Shown here piece after piece: positions 1-64,000 of a stretch of 64,000 nt of DNA (the first letter of the stretch is position 1; every line of letters starts with the position of its first letter). The position numbers were made by a program, and so were the translations under genes. The notes under the pieces are model-generated. The model ran no database searches and had not been told where the DNA came from. It was given only the letters and a program-made list of their open reading frames with translations. This stretch comes from Elusimicrobiota bacterium (GTDB lineage: Bacteria; Elusimicrobiota; Elusimicrobia; JACQPE01), in contig JACQJO010000029.1 in the NCBI GenBank assembly GCA_016205025.1, positions 97,759-161,758 of the forward strand. Reading direction: 5' to 3'.

Positions 1-330
1 CTTAGCCAGGCGGCCGCCTTCATTTTGGGGCGATCCGGCAAGGCTTCCGTGAAGTCTTTCGCTGGGTAGTCACCTCGGGGTGTCTGATAAAATTCTAGCT
101 TGTAGATGACGGCCTCCTGTTGATTGTCAATATATTACATGATAAATCATGTATTATCAATACCCACCAGAGGAATTATTTGGGGATCTCAACGATTTCT
201 TTACGGCCACGCCCCTCCACCACCTCTTTGAATTGGCAAGAGTGCCACAGGATCAGGAGGACCCGAAGGGAGGAGAGGGGTTTTGCCTCCTCTACTGGGT
301 TCAAGGGTGACTCCCCTGCGCTAAACTCCT

Positions 331-936
331 CTAATCGGTTGGGATAGACTGCCAGGCCCGGGCCAAGGCGGTCCGGTGCTTCCAAAAATAAGGCAGTCCG
401 CTCAACAGCGTCATGATCGCGACCGCCCAAAAAAGAACCGAGCAAATCTCTTCAGACGCCATGCGTGGCCCCTCAAAATAACTGCCCCACAGCGCAAAGG
501 TGAAAAAAAGAATCACACCGAATTGAACGGCGGATTTAATCTTGCCGAACCGCTCCGCCGCCAGAGGCCTCGTTTCCGCCAAAGAAGAACGCGCCTTGGT
601 CAGGATCACGATGCGCAAACCCGAAACTCCCATCTCCCTGACGATAATCAAAACCAAAGGAAACAGGGGCAGTCCGAGATAAGGGTGGCAAATCAAAGAA
701 ACGAAGGCCGAAATAATGAACGCTTTATCCGCGATGGGATCAAAACAAATCCCGAAACTCGACACCTGCCGCCACAGCCGGGCCAGATAACCGTCCATCC
801 AATCGGAAATCAGCGCGAAAAGAGCCACGGCGCAGGCCAAGGCCAAGCTCCAAGGACGGTCATCTAAAATCAGTAGCCCAAAAACAGGGGCAAGGATTAG
901 GCGCGATAAGGTTAGAGCGTTGGGAATCCCGCTCAC
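331..936 (-). CDS. pgsA: CDP-alcohol phosphatidyltransferase (phosphatidylglycerophosphate synthase-like)
   Basis: 201 aa, multi-TM. Carries the CDP-OH phosphatidyltransferase motif 'DWMDGYLAR...G...FDPIADK' (D-x2-DG-x2-AR...G-x3-D-x3-D). Confidence 0.8.
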   Translation of the reverse strand: MSGIPNALTLSRLILAPVFGLLILDDRPWSLALACAVALFALISDWMDGYLARLWRQVSSFGICFDPIADKAFIISAFVSLICHPYLGLPLFPLVLIIVREMGVSGLRIVILTKARSSLAETRPLAAERFGKIKSAVQFGVILFFTFALWGSYFEGPRMASEEICSVLFWAVAIMTLLSGLPYFWKHRTALARAWQSIPTD

Positions 937-938
937 TA

Positions 939-1907
939 CTATTCTTTTTTGACGCCGAGCGCCGTTTCGATCGCTCCGGGCGTGAACTCAACTTCCAGGG
1001 GAGTTTTCTCCAGTTCTTCGGGCGTAAAGGACCACAAGGCGCCATTGGCCCTGGCTTCGATGCTCTTGGGGTTTCCGATGCGCAATTTGATCGAGCCGCG
1101 GCCGCGGAATGTTCGCTTTTGAATGGCGGGAAGAATCCCTTGGAATGTCAGGCGTCCGTCCGTTTCCGCTCGAAGCCAGGTCGGCTCCGATTTGGCCGAG
1201 ATTTCCAAAACGAATTCCTTGACCGGCGCCGCAGGCGCGTTGAGCGAGGCCGCGGCCGGCGTTGCCGACGGCGCGCGCTGTTCGTTGCGGGCGGCCTCCT
1301 GGCCGAGCAATCGGGGGATATTTAAAGCCTTTTCAGGAGAATCCTGGAAACTGCGATGTTGTATATAGGAATAAATGCCGTAAAAACCGCCCAAAAACAC
1401 CGCCGGGAAAACGATGAAGACGATAATCCAATTTTGTCCTTCCGTCACCCAAAGGACAAACTGCTCGCCCCAGCTCAAATCCCTGGCCGCGTCATCTCTA
1501 AGGTTGCGGTTTTGCGCCGCCCTTTTTGTTTCACGCGTCTCTTCAACGTGCTGGCCGCTGCGCAGCGGCACGCGGTCCTCGATCTTCTCCCAAAGGTCGA
1601 AAGGGTCGGGAATCCCCAAATATTTCGCGTAAGAAAGAAAAAATCCTCTACAATAAATCTTGGCCGGAAAAACATTGTAGCGCCCTTCCTCCAAAGCGGC
1701 GATGAACTTAACCGTTATTTTGGTGTCTTCCCGCACCTTCTCCAGAGTCAATCCGCGCTCTTGGCGGCGCTTCTTAAAAAGCTCATGAATGGGAATATCC
1801 GCCTGGGCGTCGGCGGGCGGCGTCTCTTTTACGGATGGGCTCTCCGCCGGCCTGGCCGGAGTTTTCTCCATCAAGGAATCCGGAATCTTAATTTGTTCTG
1901 GTGTCAT
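939..1907 (-). CDS. rodZ: RodZ-like cytoskeleton protein (N-terminal XRE-type HTH, single TM, C-terminal DUF4115-like domain)
   Basis: 322 aa. N-terminal HTH 'IHELFKKRRQERGLTLEKVREDTKITVKFIAALEEGRY' is typical of RodZ. A TM segment 'IIVFIVFPAVFLGGFYGIY' lies mid-protein. The stop abuts the pgsA start. Confidence 0.55.
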   Translation of the reverse strand: MTPEQIKIPDSLMEKTPARPAESPSVKETPPADAQADIPIHELFKKRRQERGLTLEKVREDTKITVKFIAALEEGRYNVFPAKIYCRGFFLSYAKYLGIPDPFDLWEKIEDRVPLRSGQHVEETRETKRAAQNRNLRDDAARDLSWGEQFVLWVTEGQNWIIVFIVFPAVFLGGFYGIYSYIQHRSFQDSPEKALNIPRLLGQEAARNEQRAPSATPAAASLNAPAAPVKEFVLEISAKSEPTWLRAETDGRLTFQGILPAIQKRTFRGRGSIKLRIGNPKSIEARANGALWSFTPEELEKTPLEVEFTPGAIETALGVKKE

Positions 1908-1918
1908 GAAATAACTCC

Positions 1919-2698
1919 CTATTCGCTCCTAGTGCTAGTCATGTCGATCACGGAAACATCTTTCGCAAACTGCCTATCGAATATTTTATCACTGAACTTG
2001 GCATTGGGGCGAGCATCGGAAATCCTCAAGCTTGCCTCATAATTGTTGAAAACCAACTTCAAACTCTCGGGCCGGCCGCTCGCCGCCTCGATGCCAAAAA
2101 GCAAATGATAGGGCTGCGTCGCGCTCTTCTTGGGATCAGCCCTAAGATAAACAACGCCCTGGGCGGCGCCGGAGGCCTTGGCCAGCGAAAAATGGTAACG
2201 ATCTTCAAACTTGCCCAAATCAAAAAATACCGGCAAGTCCATGAAGGCCTGTAAGTGCATCTGGCCGAAATCCTCCCACTTCCTGACCACCACCTGTCGC
2301 AAAGACTCATCAAAAAGATAGGCGGTATTTTTGTCAATCCAAAGCTTGTATTTGACCCGGCCGGAGTAATCCGCGCGCACGCGAAAATTTTTCCGGTCGA
2401 AATAAACCCGGCCGGTCAGCTTCTCTCTCTCGCCCGTGGGCGTCAAAAAAAATTCTTCGGTAAACTTAAACGTGATGCGCTCAATTTTTTCGTCGTAAGC
2501 CTTGACCTTGGCCAGGATGGAAGTCGTAGTGAGTTCAACAGAAAGCGACTGTTCTTTTTCTGCGCTACCTGGATCAGCAAAAGTCGCTAAACTCAACATA
2601 ATGACTAGGCAACAGGCACTAAGGCGATGAGGCGATGAGGCGAAAAGATGTTTTTTACTTAGTGCCTTAGTGCCTTTATGCCTCTGTGCCTTGATCAA
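1919..2698 (-). CDS. LolA-like outer-membrane lipoprotein carrier / lipoprotein-sorting protein
   Basis: 259 aa. It lies directly downstream of ftsK, matching the conserved ftsK-lolA synteny. The TTG start at 2698 overlaps the ftsK TGA stop ('TTGA'). Residues ~3-28 are encoded by the GGCACTAAG hairpin repeat at 2615..2692. An alternative ATG (M34) lies at 2597..2599. The family call is by fold/size/synteny pattern only. Confidence 0.45.
   Translation of the reverse strand: MIKAQRHKGTKALSKKHLFASSPHRLSACCLVIMLSLATFADPGSAEKEQSLSVELTTTSILAKVKAYDEKIERITFKFTEEFFLTPTGEREKLTGRVYFDRKNFRVRADYSGRVKYKLWIDKNTAYLFDESLRQVVVRKWEDFGQMHLQAFMDLPVFFDLGKFEDRYHFSLAKASGAAQGVVYLRADPKKSATQPYHLLFGIEAASGRPESLKLVFNNYEASLRISDARPNAKFSDKIFDRQFAKDVSVIDMTSTRSE
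2615..2692. repeat. Hairpin element built from GGCACTAAG / CTTAGTGCC octamer tandem repeats (copy 1 of 3)
   Basis: Sequence 'aggcactaaggcgatgaggcgatgaggcgaaaagatgttttttacttagtgccttagtgcctttatgcctctgtgcctt'. The arms are inverted copies of an 8-9 nt unit. Related copies lie at 15826..15925 and 18110..18240. Confidence 0.7.
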
Positions 2699-4953
2699 TC
2701 TATCCGCCTTTCTTTTAGATATTCTTCAATTCGATCATATCGAATTTCCCAGCGATTGGTTCCCTCGGGCTTAAAAATATACCCGCCCACTTCAAGACGC
2801 GACAAAATATCAGTGGCGCGCGCCGAGGAGCCGAAATGGGCTTTAAGCAAATCCTGGGACACGCGGCGTCTTTCCTGAATTAATTTTAAGGCCTTAAGAA
2901 AATTTTCCACCTCCTCGCGCGACTGAACCTGGCCTTGCCCGCCGGAATTTTGGTTGTGGATGCCCATCAGAACCGCCGGTTCCGGGTAATCGGGCCCTCC
3001 CTGCTCTTTCCAAAACTGAACCACTTTTTGAATCTCCCCGTCTGAAACGTAAGCTCCCTGAATGCGCGCCGGGCGTTGGGCTCCGGCGGCCAAATACAGC
3101 AAGTCGCCCTCGCCCAACAGATCTTCGGCTCCCTGCGCGTCTAAAATGACGCGGGAATCCACCTTGGAAACCACTTGTAAGGCAATGCGCGCGGGCAGGT
3201 TGGCTTTGATGACCCCGGTGATAACGTCCACGCTGGGGCGCTGGGTCGCCAAAATCAGATGAATGCCCACCGCGCGGGCCATTTGAGCTAAACGCTGGAC
3301 ATTGTGCTCCACTTCTTTGCCCGCCACCAACATTAAATCCGCCAATTCATCAATGATCACCACGACATAAGGTTCCGGCGCAAAGGCCCCGGCATCAACC
3401 GCTCCTGGTGAGCCTTGTCGAACCACCTTGTTGTAGGCCTCGATATTTCTGACATTTTTTTGAGCGAACCGTTCATAGCGGGCTTCCATTAAATCAACCA
3501 TGGCCGCCAATGTTTTGGACGCCTCTTTGAAATCCGTAATGACGGTGACATCGGAGGCGGATTTTCTGGGGTCAAACAGATGCGGAACGCCTTCGTAAAA
3601 AGGGAGCTCCAAGCGCTTGGGATCAATTAATACCAGCTTAAGCTCATCAGGGGTCATCCGGTAGATATAAGAAACGATCATGGCGTGAATCAGCACGCTT
3701 TTGCCGGAGTTGGTCGCTCCCGCGACCAGAAGATGGGGCATGTCGGTTAAATCCGCCAGTATGCCTTCGCCGGAAGCCGAACGCCCAATCGCGAAAACAA
3801 GACGGTCATCGGCCTCTCGCGCCATTGAAGTTTCCAAAACATCCCTTAAGCGCACCAGGGTGGCTTTAGGATTGGGAACCTCAATGCCGATAGCCCCCTT
3901 ACCCGCGATGGGGCCCAGCACGCGCACCGAAGCCACGCGCAAGGCCAACGCTATATCATTGGTTAAATTAACGATCTCGGTAACTTTAACGCCGGGTTTT
4001 GGAACAACATCATACCGGGTCACCACGGGACCCGGCACAATCCCCTCAAGATCCACCAAAACCTCAAAATTAGCCAGAGCGCGCACCAGATCCTGGCCCC
4101 TGCCCTCCAAAACATCGGCCTGGGCCCAAACCTCCGAACCGCCGCTTCCCCGGTTTAATAAATCCAAAGACGGAAGCGTCCATTTGGCTGCGGCGCCCTC
4201 GCGTGGCGCGTCAGGCGCCGGGCGCGCTTGACCACGAATCGGCGGTTCCACGGGTGCGACAGTGATCTTAACCGGCCCGATTCGCTCGGTCTCCTCGGAT
4301 TCGGGCGGCCGCACGCCGTGGCCGTTGCCGTTAGCTGGTTTCTCTATTTTGACTCTCGGCGCGCTTACCGCGCCGCCGGCAGACGCAGACTGCTCGGCAA
4401 CCGCCGCGCGCCGCAAGCGCCATTCGCGGCGCCACGATTTCCAATCCTCCTGGATCAGCCGGATCGTCCGGCCGGTCAACGCTCCCCACGGCACGTCAAA
4501 AGCCATCCAGAGCCAAAAAGCTCCCAACCCCGCCAGCATGGCCCAACTGCCAAAAAAACCGACGCGATAACTCATGGAGCGCGCCAGCCATAAACCCAAA
4601 CCTCCCGCTATGTCGCTTTGATTGAAAGCCGCCAAGCCCCATCCCAAAGCGGCCAGAAAAAATCCGCCCAGCGGCAAAAATAAGGCGTGCGTCGCAAAAG
4701 CGATCTCGCTGGAAAGCGCCTTGCGCGCCGCCCAAGCTCTGGCCGCCATCCAAAACAAAAAAATAGGCGTCCAATAAGCCATCCATCCGAACGCCCCCAA
4801 CATCAAATGATCCACCCATTGACTTAAAAGCCCCATCGAGGCCGGCCAATAAAGGCAGGGGGTTAAAACGAGTCCGCAAAAAAAAGAAAAGAAAAAAAGA
4901 AAAAACCGCCACTTTTTGGAAGACTTAGCGCCCCTTGAGCGTTTCGACATCAA
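2695..4953 (-). CDS. ftsK: DNA translocase FtsK/SpoIIIE
   Basis: 752 aa. N-terminal TM segments, a Pro/Ala-rich linker, a motor domain with Walker A 'GATNSGKSV' and Walker B 'VVVIIDELADLM', and a C-terminal gamma-like wHTH. Confidence 0.9.
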   Translation of the reverse strand: MMSKRSRGAKSSKKWRFFLFFFSFFCGLVLTPCLYWPASMGLLSQWVDHLMLGAFGWMAYWTPIFLFWMAARAWAARKALSSEIAFATHALFLPLGGFFLAALGWGLAAFNQSDIAGGLGLWLARSMSYRVGFFGSWAMLAGLGAFWLWMAFDVPWGALTGRTIRLIQEDWKSWRREWRLRRAAVAEQSASAGGAVSAPRVKIEKPANGNGHGVRPPESEETERIGPVKITVAPVEPPIRGQARPAPDAPREGAAAKWTLPSLDLLNRGSGGSEVWAQADVLEGRGQDLVRALANFEVLVDLEGIVPGPVVTRYDVVPKPGVKVTEIVNLTNDIALALRVASVRVLGPIAGKGAIGIEVPNPKATLVRLRDVLETSMAREADDRLVFAIGRSASGEGILADLTDMPHLLVAGATNSGKSVLIHAMIVSYIYRMTPDELKLVLIDPKRLELPFYEGVPHLFDPRKSASDVTVITDFKEASKTLAAMVDLMEARYERFAQKNVRNIEAYNKVVRQGSPGAVDAGAFAPEPYVVVIIDELADLMLVAGKEVEHNVQRLAQMARAVGIHLILATQRPSVDVITGVIKANLPARIALQVVSKVDSRVILDAQGAEDLLGEGDLLYLAAGAQRPARIQGAYVSDGEIQKVVQFWKEQGGPDYPEPAVLMGIHNQNSGGQGQVQSREEVENFLKALKLIQERRRVSQDLLKAHFGSSARATDILSRLEVGGYIFKPEGTNRWEIRYDRIEEYLKERRID

Positions 4954-5009
4954 GATGATTCTAGCGCATAGAAAAGAAGCGGTGAAGGCTCGGGCTCGCT
5001 TAATTTTCC

Positions 5010-5131
5010 GGCGGAGCCTTAAATCTCTTGAAAAAATATCTCGGAACCCGTTTCTCTTGAAACGGGTGAGAGCTAAGTGGCGGCTGCTCTGCAGCCGACC
5101 ACGGTTTTTTCAAGAGATTTAAGGCGGAGCC
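5010..5131 (-). other. Structured ~120-nt leader element in the wHTH-ftsK intergenic region (long-range 20-bp inverted repeat enclosing two hairpins)
   Basis: 'ccttaaatctcttgaaaaaa' (5017..5036) pairs perfectly with 'ttttttcaagagatttaagg' (5105..5124). Inside lie the hairpins 'cccgtttctcttgaaacggg' and 'ggctgctctgcagcc'. No ORF covers the region. Confidence 0.35.
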
Positions 5132-5173
5132 GTTGCGCGTTATGCCAAAAAAAACGCGTGACGGTCAAAATTT

Positions 5174-5401
5174 TTAGTTTGACGCCCGCGTTAGTTGTTC
5201 TTTTGCCAAGCGAACTTTGTAGCCGTACTCCGAGGCTTCCATTTCCACCTTGCCCTCTTTAAGCATCCAACCCAAAGCCAAAAAAAGTTTGCTCGCCGAA
5301 AGTTCCAGTTTCAGTTTAAGATGCGTCGTTTCGGTTGCCCCTTCGGAGTTCAGGATCAACCGAATTTTTTCAGCAATCTCTTCAATAGATTGGCCCATCA
5401 A
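5174..5401 (-). CDS. Small winged-helix protein (DUF2582-like)
   Basis: 75 aa. The 'FLALGWMLKEGKV' motif matches the DUF2582 wHTH family pattern. Confidence 0.5.
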   Translation of the reverse strand: MMGQSIEEIAEKIRLILNSEGATETTHLKLKLELSASKLFLALGWMLKEGKVEMEASEYGYKVRLAKEQLTRASN

Positions 5402-5517
5402 ACCTCCAAATCCAAAGGCTCAAAAAGTTCAAAAGTTCAAGAGGTTCAAAAGGCTAACCAAGGATTTCTTCCTTATCCTCTTGAACTTTTTTACCCTCTT
5501 AAACCTTTTGAACATTG

Positions 5518-5940
5518 CTACTCTAACAAAAATACCGCGTCCCCTTTTTTAACGTGCTTGCCGTTGACGCCCAAAACTTTAACCACTTTCCCCGCTTTCG
5601 GCGCCCGGATTTCGTTCATCACCTTCATGGCCTCGATGATGCACAAAACATCTCCCGATTTGACCGCCAAACCCTCCTCTACGAAAGGGGCGGCCGACGG
5701 CGAGGACGAGCGGTAAAAAACACCGGATAACGGGGCGTTGACAGGGGTGCCTGAAACGGGGATAAGGGGAACCGGGGATGCGGCGATACTCTCCTGCCCG
5801 CTTCCCCTCTTACCCGCTTCACCCTCTTTCTTCAGGGCTATCTTTAGCTTTTCCTGCGGGCCCAGTTCAAATTCTAAGGCCGAAACGCCAGCCGCTTTCA
5901 TGCGTTGATACAAAAGCTCCAGCCGGGTCACAAGCGACAT
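5518..5940 (-). CDS. accB: Biotin carboxyl carrier protein of acetyl-CoA carboxylase
   Basis: 140 aa. Biotinyl-lysine motif 'EAMKVMNEI' in a C-terminal lipoyl-like domain, preceded by a Pro/Ala-rich linker. Confidence 0.85.
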   Translation of the reverse strand: MSLVTRLELLYQRMKAAGVSALEFELGPQEKLKIALKKEGEAGKRGSGQESIAASPVPLIPVSGTPVNAPLSGVFYRSSSPSAAPFVEEGLAVKSGDVLCIIEAMKVMNEIRAPKAGKVVKVLGVNGKHVKKGDAVFLLE

Positions 5941-5968
5941 GGGGCTAACTTACCAGATTATGAATTTT

Positions 5969-8239
5969 TTATCTGGGCCGGCCCCGGAAACGGTCTCTCG
6001 GTCCGCCGCCCTGCGGCCCCCTTCCACCGGGCCTTGGGGGGCGCAAACCGAAACCTCTCCTGCCCTCGTTCGGGCCGCCGCCGCGGCCGGCATAATCGCC
6101 GCCGCCGCGATTGCCGAAAGACCTGGGGGGAGTGCCCTGGCCCTGCGATTCGCCCTGCGGGGCATCGGCGCGCACCAGCCGGATTTTACCGGAAGGATCA
6201 ATATCCGCGATTCTGACTTCAACGGGATCTCCCTCTTGGAATAGATCGCTCGGATGATTAATGCGCTGCTGGGACATCTGTGAAATATGCAGAAGGCCGT
6301 CGCGTCCGGGCAAAATCTCCACGAACGCGCCAAAGTCGGTTATTGAAACCACTTTGCCCTGGTACACTTTGCCCACCTCGGGCTCCTGGGTCATGCCCTG
6401 GATTTCCTGCTTAGCCTGCTCCACCTGGTCCCAATCCTGCGAATGAATGAAAATGCGGCCGTCGTCTTCCACCTCGATCTCAACGCCGAACGTTTCGCTC
6501 AATCTTCGGATATTCTTGCCGCCCGGGCCGATCAAGGCTCCGATTTTTTCAACCGGGATCGTCACGACCGATATTTTCGGCGCGTAGATGGATAAGCTCG
6601 AACGCGGGAAATTCAGAGCCTGGATCATTTTATCCAGAATCGCCAAGCGCGCGATGCGCGCGGCCTCAACCGCTTCGGTCAAAATTTCAAGCGTAATGCC
6701 CGGAATTTTGACATCCATCTGAAAACCGGTCACGCCCGAACGCGTTCCGGCCAATTTAAAGTCCATGTCGCCCAGATGGTCTTCCAGACCCATGATGTCG
6801 GTTAAGACAAAATGCTTGCCGCCCTCCACGATCAATCCCATCGCGATTCCGGCCACGTGATCCTGCAAAGGCACGCCGGCGTCAAACATAGCCAAAGAAC
6901 CGCCGCAGACGCTGGCCATGGAAGTCGAGCCGTTGGACTCCAGAATGTCGGACACCACGCGCACCGTGTAAGGAAAATCTTCCTCTTTGGGCAAAACGGC
7001 CACGAGCGATCTTCGCGCCAGCGATCCATGCCCGATTTCGCGCCGCCCCGGGCCGCGGTCCGGTCTTACCTCGCCGACCGAGAAGGCCGGGAAATTGTAA
7101 TGAAACAGAAAACGCTCCTTAAAATCCCCCTCCTGCTCTTCCATGGACTGCATATCCTTGGGGGAGCCCAGCGTCACGGTAGCTAACGCCTGGGTCTGGC
7201 CTCTCTGAAACAAAGCCGAGCCGTGAGTCCGCGGAAGAAGGGACGTCCGGCAGGAAATCGGCCTGATTTCATTGATTTTGCGGCCGTCGGCGCGCGCGCC
7301 GTCTCGAACCAGCATGGCGCGCTCCTCGGCGTGAAAAATATCTTCCACGATGCCGCCGATGTGGCCCAAATGATTCGGGAATTTGGCCTCCAGGCGCGCG
7401 GTGAAATCTTTTTTCAAGGCTCTTAATTCGACGTCCAATGCTTTCTTGGGAAGAAACTTTTTAACGATCTCCCTGATTTTGGAAGCCGCCTCGTCTTTGA
7501 TGGCGTTTTTCACGTCTTGATTCCATTGAAATGGCGTGAATGTCATTTTAGGCTTGCCGATCTTTTTGCGGATCTCCTCTTGAATATCGCAAAGCCGGTC
7601 CAAAGGTCCCTTGGCCGCTTTCAGGGCCTCAAGAATGGTTTCTTCGGGCACGATTTTGGCGCCGCCTTCCACCATCACATAAGCGTCCTTGGTCGCGGAA
7701 ATGACCATGTCGATGTCGCTTTCCTGCAGTTCCGCGAATGTCGGATTAAACACGAAGGAACCCCCCACGCGCCCCACGCGAATGCCGGCCACCGGTCCGT
7801 TAAACGGAATGTCGGAGATCACCAAGGCCGCGCTCGAGGCCAACAGCGTCACGACATCGGCGTCGTTTTCGCCGTCAACGGAAAGCACCAAGTTTTGAAC
7901 CATCACTTCGTGGTAAAAACCTTCCGGGAAAAGCGGCCGCAAGGTCCGGTCCGTCAAGCGGGAGGATAAAATTTCGGTTTCCTTGGGGCGGCCTTCCCTG
8001 CGAAAAAATCCGCCGGGAATCTTTCCCGTGGCGTAAGTTCGCTCGCGGTAATCCACCGTCAGGGGAAAAAACGCGGCGTCTTTTTTGGGATCCGGGGACG
8101 CGCAAACAGAGGAAATGACCACGGTTCCACCGATGGTGGCCATCACCGAGCCGTTGGCCTGCTGGGCCACGTGGCCCGTCTGAAAATTAATGGTTTTGCC
8201 GCCGATATCTATGGCGAATTCAATTGGTTCTGACATCAT
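5969..8239 (-). CDS. pnp: Polyribonucleotide nucleotidyltransferase (PNPase) with a C-terminal Arg/Gly-rich tail
   Basis: 756 aa. Two RNase PH domains, KH, and S1 ('GKVVSITDFGAFVEI'). The last ~70 aa are an RGG-rich low-complexity extension ('GRGGGPNEGRRGFGLRPPRPGGRGPQGGGPRDRFRGRPR'). Confidence 0.95.
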   Translation of the reverse strand: MMSEPIEFAIDIGGKTINFQTGHVAQQANGSVMATIGGTVVISSVCASPDPKKDAAFFPLTVDYRERTYATGKIPGGFFRREGRPKETEILSSRLTDRTLRPLFPEGFYHEVMVQNLVLSVDGENDADVVTLLASSAALVISDIPFNGPVAGIRVGRVGGSFVFNPTFAELQESDIDMVISATKDAYVMVEGGAKIVPEETILEALKAAKGPLDRLCDIQEEIRKKIGKPKMTFTPFQWNQDVKNAIKDEAASKIREIVKKFLPKKALDVELRALKKDFTARLEAKFPNHLGHIGGIVEDIFHAEERAMLVRDGARADGRKINEIRPISCRTSLLPRTHGSALFQRGQTQALATVTLGSPKDMQSMEEQEGDFKERFLFHYNFPAFSVGEVRPDRGPGRREIGHGSLARRSLVAVLPKEEDFPYTVRVVSDILESNGSTSMASVCGGSLAMFDAGVPLQDHVAGIAMGLIVEGGKHFVLTDIMGLEDHLGDMDFKLAGTRSGVTGFQMDVKIPGITLEILTEAVEAARIARLAILDKMIQALNFPRSSLSIYAPKISVVTIPVEKIGALIGPGGKNIRRLSETFGVEIEVEDDGRIFIHSQDWDQVEQAKQEIQGMTQEPEVGKVYQGKVVSITDFGAFVEILPGRDGLLHISQMSQQRINHPSDLFQEGDPVEVRIADIDPSGKIRLVRADAPQGESQGQGTPPRSFGNRGGGDYAGRGGGPNEGRRGFGLRPPRPGGRGPQGGGPRDRFRGRPR

Positions 8240-8334
8240 TTACTCCTTGTCCGATTATTCATTACGTTTATTCTAATTACAGGAAGAGTTCAGGTTGGTT
8301 ATTCAAGCCCAATCCCGTCAAAAAAGACCGGGAT

Positions 8335-8598
8335 TCAGTTTAAATCAAGATCCGAACGCAGCTTTTTTGACGCTGCACGGTCGTTTCTTTCCAAATAAGA
8401 AAGCAACGCGCGCCTTCTGCCCACCAGTTTTAAAAGTCCCCTGCGGGAAGAATGGTCGTATTTTTCGGATTTCAGATGCCCATTAATGCTGTTGATTCTA
8501 TTGGAAAGCATGGCGATCTGAACAACGGTGCCGCCCGTGTCCTTGGGGTTGGCCGCGTACCGTTTAACAATTTCTGACTTCTCTTCTTTTGTAATCAC
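8335..8598 (-). CDS. rpsO: 30S ribosomal protein S15
   Basis: 87 aa '[43 protein letters not shown]...'. It sits immediately upstream of pnp (classic rpsO-pnp arrangement). Confidence 0.95.
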
Positions 8599-8625
8599 GC
8601 TAGAATTATAACATGAAAAATTGAA

Positions 8626-9585
8626 CTAGCCACCTCGCGCTATTTTTACGTCTTTCATAATTTGAGCGCGCAAGTCCTCCAAAGAACCGAACTTTTTCTC
8701 ACCGCGAATCCGGCTTAAAAGTTCCAGCGTCAATGTCCGGCCGTAGAGGTTGCCCTTAAAATCAAGAACATGGGCCTCAACAACGGGCAAAAGGGGTGAG
8801 GGGTGAGGGGTGAGGGGTGAGGTAAAAAAACGATTTTCTTTCTGACCCCTGACCCCTGACCCCTGACCCCTGACTGTTGGCCTAAATCCGATATTAACCA
8901 CGGCCAGGCGGTCAAGCTCCGGTGCGCGAGCCCGGAACACTCCTAAGGGCAAAATTTTGGCGGGGTCAATGGACAAATTGGCGGTCGCGATCCCCAACAG
9001 CCTGCGGCCGATGCCTTCCCCCCGGACTACCCGGCCTCCAATGCGGTATGGCCGGCCCAAGAGGCGATTAGCCCGCGAAACATCGCCCTCGGCCAAAAGG
9101 CCCCGAATTCTGGTTGAAGAAACGGCCAATCCGCGCCCGGTTTTCAGCCGCACCATGCGCCAGCGAAGCCCAAGAGGCCGAAGAAACCGCTGGAAACTGG
9201 TGCTGTCGCACAAGCGGTCCTTGCCGAGGGCGAAATTCTCGCCGAAAACCAAGGTGTCTGCGCGCCACAAGCCGCAAGCGTAGCGCTTCAAAAATTCCCC
9301 GGCCGAAAGATTCAATAGAGAGCGCTTAATGCCCAGCACCGCTACCTTACGAATTCCAAACTCCTCGCGCAAAATCCTGATCCTCTCTTCAACCGTGGTT
9401 AGAAGCCGCACGATCCTGGTATTGCCATACAAAAAAACACGCGGCGAGTAGGGAAAAATGGCAACCATGGGTTCCAAATTCTTTTGCCGGGCCACGCGCA
9501 AAAGACCCTCCAGCGCCTTGCGATGCCCAAGGTGCAAACCATCAAAAGTGCCGATGGTAAGCGCTCTTTTCCTTGGCTTGGTCAT
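8626..9585 (-). CDS. ribF: Bifunctional riboflavin kinase / FMN adenylyltransferase
   Basis: 319 aa. N-terminal 'TIGTFDGLHLGHR' nucleotidyltransferase motif. C-terminal riboflavin-kinase motifs 'NIGFRPT...EAHVLDF..NLYG'. An in-frame repeat insertion lies at 8796..8876. Confidence 0.9.
   Translation of the reverse strand: MTKPRKRALTIGTFDGLHLGHRKALEGLLRVARQKNLEPMVAIFPYSPRVFLYGNTRIVRLLTTVEERIRILREEFGIRKVAVLGIKRSLLNLSAGEFLKRYACGLWRADTLVFGENFALGKDRLCDSTSFQRFLRPLGLRWRMVRLKTGRGLAVSSTRIRGLLAEGDVSRANRLLGRPYRIGGRVVRGEGIGRRLLGIATANLSIDPAKILPLGVFRARAPELDRLAVVNIGFRPTVRGQGSGVRGQKENRFFTSPLTPHPSPLLPVVEAHVLDFKGNLYGRTLTLELLSRIRGEKKFGSLEDLRAQIMKDVKIARGG
8796..8876. repeat. (GGGGTGA)n ... (TGACCCC)n hairpin repeat embedded in frame in ribF
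   Basis: 'ggggtgaggggtgaggggtgagg taaaaaaacgattttctttc tgacccctgacccctgacccctgacccctga'. It encodes 'GQGSGVRGQKENRFFTSPLTPHPSPLLP' inside the riboflavin-kinase domain. The ribF reading frame is kept. Confidence 0.75.
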
Positions 9586-10043
9586 TGGTGCGCCAATCCA
9601 AATTTTCTTTGCGCCGAGATGCGGCTGATCACGTCGCCAAACTCCGGATTCTTGTTAAGGAGATACTCAAAATCCTGGGAAAGAAGAGTGAATATCTTGG
9701 ATTCTTTGCCGGCAACGGCGCTGGCCAGACGAGGAGCTTTTTCCCAAAGCGCCATTTCGCCAAAAATTTGGCCCGGACCAAGGCAGGCGATCTCTCTGGA
9801 AAAAAATAGGAACGCTTTTTTTCGAATAACAATTTCTCCTTCATAAACTACGAATAGGGCGTCGCCACCGTCCCCTTCTTTGAATAGGGTGTGGCCGCGG
9901 CCGCATCGAAACAGCCCGAACGAGGGAATAACTTTTTCTAATTGCCCGGTCGTCATGCCGCCAAAAAAATGGATTTTCGCGAGGGTGGACAAAAGCCACT
10001 TCTGGTCGGAAGGTCCGATATTTAATTGTTCCAGCTTAGGCAT
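9582..10043 (-). CDS. Cyclic-nucleotide-binding domain protein (stand-alone cNMP-binding domain)
   Basis: 153 aa with the cNMP-binding signature 'FGEMALW...A.A'. The stop overlaps the ribF start. Confidence 0.65.
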   Translation of the reverse strand: MPKLEQLNIGPSDQKWLLSTLAKIHFFGGMTTGQLEKVIPSFGLFRCGRGHTLFKEGDGGDALFVVYEGEIVIRKKAFLFFSREIACLGPGQIFGEMALWEKAPRLASAVAGKESKIFTLLSQDFEYLLNKNPEFGDVISRISAQRKFGLAHQ

Positions 10044-10746
10044 AGTTTACGCTAGCCATTAAATTTTTGGATATATCCTGAAGACGTAAACCGTCGTCGC
10101 AATGATACGGTCCGACCGAAACCCGCGTTAATGAAGCGAGGTAAGCCCCGGTGCCCAAGGCCCGTCCAAAATCGCGCGCCAACGCCCGAATATAACAACC
10201 CTTGCCGACTTTGGCCTCGAATGAGAAAGAAGGTGAACAAAGTGAGAAAGGTGAACAAGGTTCGATTATTTTAAACTCATATACTTGCACCTTACGAGCC
10301 AACGGCTGAACCATTTGACCTCTACGGGCAAGCTCATAGAGGCGCTTGCCGCCCCAATGAAGCGCCGAATAAACCGGGGGTTCCTGCTCAATTTCACCTA
10401 GAAAACTTTCCGCTATTCTCTGGAAATCATCTTCTCGAACTTTTATCACCTTGTTCACCTTGCTCACCTTTCTCACCTTCCCCGTCAGGTCATCCGTATC
10501 TCTTTCCTCCCCCAGCGCGATCGTGCCGCGGTAAACCTTTGGCATATCCATTAGCTGCCCTGACAATTTTGTGGCTTTGCCCAAAAGAATCAACAACACG
10601 CCCTCGGCAAAAGGATCCAACGTGCCGGCATGGCCTATTTTCGATAAGGAGATAAGGTCCTCTCGCCTCATCGTTCTTTTAATGTGCCTGATCACGTCAT
10701 ACGACGTGATCCCGGCGGGCTTGTAAACGTTAAGGATGCCATCCAT
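10036..10746 (-). CDS. truB: tRNA pseudouridine(55) synthase
   Basis: 236 aa 'NVYKPAGITSYDVIRHIKR...GHAGTLDPFAEGVLLILLGKATK'. The catalytic Asp lies in 'GTLDP'. The gene contains a pair of internal inverted repeats (10221..10262 and 10446..10481). Confidence 0.9.
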   Translation of the reverse strand: MDGILNVYKPAGITSYDVIRHIKRTMRREDLISLSKIGHAGTLDPFAEGVLLILLGKATKLSGQLMDMPKVYRGTIALGEERDTDDLTGKVRKVSKVNKVIKVREDDFQRIAESFLGEIEQEPPVYSALHWGGKRLYELARRGQMVQPLARKVQVYEFKIIEPCSPFSLCSPSFSFEAKVGKGCYIRALARDFGRALGTGAYLASLTRVSVGPYHCDDGLRLQDISKNLMASVNYA

Positions 10747-10756
10747 TACCTACTAC

Positions 10757-11767
10757 CTACTTTCTTTTTTTAAGCAGGTTGCCCATTCTCTCCACTAAAG
10801 TTTTTTCAATTTTATCCATCGTCATGTCTGCGATTTCGCAGCCGGCCGCGTTTTTATGGCCGCCGCCGCCGAAACTTTGGGCCAATACCGAAACATCAAC
10901 GCGGCCCCGCGAACGCAAAGAAACGGAAACAACATTTTTCCCGCGAAAAGGCTCCTCTTTCATAAAAAACGCGGCCTCCACCTCCTTGGGGGCCAGCCCG
11001 TAATTGACGATATCCTCGGTTTGCGTGGCGTGAAAATCATATTTGGCGAAATCCCCCCGCGACAAGGAAAGCGCCGTGACGCGGCCGCCCAAATGAAACC
11101 GCATGCTGCTAAGCGCGGTTGCCAAGAGCCTTAAATGAGCCACCGTCTTGATGGTGAATAAATGCTCCATGATTCTGGTGTGAGGAATTCCGGTTTCCAA
11201 AAGTTCCGCCGCCACGCGGTGGGTCGCAGGGCTGGTCAGGGAATATTGGAAGCGCCCCGTGTCCGACACGATCCCCGCGTAAAGCCAGGTGGCTTCCTCC
11301 TTGGTCGGAACAAAACCGAACTCCTTGTAAAGCATATAAACCTGCTCCGCGTTCGACGAAGCGTGGGGATTAATCCAATTGACATGAGCGAATCCTTTGC
11401 CGGTGATGTGGTGATCAATATTCAAGGTTAACCGGAACTCCTCGAAAGCGGCGATGCCGCCGGCGCGTTCCGGGTTGGCGCACTCCAAATAAATAGCGCA
11501 ATCCAAGTCTTTAAGATCGGACTTTTGCGCCGGGGCCACAACCGTATCCCAGCGGGGAAGAAATTGCAACTGAGCCGGAATGGGGCTGGCGTTGGCTAAA
11601 ACGATTCTTCGCCCGCTTTTGACTCTGCGCAAAAGACCCGATAACGCCAGCGAGGAGCCCAGCGTGTCGGCGTCGGGTTTAACGTGGCCCACGATGGCAA
11701 AACTCTTGGCCTCCCGCAAAGCCTTCGTTAAATTAGGCGGAACTCTGCCGTTAGAGAAAGGCGTCAT
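10757..11767 (-). CDS. nrnA: DHH-family phosphoesterase (NrnA-like bifunctional oligoribonuclease / pAp phosphatase)
   Basis: 336 aa. DHH motifs 'GHVKPDADTLGS' and 'IDHHITG', and the DHHA1 motif 'GGGGHKNAAG'. Confidence 0.8.
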   Translation of the reverse strand: MTPFSNGRVPPNLTKALREAKSFAIVGHVKPDADTLGSSLALSGLLRRVKSGRRIVLANASPIPAQLQFLPRWDTVVAPAQKSDLKDLDCAIYLECANPERAGGIAAFEEFRLTLNIDHHITGKGFAHVNWINPHASSNAEQVYMLYKEFGFVPTKEEATWLYAGIVSDTGRFQYSLTSPATHRVAAELLETGIPHTRIMEHLFTIKTVAHLRLLATALSSMRFHLGGRVTALSLSRGDFAKYDFHATQTEDIVNYGLAPKEVEAAFFMKEEPFRGKNVVSVSLRSRGRVDVSVLAQSFGGGGHKNAAGCEIADMTMDKIEKTLVERMGNLLKKRK

Positions 11768-11773
11768 GGATAA

Positions 11774-11862
11774 ATGCGGGAAAGGCGGTAGATGCGGGAA
11801 AGGCGGTAAAAAAAATGAAAGGAAACTCCTTGCCCTTCACCGCTTTCTCCGCCTTTACCGCT
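11774..11862. repeat. ~90-nt hairpin element (GCGGGAAAGGCGG ... CCGCCTTTCCCGC), copy 1, in the nrnA-rbfA gap
   Basis: 'gcgggaaaggcggtagatgcgggaaaggcggtaaaaaaaatgaaaggaaactccttgcccttcaccgctttctccgcctttaccgc'. It is nearly identical to copy 2 at 12296..12390. Confidence 0.75.
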
Positions 11863-11872
11863 TTTTCCTTTA

Positions 11873-12286
11873 TCATTTTTTATGGCGTTTCCCCTTGGAA
11901 CTCTTCACCACAGCGCTGCCTTCGTTGGCATGCAGGCTATTGAGTATCTGCAGTACCCTATCCGCCGATTCCATGGAGTTGTCATAAATAAAACTCAAGC
12001 GCGGCAACCGCTTGATCGTTAACCGTTTTTTGAGCTCCCGCGTGATTTCAGGCTCCAAATCTTCCAGGGCTTGTTGGGCCAAATCAGCGTTTTGCGGGTC
12101 GGATGAAACAGCGGTCCAGGAATATCTGACGATCGCTTTTTCTAAATTTCTGGCCACCTCAACGCGCGTAATGGTGAGCAAAATGGAGCCGGCTGTCTCA
12201 AAAATTTTCTCGCGATGATCTTCCAAAATTCTGGAAATCTCATTGCGCATCAAGGCCTCAACGCGAGAAATTCGGTCGGGAAACAT
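11873..12286 (-). CDS. rbfA: Ribosome-binding factor A
   Basis: 137 aa 'ISRVEALMRNEISRILE...ILLTITRVEVARNLEKAIVRYS'. It sits in the conserved infB-rbfA-truB position. Confidence 0.8.
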   Translation of the reverse strand: MFPDRISRVEALMRNEISRILEDHREKIFETAGSILLTITRVEVARNLEKAIVRYSWTAVSSDPQNADLAQQALEDLEPEITRELKKRLTIKRLPRLSFIYDNSMESADRVLQILNSLHANEGSAVVKSSKGKRHKK

Positions 12287-12295
12287 TTTAAAAAA

Positions 12296-12390
12296 ATGCG
12301 GGAAAGGCGGTAGATGCGGGAAAGGCGGTAAAAAAAATGAAAGGAAATTCCTTGCCCTTCCCCGCCTTCACCGCCTTCCCCGCCTTTCCG
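12296..12390. repeat. ~90-nt hairpin element copy 2, in the infB-rbfA gap (direct repeat of 11774..11862)
   Basis: 'gcgggaaaggcggtagatgcgggaaaggcggtaaaaaaaatgaaaggaaattccttgcccttccccgccttcaccgccttccccgcctttccg'. Confidence 0.75.
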
Positions 12391-12393
12391 TTA

Positions 12394-14547
12394 TCATTTC
12401 TGCGTCAATTTCTTCAACTCTTTAACCGTCTCAAAACATTCGATGCGGTCGCCTTTTCTGGGTTCGTTGTAGCCCGAAACCACAATGCCGCACTCGTATC
12501 CATGAGTGACCTCGGTGACGTCTTCCTTCACCCTTTTTAAGCTGGTCACCTTGCCGTCAAGAAACTTGGCGTCGCCGCGCCAAACCCGGGCTTGAGTTCC
12601 CCTGTTGATTTTGCCCTGGGTCACGAAACAGCCCGCCACCGGCCCGACTCCGGAGACTCGAAAAGCGGCCCGCACATCCGCCGCGCCCAAAACGTTTTCC
12701 TTGATAATCGGGGCCAAAAGCCCTTCCAAAGCGGCCCGCACGTCCCCCACCAATTCATAAATAACGGAATAAACCCGGCATTCAACCTTCTCTTTTTGCG
12801 CCTCCTCTTGGGCGCGGACGTCCATCGGCACGTGAAAACCTAAAATGACCGCTTCCGAAGCCGCGGCCAACAGAACGTCCGAAAGGCTGACGGGGCCCAC
12901 GCCCGCGTGCAGAACCTTGATCGCCACCTCCTCATGGTGAAGCTTGGACAACTCCCCCACAATGGCTTCCAAAGAGCCCTGCATATCGGTTCGCAGTATG
13001 ATCTTAAATTCCTTCATCAGGCCCTGCGAAATTTTTTCATGAATATCTTCAAGCATCAAATGTTTCGTCGACTTATTGCCGTGCACCAACTGAAATTCAG
13101 CCGCCCGGGTCGTGGCGTGCTCCTTAGCCTTGCGCTCGTTGTCCACCGCGATCAATCGATCACCCGCCTGCGGCACATCGGACAAGCCCATCAGAAGAGC
13201 CGGCGTGGCCGGACCGGCCTGCTGCATCTTGGCATTACGATCGTCAATCAGGGCGCGAACTTTGCCCCAAGTAATGCCGCAAACAAAGGGATCCCCGATG
13301 CGCAGTGTTCCGTCTTGAATCAAAATGGAGGCCACGTTGCCTCGCTTAGAGTCTTTTCTGGCCTCCAGGACGGCGCCGACCGCCGGACGCTTGGGATCGG
13401 CCTTTAACTCCATCAACTCCGCTTCCAGCGCGATCATCTCCAATAGTTTATCCAGGTTAATTTTTTTCTTGGCCGAAACCTCCACCATCACCGTTTTGCC
13501 GCCCCAGTCTTCGGCCATAAGGTCATGATTGGCCAATTCTTGTTTGATTCTATTGACATTGGCTTCAGGCTTGTCAATTTTATTGATGGCCACAACAATC
13601 TTGACGCCGCCCGCTTTGGCGTGGTCAATGGCTTCCACGGTCTGGGGCATCACCTTGTCATCCGCCGCCACCACCAAGACAACCATATCCGTCACCTTGG
13701 CTCCGCGGGCGCGCATCGCGGTAAAAGCCTCATGACCCGGGGTGTCCAGAAATACAATTTCCCCCCTGGACGTTTTAACCTTATAAGCGCCGATATGCTG
13801 CGTGATGCCGCCGGCTTCCTGCTCCGCCACGCGGGTTTCGCGGATTGCGTCCAACAGGGTGGTTTTGCCGTGATCCACGTGTCCCATGATGGTCACGATG
13901 GGGGCGCGCGCGGACAAATCTTTCGGGTCAGCCGCAGGCGCCGCCCGCAGCAAAGCTTCTTCCTGCTCAAAAACTTGGGGAACTTCGGCCTCAAAGCCGA
14001 ATTCATTAGCCACCAAAGTAGCGGTTTCCGGCTCCAGCTTTTGATTGATGGTGGCCCAAACGCCCAAGGCCATCAGCTTTTTGATAATTTCGGGCACGCC
14101 CACGCCCAAAAGACCGGCCAAATCCTTGACCGTTGTTCGAGGGGTAAGCGTGATTTTTCTTTTTACCGGCGCGGGCGGCTCTTTGGTCTCAACCACCGCG
14201 GTGGCCGCCGCCTTTTCTTTGGCCTCTGCGCCGGGAGACGGCGGCGCGATTTCCTCTTTTTGATCCGGCGCCTTGACCGGTGCCTGGGACCGGTGCGGCG
14301 CGAGCGGCGCGCTCACGACGGGGCTTTCTGCCTGGCGGTCTAAAACATCGCTCTCGATCTTTACAGTTTTTGAAATCTTGGCCGCTTTGCTTTCCGATTT
14401 GCGCGGCGATTTCTTATGAACCGCCTCAATCAGCTTCGCCGGTCGGCCGGCAGGCAAGGCCTTTTTCGCCTTTTTCGCTTCAGTTTTTATTTTAGCGGGC
14501 TTAGCCGCCTTTTCTTTGGTTGTTTTAGTCGTCTTTTTTTGCGCCAC
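12394..14547 (-). CDS. infB: Translation initiation factor IF-2
   Basis: G domain '[12 protein letters not shown]...DTPGHEAF...NKIDK', a K/E/A/P-rich N-terminal region, and C-terminal beta-barrels. The maximal ORF extends to 14775 but would overlap nusA by ~230 nt. The likely start is the GTG at 14545..14547, immediately after the nusA stop (14549..14551). Confidence 0.85.
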
Positions 14548-14548
14548 G

Positions 14549-15847
14549 TTATGCGGTCTGTCCTTCTTCCGAAATTTTTTCTTTCTCCTCAACGGCCGCT
14601 TTAATTTTTTTCGCCTTAACTTTCTTTTTCCCTTCGGAAGCCGCCGCCGTTTCTGCTTGCGCCGCCTCTTCTTGTTTGGATTTCTCCTGTTCTCCCCCAG
14701 CATCCAGCATCGAGCATCCAGCATCCTCTTCTTTTTTCTCCACCCCTCCAGCATCCAGCATCGAGCATCCAGCATCTTCTTTCTTCACCGCTTCCACCGT
14801 GATGTTCCATCCGGTCAACTCCGAGGTCAGCTTCAAATTCAAACCATCTTTGCCGATCGCTCCCGCCAGCTGGTCCTGCTCAACAAAAACGCGCGCCGTC
14901 TTTTTTTCGGTATCCTCGACCTCCACCTTAGACACCTTGGCCGGCGCCAAGGCCGCCGCGATCATGCCTTCGGTGTTGTCTCCCGACAAAACAAGGTCAA
15001 TCTTCTCTCCATGCAGCTCGTTGATCACCGGGCGGATGCGCGTTCCCTTGATGCCCACGCAGGCGCCGACAGGATCAACCCTGGGATCGTTGGATTTGAT
15101 CAGCACCTTGCTTCGAAACGCCGGCTCGCGAACCACTTTCAAGATCTCGACCGTCCCGTCATGAACTTCCGGAACCTCAAGGCGCAAAAGGCCCTGCACG
15201 AACCCGGGAGCGCTTCGGGAAAGATAAACCTGCGGCCCCCTAAGATCCAGCTCCACCGAATGCACCAGGGCTTTCAAAGGCTGGCCGATGGAAAACCTTT
15301 CGCCCGGAATTTGTTCCTCTTTTTTTAAAATGGCCTCGATTTTGCCCAAACTGACATAAACAGTTTTGTCATGGCCGACGCGATAAACGGAACCCGTAAT
15401 CACCAGGTTCTCCTTCTTTTTGAAATCCTTGAAAAGATTTTCTTTTTCAACCTCGCGTAGTTTCTGCAGGATCACCTGCTTGGCGGTTTGGGCCGCGATT
15501 CTGGAAAACTCCATGGTGTCAACCGCCACCGGCACGTCTTCATCAACCTTCACCGCCGGATTGATTTTTTTAGCCGCCTCAAGAGAAATTTCGGCCAAAG
15601 GATCGCTGACCTGTTCCACCGCTTTTTTCAAAATAGCGGCTTTGGTTTCTCCGGTCTCGCCATCCATCGTAGCTTGAACCGGAATCTCGCGGCCCATGTG
15701 CTTGACCAGCGCGGAAGCCACCGCCCCTTCGATCAAGCGTAAAATCTCCTGGCGGGGAATGCCCTTGTCCCGCTCGATGGTCTCTAAAAGCAAAACAAAC
15801 TCGGTTTTGGAAGTCATAAATAGTGAGGCACTGAGGCACTGAGGCAC
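14549..15847 (-). CDS. nusA: Transcription termination/antitermination factor NusA
   Basis: NusA N-terminal, S1 and KH domains, with an acidic/Lys-rich C-terminal tail. The probable true start is 'MTSKTEF' at 15817. The ORF extension to 15847 runs into the hairpin repeat. The C-terminus contains a ~45-bp direct repeat (14697..14787) encoding 'EDAGCSMLDAGG' twice. Confidence 0.9.
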   Translation of the reverse strand: MPQCLSASLFMTSKTEFVLLLETIERDKGIPRQEILRLIEGAVASALVKHMGREIPVQATMDGETGETKAAILKKAVEQVSDPLAEISLEAAKKINPAVKVDEDVPVAVDTMEFSRIAAQTAKQVILQKLREVEKENLFKDFKKKENLVITGSVYRVGHDKTVYVSLGKIEAILKKEEQIPGERFSIGQPLKALVHSVELDLRGPQVYLSRSAPGFVQGLLRLEVPEVHDGTVEILKVVREPAFRSKVLIKSNDPRVDPVGACVGIKGTRIRPVINELHGEKIDLVLSGDNTEGMIAAALAPAKVSKVEVEDTEKKTARVFVEQDQLAGAIGKDGLNLKLTSELTGWNITVEAVKKEDAGCSMLDAGGVEKKEEDAGCSMLDAGGEQEKSKQEEAAQAETAAASEGKKKVKAKKIKAAVEEKEKISEEGQTA

Positions 15848-15925
15848 TGAGGCACTGAGTGAAAAAGAACAATTCTTCTTAGTGCCTTAGTGCCTAAGTG
15901 CCTATTTGCCTCTCTCTGTGCCTTG
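15826..15925. repeat. GGCACTGAG/AGTGCCTTA octamer hairpin element (copy 2 of 3), in the rimP-nusA intergenic region
   Basis: 'gaggcactgaggcactgaggcactgaggcactgagtgaaaaagaacaattcttcttagtgccttagtgcctaagtgcctatttgcctctctctgtgcctt'. Confidence 0.75.
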
Positions 15926-15926
15926 C

Positions 15927-16472
15927 TCATACATTTATTTCCGGATCCAAATTCGCTTTGGCGATTTCACTTAACGCCAACGACCACCTTCTTTGATTGT
16001 CGTCGTCAACAAGTAAAACAAACCCCTCGGCAACAGCCTCCAGCGTGCCCCTAAACACCCTTTGGTTTGTGCCCGGAAACGGATTCTTAAGCTCGATTTT
16101 CGCCCTCTCCCCCAAAAAGCGATGGTAATCCTTCTCCTTGCGCAGAACCCGCCTTAATCCCGGCGATGAAACTTCCAAACTGTAATGGCGTTCGATCAGG
16201 CCCGATTGGTCCAGGTGGGCTTCCACCCTGCGGCTGACCTCCTCACAATCCGAAAGAGTGATCGGCTTGGTGTCATGATCCAGCACCAACTGCAAGGTCC
16301 AGCCGTTGGGTCCCGGCCGCCATTCCAGTTCAAGCAATTCAAACCCCTCCCTTTCAATCAAAGGCCGCAACGCAGTCTCCAATTTATCCCGAAGTTCCAT
16401 CATAACCAAAAAAGATGAAAAAAGCGAAAAAGACCGGGCCTTTTTCGCCTCTTCCTTAATATATTGTACCAA
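15927..16472 (-). CDS. rimP: Ribosome maturation factor RimP
   Basis: 181 aa in the ORF. It lies upstream of nusA (conserved rimP-nusA-infB order). The domain pattern is 'MELRDKLETALRPLIEREGFELLELEW...'. The true start is probably the internal 'MMELRDK'. Confidence 0.8.
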   Translation of the reverse strand: MVQYIKEEAKKARSFSLFSSFLVMMELRDKLETALRPLIEREGFELLELEWRPGPNGWTLQLVLDHDTKPITLSDCEEVSRRVEAHLDQSGLIERHYSLEVSSPGLRRVLRKEKDYHRFLGERAKIELKNPFPGTNQRVFRGTLEAVAEGFVLLVDDDNQRRWSLALSEIAKANLDPEINV

Positions 16473-16482
16473 ACTGCTCTTT

Positions 16483-18312
16483 TTATTGCGCCGACAGGCG
16501 CGCGCGATCCATCGGGTGGGGCAGAGTATTTTGAAGAATCATCTCTTCGGCAAGTTTTAAAATCTTATTTTGGGCCTGCAAAATCCGTTCAACGGGCGGC
16601 CGCCCCACGGTGACGAGGTACTCCTGCAAAATCTGGCTTGTTTTCTTGGGCAGGGAGTGAAAAATTTTATCCTTTAAGCCGGGGTCCGACAGGCCGTCTG
16701 AAATCGCTATGGCCAATTCATGAATCTGCACGCGCGAGAGAAGCATGTTTAACTCCTGCTCCGACCAATAGGTTATATCCCCAAAAAGCAAAACCTTGCC
16801 GCGCACGATCCGGTAAAGATTGGCGTCTTGGCTTTCGATCGTTTTAAGCATTTTCTCGCGCAACAGCAGATCAACGGCGTTTAACGTGTTGACAATTTCC
16901 TGCGCGCCGCCGACGACCCCGGCGATGCGGTGCTCCAGTTCCTCTTTCAGGCGCTCCATTAATTCCGTTTCCACCATTTGAGGCTCAGCCATCGCCTTGA
17001 TGACCTCTCCCAAGCGCTCGGATGGGAACTGCTCCAAGAACGCCTTTTTAGTGGCGACCGGAAGGCGGGCTACCACCAGGGCGATGTGGTTCGGATTTTC
17101 CTGCCCGATCAAGTGATAAAGGTCGGCCACGCGCGCCGGCGCGATCTTAATCTCCGCTTCGCCCGGCGCTTCGCTTTTTTGAGCGGCCATTTCGATTAAT
17201 TTTTCATCTCCGGCGCCGCCCGGCAACTCGTCTTCCCCCTCCTTGTCCTTGGCCATCCTTCCCTCAAGGTAAGCCCGCAGTTTATCCGGAAACTCAAATT
17301 TCACCTCGATGCTTTTTTGCCTGGCGGCTGAAAAAGCCACCACCCATTGCGCCAAAACTCCCACCAAGGAACGCCAAGTAATCAAAGCCAAAAACGTGGT
17401 GGCAACCAAGCCGATGATCAGAATAATCCCGATCGTGCCCCACTGAAGCACGGTGCCCAAAACCTTGGAATCCTTCAATAACTCCATGAAAGGATTGGGC
17501 ATGCTGAATCGCGTCACGACCAAACGGTCCCCCCGAGCCGCGTCCAGCGTTAAAAATGACCCGATCAAGGTCTGCACCTTCGCCTCGGCGTCCGCCGGCA
17601 AAGAATAATCCAGGGCGACCTTGACGAAAACGGATTTAACCTCCAGGCCCACCGCGTAAAGAAAATTGGGGTCCGAGAAAGGGTAACGCCCATCCGCCGC
17701 CTTCCTGGAACCCGGCGGCGCGCCGCCGGTTGGAACCGAAACCCCGGTCCCCACGGCCGAAAACCCGGGCAGGATAAAGGTGTCGGTTCCGGAGGCCTGG
17801 GGATCGCCGCTGTCCGCTATGCCCGGAAAAAGCCATTTATAACTGGAAGGATTTTCAGCTCCGGCATCGTCTGCCGGCGCGTCCTTGGCTGTCCGGCCTA
17901 ACTGGCCGGACAAATAAGCCGAAAGGCTGTTTTGCAATTCTTCCTTGAGTTTTAACGAAAACCCGACGTCCACATGCACGAAAACCTCGGCGTTTCCGGT
18001 GCCGAACGTTTTATCCAGGTGCTCCTGAATTTTATTCTTAAGATCACGCGACAGGTAGCTGGAAGCCTGAACAATCGCGCCTCCGGGCTCCAGGGGAAAG
18101 GCGAATGGAGGAAAGGCACTAAGGCACAAAGGCACTAAGGCACTAAGAATAACAGCTCTTCTTAGCTTAGCGCCTAAGTGCCTTTTTGCCCCAGTGCCCA
18201 AGTGCCTAAGTGCCTCTATGCCTATCTTGCCCTTTATCACTTTTTCCCCTTTTAGATTAATCCCAAAACCCCCCCCGCGCAACCCCCAACACCAAAAAGT
18301 AGGGACAGACAC
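16483..18312 (-). CDS. Membrane protein with a C-terminal FliG-like (FliG middle/C-terminal, MgtE-N-like) domain, possibly a FliF/FliG-like fusion
   Basis: 609 aa. The C-terminal ~250 aa align by eye with FliG. One TM helix 'IGIILIIGLVATTFLALITW' lies mid-protein. The N-terminal aa ~24-67 are encoded by hairpin repeat 18110..18240, and the start codon is uncertain. Confidence 0.45.
   Translation of the reverse strand: MSVPTFWCWGLRGGGFGINLKGEKVIKGKIGIEALRHLGTGAKRHLGAKLRRAVILSALVPLCLSAFPPFAFPLEPGGAIVQASSYLSRDLKNKIQEHLDKTFGTGNAEVFVHVDVGFSLKLKEELQNSLSAYLSGQLGRTAKDAPADDAGAENPSSYKWLFPGIADSGDPQASGTDTFILPGFSAVGTGVSVPTGGAPPGSRKAADGRYPFSDPNFLYAVGLEVKSVFVKVALDYSLPADAEAKVQTLIGSFLTLDAARGDRLVVTRFSMPNPFMELLKDSKVLGTVLQWGTIGIILIIGLVATTFLALITWRSLVGVLAQWVVAFSAARQKSIEVKFEFPDKLRAYLEGRMAKDKEGEDELPGGAGDEKLIEMAAQKSEAPGEAEIKIAPARVADLYHLIGQENPNHIALVVARLPVATKKAFLEQFPSERLGEVIKAMAEPQMVETELMERLKEELEHRIAGVVGGAQEIVNTLNAVDLLLREKMLKTIESQDANLYRIVRGKVLLFGDITYWSEQELNMLLSRVQIHELAIAISDGLSDPGLKDKIFHSLPKKTSQILQEYLVTVGRPPVERILQAQNKILKLAEEMILQNTLPHPMDRARLSAQ
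18110..18240. repeat. GGCACTAAG/CTTAGTGCC octamer hairpin element (copy 3 of 3)
   Basis: 'ggaaaggcactaaggcacaaaggcactaaggcactaagaataacagctcttcttagcttagcgcctaagtgcctttttgccccagtgcccaagtgcctaagtgcctctatgcct'. In the FliG-like ORF frame it encodes 'RRAVILSALVPLCLSAFPPFAFP' (signal-peptide-like). Confidence 0.75.
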
Positions 18313-18352
18313 TGCTTTTTTTAAAAAAAGCAGTGTCTGTCCCTACTTTTTG
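18294..18352. repeat. REP-like perfect palindrome, family 1 (core TAGGGACAGACAC), intergenic copy
   Basis: 'aaaaagtagggacagacactgctttttttaaaaaaagcagtgtctgtccctactttttgg'. It shares the GGGACAGACAC...GTGTCTGTCCC arms with the copies flanking the transposase at 18988..19040 and 19716..19769. Confidence 0.85.
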
Positions 18353-18390
18353 GTAACCGTTTACAATCCACACCTGGCTTTTATAAGTAC

Positions 18391-18717
18391 ATGTGGTACA
18401 GTATGTACATGAATAAAAAAATGGGTGATTGGCCCAGCGAACTAAACGTTTCTGAAGCGCGGCGCCTTCTGCCCAGCTTAATCCATTTTCTGGAACGCCA
18501 TCCTGATCGGATATTTAAAATTAAACAGCGCCAGCGCATGGTCGCGCAGCTGCAGGCGCCGCCGCGGCTGGCTAAAAGCGGACTGGCGGCCGAACGGTTG
18601 CTTCGTTTGGCTAAAAAACGCCGCTCAAAAAAAATTTCAACCACCATAAAGCCATTAAATGGCTCGAGCGATCAAAAGAAAGCAAAAGTTCTTTCCACGC
18701 GACCTGGGAAATTTTAA
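18391..18717 (+). CDS. Phd/YefM-like antitoxin
   Basis: 'LNVSEARRLLPSLIHFLERHPDRIFKIKQRQRMVAQL' fits the Phd/YefM N-terminal pattern (sEAR.nL...ve.h...I.r....vAvL). The likely start is M11 (~18421). Upstream lies palindromic operator-like DNA 'gtacatgtggtacagtatgtacatg'. Confidence 0.5.
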   Translation: MWYSMYMNKKMGDWPSELNVSEARRLLPSLIHFLERHPDRIFKIKQRQRMVAQLQAPPRLAKSGLAAERLLRLAKKRRSKKISTTIKPLNGSSDQKKAKVLSTRPGKF

Positions 18718-18989
18718 GTGAAACGGTTACGCTTCTAAGAATTAAATCCGGCTATGTGCCGGCGGCCCGTTTTGCCCAAGACATTATTCCAGCGCTGCAT
18801 ATCGCCGCCATCGATGAATCGCTGCGCCGGGAAGCCTTAAACATATTTCTGCGATTCGCCCGGGATAAGAAGCTTTCTTTTTGCGACTGTCTTTCCTACG
18901 CGGCCCTGACAACCATTTTGCGCGGCCTGCCGGCGGCCACCTTTGACCGGCATTTCAAGATGCTCGGCCTACCCCTCCTTGACGGATAA
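18634..18989 (+). pseudogene. PIN-domain (VapC-like) toxin remnant lacking its own start codon and first catalytic Asp
   Basis: The frame is open from the TAA at ~18631. 'AAIDESL...LSFCDCLSYAALTTILRGLPAATFDRHF' matches the PIN C-terminal acidic motifs. The position aligned to the first catalytic Asp reads Ser ('WEILSETV'). There is no ATG/GTG/TTG until the GTG at 18756. An A8 homopolymer lies at the frame junction with the antitoxin. Confidence 0.45.
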
Positions 18990-19769
18990 ATAGGGACAGA
19001 CACTATTTATTAGAAAATAAATAGTGTCTGTCCCTATTTATTAAAACGGGACGTCCCCTGATCTTGGGGGTTAAGTCCTTCTGCAGAACCTGCTCCATGC
19101 GGCTAATAAACTCTTCTTTTCCCGTGGGGCGGCCACGATGAGTGGCGTGGCGAATGCCGCTTAAAAATCGCGCATCTTCTTCGTCAGTCAAATAATCTGA
19201 CCAGTTTGGTATCTCCTCCAATAAAGGACAATAGGAAAGAATGGGGTTGGGTATTTTGGAAATATGAGCCTTGGCGCTCGACCAAAAATATTCTTCCGCT
19301 TTTATAACAAGTCCGGCACGCACCGGATTTCTTTCAACATAACGAACTGCCGCATAGGTATACTGCTCATCTAAAACACTAGAAAAAAATCGGCCTTGCC
19401 AGAGATGTCCGCTCCGTTTGGCCTTAGCGTTAAAGTACAAGGCATAGGTAGCGTGAAGAGAAGCCATGGTTTTTGCTATCGAATTTTGATTTTCAGGCAC
19501 AACAATAAAATGTACGTGATTGGTCATTAAACAGTAAGCCCAAATCTTCAGACCAAACTTCTGCGAGCATTCTTTTAACCCACCAAGATAAAATCTTCTA
19601 TCCTGATCATCAAGAAAAACATTTTCTTTATTGTTTCCCCTCTGCGTAACATGGTGAGGCAAGTCAGGCACGACAACTCTCGCATCTCTGGGCATGGAAA
19701 AATAGTACAAAATAATAAATAGGGACAGACACTATTTATTAGAAAATAAATAGTGTCTGTCCCTATTTA
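18988..19769 (-). mobile_element. IS200/IS605-family (RAYT-like) tyrosine transposase unit flanked by family-1 perfect palindromes
   Basis: Palindromes 'aaatagggacagacactatttatt agaa aataaatagtgtctgtccctattt' at 18988..19040 and the same at 19716..19769 bracket the tnpA ORF. Confidence 0.8.
19003..19710 (-). CDS. tnpA: IS200-like / REP-associated tyrosine transposase (HuH Y1)
   Basis: 235 aa. HuH motif 'TNHVHFIV' and a C-terminal catalytic-Tyr region 'YVERNPVRAGLV'. 'MPRDARVVVPDLPHHVTQRGN' is the probable true start (M6). Confidence 0.8.
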   Translation of the reverse strand: MYYFSMPRDARVVVPDLPHHVTQRGNNKENVFLDDQDRRFYLGGLKECSQKFGLKIWAYCLMTNHVHFIVVPENQNSIAKTMASLHATYALYFNAKAKRSGHLWQGRFFSSVLDEQYTYAAVRYVERNPVRAGLVIKAEEYFWSSAKAHISKIPNPILSYCPLLEEIPNWSDYLTDEEDARFLSGIRHATHRGRPTGKEEFISRMEQVLQKDLTPKIRGRPVLINRDRHYLFSNK

Positions 19770-21724
19770 TTGGAAGCGGTGCAGGAATTCGGAAAGGGCT
19801 TTGTTGTCGGGGTTGATCTCAAGGGATTTTTTCCACATTTCGAAGGCCTTGTCGCGAATGCCGAGCGCGAAGTAGGAAGAACCCAGCCGCTCGTAGGCCA
19901 AGGCGTTGTTGGGGTCCAGCTTAATGGCGTCTTCGCAGGCTTTGGTGGCCATTTCGAATCGGCCCTGTCTAAAGAAGCGATCCGCCTCCTGAAGCTTGGC
20001 GATGATGTTGACGCGCGGCGGCAACAGCGGCTTGGTTTTTTCCTCCGCGCGGCCGGATTCCTCTACCATGGTTTCGAAGATGCGCCGGGTGATCTCGTCT
20101 CCCGGATCCTCCGCCATGGCCTGGCGCATCAATAAAATGGCGCCGTCTAAATTGGCCTCGATATAGTCGGACAACCCGCGCAGCATATAGGTATATTTTC
20201 TCTTCAACTCGGAAGGCGCGTCTTCGGACGGCTTTTTCATTTCCTCGGTCGTCAACCGCAGCCAGCCGATCACCTTCTCGGCGCGCGAACGGCGCACCCC
20301 GACCACCTGGTCCGTGGGATTGGTGGCCAATGACTTATCCATCAACCGCGCGGCCTCAAGGAACCGCCCGGCCCGGTAAGCTTCCTGCGAATGGTCCAGG
20401 TAACCCTGCGACAAGCTCTTTCTCTCGCGCACCTTACTGCCGCCCAGCCACACCCCGACCGAAAACCGGCTGGAGTTGCCCAGTTCATGCATCATCATGG
20501 CGTAATCAAGCTGGACGTTGCCGTATCTCATGCCCAGGCCTCCGGAAGCGGCGTTGGTCCCGCCCATGCCCAAGCGCAGAGCGGCCGGCCCCAACCCGTA
20601 CTCCAAGCCCACCCTGGTCACCGCGCCAACCTGCTCAAACTGGCTCGAAACCTTAAGCGCTCCTTCGAATAGTCCGTAGCTGGCGCCCAAAACAACATTT
20701 AAGGGCAGTTCGTCTTCGGTGCCCACTCCGGTAAACAGCACGTCGCGCAGAACCAACCCTATTTCCCCATGTTTAAACGCCTGATAATCCATGGCCATAT
20801 CAAGAGAGGCCAATGATGACGACGCGCCCGGCAGGCTTCGGGTCAAATACTTTCCGGAGGCGCCAAAAGAAAAGGAGGAGCCGAACCGGTTGCCGTACGA
20901 TAAACCCAAGCCTTGGCTCATAAAACTGTAATCGCCCACCAAATTGTTATTGTCATCCCTTTGCTCAACAGCCCCGATGCCAAGGCGCACCACCGAAAGC
21001 CCCACGGTACCGGCCGACAGCATGGGATAAGCCCACCCCGCGTAATCGTAAGTGGCGCCCTCAAACAAACCCGCGTGCAGGAAGTTAAAATTCATTCTCT
21101 CAAGATAAGACAACCGCGCCGGGTTCCAGTAACCGGCCGTGGCGTCTTCGGCCATGACGATGGAGGCGTTGCCGAGACCCAGGGAACGAGCGCCGGCTCC
21201 AAAAGTCCAAATATCGCCAGCTCCGCCCCCTAACTCTTTACCAAAAGAGTTAGGGGGAAAGGCGACAGAGGCCAAAAAGGCCACGGAGGCCAAAGACGCT
21301 ATAATAAAATTGTGGCAAAGACGTTCAAGGATCTTATTGTTTGGAAAGAGGCTAAATTGTTGGTCCACAGCATTTACCGACAAACATCCGGTTTTCCTAA
21401 AGAAGAAACTTATGGACTTATCTCCCAAATGCGCAGAGCAGCGCTTTCCGTTCCCAGCAATATTGCCGAAGGCTGGGGTTCGCATTCTACGGACAAACAA
21501 TTTCTTCAATATCTCAACAACGCCAGCGGCAGTCTTGCGGAACTCGAATCGCATATCGCCATTGCTGCCGATGAAGGTTTTCTTGCTAGCGCGCACAAAA
21601 ACCAACTTGAAGACCAAGTGAAACGCATAAGCTATCTCATAAACCGTTTTAGAGATCGCCTTAATTAAGATTACCATCGCCTCTATGGCCTCTTTGGCGT
21701 CTTTCGCGTCTTTCGCCTTTCTCA

Positions 21725-21725
<1 letters not shown>
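19767..21725 (-). CDS. Outer-membrane beta-barrel protein of the FadL/PorV-like type with C-terminal TPR repeats (5' end uncertain)
   Basis: The N-terminal mature region 'GAGARSLGLGNASIVMAEDATAGYWNPARLSYL' matches the FadL/PorV 'NPA' motif family. A Gly/Tyr/Ser-rich alternating-strand region of ~300 aa follows. The C-terminal ~200 aa carry TPR repeats ('AYERLGSSYFALGIRDKAFEMWKKSLEINPDN'). The first ~140 codons of the ORF overlap the opposite-strand four-helix-bundle gene and a repeat arm. The hydrophobic 'ASLASVAFLASVAF' stretch is encoded by repeat 21258..21300. Confidence 0.6.
21226..21300. repeat. Left inverted-repeat arm plus a hairpin flanking four-helix-bundle cassette 1
   Basis: Hairpin 'ccccctaactctttaccaaaagagttaggggg' (21226..21257). 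It is followed by 'aaaggcgacagaggccaaaaaggccacggaggccaaagacgc', which is inverted relative to 21683..21722 ('ggcctctttggcgtctttcgcgtctttcgcctttctc'). Confidence 0.7.
21312..21668 (+). CDS. Four-helix-bundle protein (TIGR02436 / '23S rRNA intervening-sequence protein' family; Avd-like fold)
   Basis: 118 aa. 'FKDLIVWKEAKLLVHSIYRQTSGFPKEETYGLISQMRRAALSVPSNIAEGWGSHSTDKQFLQYLNNASGSLAELESHIAIAADEGF' matches the family hallmarks (DL.VWqkA...iy.lt..FPkeE.ygL.sQ.rRAa.Si.sNIAEG.gr....e...fl.iA.GSl.El.t.l). Confidence 0.85.
   Translation: MAKTFKDLIVWKEAKLLVHSIYRQTSGFPKEETYGLISQMRRAALSVPSNIAEGWGSHSTDKQFLQYLNNASGSLAELESHIAIAADEGFLASAHKNQLEDQVKRISYLINRFRDRLN
21683..21722. repeat. Right inverted-repeat arm of four-helix-bundle cassette 1 (tandem GCGTCTTTC units)
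   Basis: 'ggcctctttggcgtctttcgcgtctttcgcctttctc'. It lies between the 4HB stop and the giant-gene stop. Confidence 0.7.
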
Positions 21726-59344
<37,619 letters not shown>

Positions 59345-59352
59345 CTGTTCAC

Positions 59353-59401
59353 CCCAAAAACGGAGGCGCCTCGAATCACTTCGGGGATTCGAGGCGCCTC
59401 A
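59353..59401 (-). terminator. Candidate intrinsic terminator / attenuator hairpin immediately upstream of the giant gene (minus strand)
   Basis: A 15-bp GC-rich stem 'gaggcgcctcgaatc' / 'gattcgaggcgcctc' with an 8-nt loop. On the minus strand it is followed by 'CGTTTTTGGGG'. Confidence 0.4.
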
Positions 59402-59679
59402 TAACCCATCGTTAAAACATCAGTTTGATATCCGGGTGGCGCCCTCGAAGCAAGGAGTATCGCCACCCATAGAGAAAAAGAGAACAAAGCGGACAAGGTG
59501 AATAAAGCGAATAAAGACGAGGGGGCGTTACTACAATTTCCAGTACAATCCAACGGCCATACTCCAAGACCCCCATATTTGTCACCCCGCCCCAAGGCGG
59601 GGTCCAAGCCATTTTGATGATCCCCAGCCCAAAAGTTAAGGCTAGTTTCCTCCTGGCGACCCGATTTCGTTAGGACGTT

Positions 59680-59737
59680 AAAAATGGTACCAGGTACCAA
59701 ATGGCCAAAAATATCCATTTGGTACCTGGTACCATTT
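59680..59737. repeat. Family-2 palindrome, copy b (intergenic)
   Basis: 'aaaaatggtaccaggtaccaaatggccaaaaatatccatttggtacctggtaccatttt'. Confidence 0.85.
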
Positions 59738-60013
59738 TGGATTTGGATTATTTTGCCTTCTCTTGCCGCTGGTTCTCCCTGCAGAAACACAAAAAGAACC
59801 ACAAAAGGCAATAAATAAAAAAGCCCCGGCGCCAAAAGCACAATTCCAGCGCCCAGGGACCCCAATGAAAGAAACAGGGAAATAGGGTCTCCCACCATTA
59901 AATATGTACCTCACCCCCCGCCCTCGGTCAAGTAGGGTCAAAACATACTTTTGGGGACAAGTGAATAAGGTGAATCAGGTGACAAAGGAACCAGAAAAAA
60001 TGGTACCAGGCAG

Positions 60014-60072
60014 AAAAAATGGTACCAGGTACCAAATGGGCACTAATGCCCATTTGGTACCTGGTACCATTT
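60014..60072. repeat. Family-2 palindrome, copy c, at the 5' end of transposase 2, preceded by a truncated extra arm at 59995..60010
   Basis: 'aaaaaatggtaccaggtaccaaatgggcactaatgcccatttggtacctggtaccatttgtg'. Confidence 0.85.
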
Positions 60073-60789
60073 GTGCATTTGTGCTTAAATCCAATAGTTA
60101 TGCCAAGACACCCAAGAATAGAAATGCCTGGAGGTTTTTACCACGTTCTGAACCGTGGCAACAACAAGCAAGCATTGTTTCGTAATGCGGGTGACTACGT
60201 ATTCTTCTTAAACCTATTGGAAACTGCTTCTAAAAAATGGCCCTTTAAGGTGCACGCTTATTGCCTAATGCCCAATCATTACCATCTCTTTATGGAAACC
60301 ACAGAAGGACACTTATCGCGCCCGCTGCATCTTGTTAACAGAGCCTACGCCGCTTATTTTGCTAGAAAATACGAATTTACTGGACACGTATTCCAAGGAA
60401 GATTTAAATCGCTCATGGTTGAAAAAGAAGGCTATCTTTTAACTCTTTCTAGATACATCCACCTTAATCCCATCAAAGCCAAGCTGGCACAAAAACTGGA
60501 AGATTATTCCTACTCCAGCTATGCCTGCTTCATGGGACTTAGATCAAAGCCGAACTGGCTGGATATCGAAACCACGCTAAGCTACTTCGGATCAACAAGC
60601 ATACTCCAGCAAGAACAGTACAAGCTTTTCGTGTTAAGCGAGATGTTCGAATTGCAAAACGAACCTTTTTATCAAGCCGCCGATGATGTGCTGGAAGGAA
60701 AATCCAAAGCGCTCATGAGATTAAAAAAGGTACTCCACTTAAAAACAGCGCCTAGCACCGCAACGGAAAATAAGGTACTAATTAATTAA
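60019..60789 (+). CDS. tnpA: IS200-like / REP-associated tyrosine transposase (second copy; probable true start ATG 60100)
   Basis: 'MPRHPRIEMPGGFYHVLNRGN...CLMPNHYHLFMET...GHVFQGRFKS...SRYIHLNPIKAKL'. It carries the HuH motif and a catalytic Tyr region. It has the same architecture as 19003..19710 but diverged sequence. The N-terminal 27 codons of the maximal ORF are translated palindrome. Confidence 0.8.
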   Translation: MVPGTKWALMPIWYLVPFVHLCLNPIVMPRHPRIEMPGGFYHVLNRGNNKQALFRNAGDYVFFLNLLETASKKWPFKVHAYCLMPNHYHLFMETTEGHLSRPLHLVNRAYAAYFARKYEFTGHVFQGRFKSLMVEKEGYLLTLSRYIHLNPIKAKLAQKLEDYSYSSYACFMGLRSKPNWLDIETTLSYFGSTSILQQEQYKLFVLSEMFELQNEPFYQAADDVLEGKSKALMRLKKVLHLKTAPSTATENKVLIN

Positions 60790-61688
60790 TGTTCTGCAGT
60801 TCATGCGGAGAGAGGAATCCTCATGGTTCGCGCTTTTGCAACAACTGTGGTTCGACTTTGCTCACCACGGGTGGCGCGAAATTAGGCGGTGGAACAATCG
60901 GCACAGGCGCAACAGGCGCTAAAAGCAACCCCCCTTCATGGGCTAACACCCTGGGAATCACCGCGCTGTTTGCGGCGGGATTGATCGGCATTTATCTTAA
61001 TCCCCTGCTTGAGGTGACGACGGTGGCTTATATCGCGGTCGCGGCTTCGACCGTTTGGGTATTTATGGATGCGCCGCGCTGGAATCTCTCCCGATGGCCA
61101 TGGACCGCGGGAACGCTGGCGCTCTGGGCTTTCATATTTCCCGTTTATCTCTGGAAAACGCGGCGCTGGACCGGCTTGGTTCCGGGCCTGGCCGGAAGCT
61201 TAATCATTGTGGGAATGCAGGCCTTTCCCCATTTTTACTCCGAAAAAAAACATTTCCGGCGCGGCGTTCTTTTCGCCGGACAACAGCGCTTCACGCAGGC
61301 CGAAAATGAATTCAAAATGGCCATCAAGAAAAATCCGGCTTTGGGCGAGGCGCATCTGAATTTGGGCATTCTCTATATGAGCCAAGGGATGCTTGAAGCC
61401 TCGGAGCGGGAATTAACCGCGGCCCAACAGCTTTTGCAAACCAAAAAACCGAAATACCTGGGCGACTTAAACCAAAACGAAGCACTCTCCCTTTGCTCGT
61501 CACACCTGGCCGCGGTCTACGCCATGCGCACCAGCGAGGAAATCCAGGTCTTAAACCGCCAGCAAGCCAAAATCTATTTCGCCAAAGCCAAAGAATACGC
61601 CAGCCGCGCCCTGGAGCTCGACGGCGGCAATTTAAGATCGCAGGAATTGACAAGACGATTAAAGCAACTGGAAACGTTTTTGGAATAA
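60789..61688 (+). CDS. Zinc-ribbon / TPR-repeat membrane protein
   Basis: 299 aa. N-terminal 'CSSCGERNPHGSRFCNNCG' zinc ribbon, a Gly-rich linker, ~4 TM helices, and a C-terminal TPR ('GEAHLNLGILYMSQGMLEASERELTAAQQLL'). Confidence 0.6.
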   Translation: MFCSSCGERNPHGSRFCNNCGSTLLTTGGAKLGGGTIGTGATGAKSNPPSWANTLGITALFAAGLIGIYLNPLLEVTTVAYIAVAASTVWVFMDAPRWNLSRWPWTAGTLALWAFIFPVYLWKTRRWTGLVPGLAGSLIIVGMQAFPHFYSEKKHFRRGVLFAGQQRFTQAENEFKMAIKKNPALGEAHLNLGILYMSQGMLEASERELTAAQQLLQTKKPKYLGDLNQNEALSLCSSHLAAVYAMRTSEEIQVLNRQQAKIYFAKAKEYASRALELDGGNLRSQELTRRLKQLETFLE

Positions 61689-61692
61689 AAGA

Positions 61693-61738
61693 AAGTAGGT
61701 AGTAAAAAAAGTAGGTAGTAGATAGTAGGTAGTAGGTA
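61693..61738. repeat. (GTAGGTAGTAG)n left inverted-repeat arm of four-helix-bundle cassette 2
   Basis: 'gtaggtagtaaaaaaagtaggtagtagatagtaggtagtaggtagg'. It is the inverse of 62152..62182 'cctacctactacctactacctactacctact'. Confidence 0.75.
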
Positions 61739-61767
61739 GGGGAGGGGAAAGGGTAGGGGAAACAAAA

Positions 61768-62144
61768 ATGTTGACAACGGAACTGAAAACTGCAAAGGCC
61801 CAATGTTTTGAAGATTTGATTGTATGGCAGAAGGCTCATCAAGCCGTCCTTTATATATACAAACTGACAAAAAATTTTCCTTCCGATGAACGCTACAACT
61901 GGTTTCGCAAATGCGTAGGGCCGCCGTATCCGTAGCCGCCAATATTGCCGAAGGTTTCAAAAAGAGATCAACAAAAGATAAAAGTAATTTCTACAATATC
62001 GCCCAAGGTTCTCTTGAGGAGTTGCGTTATTATTTGTTGCTTTCAAGAGATTTGGGGTATATTGGTGACAACGAACTTCTGTCTAACCAAATGGACGAGG
62101 TCGGGCGGATGCTTAACGGTTTAATTGCTTCCCTTAAATCCTAG
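61768..62144 (+). pseudogene. Four-helix-bundle protein gene (TIGR02436 family), frameshifted
   Basis: The N-terminus 'MLTTELKTAKAQCFEDLIVWQKAHQAVLYIYKLTKNFPSDERYN' is in one frame. The C-terminus 'LVSQMRRAAVSVAANIAEGFKKRSTKDKSNFYNIAQGSLEELRYYLLLSRDLGYIGD...' is in the +1 frame. A single missing base lies near 61893 ('tacaac|tggtt' where 'tacaacctggtt' is expected). This is a pseudogene or a sequencing error. Confidence 0.6.
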
Positions 62145-63390
62145 TCGCTCTTCCCTACCTACTACCTACTACCTACTACCTACTATCCTTCTTCTTGCCA
62201 GTTGCTCTCATCTCCCCTCGCGCAAGGCGTCTGATTCCTGGACTGTCCGCGATTTAGTCCAAACCTCCGAAGAAGTTCGTCCCCTCGCTTGCGCGTTCGA
62301 TCAGACGGGCCAACTTCGTGTTATCTACGCCGCCAGGGAAAAGATGTTTCACGTGGCTGCGCCTGAAGGGTTTAGCGCGGGGGGGTTGCCCGAAACGCTT
62401 CCTTTTTCGGCTCCCCCGTCCAGAACGCCGGCCAGTCTGATTTTTGACGCCCAAAACCGCGCTCATTTTTTTTATCAGGGAAAAAACGGCTTGCATTACG
62501 CTATCCGTCAAAACGAAGGGTGGATTTTGGCTCTCCTGACCGACCATTTAAGAAACGGGGCTTCCTGGCAAACTTTTTTTGACAGCCAAAATGTTCCCAC
62601 CATTATTTTCGAGCACAGGGAAAACTTTCTGGCTGTGACAAAACCGACAACGGCCGGCTGGCGGGAACTGCGCTTGCCCCTGTCGGACAAAAACGAACCG
62701 GGGCGCATCGTCTGTTCAACCGCCAAGCTGGATGCCGAGCACAAGCGGCTCCACTTCGCGGCGATTCGAGAAAAAAACAAAAAGGCCCATCTTTGGTACG
62801 CGGCGGCCAATATCACCAATTACCCGCAAAGAACCGTCTCGGCCCCGACAGGCATCCAAGAGATGCTCTCAACGGACGGGGTTTGGGAAGAAACTTTTTC
62901 TCTTTTTGAATTTAAGGTCAATTCAATCGGCGGCTGTACTGTTAATCTCGGCAATGATTTACCCGGCAGTATTCACTTCACCTGGGTGGACTGGGCCAAA
63001 AAACAATGGACCGGAAAGGAACATCTTCGATTCGGCCGCTACGATAAGGAATGGAAAATCAAAACCTTAGAAAAAAATATCGCCTCTGGAAACCGGGGGC
63101 TTGTTTTCGCGCGGGATTCAAACGGCACGGATCAATTCGATCTTGTTGTTTTTAATCCCACGACGCAGGTTTTGCGTTACCTTGCTTTAGACGAAGAAGG
63201 GGCGATGCGGGAAAAAGGAACGATTCCTTTCTTGTCCGGCGCGCCGCCCTGCCTGGCTTTGAAAAAGGGAACCCCGCAAGTGGGGCGAGGGAAAAAAGAT
63301 GTGGGTAACAGTAAGCCTGGTGGAGGGGCGTGGATCGTGGTTAGTCAGAAGGAAGGACTGAAAGCTTTCGTTGAGAACGCACGGCCTTAG
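62125..63390 (+). CDS. Hypothetical lipoprotein
   Basis: 421 aa with a TTG start. Signal peptide with lipobox 'ILLLAS|C'. No recognisable catalytic motifs. Confidence 0.5.
   Translation: MLPLNPSRSSLPTTYYLLPTILLLASCSHLPSRKASDSWTVRDLVQTSEEVRPLACAFDQTGQLRVIYAAREKMFHVAAPEGFSAGGLPETLPFSAPPSRTPASLIFDAQNRAHFFYQGKNGLHYAIRQNEGWILALLTDHLRNGASWQTFFDSQNVPTIIFEHRENFLAVTKPTTAGWRELRLPLSDKNEPGRIVCSTAKLDAEHKRLHFAAIREKNKKAHLWYAAANITNYPQRTVSAPTGIQEMLSTDGVWEETFSLFEFKVNSIGGCTVNLGNDLPGSIHFTWVDWAKKQWTGKEHLRFGRYDKEWKIKTLEKNIASGNRGLVFARDSNGTDQFDLVVFNPTTQVLRYLALDEEGAMREKGTIPFLSGAPPCLALKKGTPQVGRGKKDVGNSKPGGGAWIVVSQKEGLKAFVENARP
62152..62182. repeat. (CTACCTACTAC)n right inverted-repeat arm of four-helix-bundle cassette 2, lying within the N-terminal coding region of the downstream lipoprotein gene
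   Basis: 'cctacctactacctactacctactacctact'. It encodes 'LPTTYYLLPT' of the predicted lipoprotein signal peptide. Confidence 0.75.
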
Positions 63391-64000
63391 CCAGAATCTG
63401 GGCCGTTTGATCCAAATCTTCCAAGCTGGTATCCCGCCCAAAAGAAAAACGCAGGCTCCCCCGGCTCCACTTGTCTTCCAAACCCATGGCGGCAAGCACG
63501 CGCGAGGCTTTGGTCACTCCCGAAGCGCAGGCGCTTCCGGTTGAAACCAAAACGCCCTCCAAATCAAGCGCGATCATTAAATTCTTTCCCTCCAGGCCGG
63601 CGAAGGAAACGTGCGTGGTGTTGGCAACTCGAAATTCGCGATGCCCGTTAAAACGTGCGTCTTCGATTAAACCCGCAATTTTTTCTTCGAATGAACGGCG
63701 CAAGGATGCCAAATGACTCATAAAGCCCGGCAGTTCTTTAACCGCCAATTCCAACGCCGCGCCCAGCCCAACGGCGAAAGCGACGTTTTGGGTTCCGGCG
63801 CGCAGGCCGCCTTCCTGATGGCCGGGGAATAGGGGGCGAGGGGGTGATGAGGCGAGGGGGTGATGAGGTGATAAGGTGGTCGCCTTATCAATCCATAACG
63901 CTCCTATCCCCTTGGGACCGCCGATTTTGTGACCCGAGATCGCCACGGTTGTGGCTCCTAAATCTTGAACCGAGAAAGGTATTTTACCCGCGGCCTGCAC
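63341..64000 (-). CDS. Cysteine desulfurase (IscS/NifS family), C-terminal part; the gene continues beyond the window end
   Basis: PLP-lysine region 'SGHKIGGPKGIGALWI' and 'GGLRAGTQNV'. An in-frame ~16-aa insertion 'TTLSPHHPLASSPPRP' is encoded by the tandem repeat 'gagggggtgatgaggcgagggggtgatgagg' plus the palindrome 'tgataaggtggtcgccttatca' (63836..63892). Confidence 0.8.
   Translation of the reverse strand: MQAAGKIPFSVQDLGATTVAISGHKIGGPKGIGALWIDKATTLSPHHPLASSPPRPLFPGHQEGGLRAGTQNVAFAVGLGAALELAVKELPGFMSHLASLRRSFEEKIAGLIEDARFNGHREFRVANTTHVSFAGLEGKNLMIALDLEGVLVSTGSACASGVTKASRVLAAMGLEDKWSRGSLRFSFGRDTSLEDLDQTAQILAKAVRSQRKLSVLPSD

Follow-up and report, generated by a model that had tools for sequence, protein, structure and literature searches.

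Is a set of hairpins built from inverted octamer arrays, lying within a transcription unit of housekeeping genes, an RNA signal placed at gene junctions, or does it represent copies of a repeat element? The window, i.e. the whole 64-kb stretch of DNA analysed here, contains three such hairpins, based on the unit GGCACTAA:

H1, 2606..2694, no strand assigned: GGCACTAA-type hairpin; purine-rich arm 2615-2650, loop, pyrimidine-rich arm 2658-2692
H2, 15818..15926, no strand assigned: GGCACTGA/CTTAGTGC hairpin, taking up the entire 109-nt rimP/nusA spacer
H3, 18105..18240, no strand assigned: GGCACTAA hairpin, downstream of a REP palindrome (18291-18354)

Structure of the octamer hairpins

All three hairpins were found at the positions given in the original prediction. 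Tandem Repeats Finder resolved them into period-8 arrays at 2622-2643 / 2658-2692 (H1), 15824-15859 / 15878-15903 (H2), and 18113-18147 / 18172-18215 (H3). The predicted architecture of inverted arrays thus holds with a period of 8, while the search pattern as originally written has nine letters and the unit GGCACTAA only eight. In the first arm of H1, a single GGCACTAAG precedes the variants GGCGATGAG (twice) and GGCGAAAAG. With up to two mismatches allowed, GGCACTRAGGCACT has 16 matches in the window, all of them within H1, H2, and H3; the expectation from dinucleotide shuffling is 0.67, and none of 100 shuffles reached 16 or more. On either strand, the three sequences fold into long, imperfectly paired hairpins, with z values of -3.8 to -8.7 relative to shuffled sequences. 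The corresponding MFE values are -39.1 (plus strand) and -30.0 (minus strand) for H1; -59.8 (plus) and -52.5 (minus) for H2; and -64.7 (minus) for H3. Shuffle statistics and folding bear out the earlier view that this is a structured repeat family and not random simple sequence.

The loops had been described as conserved and about 15-20 nt long. They are in fact 10-18 nt in length, A-rich and then T-rich, partly self-pairing, and share no conserved motif. The supposedly conserved tail is alike in H1 and H2, which have this non-array segment in common, but looser in H3, and corresponds to a decayed extension of the second arm. Two Logan contigs, L125 (SRR12113384; window positions 299-8818, including H1) and L126 (SRR12113383; positions 299-3289), match the window at 100% identity, so that H1 is not an artefact of a single assembly.

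The survey of the window revealed at least 10 inverted-array structures. Three are the GGCACTAA hairpins, and seven others are built of different 7-9 nt units. Arms in the window are 28-39 nt long regardless of the period, and the purine-rich array measures about 30-37 nt.

Position of H1 and H3 relative to genes

The placement of all three hairpins at gene junctions, as initially proposed, applies strictly to H2 only, which separates the rimP stop codon from the nusA start. The NusA_N domain match begins at residue 6, numbering from the ATG at 15817. H1 is located between the ftsK stop codon (2695-2697) and an ATG at 2599. In LolA homologues, 37-43 amino acids, signal peptide included, precede the SVELTT motif; the window LolA has 20 residues ahead of this motif if counted from ATG 2599 and 53 if counted from TTG 2698. 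The frame from TTG 2698 is open through H1. Given this start, H1 very probably falls among the 33 opening codons of lolA. A GTG codon at 18240 is preceded by a ribosome-binding-like site (AAAAGGGGAAAAA) and opens a sense frame without stop codons through H3, which probably falls among the ~45 opening codons of the FliG-like ORF. Both H1 and H3 are, judging by these reading frames, probably translated.

Hairpins in operon spacers

Three further hairpins occupy spacers between genes:

H5, 11772..11868, no strand assigned: 9-mer (AAAGGCGGN) hairpin, occupying the 105-nt rbfA/DHH spacer
H6, 12294..12389, no strand assigned: near-twin of H5, occupying the 107-nt infB/rbfA spacer
H7, 5420..5509, no strand assigned: (TCAAAAGT)-type hairpin in the spacer between the biotin-carrier gene and the DUF2582 gene

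The 3' ~60 nt of H5 and H6 are almost identical. H7 has an MFE of -37.6 on the minus strand; the call of the adjacent DUF2582 gene was taken from contig L125.

These spacers were compared with those of a sister of the window, L120 (70-75% amino-acid identity), and of two outgroups, L122 and L123. The rimP-nusA spacer is 109 nt long in the window and 0, 130, and 46 nt in L120, L122, and L123, respectively. The corresponding lengths are 107, 13, 153, and 10 nt for infB-rbfA, and 105, -26, 67, and -17 nt for rbfA-DHH, where negative values denote gene overlap. The counterpart of the H7 spacer is 1 nt long in both L120 and L123. No hairpin is present in the rimP/nusA spacers of L120 (0 nt) and L123 (46 nt). 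The comparison shows that the hairpins joined the window lineage after its split from the sister L120.

Hairpins within coding sequences

Inverted arrays were also located inside two genes of the same operon:

H4, 8792..8874, no strand assigned: (AGGGGTG)4.4 / (CTGACCC)4.7 hairpin, an in-frame insert in the RibF riboflavin-kinase domain
truB inverted 9-mer arrays, 10225..10480, no strand assigned: arms 10225-10261 and 10446-10480 inside truB

The insert site of H4 corresponds to a surface loop of RibF, and the solved RibF of T. maritima aligns around the insert. From the NIG to the VEAHVL motif, RibF has 44 codons in the window, compared with 24 in L120 and 21 in L123. The array unit GTCAGGG is similar to the native L120 flank GTGCGGG. 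This likeness hints at local amplification and counts against an insertional reading.

Between the truB arrays lie 184 nt of the gene's conserved coding sequence; the arrays themselves are translated as KVRKVSKVNKV and PCSPFSLCSPSFS. They flank native coding sequence and leave the protein length unchanged; this does not look like the insertion of a cassette and also counts against the insertional reading. The RibF loop that matches the H4 site contains a different hairpin in the outgroup L122, which has four more in truB and ribF. Two L122 copies located in separate genes are identical over ~64 nt, including the loop. A candidate L122 truB array pair with a 184-nt loop was rejected, as it consists of two adjacent short hairpins.

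Because spacers are shorter in L120, the RibF insert is in frame, and H1 and H3 probably lie in coding 5' ends, the hairpins are best regarded as lineage-specific insertions. Their distribution shows that they were kept only where tolerated: in spacers of a once compact operon, in a protein surface loop, and probably in 5'-terminal coding regions.

PF05635 cassettes and distribution of the arrays

Two additional structures enclose genes:

Cassette 1, 21257..21721, plus strand: inverted 9-mer arrays (21257-21307 / 21671-21721) around an intact PF05635/TIGR02436 gene (21312-21668)
Cassette 2, 61686..62185, plus strand: inverted AGTAGGT heptamer arrays (61710-61744 / 62150-62185) around a frameshifted PF05635-like gene (61768-62144)

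The arms of Cassette 1 are 51 nt long and 76% complementary, and its gene matches PF05635 with E = 1.2e-33. Those of Cassette 2 are 35 nt long and 94% complementary; phmmer matches were obtained for both halves of the ORF. Flanking inverted arrays were found for 9 of 10 sampled PF05635 genes (both in the window and 7 of 8 elsewhere; loci L006, L070, L026, L061, L128, L134, and L143), which shows that the architecture seen in the hairpins brackets PF05635 genes both here and in other phyla. Genes of the GxxExxY type are bracketed by inverted arrays as well. Nine of the ten sampled PF05635 genes are co-oriented with their neighbours. Cassette 1 (21257-21721) is antisense to its own, which counts against the insertional reading. 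The PF05635 genes display weak similarity to the nucleic-acid-binding protein Avd of diversity-generating retroelements (DGR). Such a retroelement at the gene 21312-21668 was considered and rejected; no adjoining reverse-transcriptase gene was seen.

Hairpins and PF05635 cassettes have the same layout: purine-rich array, loop, pyrimidine-rich array. Among inverted-array pairs, the purine-rich arm comes first in 49 cases versus 6. Arrays of GGCACTAAG occur in Cyanobacteriota, Melainabacteria, Bacteroidota, Planctomycetota, Omnitrophota, and viral contigs. A search with a 17-mer array revealed at least 119 genome DNA stretches, with up to 9 loci in one assembly among the matches listed; 21 viral contigs carry 17-mer arrays. 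The H5/H6 and L122 pairs show that near-identical copies occupy unrelated sites. The array units differ from locus to locus, a difference for which simple copy-and-paste alone does not account. The arrays are not CRISPR-like, since their units are too short and spacers are missing.

The sequences bordering H1, H2, H5, H6, and the near-identical copy pair of L122 contain no target-site duplication, in a comparison of few copies. The 64-kb window encodes no transposase with array ends, and no conserved element end was identified. We infer mobility only from the copies and their presence or absence among relatives, because neither transposase, nor target-site duplication, nor conserved end was identified.

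Comparison with known systems

No description of inverted short-tandem-array hairpins was found in the literature. The closest counterparts are as follows. The intervening sequences (IVS) of 23S rRNA are excised by RNase III without religation, and the PF05635 domain is of unknown function (PMC11270868). Both IVS and the elements studied here possess a long stem of flanking inverted sequence with a loop that is either short or contains a PF05635 gene, as in both window cassettes and seven other loci, and both have a patchy cross-phylum distribution. In contrast to IVS, the window elements reside in mRNA operons, spacers, and coding sequences, not in helix 25 or 45 of 23S rRNA, and each of their arms consists of 7-9 nt units in tandem. 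Conserved 16S or 23S rRNA motifs were detected neither in the window nor in any of the loci retrieved; all array copies are in protein-gene contexts. For those copies that appear translated, any excision by RNase III would not be without harm.

The suggestion that the octamer hairpins are REP-like came near the mark. REP/REPIN elements, which RAYT transposases mobilise, are also short intergenic hairpin repeats that occur in families, lack target-site duplication, and can affect mRNA stability. REPs are imperfect palindromes of 20-40 nt with a GTAG/CGTC-type head (PMC3733652), whereas array hairpins measure 80-135 nt, consist of tandem locus-specific units, have no common head, and differ in sequence. 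True REPs do occur in the window: (G/A)TAGGGACAGACAC palindromes flank the RAYT gene 19003-19710, and a second palindrome family flanks the RAYT-like gene 60019-60789. Neither of these genes is flanked by arrays.

Correia hairpins of Neisseria are cleaved by RNase III (PMC10969869). Like these and other MITEs, array hairpins are non-autonomous, have inverted ends, and are co-transcribed with neighbouring genes; their arms, 75-94% complementary, agree with the terminal inverted repeats of MITEs. They differ in showing neither target-site duplications nor, within the window, a parent insertion sequence that ends in the same way, and their ends are tandem arrays that vary in sequence by locus. 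Rickettsia palindromic elements (RPEs) are likewise hairpin repeats inserted in frame in unrelated housekeeping genes and tolerated in the protein (PMC10969869). The same behaviour, in-frame insertion with the reading frame kept, was found for H4 in RibF, for the five L122 truB/ribF hairpins, and probably for H1 in lolA. RPEs, however, are unrelated in sequence and host phylum, are ~150 bp long, and are devoid of short tandem units.

Cyanobacterial STRR and TAACTGA heptamers are intergenic arrays on the 7-nt scale, which occur in Cyanobacteria and Bacteroidetes, are of unknown function, and are suspected of horizontal spread (PMC4679880). As described, they are direct repeats, the sole inverted set being noted in a Beggiatoaceae genome, while the window elements are defined by inverted pairing, purine-first polarity, and enclosed genes. 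The eukaryotic Foldback (FB) transposons have inverted terminal arms of short tandem repeats and may or may not carry a coding segment in the centre. The window elements resemble them in both respects. FB arms extend over hundreds of bp to kb, and these transposons generate target-site duplications and depend on a transposase; neither such long arms, nor target-site duplication, nor transposase was seen in the window elements.

Origin of the hairpins

The reading that we favour, with a probability of about 0.55, is that the GGCACTAA hairpins represent copies, devoid of an ORF, of a mobile, foldback-like insertional hairpin element, the layout of which is related to that of rRNA intervening sequences. 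In such an element, 7-9 nt units would form a purine-rich array, followed by a short A/T loop and by a second, pyrimidine-rich array as the imperfect complement of the first. ORF-less hairpins would be empty or derived forms of PF05635 cassettes, spread by copy-and-paste without target-site duplication, and their units would subsequently be homogenised by slippage within each arm. Once transcribed, the imperfect stem of ~30-35 bp would be a likely substrate for RNase III, by analogy with 23S rRNA IVS and the Correia elements of Neisseria. Its cleavage would divide or stabilise the mRNA of the operon, an incidental effect and not a designed signal.

A broader proposal, which we offer tentatively and consider rather unlikely, unites inverted-array hairpins and array-bracketed PF05635/GxxExxY genes in one undescribed, cross-phylum class of prokaryotic foldback-type cassettes, named intervening sequences when located in rRNA. 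Its members would be built to one plan, with variable units in arms of ~30-37 nt and the purine-rich arm leading, and this plan would allow a passenger gene without a promoter to be carried on host transcripts and set free by RNase III. Propagation or maintenance of the element would be the role of the Avd-like PF05635 protein, and the ORF-less hairpins of the window would be non-autonomous derivatives.

Alternatively, the arrays might have grown in place by slippage amplification and template-switch inverted copying (quasipalindrome formation), being local mutational products and not mobile. Such an origin would explain why units are locus-specific and why arms are homogenised separately (in H2, four copies of GGCACTGA versus the complement of GGCACTAA; in H4, GGGGTGA versus GGGGTCA). 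It also agrees with the RibF unit resembling the native sequence of the L120 site and with the truB arrays substituting native segments of similar length. Local growth does not, however, predict near-identical entire hairpins, loop included, in different genes, as in the L122 pair and H5/H6, nor one octamer at three window sites and in many phyla, nor arrays systematically bracketing PF05635 and GxxExxY genes. We regard it as unlikely.

It is less likely again that the arrays are multi-site platforms for a repeat-recognising protein, such as an oligomeric PF05635 four-helix-bundle protein or a translational regulator, with the hairpin controlling adjacent genes. The ~4-5 units per arm within a narrow range of arm lengths, the strict purine-first polarity, and the association with weakly Avd-similar PF05635 genes would fit such a role, and binding of a regulator has been proposed for the TAACTGA heptamer arrays (PMC4679880). 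One binding specificity cannot, however, serve all arrays, because units differ wholly between loci of one genome. Hairpins are also missing at orthologous sites in relatives, and some copies are translated.

Dedicated cis-regulatory RNAs of the transcription unit, i.e. processing sites, attenuators, or 3'-exonuclease barriers selected at junctions, have a still smaller probability. The hairpins are stable, and H2, H5, and H6 are positioned exactly between cistrons of the rimP-nusA-infB-rbfA operon; in E. coli, this operon has RNase III sites. Against this role, the hairpins are not conserved in L120 or L123, and the identical architecture occurs within coding sequences. H1 and H2 fold better antisense and H3 sense, and wobble pairing displays no sense-strand bias. 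Rfam searches of the window yielded no family at the gathering threshold, but only sub-threshold matches to eukaryotic miRNA precursors (generic hairpins) and one to the trpB motif. None of the matches in 19 other loci was on arrays; these comprised just tRNA and Flavo-1, one Flavo-1 match adjoining but not covering an array. The specific processing or protein-binding signal at junctions that was originally suggested is thus not supported, in view of relatives' spacers without hairpin, unconserved loops, the lack of sense-strand preference, and the probable translation of H1 and H3.

Intrinsic (Rho-independent) terminators, which stem-loops close to gene ends might suggest, are hardly credible, since none of the 50 terminator-like sites called in positions 1-20000 is an array hairpin (REP palindromes were called), the array loops exceed 8 nt with no T-run after the stem, and H2, H5, and H6 lie within an operon of essential genes.

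Significance

Such hairpins should not be taken for operon-specific regulatory RNAs. Read as insertional copies, they represent a repeat element that has altered the layout of a compact operon of essential genes (rimP-nusA-infB-rbfA-truB-ribF) and has lengthened RibF, and probably LolA, by peptide segments. For genome-wide annotation, the order of the arms, purine-rich first, and their narrow range of lengths could serve as simple criteria. The sampled PF05635 genes are nearly always located in the loop of an inverted-array stem. The PF05635 'four helix bundle' family, very common but of unknown function, thereby gains a concrete context, as does the origin of rRNA intervening sequences.

Inverted arrays in the window

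The three elements were found exactly where the original prediction had placed them. It had described inverted arrays, as is the case. The repeat period is 8 nt (unit GGCACTAA). These hairpins are one flavour among a larger set of inverted arrays in the window, with units of 7–9 nt and each with a unit sequence of its own.

Inverted arrays and array pairs in the window
2606–2694: hairpin H1, unit GGCACTAA
5420–5509: H7, TCAAAAGT-type, between the biotin-carrier and DUF2582 genes
8792–8874: H4, AGGGGTG / CTGACCC, inside ribF
10225–10261 / 10446–10480: inverted 9-mer arrays inside truB
11772–11868 and 12294–12389: H5 and H6, near-twins with unit AAAGGCGGN, either side of rbfA
15818–15926: H2, unit GGCACTAA
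18105–18240: H3, unit GGCACTAA
21257–21307 / 21671–21721: long-loop inverted pair of 9-mer arrays
61710–61744 / 62150–62185: long-loop inverted pair, unit AGTAGGT

A two-unit probe (up to two mismatches) gave 16 matches in the window, all within H1, H2, and H3, versus 0.67 in shuffled sequences, in agreement with the view that the elements are not random simple sequence. Folding confirmed a long imperfect hairpin for each of the three on both strands, with minimum free energies of -30 to -65 kcal/mol and z-scores of -3.8 to -8.7. The proposed conserved loop and tail were not recovered: the loops (10–18 nt, A-rich then T-rich) have no motif in common, and the 'tail', in which similarity is clear for H1 versus H2, continues the second arm in decayed form. 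Window positions 299–8818, including H1, were matched at 100% identity by an independent Logan assembly contig.

Evidence against the suggestion that the hairpins constitute a specific RNA signal comes from their absence from relatives, the lack of a match to any Rfam family, the lack of terminator features, and the lack of a sense-strand preference upon folding of both strands. The two arms of a hairpin differ by transitions, so that a G-U pair on one strand corresponds to A-C on the opposite one; H1, H2, and H4 fold better as the antisense strand, and H3, H6, and H7 as the sense strand. In H2, the A implied by one arm is a G in all four units of the other. The arms are homogenised each separately, which points to slippage within arms rather than compensatory evolution between them.

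Single unpaired arrays are present too, and several of them, with units of 7–8 nt, lie in coding sequence with the frame open, at 14697–14789, 32722–32752, 39179–39207, 57217–57247, and 63831–63878. One encodes DAGCSMLDAGG twice as part of a C-terminal extension of NusA that relatives, with a NusA of 360–375 aa, lack; another encodes a segment of a class-V aminotransferase at the window's end. Independent Logan contigs from the same population terminate within arrays at 8818 (AGGGGTG), 59173 (AGTAGAT), and 61737 (AGTAGGT); these arrays interrupt assembly from short reads. Contigs of only ~0.5–2.5 kb are likewise all that carries many of the PF05635 homologues.

Comparison with related genomes

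The operon rimP-nusA-infB-rbfA-DHH-truB-ribF-rpsO-pnp-bccp-ftsK is common to three relatives: the sister genome L120 (70–75% amino-acid identity in four proteins) and the outgroups L122 and L123.

Intergenic spacers (nt) in the window, L120, L122, and L123, respectively
rimP/nusA: 109, 0, 130, 46
infB/rbfA: 107, 13, 153, 10
rbfA/DHH: 105, -26, 67, -17
bccp/next gene: hairpin-bearing, 1, 31, 1

The window spacers consist essentially of the hairpin alone. No inverted-array pair was detected in the ~20 kb scanned in each of L120 and L123, while L122 has pairs of its own, with sequences different from those in the window. The most economical reading is that the window's lineage gained its hairpins after diverging from L120, and that L122 gained others separately.

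The DUF2582/ftsK spacer (~220–370 nt, depending on the ftsK start chosen, versus 43 nt in L120 and 20 nt in L123) contains a non-array inverted repeat with 28-nt arms 68 nt apart (5009–5132). A gene with a cyclic-nucleotide-binding domain (9582–10043, minus strand) lies between truB and ribF, a position where all three relatives lack it.

Hairpins within coding sequences

Of the gene-boundary locations originally proposed, only that of H2 is strictly intercistronic. LolA homologues have 37–43 residues, including the signal peptide, ahead of the conserved SVELTT motif; the window's LolA would have 20 from ATG 2599 or 53 from TTG 2698. The latter codon overlaps the ftsK stop (TTGA), and its frame stays open across H1. 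Thus, H1 is very probably translated, with its purine arm encoding a basic stretch and its pyrimidine arm part of the hydrophobic core. H3 is probably coding too: GTG 18240 is immediately preceded by a purine-rich ribosome-binding-like site, and the frame is open across the hairpin.

In RibF, alignment to solved structures holds on both sides of the segment encoded by H4. The two conserved motifs are separated by 44 codons in the window, 24 in L120, 21 in L123, and 44 in L122, where they come from a wholly different hairpin. The truB and ribF genes of L122 carry five in-frame hairpins (15050–16940) of the GATGATGA/TCATCATC family, each encoding GDDEMMRKEGFASPSSSHHH variants, which accounts for a RibF of 428 aa. 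Two of the five have ~64 identical nt in common, loop included, and no flanking duplication was found at these two copies.

Passenger genes and regularities of the class

Each of the two long-loop pairs in the window surrounds a gene for a PF05635/TIGR02436 'four helix bundle / 23S rRNA intervening sequence protein'; one of these genes is intact (E = 1.2e-33), the other frameshifted. Of ten sampled PF05635 genes, nine are bracketed by inverted arrays whose units are particular to the locus, namely these two and those at loci L006, L070, L026, L061, L128 (between sdhA and sdhB), L134, and L143; the tenth, L115, is ambiguous in this respect. Nine of the ten are co-oriented with neighbouring genes. 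Among other long loops, one contains a GxxExxY gene and one an unknown 117-aa ORF, and those of Gastranaerophilales contain nested small repeats.

Loci totalling ~1 Mb, drawn from more than 100 genomes, yielded 67 inverted-array pairs. The purine-rich arm came first in 49 and the order was reversed in six, at least one of which (L122, 15116–15150 / 15335–15362) joins arms of two adjacent hairpins; with arrays carrying the search pattern removed, the numbers were 30 and 4. Window pairs are purine-first without exception. This layout is identical when read from either strand. Arms in the window measure 28–39 nt, alike for periods 7, 8, and 9, and arrays above 40 nt are rare across the whole sample. 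Two ideas may be offered for these regularities: a site for Rho loading would be exposed if the pyrimidine-rich arm were transcribed first, and the layout, when translated, would give a charged segment followed by a hydrophobic one.

At least 119 stretches of the species-representative genome set contain an exact copy of the 17-mer GGCACTAAGGCACTAAG. Among the matches listed, one Cyanobacteriota MAG has up to nine loci, Gastranaerophilales, Melainabacteria, and Omnitrophota assemblies have several each, and Bacteroidota, Planctomycetota, and others are also represented; an inverted partner lies within 700 nt at 46 of 130 of these sites. The 17-mer was also found in 21 viral contigs, in some as canonical intergenic hairpins. 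In one group of viral contigs (L152, L156, and L158–L162), direct GGCACTAAG arrays adjoin other direct arrays (GCCTTTCATT, AGGGCAGAGTT) in a layout resembling an iteron-rich origin region, where the octamer is put to another use.

REP palindromes and RAYT-like genes

One uninterrupted ORF of 12,539 codons occupies 21725–59344 (minus strand). Read by eye, it appears to encode repeated Kelch-like, LamG-like, and C-type-lectin-like modules and a secretion-tail-like C-terminus.

REP palindromes (TAGGGACAGACAC) in the giant ORF, perfect, with 27–30 nt arms
28620–28674
29925–29985
37320–37380
48546–48606

These translate in frame as GKIGTDTNC.TIGVCPYFSC and look like in-frame REP insertions, since they are missing from paralogous modules of the same protein. 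Palindromes of this family also bracket (18986–19041 and 19714–19771) a RAYT-like tyrosine transposase gene at 19003–19710, and a further copy (18291–18354), with T-runs on either side, looks like a bidirectional terminator. A second RAYT-like gene (60019–60789) is accompanied by a different palindrome family, AAATGGTACCAGGTACCAAATGG, at 59270–59331, 59681–59738, and 60017–60072.

Origin of the hairpins

We favour, with a probability of roughly 0.55, the reading that the three hairpins belong, as members without an ORF, to a class of insertional, foldback-like hairpins. Presence/absence between genomes and near-identical copies at unrelated sites suggest that such hairpins are mobile; the class has yielded no enzyme, conserved end, or target-site duplication. 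The main rival, that arrays grew in place via slippage and template switching, accounts for units that differ from locus to locus and for the anomalous truB arrays but leaves the identical copies and the bracketing of passenger genes unexplained, and we regard it as rather unlikely. Insertion and in-place growth may well act together.

In its gene-bearing form, the insertional hairpin class is laid out like an rRNA intervening sequence. RNase III cleaves rRNA intervening sequences (PMC11270868) as well as Correia elements (PMC10969869). By these precedents, the transcribed stem of the hairpins would be cleaved by RNase III too.

Follow-up and report, generated by a model that had tools for sequence, protein, structure and literature searches.

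The ribF array hairpin

The window, a stretch of 64,000 nt, comes from an uncultured groundwater Elusimicrobia bacterium whose genome is a short-read metagenome-assembled genome (MAG). On its minus strand lies a ribF gene with an array hairpin inside its reading frame:

8626 to 9585, minus strand: ribF, FAD synthetase / riboflavin kinase gene (Pfam PF06574 and PF01687), host of the element
8793 to 8873: ribF array hairpin, 81 nt, consisting of a purine arm, an A/T spacer and a pyrimidine arm

The purine arm, (GGGGTGA)4GG, spans 8793-8822 and is followed by the 20-nt A/T spacer TAAAAAAACGATTTTCTTTC (8823-8842) and the pyrimidine arm (TGACCCC)4TGA (8843-8873), which was also called by TRF. A first-pass annotation of this DNA had described an 81-nt in-frame hairpin in the riboflavin-kinase domain; that description holds, except that the first arm has four units rather than three and starts 3 nt further left. 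The arms are complementary at six of the seven positions of each unit. Folded in the mRNA sense, the hairpin reaches −51.1 kcal/mol (z = −6.65), and as DNA −28.7 kcal/mol (z = −7.07); none of 200 shuffled sequences folded as well. The window contains seven matches to the pattern GGGGTSAGGGGTSAGGGG, where 0.01 are expected, and the ribF copy is the only GGGGTSA hairpin within its 64 kb. The hairpin also fits G4-N3-G4-N3-G4-N3-G4 on both strands, and ribF-type arrays may be able to adopt G-quadruplex or i-motif structures.

The insert in the RibF protein

The element lies within the Flavokinase domain (residues 176-317), keeps the reading frame and is translated from the minus strand as VRGQGSGVRGQKENRFFTSPLTPHPSPL. 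In an alignment of RibF with 13 homologues (A1), the RPT-to-VEAH stretch measures 31 residues in this protein and 9-12 in the others, while all 39 invariant columns are preserved. The insert is found in none of the 13, which speaks against its residues being ancestral, and the closest RibF, 55% identical, is likewise without it. Twenty-seven codons are contributed by the element, for a net gain of about 20 residues.

In the AF2 model of RibF (mean pLDDT 87, TM about 0.8 to FAD synthetases, including 2x0k), residues 242-261 have pLDDT below 50 and are flanked by strands 226-233 and 268-273. The insert is predicted by this model to be a disordered loop in a strand-to-strand turn of the riboflavin-kinase domain, in agreement with the earlier proposal that such insertion positions mark permissive loops: the strands on either side are well predicted and the fold is confident overall. 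Neither an empty-site allele nor polymorphism between strains turned up at ribF, and the RibF protein is a single database record. A profile search of 5.8 billion proteins with the insert peptide and its flanks matched only spurious or fragmentary ORFs of 42-88 aa.

Repeat arrays elsewhere in the window

Short tandem arrays abound in this DNA, as the first reading had sensed. TRF reports about 30 arrays of period 7-9, and a strict detector found 15 in the window and none in any of 10 shuffles. About 10 purine-array/pyrimidine-array pairs with differing 7-9-nt units are present, mainly at operon junctions. Besides the ribF hairpin (E3), the tight hairpins are:

2612 to 2692: E1, AGGCAC family, 8-mers, intergenic between ftsK and a LolA-like gene
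5420 to 5509: E2, 8-9-mers, intergenic between a BCCP-like gene and a DUF2582 gene
11772 to 11868: E4, 9-mers, intergenic between rbfA and a DHH gene, paralogue of E5
12294 to 12386: E5, intergenic between infB and rbfA
15824 to 15903: E6, (TGAGGCAC)4.5 / (CTTAGTGC)3.2, intergenic between rimP and nusA
18113 to 18224: E7, AGGCAC family, possibly coding, within the 5' part of a FliG-like ORF

The window is about 96% coding, and its non-coding DNA (about 4%, 2.7 kb) holds five of the seven tight hairpins (E1, E2, E4, E5 and E6) as well as both PF05635 cassettes described below. Non-coding DNA at operon junctions is the normal home of these families. E4 and E5 have nearly identical purine arms and spacers, and the stems of the array hairpins have predicted energies of −36 to −62 kcal/mol. 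At the syntenic locus of the nearest relative the genes abut and carry no 7-9-nt arrays; the operon junctions that hold hairpins here are free of them there, which points to gain in this lineage.

An intrinsic-terminator scan of the window flagged REP palindromes and not the array hairpins, because the loops of the latter are too long, and an Rfam search of the window gave no hits and no rRNA. A preference for one RNA strand, judged from G-U wobbles, was discarded as inconsistent, the folds of E1-E8 being split between plus and minus. The idea that E4 and E5 donate stop codons truncating rbfA or infB was likewise dropped, the C-terminus of RbfA being intact.

Further arrays lie inside coding sequences:

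5797 to 5828, minus strand: linker of the BCCP-like (biotin-lipoyl) gene (5518 to 5940), in-frame 8-mer array encoding KKEGEAGKRGSGQE
10229 to 10261: truB array 1, (NNAAGGTGA)x4, purine-rich on the plus strand, minus-strand product SPFSLCSPSFSF
10448 to 10480: truB array 2, inverted copy of array 1, pyrimidine-rich on the plus strand, minus-strand product KVRKVSKVNKVIKV
14697 to 14776, minus strand: nusA C-terminal tail, two direct (GATGCTG)x4 copies (14697-14726 and 14747-14776)
57217 to 57247, minus strand: solo arm in the giant gene, (GGGGTCA/GGGGTTA)x4, product QGSGVRGQGLV
63831 to 63892, minus strand: IscS-like gene, 8-mer array plus mini-palindrome (a 7-bp mini-hairpin remnant)

The truB arms, 33 nt each and separated by 186 nt, each comprise four NNAAGGTGA 9-mers in frame and are 88% complementary. 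They are mutual inverted repeats, as originally noted, but they occupy variable segments either side of the conserved core, not conserved regions. Their net contribution is 0 and +1 residues when measured against the closest TruB, and +1 to +6 against solved TruBs; they are not net insertions. The terminal direct repeat of nusA, once called perfect, is real but 83% identical (44 nt, 14703-14789, 2.0 copies, each with a (CCAGCAT)x4.3 array inside it); it encodes EDAGCSMLDAGG twice, in a C-terminal tail about 32 residues longer than that of the closest NusA. The IscS-like protein carries an insertion of 11 residues relative to its closest homologue, immediately before RPLFPGHQEGGLRAGTQN, and the in-frame repeat and palindrome reported there are borne out. 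The ribF, IscS and NusA-tail segments are lineage-specific, in-frame additions, missing from the closest homologues. The word insertion needs some adjustment: residues were gained in ribF and IscS, but the element exceeds what was gained (27 codons against a net gain of about 20 in ribF, about 17 repeat-derived codons against 11 in IscS), so the events are partly replacements. As for the ribF heptamer said to recur in the giant gene, a related unit is indeed present, as a single arm without a partner and as a mixture, (TAACCCC/TGACCCC)x4 on the plus strand.

Dispersed copies of the ribF-type element

Metagenomes were scanned with the pattern (GGGGTSA)3-N10-40-(TSACCCC)3, revealing 64 further hairpins with the units and architecture of the ribF copy. 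The element is widespread in soil and permafrost metagenomes. Four units is the commonest arm size, found in 33 left and 36 right arms of the 65 elements (ribF included); among the metagenome hairpins the median spacer is 21 nt, and many spacers, like that of ribF, are bounded by AAGA...TCTT. Fifty of the 64 have no open frame among the six and cannot code. Other real enzymes host at least five independent copies in frame: such copies were seen inside NIR_SIR, Topoisom_bac and Pkinase domains, with others in a GH57 protein and just upstream of a methyltransferase domain.

Four loci (L132, L147, L160 and L166) have only a 76-97-nt element in common, at 96-99% identity, in unrelated flanks. The orthologous loci L127 and L163, whose flanks are 80% identical, carry 3/3 and 4/4 units, respectively, and a second pair, L136 and L139 (81% identical), has identical arms and different spacers. 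The inverted arms are accompanied by no target-site duplication recognisable at the 64 copies, and no shared tag was seen at the ends of the array hairpins, which consist of partial units (A-GGGG...CCCC-T). Telomerase-like addition of units to both ends of a break, a candidate explanation for the polarity and for the mismatches between arms, was rejected, since the two arms of the metagenome copies contain mirrored variant units.

Other families are dispersed as well. A scan of contigs with AGGCACTNAGGCACTNAG identified at least 119 loci in many phyla, none of them from this genome among the matches listed, while AGGCACTN arrays in other genomes are mostly solo and unpaired. GGGGTCAGGGGTCA and related strings had zero occurrences in the literature searched.

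Purging of stop codons

A (TGACCCC)n array with n of at least 3 contains TGA in all three frames. Because of this, the copies in coding sequence carry TCA substitutions that break the complementarity of the arms: unit centres are mismatched in 7 of 8 coding copies versus 5 of 57 non-coding copies (Fisher p = 8e-6; p = 3e-5 after duplicate loci were collapsed). The single mismatch per unit of the ribF stem has the same cause, TCA standing in place of TGA, and the ribF copy owes its open, stop-free frame to a second-read arm of (TCACCCC)4 in place of (TGACCCC)4. All four units of this arm have TCA, though just one or two in-frame TGAs required change. The earlier statement that selection preserves the reading frame is therefore visible in the sequence itself, as TGA-to-TCA changes.

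Since 7 is coprime to 3, an array of heptamers encodes the same cyclic heptapeptide in any frame. A frame preference among the coding copies was for this reason dropped from consideration, and the peptide inserted into RibF is dictated by the DNA repeat. These properties bear on two alternatives. The insert could be an adaptation, a new loop whose Gly/Ser/Pro-rich linker was recruited for enzyme function or regulation; it adjoins the strand bearing an invariant Glu (E270 in A1), and its frame has been kept open. We regard this as very improbable, given a peptide set by the DNA repeat and recurring nearly unchanged in unrelated enzymes, predicted to be disordered and missing in every homologue aligned. 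Still less credible, to the point of being negligible, is that the repeats are assembly or sequencing artefacts: hairpins and tandem repeats are difficult to assemble in a short-read MAG, but frame and conserved residues run on either side of the insert, array element types recur in many independent assemblies, isolate genomes included, and stop-codon purging is a biological signature.

PF05635 cassettes

Both wide array pairs in the window enclose genes of the PF05635 family (23S-rRNA-intervening-sequence, S23p/Avd-like proteins):

21257 to 21721, plus strand: cassette 1, purine 9-mer array (21257-21307), PF05635 gene (21312 to 21668, 118 aa), pyrimidine array (21671-21721)
61710 to 62184, plus strand: cassette 2, (AGTAGGT)n (61710-61744), frameshifted PF05635 gene (61768 to 62144), (CTACCTA)n (62150-62184)

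The Pfam matches (21312 to 21668, E = 1.2e-33; 61911 to 62144, E = 6e-23) lie between arms of 46 and 35 nt, situated 5-23 nt away from the ORF ends. This arrangement extends beyond the window: for 12 of the 14 PF05635 genes sampled, which come from several phyla, the flanking inverted 7-9-nt arrays exceed the 95th percentile of 391 controls, and in all 12 the 5' arm is purine-rich. Units of the AGGCACTN type form short hairpins here and long, gene-containing forms in SAR324 and Chloroflexia, and at one locus (L189) a short hairpin stands beside a long form built from the same units; the closest homologue is found at that locus, with related AAGGCGA units. Arrays of GGGGTSA units were seen in none of the PF05635 cassettes. 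No reverse transcriptase is among the Pfam-screened ORFs of the window or the genes listed for the PF05635 loci sampled. A link between short and long forms is suggested by their architecture and shared units.

Origin of the array hairpins

We consider it probable that the ribF segment is a copy of a dispersed array hairpin, inserted and retained as a frame-selected passenger, and that the short hairpins are cargo-less cassettes of the PF05635 type. Each such element has a purine-rich arm with some four 7-nt repeats in tandem, a short spacer, A-rich and then T-rich, and a complementary pyrimidine-rich arm. Many GGGGTSA elements of this layout reside in environmental bacteria, nearly always between genes, and sister families built of other 7-9-nt units occupy operon junctions in the present genome. 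The ribF copy would have arrived by insertion into a loop, with loss of some original loop residues, and selection would have retained only an in-frame, stop-free form, tolerated and not adaptive. The short hairpins may represent intervening-sequence-like cassettes that lack cargo, the long form holding a PF05635 gene between such arrays. Once transcribed, stems of about 30 bp would, by analogy with rRNA intervening sequences, for which experiments have demonstrated it, be RNase III substrates, with cleavage presumably harmless between cistrons and costly inside a gene; because of that cost, the mismatches in coding stems may also be protective.

An origin in situ, by replication slippage of a seed followed by hairpin-templated correction or ectopic gene conversion, would dispense with transposition and ascribe the likeness of units to mutational bias. 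Such a process would suit units that vary by locus, copy numbers that differ between orthologous loci (3/3 and 4/4), truB arrays that substitute sequence at unchanged length, a net gain below element size in ribF and IscS, the many solo arrays, the unseen target-site duplication and a ribF arm homogenised throughout to TCA. It is nevertheless unlikely in view of the elements that are 96-99% identical in unrelated flanks, a 30-nt non-repetitive spacer included, of the arm and spacer common to E4 and E5, of the same units across phyla, and of arrays that travel with PF05635 genes, as at L189, where the closest homologue has related AAGGCGA units.

Two Y1 transposase genes of the RAYT type also lie in the window:

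19003 to 19710: RAYT 1, with TAGGGACAGACAC palindromes on both sides
60019 to 60789: RAYT 2, with GGTACC palindromes upstream

These are two genuine RAYT-plus-palindrome systems, each palindrome family having the RAYT-flanking feature. The array hairpins might accordingly be REP/REPIN-type sequences mobilised by these enzymes, which match NF047646 at 72-73 bits, have HUH and Y..NP motifs and each sit at most 1-1.5 kb from a PF05635 cassette; GTAG, moreover, occurs inside the AGTAGGT and AGTAGAT arrays. This explanation we hold to be distinctly improbable: the RAYTs have perfect palindromes of their own, with cores TAGGGACAGACAC and AAAATGGTACCAGGTACCAAATGG and no tandem arrays alongside, a RAYT homologue occurs in none of the array loci fetched, and the array hairpins have no conserved tag.

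A broader picture can be tentatively drawn, to which we give somewhat less than even weight. Cassettes with a PF05635 four-helix-bundle gene as cargo may be a widespread, essentially uncharacterised selfish class with purine-first inverted arrays of 7-9-nt units as termini; the classical 23S rRNA intervening sequences would be those members that happened to insert into rRNA, and the cargo-less hairpins miniatures that invade operon junctions and, once purged of stops, conserved enzyme genes in many phyla.

Implications

The class can be recognised by a simple diagnostic, purine and pyrimidine arrays around either an A/T spacer or a PF05635 gene. The TGA-to-TCA changes provide a sequence signature of selection on selfish DNA inside genes, paid for in stem pairing, and the host proteins (RibF, IscS, topoisomerase I, sulfite/nitrite reductase and protein kinases) reveal loops that naturally tolerate insertions. 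The elements offer leads on the nature of the cyanobacterial, Xanthomonas and Beggiatoa heptamer arrays, and on that of rRNA intervening sequences and the orphan genes of S23p/Avd-like type. They matter for annotation too, causing spurious ORF extensions (for example, the N-termini of infB, nusA, a TPR gene and the second transposase gene) and short fake proteins in databases.

Comparison with known systems

Like REP/REPIN sequences, the array hairpins are short, multicopy extragenic palindromes at operon junctions; unlike them, they have tandem-repeat arms and variable units, lack a conserved GTAG/CGTC tag and do not flank RAYT genes. Set against MITEs, which have terminal inverted repeats and a target-site duplication, the elements show inverted arms and, at 64 copies, no duplication that could be recognised. 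In diversity-generating retroelements, where Avd is an accessory protein, its gene is accompanied by a reverse transcriptase and by template and variable repeats; no such transcriptase is listed for the sampled PF05635 loci or among the screened ORFs of the window.

Rickettsia palindromic elements, reportedly described by Ogata and colleagues in Science in 2000, are said to be small selfish DNAs in frame in protein genes, housekeeping genes included, that leave the function of their hosts intact. They are about 100-150 bp long, have a family consensus and no tandem-array arms, and are not known outside Rickettsia. The likeness is one of behaviour: in-frame palindromic insertions in conserved genes, translated as an extra surface peptide. 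The elements described here differ in their tandem-array arms and in their taxon.

Cyanobacterial STRR heptamers and the TAACTGA repeats of Beggiatoaceae are mainly direct arrays immediately upstream of start codons (MacGregor 2015, PMC4679880). They share with the present arrays the intergenic tandem heptamers in 2-6 copies and a patchy cross-phylum spread that suggests horizontal transfer, whereas here an inverted pair is typical and some copies are coding (PMC4679880).

The G-rich heptamer arrays of Xanthomonas (GGGAATC) and Nostoc (GGGGAYT) lie mainly between co-directional ORFs, with fewer in coding regions; those of Xanthomonas prefer four units and include 70-75 convergent pairs (Rehm et al. 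2015, PMC4692102). Common to both sets are tandem heptamers with a G-tract of at least 3, the four-unit preference, inverted convergent pairs able to form stem-loops, G-rich arm first and intergenic (the ribF copy being a coding exception), and, judging from the letters, a potential for G-quadruplex or i-motif formation. In contrast to the consensus GGGNATC or GGGGAYT, the ribF-type heptamer reads GGGGTSA. The same genome also employs a range of other units of 7-9 nt, the majority of which lack G-tracts, and copies purged of stop codons lie in frame inside conserved enzymes; the association with PF05635 is not reported in PMC4692102.

In Coxiella, the rRNA intervening sequence places an S23p ORF inside a stem of 28-bp inverted repeats, which RNase III cleaves. 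It has tandem heptamers that differ in number from strain to strain and is regarded as selfish (Warrier et al. 2016, PMC4990558). Whereas the intervening sequences occupy helix 25 or 45 of 23S rRNA, the cassettes and hairpins here lie in operon junctions and protein genes, and a copy inside a protein gene is translated and not excised. As in the intervening sequences of Coxiella and Leptospira (PMC4990558), two cassettes have a PF05635 ORF, while the ribF element has none, and the inverted repeats around the ORF have purine-rich tandem units in the 5' arm.

An in-frame hairpin in ribF

The window derives from an "Elusimicrobia bacterium" assembled from a metagenome; its RibF is 100% identical to an NCBI protein with locus tag HY401_04400. 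Within the riboflavin-kinase domain, ribF carries an array hairpin, in which a purine-rich tandem array is followed by an A/T spacer and an inverted pyrimidine-rich array:

8793-8822, purine arm, (GGGGTGA)4GG
8823-8842, spacer of 20 nt, TAAAAAAACGATTTTCTTTC
8843-8873, pyrimidine arm, (TGACCCC)4TGA

Six of seven positions are paired in each unit. Predicted folding energies were −51.1 kcal/mol for the mRNA-sense strand (z = −6.65) and −28.7 kcal/mol for DNA (z = −7.07), and none of 200 shuffles folded as well. In-frame translation of the segment gives VRGQGSGVRGQKENRFFTSPLTPHPSPL. Alignment with 13 homologues revealed an RPT-to-VEAH distance of 31 residues in the window protein versus 9-12 in the homologues, with all 39 invariant columns kept. 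In the AlphaFold model (mean pLDDT 87; TM ~0.8 on superposition with FAD synthetases), residues 242-261 have pLDDT <50 and are flanked by strands 226-233 and 268-273, placing the insert in a loop. The segment thus represents lineage-specific sequence added in frame at a turn on the protein surface, probably acquired through insertion. The in-frame hairpin reported in the first-pass annotation is confirmed and absent from the 13 homologues, but the net gain is only ~20 residues for an element of 27 codons. A different insertion, also lineage-specific, is found in an earlier kinase-domain loop of two aligned RibF homologues, P0007 and P0009 (e.g. SPLSPPIKGG and QKKYFHNSQLTTHDS), and may mark another permissive site.

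Array hairpins across the window

Pfam assignments place ribF in a conserved minus-strand cluster, rimP-nusA-infB-rbfA-DHH phosphoesterase-truB-(cNMP-binding gene)-ribF-rpsO-pnp-BCCP-like-DUF2582-ftsK. The syntenic locus L001 of GCA_016180815.1, the nearest relative available (identities of 55% for RibF, 71% for NusA and 66% for InfB), shares this gene order, its genes abutting or overlapping. There truB and ribF overlap directly; in the window a 153-aa cyclic-nucleotide-binding-domain gene (9582-10043, minus strand) lies between them. The cysteine-desulfurase gene of L001 (2798-3843) is called as two overlapping ORFs of 103 and 255 aa, which suggests a frameshift or error there.

The impression that this DNA is saturated with short repeat families was borne out. 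TRF detected ~30 arrays of period 7-9 with ~4 copies each, and a strict detector found 15 arrays in the window versus 0 in ten shuffles. Ten inverted array pairs are present, with the purine-rich array first on either strand in all ten (binomial p=0.002). Seven are tight hairpins with spacers of 13-27 nt, A-rich then T-rich, and folding energies of −25 to −62 kcal/mol on both strands, without consistent strand preference. Five of these are intergenic in the operon (ftsK/lolA-like, BCCP/DUF2582, rbfA/DHH, infB/rbfA and rimP/nusA); the others are the ribF copy and one in a FliG-like ORF, at its uncertain 5' end. Coding sequence occupies ~96% of the window, and the hairpins make up much of the 2.7 kb of non-coding DNA. 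The orthologous junctions of L001 are 0-13 nt long, and a search of that locus for 7-9-nt arrays found none.

The rbfA/DHH and infB/rbfA hairpins flank rbfA and are identical in purine arm and spacer. Directly before them, rbfA (11873-11881) and infB (12394-12402) end in AAATGATAA, a double stop; no truncation of the RbfA C-terminus was found relative to L001. Repeat elements also generate false N-termini in mechanically called ORFs (19767-21725, 12394-14775 and 14549-15847). The called "start" of the TPR gene (19767-21725) is antisense to a PF05635 cassette, the infB ORF overlaps nusA by ~226 nt through a spurious N-terminal extension, and the GTG start of nusA lies within the rimP/nusA hairpin, the ATG at 15817 being the likely true start.

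Arrays within other genes

10229-10261 and 10448-10480, truB, two arrays of four 9-mers NNAAGGTGA, encoding KVRKVSKVNKVIKV and SPFSLCSPSFSF
nusA C-terminal tail, 44-nt direct repeat (83% identity) with a (GATGCTG)x4 array in each copy
IscS-like gene, 11-residue insertion, 8-mer array plus 7-bp mini-hairpin
57217-57247, giant gene, solo arm of TGACCCC/TAACCCC units, translated QGSGVRGQGLV
BCCP-like gene, linker, 8-mer array missed by the first-pass annotation

The truB arrays, separated by 186 nt, had been described as inverted repeats replacing sequence in conserved regions. They are indeed 88% complementary to each other, but they change length by only 0 and +1 residues relative to the closest TruB (+1 to +6 relative to solved TruBs) and fall in variable segments flanking the conserved PPxYSA core; they are thus neither net insertions nor in conserved regions. 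The insertion in the IscS-like gene, a repeat plus palindrome as originally read, looks like a hairpin minus most of one arm. Given this arm loss and the solo arms of the giant gene, we tentatively read each truB array as what remains of a hairpin reduced to one arm, the two hairpins belonging to one family. The nusA terminal repeat, which adds ~32 residues relative to L001, is present but not perfect, and the heptamer reported in the giant gene proved to be related units forming one arm alone. The in-frame repeat finding is real.

A dispersed family and its coding copies

JGI metagenome contigs were scanned for (GGGGTSA)3-N10-40-(TSACCCC)3, where S is G or C, yielding 64 loci, predominantly from soil and permafrost. 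Arms most often have 4 units, and spacers have a median length of 21 nt; AAGA...TCTT is common at the spacer ends, as it is found in ribF, and A-runs and T-runs in the flanks often lengthen the palindrome. Four loci (L132, L147, L160 and L166) share a 76-97-nt element that is 96-99% identical, including a 30-nt non-repetitive spacer, and nothing else; a near-identical element in unrelated flanks points to dispersal, not to separate origins at each site. Where orthologous loci have flanks only 80-81% identical, the arms are still perfect, with symmetric unit change (3/3 versus 4/4) or spacer divergence. The family prefers non-coding DNA, and 50 of the 64 copies contain stops in all six frames.

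Among L136, L139, L149, L152, L155, L157, L159, L175 and L183, several have TGGAGCGAAGCGAC and then ATG directly after a GGGGTCA hairpin, before different genes; this segment could be a leader or ribosome-binding region moving with the element. In three Thermodesulfobacteriota/Desulfobacterales loci (L011, L037 and L066), (AGGCACTA)n, TTTTTTAA and (ACCTTATA)n follow in that order. Since the pyrimidine array is not complementary to the purine array, the purine-then-pyrimidine layout is not always a hairpin.

In-frame copies were found inside the NIR_SIR domain of a nitrite/sulfite reductase, Topoisom_bac of topoisomerase I and Pkinase of a Ser/Thr kinase, as well as in a GH57 enzyme and a methyltransferase. 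Coding copies translate as GVRGQGSGV...LTPDPSPLT, but because 7 is coprime to 3 the same cyclic peptide arises from any frame, and the common peptide is uninformative on frame choice. At ≥3 units, (TGACCCC)n and (GGGGTGA)n contain TGA in all three frames; the sole open arrangement is (GGGGTCA)n...(TCACCCC)n, with a mismatch at each changed unit. Unit-centre complementarity was perfect in 52/57 non-coding copies, whereas mismatches occurred in 7/8 coding copies (Fisher p=8e-6; 3e-5 with duplicate loci collapsed), a signature that separates the two classes. L130 and L172 carry one TCA, exactly at the in-frame position, while in ribF, L137 and L173 the entire arm is TCACCCC. The periodic mismatch, hinted at by the notation of the first-pass annotation, is thus the footprint of open-reading-frame selection, in agreement with the earlier proposal that selection preserves reading frame. 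That the ribF arm is homogeneous suggests that the array turned over once TCA had arisen. The stems of array hairpins may be RNase III targets, in which case the mismatches in coding copies would also blunt cleavage. The insertion finding is more general than initially supposed.

Long-form cassettes

PF05635 genes, whose products are 23S-rRNA-intervening-sequence proteins (Avd-like four-helix bundle), are bracketed by two of the window's three "wide" inverted array pairs:

21312..21668, plus strand, PF05635 gene 1, E=1.2e-33; arrays end 5 nt before and begin 3 nt after
61768..62144, plus strand, PF05635 gene 2, a copy broken by a 1-nt frameshift around 61900-61935, which reflects either pseudogenisation or a sequencing error

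Among the array loci listed from other phyla, PF05635 genes of SAR324, Chloroflexia and Balneolaceae are similarly flanked. Eight further genes were sampled through homologues (total n=14) and scored against 391 random controls, the threshold being their 95th percentile. Flanking inverted repeats exceeded this threshold in 12/14 genes and the control maximum in 8/14; a 7-9-nt periodicity runs through the arms, and 12/12 have a purine-rich 5' arm. PF05635 genes are thus associated with flanking arrays. They sit between co-directional operon genes (including sdhA/sdhB three times and an ABC ATPase/permease pair). Bacteroidota-like contigs L195, L205 and L209 each have a different PF05635 protein between sdhA and sdhB, either a conserved site or a hot spot.

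At the closest homologue, in another Elusimicrobiota (L189), the units are related (AAGGCGA) and a short-form (cargo-less) hairpin sits beside the long form. Units of AGGCACTN occur as short forms in the window and Chloroflexales and as long forms in SAR324 and Chloroflexia. Short forms may have been derived from long forms. Upstream of the PF05635 gene of L201 (1880-1990) lies a tight hairpin of opposite polarity, (CAGTTTT)3...(AACTGAG)2, T-rich arm first, with units resembling the Beggiatoaceae TAACTGA heptamer.

RAYT systems and the giant gene

19003..19710, minus strand, REP-associated tyrosine transposase-like gene 1, flanked by 58-nt palindromes (region 18986-19771)
60019..60789, plus strand, REP-associated tyrosine transposase-like gene 2, three AAAATGGTACCAGGTACCAAATGG palindromes upstream (region 59270-60789)
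21725-59344, minus strand, giant gene, one ORF of 12,539 codons with internal repeats of ~150 and 300 nt
28620-28674, 29925-29985, 37320-37380 and 48546-48606, perfect giant-gene palindromes of 55-61 nt, core TAGGGACAGACAC

Both Y1 transposases, 35% identical to each other, carry HUH and Y..NP motifs and match NF047646 at 72-73 bits, slightly below its cut-off of 80. A perfect palindrome family of its own accompanies each, and these genes and palindromes form ordinary REP/RAYT systems that are separate from the array hairpins. The AAAATGGTACCAGGTACCAAATGG palindromes produce spurious N-terminal extensions (MVPGTKW...) on transposase gene 2 and the giant ORF.

The giant gene and its neighbours open a gap of ~47 kb between iscS and rimP, which are adjacent in L001. 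Its palindromes, which share their core with those flanking transposase gene 1, are in frame and encode SGKIGTDTNCxTIGVCPYFSC. All four lie in homologous repeat modules (flanks RDAxxNE...YGPxYPQDN), and where copies differ, the change is mirrored in both arms. The palindromes could stem from a single insertion multiplied as modules duplicated, or from site-specific insertion.

Relation to known systems

Palindromic selfish DNA is known to sit in frame within housekeeping genes of Rickettsia, and the array elements behave in a similar way. The literature searched contained no GGGGTCA or GGGGTGA dimer strings and, except for the Coxiella case, no link between PF05635 and heptamer arrays. In Coxiella, the S23p ORF of the 23S rRNA intervening sequence is bordered by inverted repeats whose 28-bp stem RNase III cleaves, with purine-rich tandem heptamers, variable in number between strains, 5' of the ORF (Warrier et al. 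2016, PMC4990558). Xanthomonas GGGAATC arrays, preferring four units and including 70-75 convergent pairs, occupy intergenic gaps separating aligned ORFs, and in vitro they form quadruplexes (Rehm et al. 2015, PMC4692102); TAACTGA arrays are patchily distributed across phyla (MacGregor 2015, PMC4679880). The array elements are best classed with heptamer-array inverted pairs and intervening-sequence/S23p selfish elements; what is new here is the signature of stop purging and how broadly PF05635 genes are associated with arrays.

Follow-up and report, generated by a model that had tools for sequence, protein, structure and literature searches.

Between a FliG-like gene and a TPR gene in a 64-kb window (the whole stretch of DNA analysed) from an Elusimicrobia MAG, we found three palindromes of one family, the remnant of a toxin-antitoxin (TA) module and a transposase gene (Table 1). 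Comparison with related MAGs shows this intergenic region of the Elusimicrobia genome to be variable. In three such MAGs (L193, L194 and L196), other genes come next to the TPR-gene orthologue and the whole block is missing; in L194, for example, the TPR gene and the FliG-like gene are separated by an M48 peptidase gene. These nearest related genomes are distant (59–66% identity in the TPR protein), and exact insertion boundaries and target sites are not definable from them.

Table 1. Positions of the repeats, genes and gene remnants in the 64-kb window.
Feature	Position	Strand	Description or basis
Palindrome a	18291-18354	none	32-nt arms, 100% complementary, loop absent
Putative TA promoter	18360-18387	+	TTTACA (18360-18365), 16-nt spacer, TATAAG (18382-18387); read from sequence
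Operator-like conserved sequence TGGTACAGTATGTACATG	18394-18411	+	putative function
Phd/YefM-fold antitoxin gene, truncated	18409-18717	+	homology to antitoxins upstream of intact PIN relatives
Deletion junction beside A8 tract (18627-18634)	18627-18637	+	alignment with L001 and L003
PIN (VapC-like) toxin remnant	18637-18989	+	Pfam PIN; no start codon
Palindrome b	18986-19041	none	26-nt arms, 4-nt loop AGAA
Y1/HUH tyrosine transposase, TIRYT type, 230 aa	19003-19695	-	Pfam/NCBIfam profiles, motifs
Palindrome c	19714-19771	none	27-nt arms, loop AGAA as in palindrome b
Family palindrome	28620-28674	none	in frame in 12,539-aa ORF; encodes GKIGTDTNCDTIGVCPYFS
Family palindrome	29925-29985	none	in frame in giant ORF
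Family palindrome	37320-37380	none	in frame in giant ORF
Family palindrome	48546-48606	none	in frame in giant ORF; one arm mismatch

The preliminary description had placed three palindromes here, and all three proved to be perfect and to share a core. This core, TAGGGACAGACAC(T/C), matches 14 times in the window, corresponding to seven palindromes read on both strands, against 0.11 matches expected from shuffles. Palindrome a, located between the divergent FliG-like gene (− strand) and the TA promoter (+ strand), is of the subtype AAAAAGTA-GGGACAGACAC-TGCTTTTTTT, and palindrome b is of the subtype ATAAATA-GGGACAGACAC-TATTTAT with the loop AGAA. Palindrome c is identical to palindrome b over 56 nt, with its loop in the same orientation. 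In an alignment of the outer pair, palindromes a and c have a 14-nt core and short flanks in common, while the inner stem, the outer stem and the loop differ. The folding energies of the three palindromes as ssDNA are −26 to −35 kcal/mol, at z-scores from −13 to −14.5 (−35.3 kcal/mol and z = −12.9 for palindrome a). The TAA stop codon of the PIN remnant comes from palindrome b, and that of the upstream TPR gene (19767–19769) comes from palindrome c. The transposase start codon is 18 nt downstream of palindrome c, and at its other end the transposase ORF runs into palindrome b with its last ~12 codons; the C-termini of its relatives stop soon after GRP. Palindrome a is 630 bp from the transposase unit, and the window's three intergenic copies all lie within 1.5 kb. 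GTAG is present in some repeat copies and ATAG in others. Judged by this anatomy, palindromes a, b and c are head-to-head dimers of a TIR/REP-like repeat, like REPINs.

The gene between palindromes b and c had been described as a RAYT-like transposase, which agrees with its scores of 56.3 bits against Pfam Y1_Tnp and 72.3 bits against NCBIfam REP_Tyr_transpos, the latter just below the cut-off of 80. Its score against the NCBIfam IS200 equivalog is 21.4 (cut-off 55). The HuH motif is NHVH, followed by WQGRF and the Tyr motif RYVERNP. We checked these motifs against Table 1 of Quentin et al. 2018 (PMC6006769), where subclass 2.1 has NHVH, W[EQ] and YIELNP and a median length of 238 aa. By these features, the enzyme matches the TIRYT type, which is the same as TnpAY1 subclass 2.1 and RAYT Group 1. 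The ORF looks intact, and all 50 positions invariant among 25 relatives are present in the encoded protein. Its closest protein match is an Elusimicrobia MAG protein (100% identity), and the next relative is 59% identical. The C-terminal HTH-like domain of subclass 2.1 was not detected by Pfam, and our promoter scan gave no sigma-70-like promoter for the gene. In the relatives, TTGACA follows the left repeat; here, the second palindrome arm stands in its place. The gene is single-copy within the 64-kb window, to which our view of this genome is limited.

We then investigated the flanks of related transposase genes. Inverted repeats of 16–37 nt, mostly with a GGGAC-type core, flank the gene in 55 of the 72 relatives with enough flanking sequence. 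Of 80 metagenomic relatives, at least 11 have GGGACAGnCAC ~55 nt upstream of the gene, with the reverse complement following 17–80 nt downstream. Most relatives have one terminal inverted repeat per side, built on GGGAC(A/G), whereas the window has two head to head on each side. A Planctomycetales relative (L021) encodes a 45%-identical transposase between full palindromes with the same core as those in the window; a third palindrome is ~250 bp away, and no cargo gene lies between palindromes 1 and 2. The palindrome-RAYT-palindrome arrangement noted earlier is real and occurs in the same form in this relative, with single repeats likewise placed in the metagenomic relatives. Dimers with exactly the 11-nt core GGGACAGACAC are present in many phyla, and more than 100 independent assemblies, produced by many projects, show the same palindrome architecture. 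We found no published report of this recurrence of the core in dimers; a text search with the sequence returned unrelated papers only. As related transposases from many phyla have this core at their flanks, its recognition by the enzyme is indicated.

Four more palindrome copies are found in frame within a neighbouring gene encoding 12,539 aa (a 37.6-kb ORF). The copy at 28620 is a net insertion of 15 aa compared to the orthologues, and the segment is missing in both L193 (GNLSDWNG-CYGP) and L194 (GN-VSEWNG-CFGP). As this copy is an insertion absent from both orthologous giant genes, the dimers of this repeat family appear to be mobile.

The TA genes belong to known families, as the preliminary description had proposed. 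Read in frame 3, the region 18600–18989 reaches 29.1 bits against Pfam PIN, above the cut-off of 23.6, covering profile positions 16–115 of 120 with the N-terminus missing, and it is 56–61% identical to intact PIN proteins of 139–143 aa. In the antitoxin family, 10 of 16 members match Pfam PhdYeFM_antitox (PF02604). The AlphaFold model of the antitoxin (pLDDT 81.6) matches almost exclusively Phd/YefM-fold antitoxins in the PDB, the top matches being the VapB46 N-terminal domain, RelJ, YefM and Phd. The sequence TGGTACAnTATGTACATG is conserved 5′ of the homologous antitoxin gene in L001 and partly in L003. The putative promoter in Table 1 was not listed by the promoter scan.

Compared to the L001 and L003 genes, the window lacks ~131 nt and ~113 nt, respectively, and alignment columns 336–467 are gapped in the window alone. 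The missing segment runs from the 3′ end of the antitoxin gene through the intergenic spacer and takes in the first ~24 PIN codons, among them that for the first catalytic Asp. Homology of the antitoxin stops near 18636, and its frame then crosses the PIN remnant wrongly to a stop codon at 18715–18717. Judging from this alignment, a single deletion of ~113–131 bp near 18636 inactivated both the antitoxin and the toxin and fused them out of frame. The decay of the toxin, for which no start codon serves, had been recognized from the outset. On the other hand, the antitoxin had been called intact, but the deletion took its conserved C-terminal motif VSEDTDRxLY. The proposed replacement of the first catalytic Asp by Ser came from misreading the antitoxin frame (ISTT); the N-terminal CDTSFF segment carrying this Asp was deleted and not mutated, and the three other acidic PIN positions are retained (SETV, CDC and FDRHF). 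The A8 tract does adjoin the deletion junction, but it is not the simple frameshift site suggested before.

We consider it probable that two separate things lie side by side here, a TIRtron/REPtron with dispersed dimers and a dead vapBC-like TA module. The former would consist of one intact Y1 (HUH) transposase of the TIRYT type with a cognate repeat on either side, and the dimer at 18291 and the four inside the neighbouring giant gene would be its dispersed dimers. Like IS608 TnpA and E. coli TnpA-REP, the transposase may bind the hairpin on ssDNA, and its catalytic tyrosine would cut beside the hairpin, with the ends being rejoined. In this manner, short non-autonomous dimers would spread, while the transposase gene would stay single-copy. 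A T-run follows each hairpin, and two-way termination is probably a further role of these structures, which supply stop codons to the abutting genes. The latter would be a type II module of a Phd/YefM-fold antitoxin and a PIN toxin, both killed by one deletion.

Alternatively, the palindromes might be mainly host regulatory elements, that is, immobile two-way intrinsic terminators or mRNA-stabilising hairpins clustered where terminators are needed, with a domesticated or relic transposase. Palindromes a, b and c are indeed long GC-containing stems with a T-run on both strands, and of the 17 sites from a terminator scan (2.6 expected), nearly all fall in these three hairpins. The 3′ end of the PIN gene falls exactly at palindrome b and that of the TPR gene exactly at palindrome c, and REPs are commonly found 3′ of ORFs, where they can provide stop codons (PMC3733652). 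However, termination would be harmful within the 37.6-kb ORF that holds four copies, one of which (28620) is a lineage-specific insertion, and palindrome a is in a divergent promoter region rather than at a 3′ end. The recognition by the enzyme indicated above also argues against this explanation, and a regulatory role is compatible with mobility. We therefore regard it as unlikely.

The preliminary description had instead read the region as one composite unit. On this view, a 1.48-kb element has the palindromes at 18291 and 19714 as its functional ends, its cargo is the transposase together with a TA addiction cassette, and it moves, or once moved, as a whole. The bracketing of both by three palindromes of one family within 1.5 kb, the absence of the whole block from L193, L194 and L196, and a GC content below that of the flanks are consistent with this. 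However, the outer palindromes are of different subtypes, while the pair flanking the transposase is identical; the GC content is 0.507 in the TA region and 0.439 in the transposase region (0.55–0.58 in the flanking genes); and the L021 cluster has three palindromes and no such cargo. No Y1 transposase adjoins the TA pair in the four TA relatives examined, and no palindrome core is near it in the three with DNA. No second copy of the block was found in the databases searched, nor a further high-identity copy of the transposase or the PIN protein among 5.8 billion protein clusters. Presence of the segment with the same boundaries in all related genomes, or a lack of Phd/YefM homology, had been named as results against mobility. 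We found the segment absent at three related Elusimicrobia loci and the homology present, and thus mobility is not refuted, though it is unsupported for a single unit. Both elements are of known kinds, joint movement of the transposase and the TA pair has no support, and we consider the composite unit improbable. That chimeric joins or an A8 homopolymer error created the palindromes or the TA frameshift is highly improbable: the source is a MAG and an A8 run is at the TA junction, but the missing TA segment of 113–131 nt is far from a single base, the architecture is repeated in independent assemblies and the in-ORF copies keep a 12,539-codon frame open.

With regard to the reading as two separate things, the closest known system is the TIRtrons or TIRYTs (PMC3733652; TnpAY1 2.1, PMC6006769; RAYT Group 1, Bertels et al. 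2017, PMC5581495). The TIRs flanking TIRYT genes share GGGGWSAS and are found as dimers and in clusters as well (Di Nocera et al. 2013, PMC3733652). Likewise, the transposase in the window is ~230 aa long with NHVH, WQ and Y..(R/L)NP, the core of its flanking repeats, (A/G)GGGACAG, fits GGGGWSAS at seven of eight positions, dimers or clusters of the repeat are found elsewhere and the transposase is low-copy. Unlike the single TIR of TIRYTs, each flank in the window holds a complete dimer (a perfect 26–27-bp hairpin). Elusimicrobia do not appear to be among the hosts that these accounts of TIRYTs, subclass 2.1 and RAYT Group 1 name by phylum.

A single-copy Y1 transposase between hairpin-forming inverted-repeat pairs, dispersed short non-autonomous doublets and a presumed ssDNA cut-and-rejoin mechanism are also known from REPIN-RAYT systems and the E. 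coli REPtron (Bertels & Rainey 2011, PMC3116915; Messing et al. 2012, PMC3479197). The foot of the imperfect hairpin in canonical REPs carries a 5′ GT[AG]G, whereas the stems in the window are perfect and much longer, with GTAG in some copies only. The window enzyme stays below the REP_Tyr_transpos cut-off, and E. coli-type REP enzymes have ~165 aa with DHLH and YIHYNP, compared to 230 aa with NHVH and RYVERNP here. The HUH/Tyr catalytic core and the bounding of the gene by same-strand hairpins are shared with IS200/IS605 (IS608 TnpA), but the window enzyme falls short of the IS200 equivalog cut-off and has Y...NP rather than Y...Q and a long C-terminal extension, and the element is single-copy in the window and has no tnpB.

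The TA remnant resembles VapBC modules with a Phd/YefM-fold antitoxin, such as M. tuberculosis VapBC46, in its small DNA-binding antitoxin, whose N-terminal fold is beta-alpha-alpha-beta-beta-alpha, the PIN toxin of ~140 aa that comes directly after it, and the conserved palindromic operator-like sequence in its promoter. Unlike these modules, it is non-functional: the deletion left the antitoxin without its toxin-binding C-terminus and the toxin without its start codon and first catalytic Asp. Finally, the four giant-gene copies, though not palindromes a, b and c, resemble Rickettsia palindromic elements (RPEs) and intragenic REPs, which are in-frame palindromic insertions of ~15–20 residues that leave the ORF unbroken (PMC3733652). 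According to the same source, RPEs carry a CGTC tag and have no dedicated transposase known, whereas the copies in the giant gene have their cognate transposase ~9 kb away.

We found three perfect palindromes of one repeat family (family 1; here palindromes a, b and c) within 1.5 kb, as the preliminary description had claimed; an inverted-repeat search and the count of their common core, TAGGGACAGACAC(T/C), agree on this. The core has 14 matches in the 64-kb window, representing seven palindromes read on both strands, against an expectation of 0.11 in dinucleotide-preserving shuffles. Palindromes b and c are identical over 56 nt, with their loops in the same orientation. Folded as single-stranded DNA, the palindromes form hairpins of −26 to −35 kcal/mol (z-scores of −13 to −14.5). 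GTAG precedes the core only in the copies at 18291 and 29925, while ATAG is found in the other five, and this tetranucleotide is variable in other genomes. A search of the whole window against Rfam at gathering thresholds gave no match. We rejected, as the defining feature, a fold in which each arm is a small hairpin of its own with GGACAGACA as the loop. This fold has 9–10 of 10 flanking pairs in palindromes a, b and c and is absent from the copies inside the giant ORF; in 269 arms from other genomes, the pairing is only modestly enriched (6.22 versus 5.31 pairs), and 128 of these arms have just one contiguous pair. The palindromes also shape the ends of their neighbors: palindrome b supplies the TAA stop of the PIN remnant (18987–18989) and palindrome c that of the TPR gene (19767–19771 region), the C-terminus of the TPR protein falling 2–5 residues short of those of its orthologues. 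A terminator scan returned 17 sites where 2.6 were expected, nearly all of them within palindromes a, b and c, whose hairpins and T-runs look like two-way terminators.

Features of the window and the evidence that defines them
Feature	Position	Strand	Description	Evidence
Palindrome a	18291-18354		32-nt arms, no loop, perfect	inverted-repeat search
Palindrome b	18986-19041		26-nt arms, loop AGAA, perfect	inverted-repeat search
Palindrome c	19714-19771		27-nt arms, loop AGAA, perfect	inverted-repeat search
Y1/HUH transposase	19003-19695	-	230 aa, N-terminus MPRDARVVVPDLPHH	
Giant ORF	59344 to 21725	-	12,539 codons	
In-ORF family-1 palindrome	28620-28674			
In-ORF family-1 palindrome	29925-29985			
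In-ORF family-1 palindrome	37320-37380			
In-ORF family-1 palindrome	48546-48606			
Second Y1 transposase	60100-60789	+	229 aa	Y1_Tnp, 40.8 bits
Second-family palindrome	59270-59331			
Second-family palindrome	59681-59738			
Second-family palindrome	60017-60072			
Four-helix-bundle gene	21312-21668	+	'23S rRNA intervening sequence protein'	PF05635, 116 bits
Solo inverted array	18115-18198		GGCACTAAG type, 33-nt arms, 85% complementary	

The gene between palindromes b and c encodes a Y1 transposase that matches Pfam Y1_Tnp with 56.3 bits and the IS200 equivalog with only 21.4 bits (cut-off 55). The annotation of an Elusimicrobia MAG includes an identical (100%) protein, and the next relative has 59% identity; the family is very large, with members of about 220 aa. 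The transposase looks intact, since all 50 positions that are invariant among 25 relatives are kept, including the HuH motif NHVH, WQGRF and the Tyr of RYVERNP (in context, NHVHF, HLWQGRF and RYVERNP). A PDB sequence search gave no match at E ≤ 0.01. The C-terminal region, TGRPxG...GRP, is conserved in relatives, which stop a few residues past GRP; the last ~12 codons of the window gene run into palindrome b (19003–19041). A promoter scan found no sigma-70-like promoter for the transposase gene, and the window has the second hairpin arm where relatives have TTGACA after the left repeat, so that expression may rely on transcripts that read through from the TPR gene.

The flanks of related transposase genes identify the palindromes. 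In at least 11 of 80 metagenomic loci encoding relatives, GGGACAGnCAC lies ~55 nt 5' of the start codon and its reverse complement 17–80 nt past the stop codon. A general search found terminal inverted repeats of 16–37 nt in 55 of the 72 loci with sufficient flank, most of them with a GGGAC-type core (TAGGGACAGCGAC, GGGGACGCAACCC, TAGGGACACTTCCC and similar). In the description of TIRtrons by Di Nocera et al. (PMC3733652), TIRYT transposases are bordered by TIRs sharing GGGGWSAS, and the TIRs occur elsewhere as dimers and clusters. Because the flanking repeats of the relatives and this literature agree, the family-1 palindromes are head-to-head dimers of the terminal repeat cognate to the transposase, organized equivalently to REPINs; the 64-kb window holds seven dimers and one cognate transposase.

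The same dimer is widespread. Scanning one genome per species with the pattern GGGACAGACAC-N(8-30)-GTGTCTGTCCC, we found at least 109 stretches from many phyla in which the exact core GGGACAGACAC ... GTGTCTGTCCC forms a hairpin dimer, in hosts that include Omnitrophota, Eisenbacteria, Planctomycetota, Myxococcales, Steroidobacteraceae, Acidobacteria, Lachnospiraceae and Streptococcus uberis, among others. The 11-nt core is constant across these matches, and the inner and outer stems vary between lineages with complementarity kept. The palindrome occupies many loci per genome in Steroidobacteraceae CTOTU39254, Myxococcales Loclat_bin-06029, Pseudomonadota MAG247 and Eisenbacteria, with at least 12 dimer-bearing stretches in one Steroidobacteraceae MAG. 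No match was found in the viral contigs scanned, and thus there is no sign of phage carriage. A full-text literature search with the core sequence returned only unrelated eukaryotic primer papers. If the Y1 enzyme works as IS608 TnpA and E. coli TnpA-REP do, it would recognize the hairpin on single-stranded DNA, cleave beside it through the catalytic tyrosine and then rejoin the ends; short dimers would spread and the transposase gene would remain single-copy. From E. coli TnpA-REP, we infer that the window transposase would bind and cleave its repeat on single-stranded DNA.

The four palindromes inside the giant ORF lie in one common frame, encode GK(I/V)GTDTNCxT(I/S)GVCPYFS and directly follow fibronectin-like 'RDAxGNES' segments. 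At the position of the 28620 copy, the orthologues in two related Elusimicrobia loci read GNLSDWNG-CYGP (L193) and GN-VSEWNG-CFGP (L194). Both lack the palindrome segment, so this copy is a net in-frame insertion of 15 aa, a dimer insertion event that is observed as directly as the anatomy of the locus. It resembles RPEs and intragenic REPs in being an in-frame palindrome within a coding gene. Elsewhere, 35 of 117 palindromes lie within stop-free stretches of at least 900 nt; many of these genomes are GC-rich, and chance alone yields such stretches there, so that only one of these cases is taken as informative. In an Omnitrophota MAG (JAHISK010000007.1; locus L097), the palindrome at 6471–6509 lies in a frame that is open across the entire 8 kb and encodes ...LGTDTILQKKGVCPH..., which suggests that giant genes of another phylum may also contain in-frame copies.

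Between palindromes a and b, frame 3 of 18600–18989 encodes the remnant of a PIN toxin, as had been proposed: it scores 29.1 bits against Pfam PF01850 (cut-off 23.6), over positions 16–115 of the 120 in the profile only. Its relatives are intact proteins of 139–143 aa (56–61% identity), all starting with M..WP.R(I/V)FCDTSFFFACLE.RD, and four of them have a small gene of 86–127 aa directly 5' of the PIN gene (L001, L003 and L197, with DNA, and one without). The window ORF at 18391/18409 is clearly homologous to the upstream-gene products of L001 and L003. DNA alignment reveals one block missing in the window, of 131 nt when compared with L001 and ~113 nt when compared with L003. It begins just past the antitoxin LAKKRxxxK, takes in the conserved VSEDTDRxLY end of the antitoxin as well as the spacer, and stops at about codon 24 of the PIN gene; the junction, at ~18636, adjoins an A8 run. 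The first ~24 codons of the PIN gene, including CDTSFF, are gone, and with them the start codon and the first catalytic Asp; the antitoxin frame continues out of frame to 18717, with a 27-aa tail in place of VSEDTDRxLY. A single deletion accounts for all of these losses, and this one event destroyed the vapBC-like module. The decay of the toxin and its missing start codon, reported before, are thus confirmed as an N-terminal deletion. Two details are to be corrected: the Ser said to replace the first catalytic Asp belongs to ISTT, which is the antitoxin frame read across the deletion junction, and the antitoxin said to be intact has lost its C-terminal end. VapBC-like modules have a complete toxin ORF with four conserved acidic residues, unlike the window toxin, and an antitoxin with a C-terminal toxin-neutralizing region, which the window antitoxin has lost.

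The antitoxin is Phd/YefM-like, as suggested earlier, at the level of family and fold and with weak statistics. On its own, it has no match in Pfam or NCBIfam, and a HMMER search of 1.8 billion representatives recovered only 17 relatives. PF02604 (PhdYeFM_antitox) matches 10 of the 16 aligned family members (best E = 2.9e-5), and the family profile weakly matches M. tuberculosis RelJ/YefM in the PDB (E = 0.5). The AlphaFold model (pLDDT 81.6) has the order strand-helix-helix-strand-strand-helix; Phd/YefM-fold antitoxins make up nearly all of its top ~44 Foldseek matches in the PDB, the best being the N-terminal domain of VapB46 (E = 0.02). The region upstream of the gene is conserved with L001 at a promoter-like TTTACA-16-TATAAG and at an operator-like TGGTACAnTATGTACATG. 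The remnant corresponds to a type II, VapBC-like module composed of a Phd/YefM antitoxin and a PIN toxin.

The proposal that 18291–19771 forms one composite unit carrying the TA pair finds no support in these comparisons, which point instead to two neighbors. Palindromes a and c have the core and a few bases next to it in common, but neither the loop nor the inner and outer stems match; the outer palindromes are different subtypes, not the matching ends of a composite transposon. No Y1 transposase lies beside the TA relatives in any of the four examined, and the repeat core is absent from all three with DNA. At a Planctomycetales MAG locus (L021), the only one with a transposase relative (45% identity) among the matches listed, the transposase lies between two palindromes of the same family with a third ~250 bp away and no gene between palindromes 1 and 2. 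This is the window layout minus the cargo gene. The GC contents also differ (0.507 in the TA region, 0.439 in the transposase region and 0.55–0.58 in the flanking genes). The databases searched contain no second near-identical copy of the transposase or the PIN protein. It is very improbable that the block is a present or recent single mobilizable element, with a TIRYT Y1 transposase, hairpin-dimer ends and a later-decayed TA addiction cargo. If it were, it would represent a relative of REPIN/RAYT systems that carries cargo; those systems are, to our knowledge, usually regarded as cargo-free.

TPR-gene orthologues with 59–66% identity are found in three Elusimicrobia MAGs (L193, L194 and L196), in which the order from giant gene to TPR gene is kept and the genes beyond differ; in L194, the TPR gene and the FliG-like gene are separated by an M48 peptidase gene. 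The block is lineage-specific and occupies a variable spot, since transposase, TA pair and repeat are missing from all three loci, in genomes too distant to reveal an empty site or target duplication. This absence and the Phd/YefM homology do not refute the mobile character ascribed to the segment. A ~60-nt direct repeat (AACTATACGACTCATGCAAATTCATTGCATTCCGCTCATCCTGAGCTTGTCG...) just 3' of the TPR gene in L194 (9945–10200) is another sign of repeat accumulation at this intergenic spot.

The window contains further elements. The second Y1 transposase is 35% identical to the first, is subclass-2.1-like (NHYH, FQGRF and YIHLNP) and has its own unrelated palindrome family (GGTACCAGGTACC; AAAATGGTACCAGGTACCAAATGG dimers). 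All three of these palindromes are upstream of the gene, one of them 28 nt before the start codon, and the 59270 copy lies within what appears to be the 5' end of the giant ORF. The long ORF of the TPR gene, on the minus strand, overlaps the PF05635 gene, which is located between inverted arrays of ~9-nt repeats of the GGCCAAAGA / GGCGAAAGA type (region 21230–21725); PF05635 is also found at the TPR gene in L194. The solo array, which has no gene, lies just to the left of palindrome a, overlapping the FliG-like gene at that gene's 5' end.

The locus itself is ordinary, a REPtron/TIRtron beside a dead TA module, and both kinds are well described. According to earlier descriptions, transposases of the TIRYT type (Group 1 / subclass 2.1) have a weak association with repeat families or none. 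The window adds such a transposase, together with dispersed dimers that form hairpins, from Elusimicrobia, a phylum that is uncultivated and little studied. In the window and at more than 100 loci in many phyla, REPIN-like dimers are built on one 11-nt core, so this clade would be suited to the biochemistry of repeat recognition by the enzyme. The in-frame dimers in the 12,539-aa gene show cleanly, in a natural case, how selfish palindromes give a giant surface protein extra loops that contain Cys.

The transposase and its dimers constitute a TIRYT-type REPtron with REPIN-like dimers. TIRYT corresponds to TnpAY1 subclass 2.1 (Quentin et al., PMC6006769) and to Group 1 of Bertels (PMC5581495). 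As given in Table 1 of PMC6006769, subclass 2.1 has NHVH (or NH[YF]H), W[EQ] (or FQ), a YIELNP / Y..(E/H)LNP-like motif and a median length of 238 aa. The window transposase agrees in motifs and length, its YVERNP differing from YIELNP at two positions. The subclass is also described as having a C-terminal HTH-like domain similar to Bac_DnaA_C, HTH_23 or HTH_28; with Pfam models, no match to these was obtained at E ≤ 1. The window core AGGGACAG fits the TIR consensus GGGGWSAS at 7 of 8 positions. TIRtron relatives mostly have a single repeat per side, whereas the window gene has a full dimer on each. With respect to REPIN-RAYT systems, the NCBIfam equivalog model for REP-associated tyrosine transposases gives the window transposase 72.3 bits, just short of its cut-off of 80. 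In a canonical REP, the hairpin is imperfect and has 5' GT[AG]G at its foot, whereas the window stems are perfect over 26–32 bp.

What the first reader, a model, noticed from the sequence alone, without database searches (positions are those of the whole stretch)
19767..59344. Giant adhesin-like ORF with a T9SS-type C-terminal domain next to a FadL/PorV-like OMP-TPR gene
The ORF 21725..59344 has no stop for 37.6 kb, which is impossible by chance even at this GC content. It reads as one secreted protein with a signal peptide, repeated LamG/ConA-like modules, three C-type lectin-like domains, more than 60 Kelch-like propeller blades, Ig-like arrays, and a ~90-aa C-terminal domain of the T9SS-sorting / FlgD-Ig type. 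Directly downstream on the same strand is an outer-membrane beta-barrel of the FadL/PorV type ('AEDATAGYWNPARLSYL') fused to TPR repeats. PorV-like shuttle proteins bind T9SS C-terminal domains, so the adjacency suggests a dedicated cargo-plus-shuttle pair. This is analogous to the Bacteroidetes giant gliding adhesin SprB (>6,000 aa), which is co-encoded with PorP/SprF-like outer-membrane partners. At ~12.5k aa this would be among the largest bacterial proteins. The internal super-repeat structure is visible in the spacing of the three CTLDs and in the threefold recurrence of 'IPFWKANNSGTNQFVSLFRDRVGNV' and 'QPFAEGSANRVQVTAIDQAGNRQVSAY'.
Basis: partly seen in the sequence, partly recalled or inferred. 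Interest (0 to 1): 0.8.

Follow-up and report, generated by a model that had tools for sequence, protein, structure and literature searches.

The report
Giant adhesin, PorV-like anchor, orphan motor
A real 12,500-residue surface-adhesin gene in an uncultured Elusimicrobia genome carries a type-IX-secretion-style tail and sits beside a matching PorV-like outer-membrane barrel, and in relatives this pair is almost always linked to a flagellum-derived FliF-FliG/MotAB motor in bacteria reported to lack flagella, which points to an undescribed envelope machine.

Summary
ORF 21725..59344 (-) is one 12,539-codon frame (probable start Met36 at 59239). It holds 9 LamG, 3 C-type lectin domains, 78 Kelch blades in 13 propellers, and a C-terminal domain that passes TIGR04183 and FlgD_ig. 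The repeats are diverged, so it is not a collapse artefact.

The neighbour ORF is over-extended. The real gene is 19767..21293 (508 aa): a 14-strand barrel whose best structural match is PorV, plus a periplasmic TPR domain. An antisense four-helix-bundle gene lies between the two.

The organism is an Elusimicrobia MAG. No T9SS core gene was found in the window or the 112 related loci (115 fetched, 3 of them E. coli references). The PorV-TPR gene is instead almost always followed by a FliF(C-terminal)-FliG(M+C) fusion (present in the window, 16483..18135) and flagellar-type MotA/MotB. A CTD-bearing ORF, from 133-aa mini-proteins to giants, precedes it in 19 of 40 cases.

A preprint calls the many orphan motAB/fliG genes of non-flagellated Elusimicrobiota enigmatic; this synteny gives them a context.

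Best reading: a cognate adhesin-anchor pair (SprB/SprF logic built with type-A/PorV parts) coupled to a flagellar-type proton motor. The output (export or adhesin movement) and the route across the outer membrane are unknown.

The parts
21725..59239 (-). Giant adhesin gene. The ORF is open up to 59344; the probable true start is Met36 at 59239, giving 12,504 aa.
   Evidence: the REP palindrome at 59271-59331 overlaps the upstream 35 codons
59147..59239 (-). Probable Sec signal peptide (MNRRLTTLLSNGAYLLSTIYYLLSTPLYA|AS)
   Evidence: read from the sequence; no signal-peptide predictor was run
55166..55477 (-). C-type lectin domain 1 (aa 1290-1393)
   Evidence: Pfam Lectin_C E 1.3e-18
38756..39079 (-). 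C-type lectin domain 2 (aa 6756-6863)
   Evidence: Pfam Lectin_C E 8e-11
31304..31615 (-). C-type lectin domain 3 (aa 9244-9347)
   Evidence: Pfam Lectin_C E 1.4e-14
43760..54979 (-). Kelch array 1: 54 blades, nine six-bladed propellers with ~165-aa linkers (aa 1456-5195)
36296..38536 (-). Kelch array 2: 12 blades, two propellers (aa 6937-7683)
28889..31132 (-). Kelch array 3: 12 blades, two propellers (aa 9405-10152)
55697..57211 (-). LamG/ConA-like (Laminin_G_3) domains of super-repeat 1. Equivalent pairs lie at 40376-41824 and 31835-33322. There are 9 stretches in all.
   Evidence: Pfam PF13385 E 1e-13 to 5e-46; coordinates
23696..28591 (-). Unannotated region with ~655-aa repeats (aa 10252-11883), no Pfam family
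21728..22027 (-). C-terminal domain of T9SS type-A / FlgD-Ig type, ending KLGVIH-COOH
   Evidence: FlgD_ig 32-34 bits and TIGR04183 27.8-28.2 bits pass their cutoffs. The best solved relative is the PorU CTD, 6za2. It is conserved in 13 loci.
21312..21668 (+). Four-helix-bundle (23S rRNA IVS / PF05635) gene inserted between the two genes, flanked by inverted repeats 21257-21307 and 21671-21721
19767..21293 (-). PorV/PorQ-family barrel-TPR gene, 508 aa, TTG start. Barrel at 20445-21206; periplasmic TPR domain at 19773-20435.
   Evidence: P0001 is 100% identical. NF033709 E 5e-24. AF2 pLDDT 85 with 14 strands plus TPR. Foldseek top hits are PorV 8gl6_F and 6h3i_F.
19003..19710 (-). IS200/RAYT-like Y1 transposase, flanked by 58-nt palindromes 18986-19043 and 19713-19770. 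It separates PorV-TPR from the FliG-like gene.
16483..18135 (-). FliF(C-terminal RBM3)-TM-FliG(M+C) fusion, 550 aa (HY401_04440). Periplasmic part ~17443-18078, TM ~17371-17442, FliG_MC ~16537-17121.
   Evidence: Pfam FliG_M and FliG_C. 46% identical orthologue in the L002 cluster. PDB profile hits: FliG E 2e-28 and FliF 240-465 E 1.6e-4. Fold search.
28625..28669 (.). In-frame REP-like hairpin inside the giant ORF. Further copies lie at 29933-29977, 37328-37372 and 48554-48598. Each encodes ..GVCPYFSCYGP.

Best explanation
The giant gene encodes a Sec-exported, cell-surface, multivalent carbohydrate-binding adhesin built from LamG, C-type lectin and Kelch-propeller modules. Its C-terminal T9SS-type-A/FlgD-Ig domain is not mainly a signal for a Bacteroidota-style T9SS. 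It is the handle by which the protein docks onto its cognate PorV/PorQ-family 14-strand outer-membrane barrel, encoded just downstream. This is the same genetic logic as SprB/SprF, built with type-A/PorV-like parts, and the CTD is most like the retained CTDs of PorU and PorZ. The barrel's C-terminal TPR domain faces the periplasm. Across Elusimicrobiota the barrel gene is co-inherited with an inner-membrane module: a FliF(RBM3)-TM-FliG(M+C) fusion (a minimal MS-ring plus torque ring), a flagellar-type MotA/MotB stator, cytoplasmic coiled-coil proteins and a lipoprotein. I infer that proton flow through MotAB acts on the FliG domains of the fusion ring. I further infer that this work is passed through the periplasm to the TPR-barrel and its bound CTD protein, either to energise export and assembly (the role PorLM/GldLM plays in T9SS) or to move or tension the adhesin on the surface (gliding-like). 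Shown: domain content, family and fold homologies, the synteny statistics, and conserved proton-path residues. Inferred: CTD-barrel binding, TPR topology, motor coupling and the output. In this genome the FliG-like gene is retained 1.5 kb downstream, behind an IS200-like insertion, but no MotAB lies in the 64-kb window.
For: Homology of the CTD: TIGR04183 and FlgD_ig pass, all 13 orthologous CTDs match TIGR04183 and the PorU/PorZ CTD regions, and the best solved relative is the PorU CTD 6za2. The CTD alignment has invariant YPNPxDxR, WDG..G..G.Y and a terminal K-x-G-V-I-H. Barrel: NF033709 E 5e-24 and all 19 relatives match. The AF2 model (pLDDT 85) has 14 strands plus TPR. Foldseek's top hits are PorV in the SprA-PorV complexes, including the CTD-bound 8gl6. 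Pairing: a CTD ORF ends within 520 nt upstream of 19 of 40 full-length PorV-TPR genes, with the CTD at or within 8 residues of the C-terminus (0 residues after it in 15 of the 19), on proteins from 133 aa to over 12,000 aa. The figure is 32 of 80 across phyla. Motor linkage: PorV-TPR is followed by the FliG-like gene in 15-16 Elusimicrobiota loci, usually with MotA and MotB. The reverse anchor on the FliG-like gene recovers PorV-TPR, MotA and MotB in every long contig. The window's FliG-like protein is 46% identical to the L002 cluster copy. FliG-like = FliF 240-465 plus FliG M+C, and its FliG_C superposes at 1.1 A on stator-bound FliG_C 8ucs_H. MotA matches MotP/MotA/PomA full length at E 1e-71, and MotB has a plug and an OmpA domain. 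MotB D32 and MotA P173/P222 are invariant, and the torque helix keeps an acidic residue in 11 of 11 and a basic one in 8 of 11. Prior observation: free-living Elusimicrobiota lack structural flagellar genes but have numerous motAB/fliG homologues of 'unclear' role (10.1101/2022.07.08.499144). Precedents: cognate adhesin-shuttle pairs encoded in tandem (PMC12618676) and the giant adhesin SiiE with the MotAB-like SiiAB (10.1101/641415).
Against: No route across the outer membrane is identified. No SprA/Sov-like or other translocon gene appears in the window or in any related locus, and a 14-strand barrel cannot itself pass a 12.5k-aa protein. No MotAB is in the window, and the closest relative L001 has the giant+barrel pair with no FliG-like gene or MotAB downstream, so the pair can exist without an adjacent motor. 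About half of PorV-TPR genes have no CTD gene directly upstream. The window's barrel scores just below the curated PorV_fam cutoff. Its N-terminus is encoded by the inverted-repeat arm of the inserted element and lacks a basic n-region, so this copy could be impaired. The periplasmic connector is unknown, since c3/Unk look cytoplasmic. The FliG-like AF2 model has only moderate confidence (pLDDT 62). MotA R90/E98 equivalents are not strictly conserved. All functional links rest on synteny and homology, with no expression or interaction data.
Confidence: 0.5

Rival explanations
1. Ordinary T9SS cargo. The genome encodes a complete T9SS elsewhere (SprA, PorK/L/M/N, PorU). The giant protein is secreted through it, and the PorV-TPR barrel is a specialised shuttle. 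The FliG-like/MotAB neighbours serve another function.
For: The CTD passes TIGR04183 and the barrel's best fold match is PorV. PorV/PorQ-family barrels occur in many non-Bacteroidota phyla, so T9SS-like parts are wider spread than the literature states. Only 64 kb of this genome could be inspected.
Against: No T9SS core gene is in the window or in any of ~112 related loci. No paper in the library links T9SS with Elusimicrobia(ota), and reviews describe T9SS as confined to Bacteroidota (abstracts). In Flavobacterium, type A CTDs use one general PorV that is not genetically linked to cargo (PMC12618676), unlike the tandem pairs here. The nearly universal linkage to the FliF-FliG fusion and MotAB would be left unexplained.
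Confidence: 0.2
2. The FliF-FliG fusion plus MotAB is an evolutionary relic or a regulatory or other device (for example a remnant of a lost flagellum, or a motor for type IV pili or another process). Its proximity to the adhesin-barrel pair does not reflect a shared machine, and the pair alone is a static surface-anchoring unit.
For: L001 and the window lack adjacent MotAB. Half of the PorV-TPR genes have no adjacent CTD gene. The preprint speculates on twitching or Gld links for MotAB. The FliM-binding EHPQ/R160 signature is degraded.
Against: The linkage holds over relatives only 23-34% identical and from both anchors. A relic would not keep the MotB Asp, the MotA prolines, the plug and the torque-helix charges, nor expand to at least 136 clusters at 50% identity. 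Several modules occur per genome (L002; L017 and L049 on one contig; L030).
Confidence: 0.17
3. The barrel is a FadL-type uptake channel for hydrophobic substrates with a TPR scaffold, as proposed for Treponema FadL-like proteins. It is unrelated to the giant protein's tail, and the adjacency is operonic coincidence.
For: FadL, TodX and OmpG are the next fold matches. Treponema FadL-like OMPs have periplasmic alpha-helical TPR-bearing extensions (PMC8407342). Faint UPF0164 hits occur in some homologues.
Against: Sequence profiles place all 19 members in PorV/PorQ (best E 1.6e-37), and no FadL family appeared in the NCBIfam output for them. PorV is the top structural hit. A CTD-bearing ORF, including CTD-only mini-proteins of 133-145 aa, recurs directly upstream, which is hard to explain unless the CTD is the ligand.
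Confidence: 0.08
4. The 37.6-kb ORF is an assembly or annotation artefact (collapsed or chimeric repeats), or several genes fused by sequencing errors.
For: It is a metagenome assembly. There is a 131-nt exact repeat in a 162-nt tandem, and four strong hairpins lie inside the ORF. L001's homologue is split into 8442+331 aa.
Against: Repeats are only 65-92% identical at DNA level and 50-78% at protein level. P(no stop) is ~1e-217 and GC3 equals that of native genes. The domain architecture is coherent from signal peptide to CTD. Independent assemblies hold homologues of 5.5k to over 8.7k aa.
Confidence: 0.03

Closest known systems
SprB adhesin with its cognate SprF (PorP-like) shuttle and the GldLM motor, Flavobacterium johnsoniae gliding/T9SS
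   Same: A very large repetitive surface adhesin. The gene for a cognate FadL-fold outer-membrane partner lies directly downstream. There is a functional link to a proton-driven inner-membrane motor. Some CTD/partner pairs are 'orphan' (PMC12618676).
   Different: The CTD here is type A/FlgD-Ig (TIGR04183), not type B/CHU_C. The barrel is PorV/PorQ-family with an added TPR domain, not PorP/SprF. The linked motor is flagellar-type MotAB plus a FliF-FliG fusion, not GldL/GldM. No SprA, GldK or GldN was found. The phylum is Elusimicrobiota, not Bacteroidota.
PorU-PorV and PorZ-PorQ attachment complex of Porphyromonas gingivalis
   Same: The CTD profile's best matches are the CTDs of PorU (6za2) and PorZ, which are retained and hold those proteins on PorV and PorQ. 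The barrel matches the PorV/PorQ family.
   Different: The partners are not sortase or LPS-delivery proteins but adhesins or CTD-only mini-proteins. The barrel carries a TPR domain. The genes are in tandem.
Flagellar rotor-stator (FliF MS-ring, FliG, MotAB)
   Same: FliF RBM3/collar-like periplasmic domain, TM helix, and FliG_M and FliG_C with the MFxF-like LLFEDL hinge. MotA/MotB of the flagellar (plug-bearing) type with the proton-binding Asp.
   Different: FliF and FliG are fused and FliG_N is absent. The FliM-binding signature is degraded. No FliM/N, export apparatus, rod, hook or filament genes are in the clusters. The host phylum is reported to lack structural flagellar genes. The scores are far below the FliG equivalog cutoff (61 vs 227 bits).
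SiiE giant adhesin with SiiAB (MotAB-like proton channel), Salmonella SPI4
   Same: A giant repetitive adhesin whose function needs a MotAB-like, peptidoglycan-binding proton channel encoded in the same locus. The mechanism of coupling is still unknown (10.1101/641415).
   Different: SiiE is a T1SS substrate with no CTD or PorV-like barrel. SiiAB is only distantly MotAB-like and has no FliG-like partner.
Treponema pallidum FadL-like OMPs with periplasmic alpha-helical/TPR C-terminal extensions
   Same: A 14-strand FadL-fold barrel followed by a presumptively periplasmic helical domain with TPR motifs (PMC8407342). Faint UPF0164 hits occur in some homologues.
   Different: Those proteins are modelled as FadL-type importers, with no adjacent CTD proteins or motor genes reported. 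Here the barrel is PorV/PorQ-family by profile.
Giant genes of Omnitrophota
   Same: Very large ORFs in uncultured bacteria with adhesion-type domains and a conserved secretion-related neighbourhood (10.1101/2023.11.21.568195). Elusimicrobia are noted for a high propensity for huge proteins (PMC11573180).
   Different: Those genes are flanked by T2SS/T4P-like loci and carry SecA-like and peptidase domains and TM segments. That paper makes no mention of T9SS, Kelch, lectin or MotA (all zero occurrences).

Membership tests
T9SS type A C-terminal sorting domain (TIGR04183 / PF18962) | Score at or above the curated cutoff of the family model | tested here: met
   TIGR04183 scores 27.8-28.2 bits against a cutoff of 23. 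All 13 orthologous CTDs match, best E 7.6e-11. The Pfam version PF18962 is below cutoff (24.4 vs 27), and FlgD_ig PF13860 is the better Pfam match (32-34 vs 27).
T9SS type A C-terminal sorting domain (TIGR04183 / PF18962) | Domain at the extreme C-terminus of a protein that has an N-terminal Sec signal peptide | tested here: met
   The CTD ends at the last residue in the window and in 15 of the 19 paired loci, and within 8 residues of it in the other 4. The signal peptide was read by eye at Met36; no predictor was run.
T9SS type A C-terminal sorting domain (TIGR04183 / PF18962) | Genome encodes the T9SS translocon and core (SprA/Sov, PorK/L/M/N or GldK/L/M/N) | not testable with these tools
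   Only 64 kb of the 176.7-kb contig is available. None is in the window or in the related loci, and no literature link exists.
T9SS type A C-terminal sorting domain (TIGR04183 / PF18962) | CTD removed by PorU and cargo attached to A-LPS | not testable with these tools
   This needs proteomics. The closest CTDs by profile are the non-cleaved ones of PorU and PorZ.
PorV/PorQ family outer-membrane protein (NF033709) | Score at or above the curated subfamily cutoff (90 bits) | tested here: not met
   The window copy scores 84.1-85.5 bits (E 1e-23 to 5e-24), just under the cutoff. All 19 family members match, best E 1.6e-37. Equivalogs are far below cutoff: PorV 34/250, PorQ 58/220, PorV2 74/325.
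PorV/PorQ family outer-membrane protein (NF033709) | 14-strand FadL-fold barrel most similar to PorV | tested here: met
   The AF2 model has pLDDT 85 and 14 strands. Foldseek's top two hits are PorV chains 8gl6_F and 6h3i_F (E 1e-9 and 1.5e-8, TM 0.60), ahead of FadL, TodX and OmpG.
PorV/PorQ family outer-membrane protein (NF033709) | Binds CTDs of secreted proteins | not testable with these tools
   Only indirect support: a CTD-bearing ORF lies directly upstream in 19 of 40 and 32 of 80 loci.
Type B CTD adhesin + PorP/SprF shuttle pair (SprB/SprF) | Type B CTD (CHU_C / TIGR04131-type) | tested here: not met
   CHU_C scores 19-23 bits, below the cutoff of 27. No type-B model appears among the NCBIfam hits.
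Type B CTD adhesin + PorP/SprF shuttle pair (SprB/SprF) | Partner is a PorP/SprF-family protein | tested here: not met
   NCBIfam returns the PorV/PorQ models only; no PorP/SprF model appears at E <= 0.01.
Type B CTD adhesin + PorP/SprF shuttle pair (SprB/SprF) | Shuttle gene directly downstream of the adhesin gene | tested here: met
   Window layout and recurrence in relatives.
Flagellar motor switch protein FliG (TIGR00207) | Equivalog score and N+M+C domain architecture | tested here: not met
   It scores 60.9 bits against a cutoff of 226.7. FliG_M and FliG_C pass Pfam cutoffs, but FliG_N is replaced by a FliF-like periplasmic domain plus a TM helix.
Flagellar-type MotAB stator (FIT class of PMC12505986), in relatives' clusters only | MotB plug and proton-binding Asp; MotA TM prolines; full-length similarity to MotA/PomA | tested here: met
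   MotB_plug and OmpA domains. MotP/MotA/PomA E 1e-71 to 1e-65 over the full length, though below the equivalog cutoffs. D32, P173 and P222 are invariant. No MotAB is present in the window itself.

The most novel reading that the evidence does not exclude
Elusimicrobiota, which reportedly lack flagella, possess a previously undescribed envelope-spanning machine. A ring of FliF-FliG fusion protein is driven by flagellar-type MotAB stators and coupled, through the periplasmic TPR domain of a PorV-like outer-membrane barrel, to surface proteins held by a T9SS-type CTD, from CTD-only mini-proteins to 12,500-aa lectin/propeller adhesins. This would be a flagellum-derived adhesin motor or secretion energiser. 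It would be convergent with, and a mosaic of, the Bacteroidota GldLM/SprB gliding-T9SS apparatus, and it would explain the orphan motAB/fliG genes of the phylum.
Probability: 0.28. Interest if true: 0.9.

Novelty: new variant of a known kind. Interest (0 to 1): 0.72.

Why it matters
If the reading holds, three things follow.

(1) T9SS-type sorting tails and PorV-like barrels work as cognate, tandem-encoded cargo-anchor pairs well outside Bacteroidota. This widens the reach and the logic of this surface-display system.

(2) The 'enigmatic' orphan motAB and fliG genes of non-flagellated Elusimicrobiota get a concrete, testable partner set: a natural FliF-FliG fusion ring next to an outer-membrane barrel and giant adhesins. 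That bears on how rotary proton motors are re-used and on flagellar motor evolution.

(3) It gives a handle on how uncultured, often ultra-small or host-associated bacteria attach to or move on surfaces and partners, using a 12.5k-aa multivalent lectin/propeller protein.

The module is compact enough for AF-Multimer, heterologous expression and cryo-ET tests.

Tried and rejected
(a) Composite transposon carrying the pair: rejected. The two flanking Y1/RAYT-like transposases are only 35% identical and have different REP families.

(b) Diversity-generating retroelement acting on the lectin domains, prompted by the PF05635/Avd-like gene: rejected. There is no RT motif in any real ORF and no template/variable repeat pair.

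(c) Invertible four-helix-bundle segment as a switch: not supported. L002 has a different 4HB gene at the same spot on the other strand, with no DNA similarity.

(d) ORF 62125..63390 as the cluster's 'Unk' coiled-coil protein: rejected.

(e) The large ORFs upstream of the barrel-only PorV-like genes in L049 and L079 as SprA translocons: rejected. One is another CTD surface protein and the other a Kelch/GlxA-like protein.

(f) c3, c7, c10 and Unk as known T9SS or other secretion components: no family or PDB sequence match.

(g) Walking beyond the window edges with exact-protein look-ups gave only short Logan contigs or nothing.

(i) Looking up the giant protein in public annotation failed on length.

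(j) Two Pfam calls failed on frames containing stops.
Full report
**1. The observation**

The window contains one uninterrupted minus-strand ORF, 21725..59344, of 12,539 codons. At 55% GC the probability of no stop over that length is about 1e-217. Its GC3 (0.62) matches that of the adjacent infB, nusA, pnp and ftsK, so it is a native gene.

Self-comparison shows three super-repeats (aa ~200-2300, ~5640-7790, ~8130-10250) at 50-78% protein identity. There are also tandem ~430-aa propeller units and a ~655-aa repeat near the C-terminus.

Pfam finds 9 Laminin_G_3 stretches, three Lectin_C domains and dense Kelch signal. An iterated blade profile counts 78 blades in runs of 54, 12 and 12, which is 13 six-bladed propellers. 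About 2,200 residues before the tail (aa 10250-12440) have no family match apart from a weak fn3, so the 'Ig-like arrays' are not verified.

At DNA level the internal repeats are only 65-92% identical. The longest exact repeat is 131 nt, inside an in-frame 162-nt tandem. Repeat collapse could alter a local copy number but could not have created the frame. Homologous ORFs of 8,442+331, 7,061 and 5,468 aa occur in independent assemblies.

**2. Corrections to the coordinates**

The first 35 codons of the ORF overlap a REP-like palindrome. Met36 (59239) is preceded by a G-rich Shine-Dalgarno-like stretch and begins a plausible signal peptide, MNRRLTTLL...LYA|AS.

The 'OMP' ORF 19767..21725 is over-extended. 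Its first ~144 codons are antisense to a four-helix-bundle gene (21312..21668 +; PF05635, E 1e-33) bracketed by inverted repeats. The real gene starts at the TTG at 21293 and encodes 508 aa, identical to NCBI's call P0001.

**3. What the two proteins are**

*The tail.* The last ~100 aa pass FlgD_ig (32-34 bits, cutoff 27) and NCBIfam TIGR04183, 'T9SS type A sorting domain' (27.8-28.2 bits, cutoff 23). They are below cutoff for PF18962 and for the type-B model CHU_C. The strongest local matches are the C-terminal domains of PorU and PorZ. The best solved relative by profile is the PorU CTD (6za2, E 1.8e-6), followed by FlgD Ig domains.

*The barrel.* The 508-aa neighbour matches the PorV/PorQ family model at E 5e-24. 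That is 84-85.5 bits, just under the 90-bit cutoff. All 19 full-length relatives match, best E 1.6e-37.

An AlphaFold model from the family alignment (pLDDT 85) has 14 strands (aa 67-283) followed by an all-helical TPR domain (aa 287-507). Its two best structural matches in the PDB are PorV itself in the F. johnsoniae SprA-PorV translocon structures. One of these (8gl6) has a substrate CTD bound. FadL, TodX and OmpG follow.

With an even-stranded barrel the C-terminal TPR domain should be periplasmic (inference). A comparable FadL-fold barrel with a helical, TPR-bearing periplasmic extension has been modelled in Treponema pallidum (PMC8407342).

**4. The organism and the T9SS question**

The exact PorV-TPR and FliG-like proteins are annotated in NCBI as coming from an 'Elusimicrobia bacterium' MAG, on a 176,692-bp contig (locus tag HY401_04440 for the FliG-like gene). 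The flanks are housekeeping: rimP-nusA-infB-truB-ribF-pnp, ftsK, lolA, rodZ.

The paper library has no study linking T9SS to Elusimicrobia(ota), and reviews describe T9SS as a Bacteroidota system (abstracts). I found no SprA/Sov, PorK/L/M/N, PorU or PorP/SprF homologue in the window or in any of the related loci (115 fetched, 3 of them E. coli references). Two ~2,150-2,200-aa ORFs that looked translocon-sized are not SprA.

Whether the rest of the genome has a T9SS could not be tested.

**5. The conserved neighbourhood**

This is the main new result. About 20 full-length barrel+TPR homologues exist, and those that carry a source name are Elusimicrobia(ota). In three relatives the gene order is: giant CTD protein, PorV-TPR, a FliF_C/FliG_M/FliG_C protein, MotA, MotB, then a ~420-aa unknown.

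A scan of GTDB species representatives with the family alignment found the barrel+TPR architecture essentially only in Elusimicrobiota, plus Marinamargulisbacteria. Barrel-only PorV/PorQ relatives occur in many phyla.

Scripted synteny analysis shows the following in Elusimicrobiota loci:
- an open-ended ORF of at least 3,170-3,332 aa with a homologous CTD upstream, in 12 loci;
- PorV-TPR;
- the FliG-like gene, in 15-16 loci;
- a ~780-aa coiled-coil protein (c3), in 11 loci;
- MotA, MotB, and a ~250-aa lipoprotein (c7);
- then unrelated housekeeping genes (mnmA, ddl).

An independent anchor gives the same picture. The FliG-like family searched in metagenome contigs returned PorV-TPR, MotA, MotB and a coiled-coil protein next to it in every contig long enough to judge.

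The window has the FliG-like gene (16483..18135) 1.5 kb beyond PorV-TPR, behind an IS200-like insertion. It is a 46%-identical, full-length orthologue of the L002 cluster copy. No MotAB lies in the 64 kb. The closest relative, L001, has the giant+barrel pair but no motor genes downstream.

**6. The motor parts**

*FliG-like family.* The architecture is signal peptide, a ~210-aa periplasmic domain, one TM helix, an acidic linker, FliG_M (E[DN]PxxIALVVA, cf. EHPQ), a GVVGG hinge, LLFEDL (cf. MFxFEDL), then FliG_C.

Its profile hits FliG M+C structures at E 2e-28. Through its N-terminal half it hits FliF residues 240-465 (6scn, E 1.6e-4). The AF2 model is of moderate quality (pLDDT 62). It matches FliG M+C (E 2e-9), places FliG_C at 1.1-1.2 A from 1qc7 and from stator-bound 8ucs_H, and matches the FliF RBM3/collar at prob >= 0.97. 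It is therefore a natural FliF(C-terminal)-FliG(M+C) fusion lacking FliG_N.

The family is large: 136 clusters at 50% identity with E <= 1e-30, mostly 480-850 aa and matching end to end.

*Stator.* The linked MotA matches MotP/MotA/PomA over its full length (E 1e-71 to 1e-65). MotB has the plug and an OmpA-like domain. These are the hallmarks of the flagellar (FIT) class as defined in PMC12505986.

*Key residues.* Against E. coli, MotB D32 and MotA P173/P222 are invariant. The R90 position is R or K in most, and E98 varies. The FliG-like torque helix keeps an acidic residue at D288/289 in 11 of 11 sequences and a basic one at R281 in 8 of 11. R160 of the FliM-binding signature is lost.

*Other cluster proteins.* c3, Unk and c10 lack signal peptides and TM segments and are charged and coiled-coil-like, so probably cytoplasmic. 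c7 has a lipobox. None matches a known family.

**7. Prior knowledge**

A 2022 preprint on magnetotactic Elusimicrobiota reports that these and most free-living members of the phylum lack structural flagellar proteins. They nonetheless contain numerous motAB, flbD and fliG homologues whose role is 'unclear' and 'enigmatic' (10.1101/2022.07.08.499144). That paper does not mention PorV-like barrels or CTD proteins.

Giant-gene surveys note Elusimicrobia's propensity for huge proteins but describe different systems.

In Flavobacterium, type A CTDs all use one general PorV. [quoted passage not shown]

In Salmonella, the giant adhesin SiiE needs the MotAB-like proton channel SiiAB, for reasons still unknown (10.1101/641415).

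**8. The cargo-anchor pairing**

The CTDs of 13 loci align with invariant YPNPxDxR, WDG..G..G.Y and an invariant terminal K-[ILV]-G-[VI]-[IV]-H. A profile search finds 327 relatives. Many are fragments, but some 130-150-aa proteins sit on very long contigs. L010 and L013 have such CTD-only mini-proteins directly upstream of PorV-TPR.

Overall a CTD-bearing ORF ends within 520 nt upstream of 19 of 40 full-length PorV-TPR genes. The CTD is always at or within 8 residues of the C-terminus; no residue follows it in 15 of the 19.

Across all 80 GTDB loci the figure is 32 of 80. It is 11/20 in Elusimicrobiota and 3/3 in Zixibacteria, and pairs also occur in Ignavibacteria, Gemmatimonadota, Caldithrix, KSB1 and WOR-3. 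It is 0/5 in Bacteroidota and 0/16 in Poribacteria.

That the conserved element upstream is the CTD itself, whatever it is attached to, is the best indirect evidence that the CTD is the barrel's ligand.

**9. Most likely mechanism**

- *Shown:* a secreted-type giant lectin/propeller protein with a T9SS-type tail; a PorV-fold barrel with a TPR domain; conserved linkage of that barrel to a FliF-FliG fusion and a flagellar-type stator with an intact proton path.
- *Inferred:* the tail docks non-covalently on the barrel, as PorU and PorZ do on PorV and PorQ, and as the RemA CTD does on PorV in 8gl6. The TPR domain reaches into the periplasm. MotAB acts on the FliG domains of a ring of the fusion protein.
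- *Speculative:* the work is delivered to the barrel-adhesin unit. It may energise export and assembly, which would be the PorLM/GldLM role with a swapped motor. Or it may move or tension the adhesin, which would be gliding-like.

I put about 0.5 on the cargo-anchor pair being coupled to the motor module. I put about 0.28 on it being a true new envelope-spanning adhesin motor or secretion energiser.

The largest gap is the unknown route of a 12.5k-aa protein across the outer membrane. Further weaknesses are the absence of MotAB from this window and an atypical signal peptide on this genome's barrel. That N-terminus is encoded by the inverted-repeat arm of the inserted element, whereas L001 has a normal one.

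**10. Verdict**

'T9SS cargo plus shuttle' is only partly supported.

The pair is a new variant of a known kind: type-A-like CTD with a tandem PorV/PorQ-like TPR barrel, outside Bacteroidota. It is embedded in a conserved module with flagellum-derived motor parts that has not, to my knowledge or in the searched literature, been described as such.

Noticed in passing
window 28625-28669, 29933-29977, 37328-37372, 48554-48598 (inside the giant ORF); also 18299-18346, 18990-19037, 19719-19766: There are seven copies of a REP-like hairpin (core ATAGGGACAGACAC plus its complement; 0.01 expected by chance). Two flank the IS200/RAYT-like transposase and one lies upstream of the FliG-like gene. Four are in frame inside the giant ORF, each encoding SGKIGTDTNC.T.GVCPYFSCYGP, with 27-29-bp stems (dG -47 to -50 kcal/mol). 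The copies are far more alike than the surrounding coding DNA and are absent from all related loci, so they look like lineage-specific in-frame insertions, reminiscent of Rickettsia palindromic elements.
   Followed up: partly
window 21257-21721; L002 10001-10406: A four-helix-bundle (PF05635, 23S rRNA IVS/Avd-like) gene sits between the giant gene and PorV-TPR, on the opposite strand and flanked by 51-nt inverted repeats. One repeat arm encodes the barrel's present N-terminus. L002 has a different 4HB gene at the same spot on the same strand, read through into PorV-TPR (annotated as one 647-aa protein). L001 has none.
   Followed up: partly
window 59271-59331, 59680-59738, 60015-60075; gene 60019..60789 (+): A second REP family (AAAATGGTACCAGGTACCAAATGG palindromes) accompanies a RAYT-like tyrosine transposase. 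One copy lies inside the first 35 codons of the long ORF, just upstream of the probable true start. The 185-aa ORF 59341..59898 between copies has no family match.
   Followed up: partly
L010 1343-1774; L013 9488-9874; P0113, P0140, P0145: Free-standing 'CTD-only' mini-proteins (about 130-145 aa, apparently little more than the CTD) are encoded directly upstream of PorV-TPR where no giant gene is present. Similar small proteins sit on contigs of up to 563 kb.
   Followed up: partly
L002 18646-21944; L017 and L049 (same 3.1-Mb contig); L012; L030: Several paralogous modules occur per genome. L002 has a second PorV-TPR plus FliG-TPR pair right after the first cluster. L030 (Endomicrobiales) has two PorV-like genes and ORFs scored as up to three FliG-like copies, at least one of which is a misassigned response regulator. 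Some FliG-like proteins end in TPR repeats.
   Followed up: no
L004 11748-14240; L090-L110: In one clade the FliF-FliG fusion carries an N-terminal HisKA/HATPase histidine-kinase module. In a related metagenome clade a separate ~313-aa protein similar to that N-terminal part lies between PorV-TPR and MotA. This hints at sensory control of the module.
   Followed up: no
L023 9869-19503; L046 8288-11119 (Marinamargulisbacteria): Outside Elusimicrobiota the parts recur in other orders. In L023, PorV-TPR is followed by a 2,562-aa CTD protein. In L046, MotA and MotB sit directly upstream of a PorV-like barrel.
   Followed up: no
L001 1-9923: The closest relative's giant gene is split into 8,442-aa and 331-aa ORFs overlapping by ~80 nt. 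This is a frameshift, real or a sequencing error, just before the CTD.
   Followed up: no
window ~48890-49710 (giant-gene nt ~9636-10456): A local 162-nt (54-aa) in-frame tandem repeat is ~80% identical between units and contains the longest exact repeat in the gene (131 nt). Its copy number in a short-read assembly is uncertain.
   Followed up: no
window 61685-61744 and 62150-62190; ORF 62125..63390 (+): Short AGTAGGTAG-type tandem arrays form an inverted pair (35 nt, 94% complementary, about 400 nt apart). The downstream arm overlaps the start of a 421-aa ORF with no family match.
   Followed up: no

Follow-up and report, generated by a model that had tools for sequence, protein, structure and literature searches.

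The 64-kb window analyzed here (the whole stretch of Elusimicrobiota DNA, 64,000 nucleotides) contains two genes of the four-helix-bundle (FHB) protein family, each enclosed by inverted arrays of short tandem repeats. The gene of the first cassette (21312..21668, plus strand) is intact, has a GTG start and encodes a protein of 118 aa. Profile searches matched it to TIGR02436 (107.1 bits, cut-off 24) and PF05635 (116 bits, cut-off 33.8), which, together with a match to PDB 2GSC (E=2e-19), bears out its initial assignment to the family known from intervening sequences (IVSs) of 23S rRNA; its likeness in sequence to this solved structure predicts a four-helix-bundle fold. The GC content of the ORF is 0.45, compared with about 0.59 in its flanks. 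The FHB/IVS family is very large; its genes mostly appear in annotations as dispersed entries named 'four helix bundle protein', and to our knowledge its function has escaped identification for over 30 years. The conserved family motif GxxRxxxSxxxNxxEG (as quoted in PMC3936711) is present as QMRRAALSVPSNIAEGWG in the first ORF and as QMRRAAVSVAANIAEGF in the second, and residues N50, A52, E53 and G54 are invariant in the alignment of FHB proteins (A1). Nuclease, recombinase and polymerase domains were sought in the FHB protein by profile search and none was detectable; the cassette encodes no recombinase. An exact-sequence look-up of the FHB protein of the window matched no contig, and PADLOC gave no match to anti-phage defence systems.

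The arms of cassette 1 consist of tandem 9-mers, purine-rich in the left (5') arm at 21257..21307 (AAAGGCGAC AGAGGCCAA AAAGGCCAC GGAGGCCAA ...; TRF period 9/18) and pyrimidine-rich in the right (3') arm at 21671..21721 (TCTTTGGCG TCTTTCGCG TCTTTCGCC). Both were identified by TRF as 9-nt tandem arrays on the plus strand, and they are 76% complementary over 51 nt. The local inverted-repeat score of 42 exceeded all 405 displaced controls (99th percentile 25, maximum 32), and in the RNA fold the arms pair around the ORF (z=-5.7). Thus, the arms reported in the preliminary description, with coordinates correct to within a few bases, are genuine inverted tandem-repeat arrays. A sigma-70 promoter scan gave one weak minus-strand match (21328-21301), not above chance, which would put a start near TTG 21293; a terminator-like site was looked for and not found.

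Cassette 2, also on the plus strand, has the same layout. Its left arm (61693..61744, best-paired core 61710-61744) is composed of tandem heptamers AGTAGGT/AGTAGAT and its right arm (62150..62187) of heptamers CTACCTA; the segments 61710-61744 and 62150-62184 are 94% complementary over 35 nt in 7-nt units and are paired in the fold (z=-8.05). The FHB gene between them (61768..62144) is broken by a 1-nt deletion near position 61900 into the pieces 61768..61935 and 61911..62144, in agreement with its original reading as a frameshifted copy: both halves match TIGR02436, the C-terminal one with 86.2 bits (81.5 bits for PF05635) and the N-terminal one with 21.6 bits (cut-off 24; 32.3 bits for PF05635, cut-off 33.8). 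The two cassettes measure 465 and 475 nt, i.e., a unit of about 470 bp, and have no arm sequence in common. The right arm of cassette 2 is translated as ...LPTTYYLLPTI... in the predicted lipoprotein signal peptide of an orphan gene lying downstream, which is annotated from TTG 62125 and has the lipobox LLASC; no homologue of this gene was found in the database searched.

Cassette 1 is also connected with the coding sequence of its neighbor. The maximal minus-strand ORF of the PorV-like OMP gene (19767..21725, 652 aa) runs antisense through the entire cassette, an overlap that had been noticed at the outset; the start in the deposited annotation is a different one, TTG 21293 within the left arm, and the product begins MASVAFLASVAF.... 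On the minus strand the left arm encodes ASLASVAFLASVAF, the hydrophobic core of the present PorV-like signal peptide, as had been claimed for the hydrophobic N-terminus of this protein, and the right arm encodes RKAKDAKDAKEAIE. The arm-encoded PorV-like segment is MASVAFLASVAFPPNSFG; the full extension that begins at ATG 21725 comprises 144 codons. Of 80 FHB genes only three, that of cassette 1 included, have a codon-aligned antisense frame that is open throughout.

The ancestral ATG of this PorV-like/TPR gene (21723..21725, minus strand) shares one base with the TAA of the giant gene (TAATG), and the same overlap is found in two orthologues (L085 and L082). Cassette 1 begins 1 nt after this ATG. 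It had been described as wedged between the giant gene and the OMP gene; in fact it lies within the latter, just after its start codon, as follows from the orthologous junctions, of which one is empty and another carries an unrelated cassette. In the empty one (L085) TGATG is followed by a normal signal peptide, with no cassette and no hairpin (fold z=-1.2). In the other (L082) we found an FHB cassette with heptamer arms in the sense orientation, opposite to that of cassette 1; its FHB protein scores 80.4 bits with TIGR02436 and has no BLASTP similarity to that of cassette 1. The comparison with related loci that the preliminary description had advised therefore revealed presence/absence polymorphism at one orthologous site: empty in L085, antisense cassette A in the window and sense cassette B in L082. 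Cassette 1 is an insertion at the giant-gene/PorV junction. No target-site duplication is definable, because the orthologous sites are too diverged.

It should be mentioned that a hairpin adjoining the left arm (21226..21257) does not belong to the cassette, of which it had been considered a part. The hairpin itself is real, with a perfect 14-bp stem (21226-21239/21244-21257) and a 4-nt loop (z=-5.2), but on the minus strand it belongs to the native PorV-like reading frame, where it encodes PPNSFG|KELGG at the site of signal-peptidase cleavage, and the orthologue L087 has an equivalent 14-bp/4-nt hairpin with compensatory base changes.

Avd, the accessory protein of diversity-generating retroelements, is pentameric, and a relation of the cassettes to such elements had been offered as a lead. 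In its favor are a distantly related four-helix-bundle fold (2GSC was deposited with five chains), weak similarity to the Avd models and the presence of a giant neighboring gene with lectin-like domains. The Avd scores are far under the cut-offs (NF033474: 19.8 bits, cut-off 80, E=7e-4; PF22296: 18.2 bits, cut-off 40, E=4e-3), no reverse transcriptase was found among the window ORFs scanned outside the giant gene, and the only repeats near either cassette are the arms themselves, with no template/variable repeat pairs. It is thus highly improbable that we are dealing with an orphan Avd or with what is left of a diversity-generating retroelement, and for the 64-kb window this reading is essentially refuted.

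To learn how general this layout is, 81 FHB loci from more than ten phyla were compared, with the 99th percentile of displaced positions as control. Flanking inverted repeats above this level were present in 74% of the loci and, in an independent set of viral contigs, around 18 of 27 FHB genes. In the 50 loci where the geometry was determined, the arms have a median length of 32 nt and the whole unit 498 nt, the right arm starting 10 nt past the stop codon. The arm period is 7 or 14 in 40 of these 50 loci, 8 in seven and 9 in two, and the arm sequences vary between loci. The tandem repeats are of low complexity and the stem of cassette 1 is imperfect, as might be expected if the arms were chance sequence or ordinary bidirectional terminators beside a small gene. 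This explanation, to which we give almost no credence, is refuted by inverted-repeat scores far over the controls, by the z values of both folds, by the recurrence of the layout in nearly three quarters of the loci with arms that change in concert (see below) and by the lack of a terminator-like site.

The composition of the cassettes differs from that of their surroundings: GC is 0.458 in the arms and 0.464 in the ORFs, compared with 0.534 in the flanks, and it is lower than in the flanks for the arms of 45/50 loci and for the ORFs of 78/81. The closest homologue of the cassette 1 gene (L001, 58% aa identity) has partly homologous 9-mer arms in another gene context. Similarly, the cassette of L009 is about 71% identical to those of L072/L015 and has the same GTCGTTG arms, while the flanks are unrelated. 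This common composition, and the finding of homologous ORFs with homologous arms in unrelated contexts, means that ORF and arms are one unit. Furthermore, the two arms of one cassette evolve in concert. At an orthologous site TAGCATA/TAGCGTA units occupy both arms in Capnocytophaga felis and TAGAAAA/TAGAAGA units both arms in C. cynodegmi, and in L011/L039 each unit variant, CGAGTAC or CTAGTAC, has its match in the opposite arm.

The suggestion that the family moves as a unit flanked by inverted repeats outside rRNA operons is supported by these data as far as the unit is concerned (74% of 81 loci, 18/27 genes on viral contigs, an empty site and a site with another cassette), while the movement itself we infer. 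The most similar cassette pairs sit at orthologous sites, which suggests long residence and rare movement. Among 62 cassettes lying between co-oriented neighbors, 58 are in the sense orientation, a bias that we count in favor of hitch-hiking on host transcription; cassette 1, antisense to its host genes, represents the minority state (4/62). Since about three quarters of the related genes, from many bacterial phyla as well as viral contigs, have this layout, the cassette seems to be a hitch-hiking genetic element that is widespread but has been little described. In the part of the literature on TIGR02436, PF05635, IVS proteins and STRR/heptamer repeats brought up by our queries, some of which were too broad to help, FHB genes with tandem-repeat arms were not described.

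Arms of this kind are not peculiar to FHB genes, since the window contains at least seven ORF-less hairpins of like build. One (8792..8874; MFE -65.5 kcal/mol) consists of (AGGGGTG)x4.4 and (CTGACCC)x4.7 around a loop of about 20 nt. Another, with 9-mer arms AAAGGCGGG / CCTTCACCG, lies between rbfA and a DHH-family gene (11772..11868) and has a second copy between infB and rbfA (12294-12386). A hairpin with 8-mer arms TGAGGCAC / CTTAGTGC is located between rimP and nusA (15824..15903), and tandem-repeat and fold analysis revealed related ones at 18113-18215 and 2622-2692. In addition, a solo array (AGTAGAT)x5.3 on the plus strand (59165..59201), 90% identical to an arm of cassette 2, has no inverted partner; its minus strand encodes YLLSTIYYLLST in the N-terminal signal region of the giant protein. 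In truB, in-frame 9-mer arrays stand on both sides of native coding sequence. These solo arrays, ORF-less hairpins and truB arrays indicate that no FHB gene is needed for tandem-array hairpins to arise or persist.

The ORF-less hairpins occupy spacers of the conserved rimP-nusA-infB-rbfA-truB-ribF-pnp operon, as would suit host RNA-processing or stability elements made of tandem repeats; only the FHB ORF would then be mobile, entering their loops much as IVSs take the place of tetraloops in rRNA. Units are indeed shared within a genome, and rRNA IVSs are located at helix tips (PMC4990558). We nevertheless regard this origin as improbable: arm GC follows that of the ORF and not that of the host, homologous ORFs keep homologous arms in unrelated contexts, and the empty site in L085 has no hairpin.

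The IVSs of 23S rRNA occur in helix 9, 25 or 45. Those with an ORF, which is of the S23p/FHB type, are about 430-440 nt long and low in GC, and RNase III cleaves within their terminal stem of 28 bp (PMC4990558). The cassettes resemble the IVSs of Leptospira and Coxiella burnetii in having a protein of the same family in the loop, in their terminal inverted repeats (a stem of about 28-50 bp), in a GC content below that of the host and in size (428-444 nt for the S23p IVS of C. burnetii, PMC4990558; 465 and 475 nt for the two cassettes of the window, with 498 nt as the median of 50 loci); the rRNA IVSs, too, are suspected of being selfish or mobile (PMC4990558). Unlike them, the cassettes lie in protein-coding operons and even in signal-peptide codons, with no rRNA or other RNA family detected by Rfam within the 64-kb window, and their arms are locus-specific tandem 7-9-mers, for which RNase III excision is proposed by analogy.

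We consider it probable that both loci of the window are rRNA-IVS-like stem-loop gene cassettes riding on host transcripts, with excision by RNase III as the inferred step. Such a cassette would consist of a promoter-poor FHB gene and of a long hairpin that holds this gene in its loop and has inverted short-tandem-repeat arrays as arms, i.e., it would have the build of an ORF-bearing 23S rRNA IVS placed in protein-coding DNA. Transcribed within the host transcript, its arms would fold into a double-stranded RNA stem of 30-50 bp, which RNase III might cut as it does in the rRNA-borne members; a stem-capped FHB mRNA would be released and the flanking cistrons separated. Excision would allow the element to be tolerated in rRNA, in operons or at 5' coding ends at little cost. 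Weighing against this reading are the antisense position of cassette 1, the occurrence of like hairpins and arrays that lack an FHB gene, the rarity of movement, and the arm mismatches and unit order described below. Cassette 1 would then have landed 1 nt after the PorV-like ATG and replaced the n- and h-regions of the signal peptide, a pyrimidine-rich arm supplying the present hydrophobic core and the frame from the coupled ATG staying open through the antisense cassette. The case would show how an insertion within a signal-peptide coding region can be tolerated.

Some features of the arms correspond better to a role in DNA. Arm mismatches comprise 43 of the G:U type and 65 of the A:C type, which, if anything, argues against selection on the sense RNA. 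The order of the repeat-unit variants is not mirrored between the two arms, so that the feature maintained may be the identity of the units and not their exact pairing. Arrays built of the unit of a given locus turn up elsewhere in that locus 15 times more often than in other loci. The arms could accordingly be imagined as terminal inverted repeats that serve as arrays of binding sites for a synapsing or mobilizing protein (an FHB pentamer or a host factor), complementarity being a by-product and the ORF-less hairpins non-autonomous, MITE-like derivatives; hairpins of this kind are numerous in the window, which also has a solo array. Ralph and McClelland had the idea that the ORF of an IVS encodes a mobility factor (as quoted in PMC4990558). 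Such a DNA-level element seems to us rather unlikely: a purely DNA-level role does not predict the sense bias in operons, the FHB protein has no detectable nuclease, recombinase or polymerase domain, and the copies lack the near-identity seen in families of active MITEs. With MITEs and other transposons bounded by inverted repeats the cassettes share the terminal repeats and the polymorphism at an orthologous site; they differ in that their arms change from locus to locus and no target-site duplication can be defined.

Returning to the stem-loop cassette riding on host transcripts, we tentatively extend it to a wider class, a possibility in which our confidence is low. FHB genes with inverted arrays of 7-9-mers might form a so far unrecognized, widespread class of hitch-hiking or mobile elements in which the repeat units of the arms are recognized by the FHB oligomer encoded between them. 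What we see as ORF-less hairpins and solo arrays would represent non-autonomous copies of such elements or their footprints, and the 23S rRNA IVSs would be a special case that was noticed first. The STRR/TAACTGA repeats of Cyanobacteria, Beggiatoaceae and Bacteroidetes may belong here as well. These tandem 7-mers occur at gene boundaries, in many cases immediately before a start codon (MacGregor 2015, PMC4679880), and their units resemble those of cassettes, e.g., the CAACTGA/TCAGTTG arms in L004 and L052. They were described as direct repeats without a linked gene, with no mention of FHB/IVS proteins (PMC4679880), whereas the arrays studied here are inverted pairs enclosing an FHB gene.

The Correia/NEMIS elements of Neisseria are MITEs that form hairpins, which RNase III cleaves in transcripts; they have one common sequence and defined target duplications. 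Like the cassettes, they are inverted-repeat elements at gene boundaries, and their co-transcription with host genes yields long RNA stems; in contrast to them, the cassettes differ from copy to copy in their repeat unit, and many of them contain a gene.

If the FHB gene nearly always travels in a repeat hairpin, ORF-bearing rRNA IVSs are ordinary members of a general class of elements. This would give a handle on FHB function, namely the binding or processing of its own arms, and a possible origin for the tandem-heptamer arrays of several phyla. If arm recognition is real, purine- and pyrimidine-rich arms would be a ready source of n- and h-regions, to be recruited by host genes for their signal peptides. 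For annotation, gene starts and 'signal peptides' beside cassettes should be viewed with caution, since they can be arm-encoded; three genes of the window (PorV-like, orphan lipoprotein and giant) are cases in point.

Within 1-1.5 kb of the two cassettes there are REPIN-like palindromes (AATGGTACCAGGTACCAAATGG) and a pair of RAYT genes (19003-19710 and 60019-60789), a likeness to REP/REPIN systems. The palindrome has no relation to the cassette arms, and a RAYT homologue was found in only one of about 87 comparison loci (L061), which argues against a general link; we rejected RAYT as a general mobilizing enzyme. Finally, a conserved core was sought in the repeat units, and only a weak enrichment of AG/AGT was seen (37 of 50, compared with 53% expected).

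The ORF at 21312..21668 (+ strand; 118 aa, starting with GTG) belongs unambiguously to the four-helix-bundle (FHB) family TIGR02436/PF05635. In the profile search it scored 107.1 bits with TIGR02436 (cut-off 24) and 116 bits with PF05635 (cut-off 33.8), and its protein matched the solved structure 2GSC (E=2e-19). The preliminary description had already placed it in this known family, of which the FHB protein is an ordinary representative. The gene is enclosed by the arms of cassette 1 (21257–21307 and 21671–21721), which are indeed inverted copies of each other, 51 nt long and 76% complementary, with tandem 9-nt units in each; in the predicted RNA fold they pair around the ORF (z=-5.7). A second, frameshifted cassette of like layout was also confirmed: a 1-nt deletion interrupts its FHB copy (61768..62144), and its 35-nt arms (61710–61744 and 62150–62184), built of 7-nt units, are 94% complementary (fold z=-8.05). 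From outer end to outer end the two cassettes measure 465 and 475 bp, and their GC content is 0.46 and 0.42, respectively, against 0.52–0.59 in the flanks.

This organization was compared with 80 loci containing related genes, on contigs taken from one genome per species of Acidobacteriota, Bacteroidota, Planctomycetota, Lentisphaerota, Omnitrophota, Chloroflexota, Nitrospirota, Cloacimonadota, Clostridia and others. The inverted-repeat score, defined as the best local alignment of the 220 nt upstream of the ORF with the reverse complement of the 220 nt downstream, had a median of 34 versus 17 in displaced controls from the same loci (n=405; 99th percentile 25, maximum 32). The control 99th percentile was exceeded by 74% of 81 FHB genes; cassettes 1 and 2 scored 42 and 60. 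Nearly all arms are tandem repeats, with a period of 7 or 14 in 40 of 50 loci and of 8 in seven, and a period of 9 was found only in cassette 1 and its closest relative. The repeated unit itself varies by locus (e.g., GTTGTCG, GAGTGAC, GAGTACC, TAGGCAA, GAGTAGC). In 82% of loci the 5' arm is rich in G, and the symmetry of the element makes this true of either strand. The geometry is tight: by median, the arm is 32 nt and the whole element 498 nt long, the left arm ends 31 nt before the ORF, and the right arm begins 10 nt past the stop codon. The GC content of the ORF is lower than that of its flanks in 78 of 81 loci (p=2e-14). Viral contigs supplied an independent set: of its 27 distinct genes, 18 scored above 25, and the arms were again tandem 7-mers and 8-mers.

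The arms are part of the cassette, and left and right arms evolve together. Their GC content (0.458) is close to that of the ORF (0.464), versus 0.534 in the flanks, and is below the flank value in 45 of 50 loci. The closest homologue of cassette 1 (58% aa identity), at locus L001 of another Elusimicrobiota genome, lies in a different gene context and has 44-nt arms, 93% complementary and of 9-nt period, partly homologous to those of cassette 1 (AAGGCGACAGA...). Similarly, the cassettes of L009 and of L072/L015 are ~71% identical and both have GTCGTTG arms, whereas the flanks of L009 are unrelated to those of L072/L015. At orthologous sites, where the flanking genes are shared, both arms alter jointly: they carry TAGCATA/TAGCGTA units in Capnocytophaga felis and TAGAAAA/TAGAAGA units in C. 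cynodegmi, and the CGAGTAC and CTAGTAC variants of three Acidobacteriaceae genomes agree between the two arms. The most similar cassette pairs are orthologous; cassettes therefore stay long at a site and move rarely.

Cassette 1 had been described as wedged between the giant gene and the OMP gene. The latter encodes a PorV/PorQ-like barrel with C-terminal TPRs (NF033709, 85.6 bits, just below the cut-off of 90), and we compared the junction of the two genes with PorV-like orthologues in five other Elusimicrobia assemblies. At locus L085, without a cassette, the giant-gene stop overlaps the ATG (TGATG) and a normal signal peptide follows, MKKIAVLILCFWALAGARLSA/KELGG (slash, signal-peptidase site). 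In the window the overlap is TAATG (ATG at 21723–21725), cassette 1 starts 1 nt on, and native sequence returns at PPNSFG/KELGG. The orthologous junctions thus place cassette 1 not in an intergenic position but within the PorV-like gene, in place of the n- and h-regions of the signal peptide. At L082, TAATG is followed 2 nt on by an FHB cassette in sense orientation (TIGR02436 80.4 bits). It is a different one from cassette 1, BLASTP detecting no similarity between the two, and its arms are built of heptamers, AATGCTG/CAGCATT (30 nt, 80%). An in-frame 647-aa ORF (4001–5944 of L082, CAYHKQ010000007.1) runs there from the ATG through one arm, the complete FHB gene without a stop and the other arm into the PorV-like/TPR protein, and internally it offers no canonical start codon ahead of the segment KILKFIFIFFSIQHLAFSPLLA/KPLGG, which resembles a signal peptide. 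At the same post-ATG position, L086 (3921–4100) and the contig of the orthologue P0125 have in-frame REP-like palindromic inserts, which makes the junction a hot spot for hairpin-type insertions; these inserts translate as ...VIASPGRSNL..., ...GPRNDG... and ...CHPERSEGS.... The L087 junction has no FHB ORF; a 9-nt-periodic purine-rich stretch and a following pyrimidine-rich one jointly encode its signal peptide.

The deposited annotation starts the PorV-like gene at TTG 21293, within the left arm (MASVAFLASVAF...). The frame of the ancestral ATG runs uninterrupted through the entire antisense cassette 1, one of only 3 among 80 FHB genes in which the corresponding antisense frame is open. This, and the fact that the three other orthologues with inserts are likewise in frame, suggests that translation from the coupled ATG is under selection.

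The hairpin at 21226–21257, previously counted with the cassette, is real and perfect (14-bp stem, 4-nt loop). It encodes PPNSFG/KELGG of the native PorV-like protein and has a counterpart at L087 (3973–4004; CCCAATTCTTTCGC-TTTC-GCGAAAGAATTGGG) with compensating base changes, and it belongs to the host gene rather than to the cassette. In the window and L087 it lies exactly over the signal-peptidase-site codons (..NSF../KELGG), and a weaker 8-bp version is present in L085 (~4063–4081); it may serve the host gene as a site of translational pausing or of regulation.

Arms or similar tandem arrays also encode other N-termini. The orphan gene downstream of cassette 2 has its annotated start (TTG 62125) within the FHB 3' end, and the right arm encodes LPTTYYLLPTI directly ahead of the lipobox (LLASC). 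A solo heptamer array (59165–59201), 90% identical to the cassette 2 arm, encodes the hydrophobic stretch YLLSTIYYLLST at the N-terminus of the giant gene product; the true start of the giant gene is likely MNRRL..., with the signal-peptide core provided by this array. Purine-rich arms encode K/R/E/D and their complements L/F/S/A, and the signal-peptide use of arms recurs because in either orientation an arm pair yields charged residues first and hydrophobic ones after them. The giant gene is a single ORF (21725–59344, - strand; 12,539 aa) with Kelch-like, LamG-like and C-type-lectin-like repeats, translationally coupled to the PorV-like gene; its orthologues have FlgD_ig/Por_Secre_tail matches at the C-terminus. 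At the infB 5' end (14697–14789, - strand), two direct copies of a 44-nt unit each contain (CCAGCAT)x4, and the coding-strand ATGCTGG repeats give the annotated IF2 N-terminus MLDARCWML...; the real start is probably farther downstream.

The cassettes match ORF-bearing 23S rRNA intervening sequences (IVSs) in architecture but lack their defining location, as no rRNA is present in the window. In the Coxiella IVS the terminal repeats form a 28-bp stem that is cut by RNase III, releasing a 428-nt RNA; its GC content is 36% versus 42.5% in the genome, and its mobility was proposed long ago (PMC4990558). Because of this likeness, we propose that the arms would fold as a double-stranded RNA stem and that an RNase III cut would free a stem-capped FHB mRNA; with such excision, rRNA, operons and 5' coding ends could tolerate an insertion. 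Between co-oriented neighbours 58 of 62 cassettes are in sense, with arms that directly adjoin the stop and start codons of the genes on either side, which points to FHB expression from host read-through transcripts. A serious rival is a role at the DNA level, in which the arms would serve as arrays of sites bound by a protein, possibly the FHB oligomer. It is favored by the arm mismatches, where G:U-type changes (43) are not in excess over A:C-type ones (65), and by unit variants that are not mirrored between arms, both of which count against selection on sense RNA.

The suggested reading as Avd of a diversity-generating retroelement was rejected: Avd models scored far under their cut-offs (19.8 vs 80; 18.2 vs 40). 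No reverse transcriptase or recombinase was found among the scanned window ORFs outside the giant gene, and no TR/VR pair among the repeats near the cassettes. The cassettes resemble hairpin MITEs, yet they lack sequence-identical copies and contain a gene. Their arms are also similar to tandem heptamers, so far unexplained, of Cyanobacteria, Beggiatoaceae and Bacteroidetes, whose description (PMC4679880) draws no connection to FHB genes. An earlier survey located PF05635 genes among cas genes, e.g., in the cmr3-cmr2 gap (PMC3936711), which fits intergenic insertion. The literature found on TIGR02436, PF05635, IVS protein, S23p and STRR contained no description of FHB genes with flanking inverted tandem-repeat arms.

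Arm-like arrays are not restricted to FHB genes. The window contains at least seven ORF-less hairpins of like build (inverted tandem 7-, 8- or 9-mers, loop ~20 nt) at 2622–2692, 5420–5509, 8792–8874, 11772–11868, 12294–12386, 15824–15903 and 18113–18215, most of them in spacers or 5' gene ends of the conserved operon rimP-nusA-infB-rbfA-truB-ribF-pnp. Within truB (10036–10746, - strand), in-frame inverted 9-mer arrays (10225–10261 and 10446–10479) encode KVRKVSKVNKV ... SPFSLCSPSFSF and lie on either side of ~60 native, conserved TruB codons; arm pairs of this tandem type can thus enclose host coding sequence as well as FHB genes. Outside the cassette but within its locus, arrays of the cassette's own arm unit are ~15x more frequent than they are at other loci.

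Two genes for REP-associated tyrosine transposases (RAYT/IS200-like; 19003–19710, - strand; 60019–60789, + strand), 35% identical to each other, each lie one gene away from an FHB cassette. A general link was rejected, as RAYT homologues occurred in only one of ~87 comparison loci (L061). Three copies of one REPIN-like palindrome (AATGGTACCAGGTACCAAATGG ... CCATTTGGTACCTGGTACCATT) at 59274–59327, 59683–59736 and 60018–60071 are translated in the annotated N-termini of RAYT2 and the giant gene (MVPGTKWA...IWYLVPF). A 31-nt AT-rich unit (AATAAATAGGGACAGACACTATTTATTAGAA) occurs twice in tandem at 19714–19775, where RAYT1 is separated from the end of the PorV-like gene. Finally, three-armed cassettes were observed at L001 (10358–10507) and at L007, 3' of the FHB ORF: arm, ORF, direct arm, short loop and inverted arm, a layout equivalent to an ORF-less hairpin abutting or nested with an ORF-bearing one.
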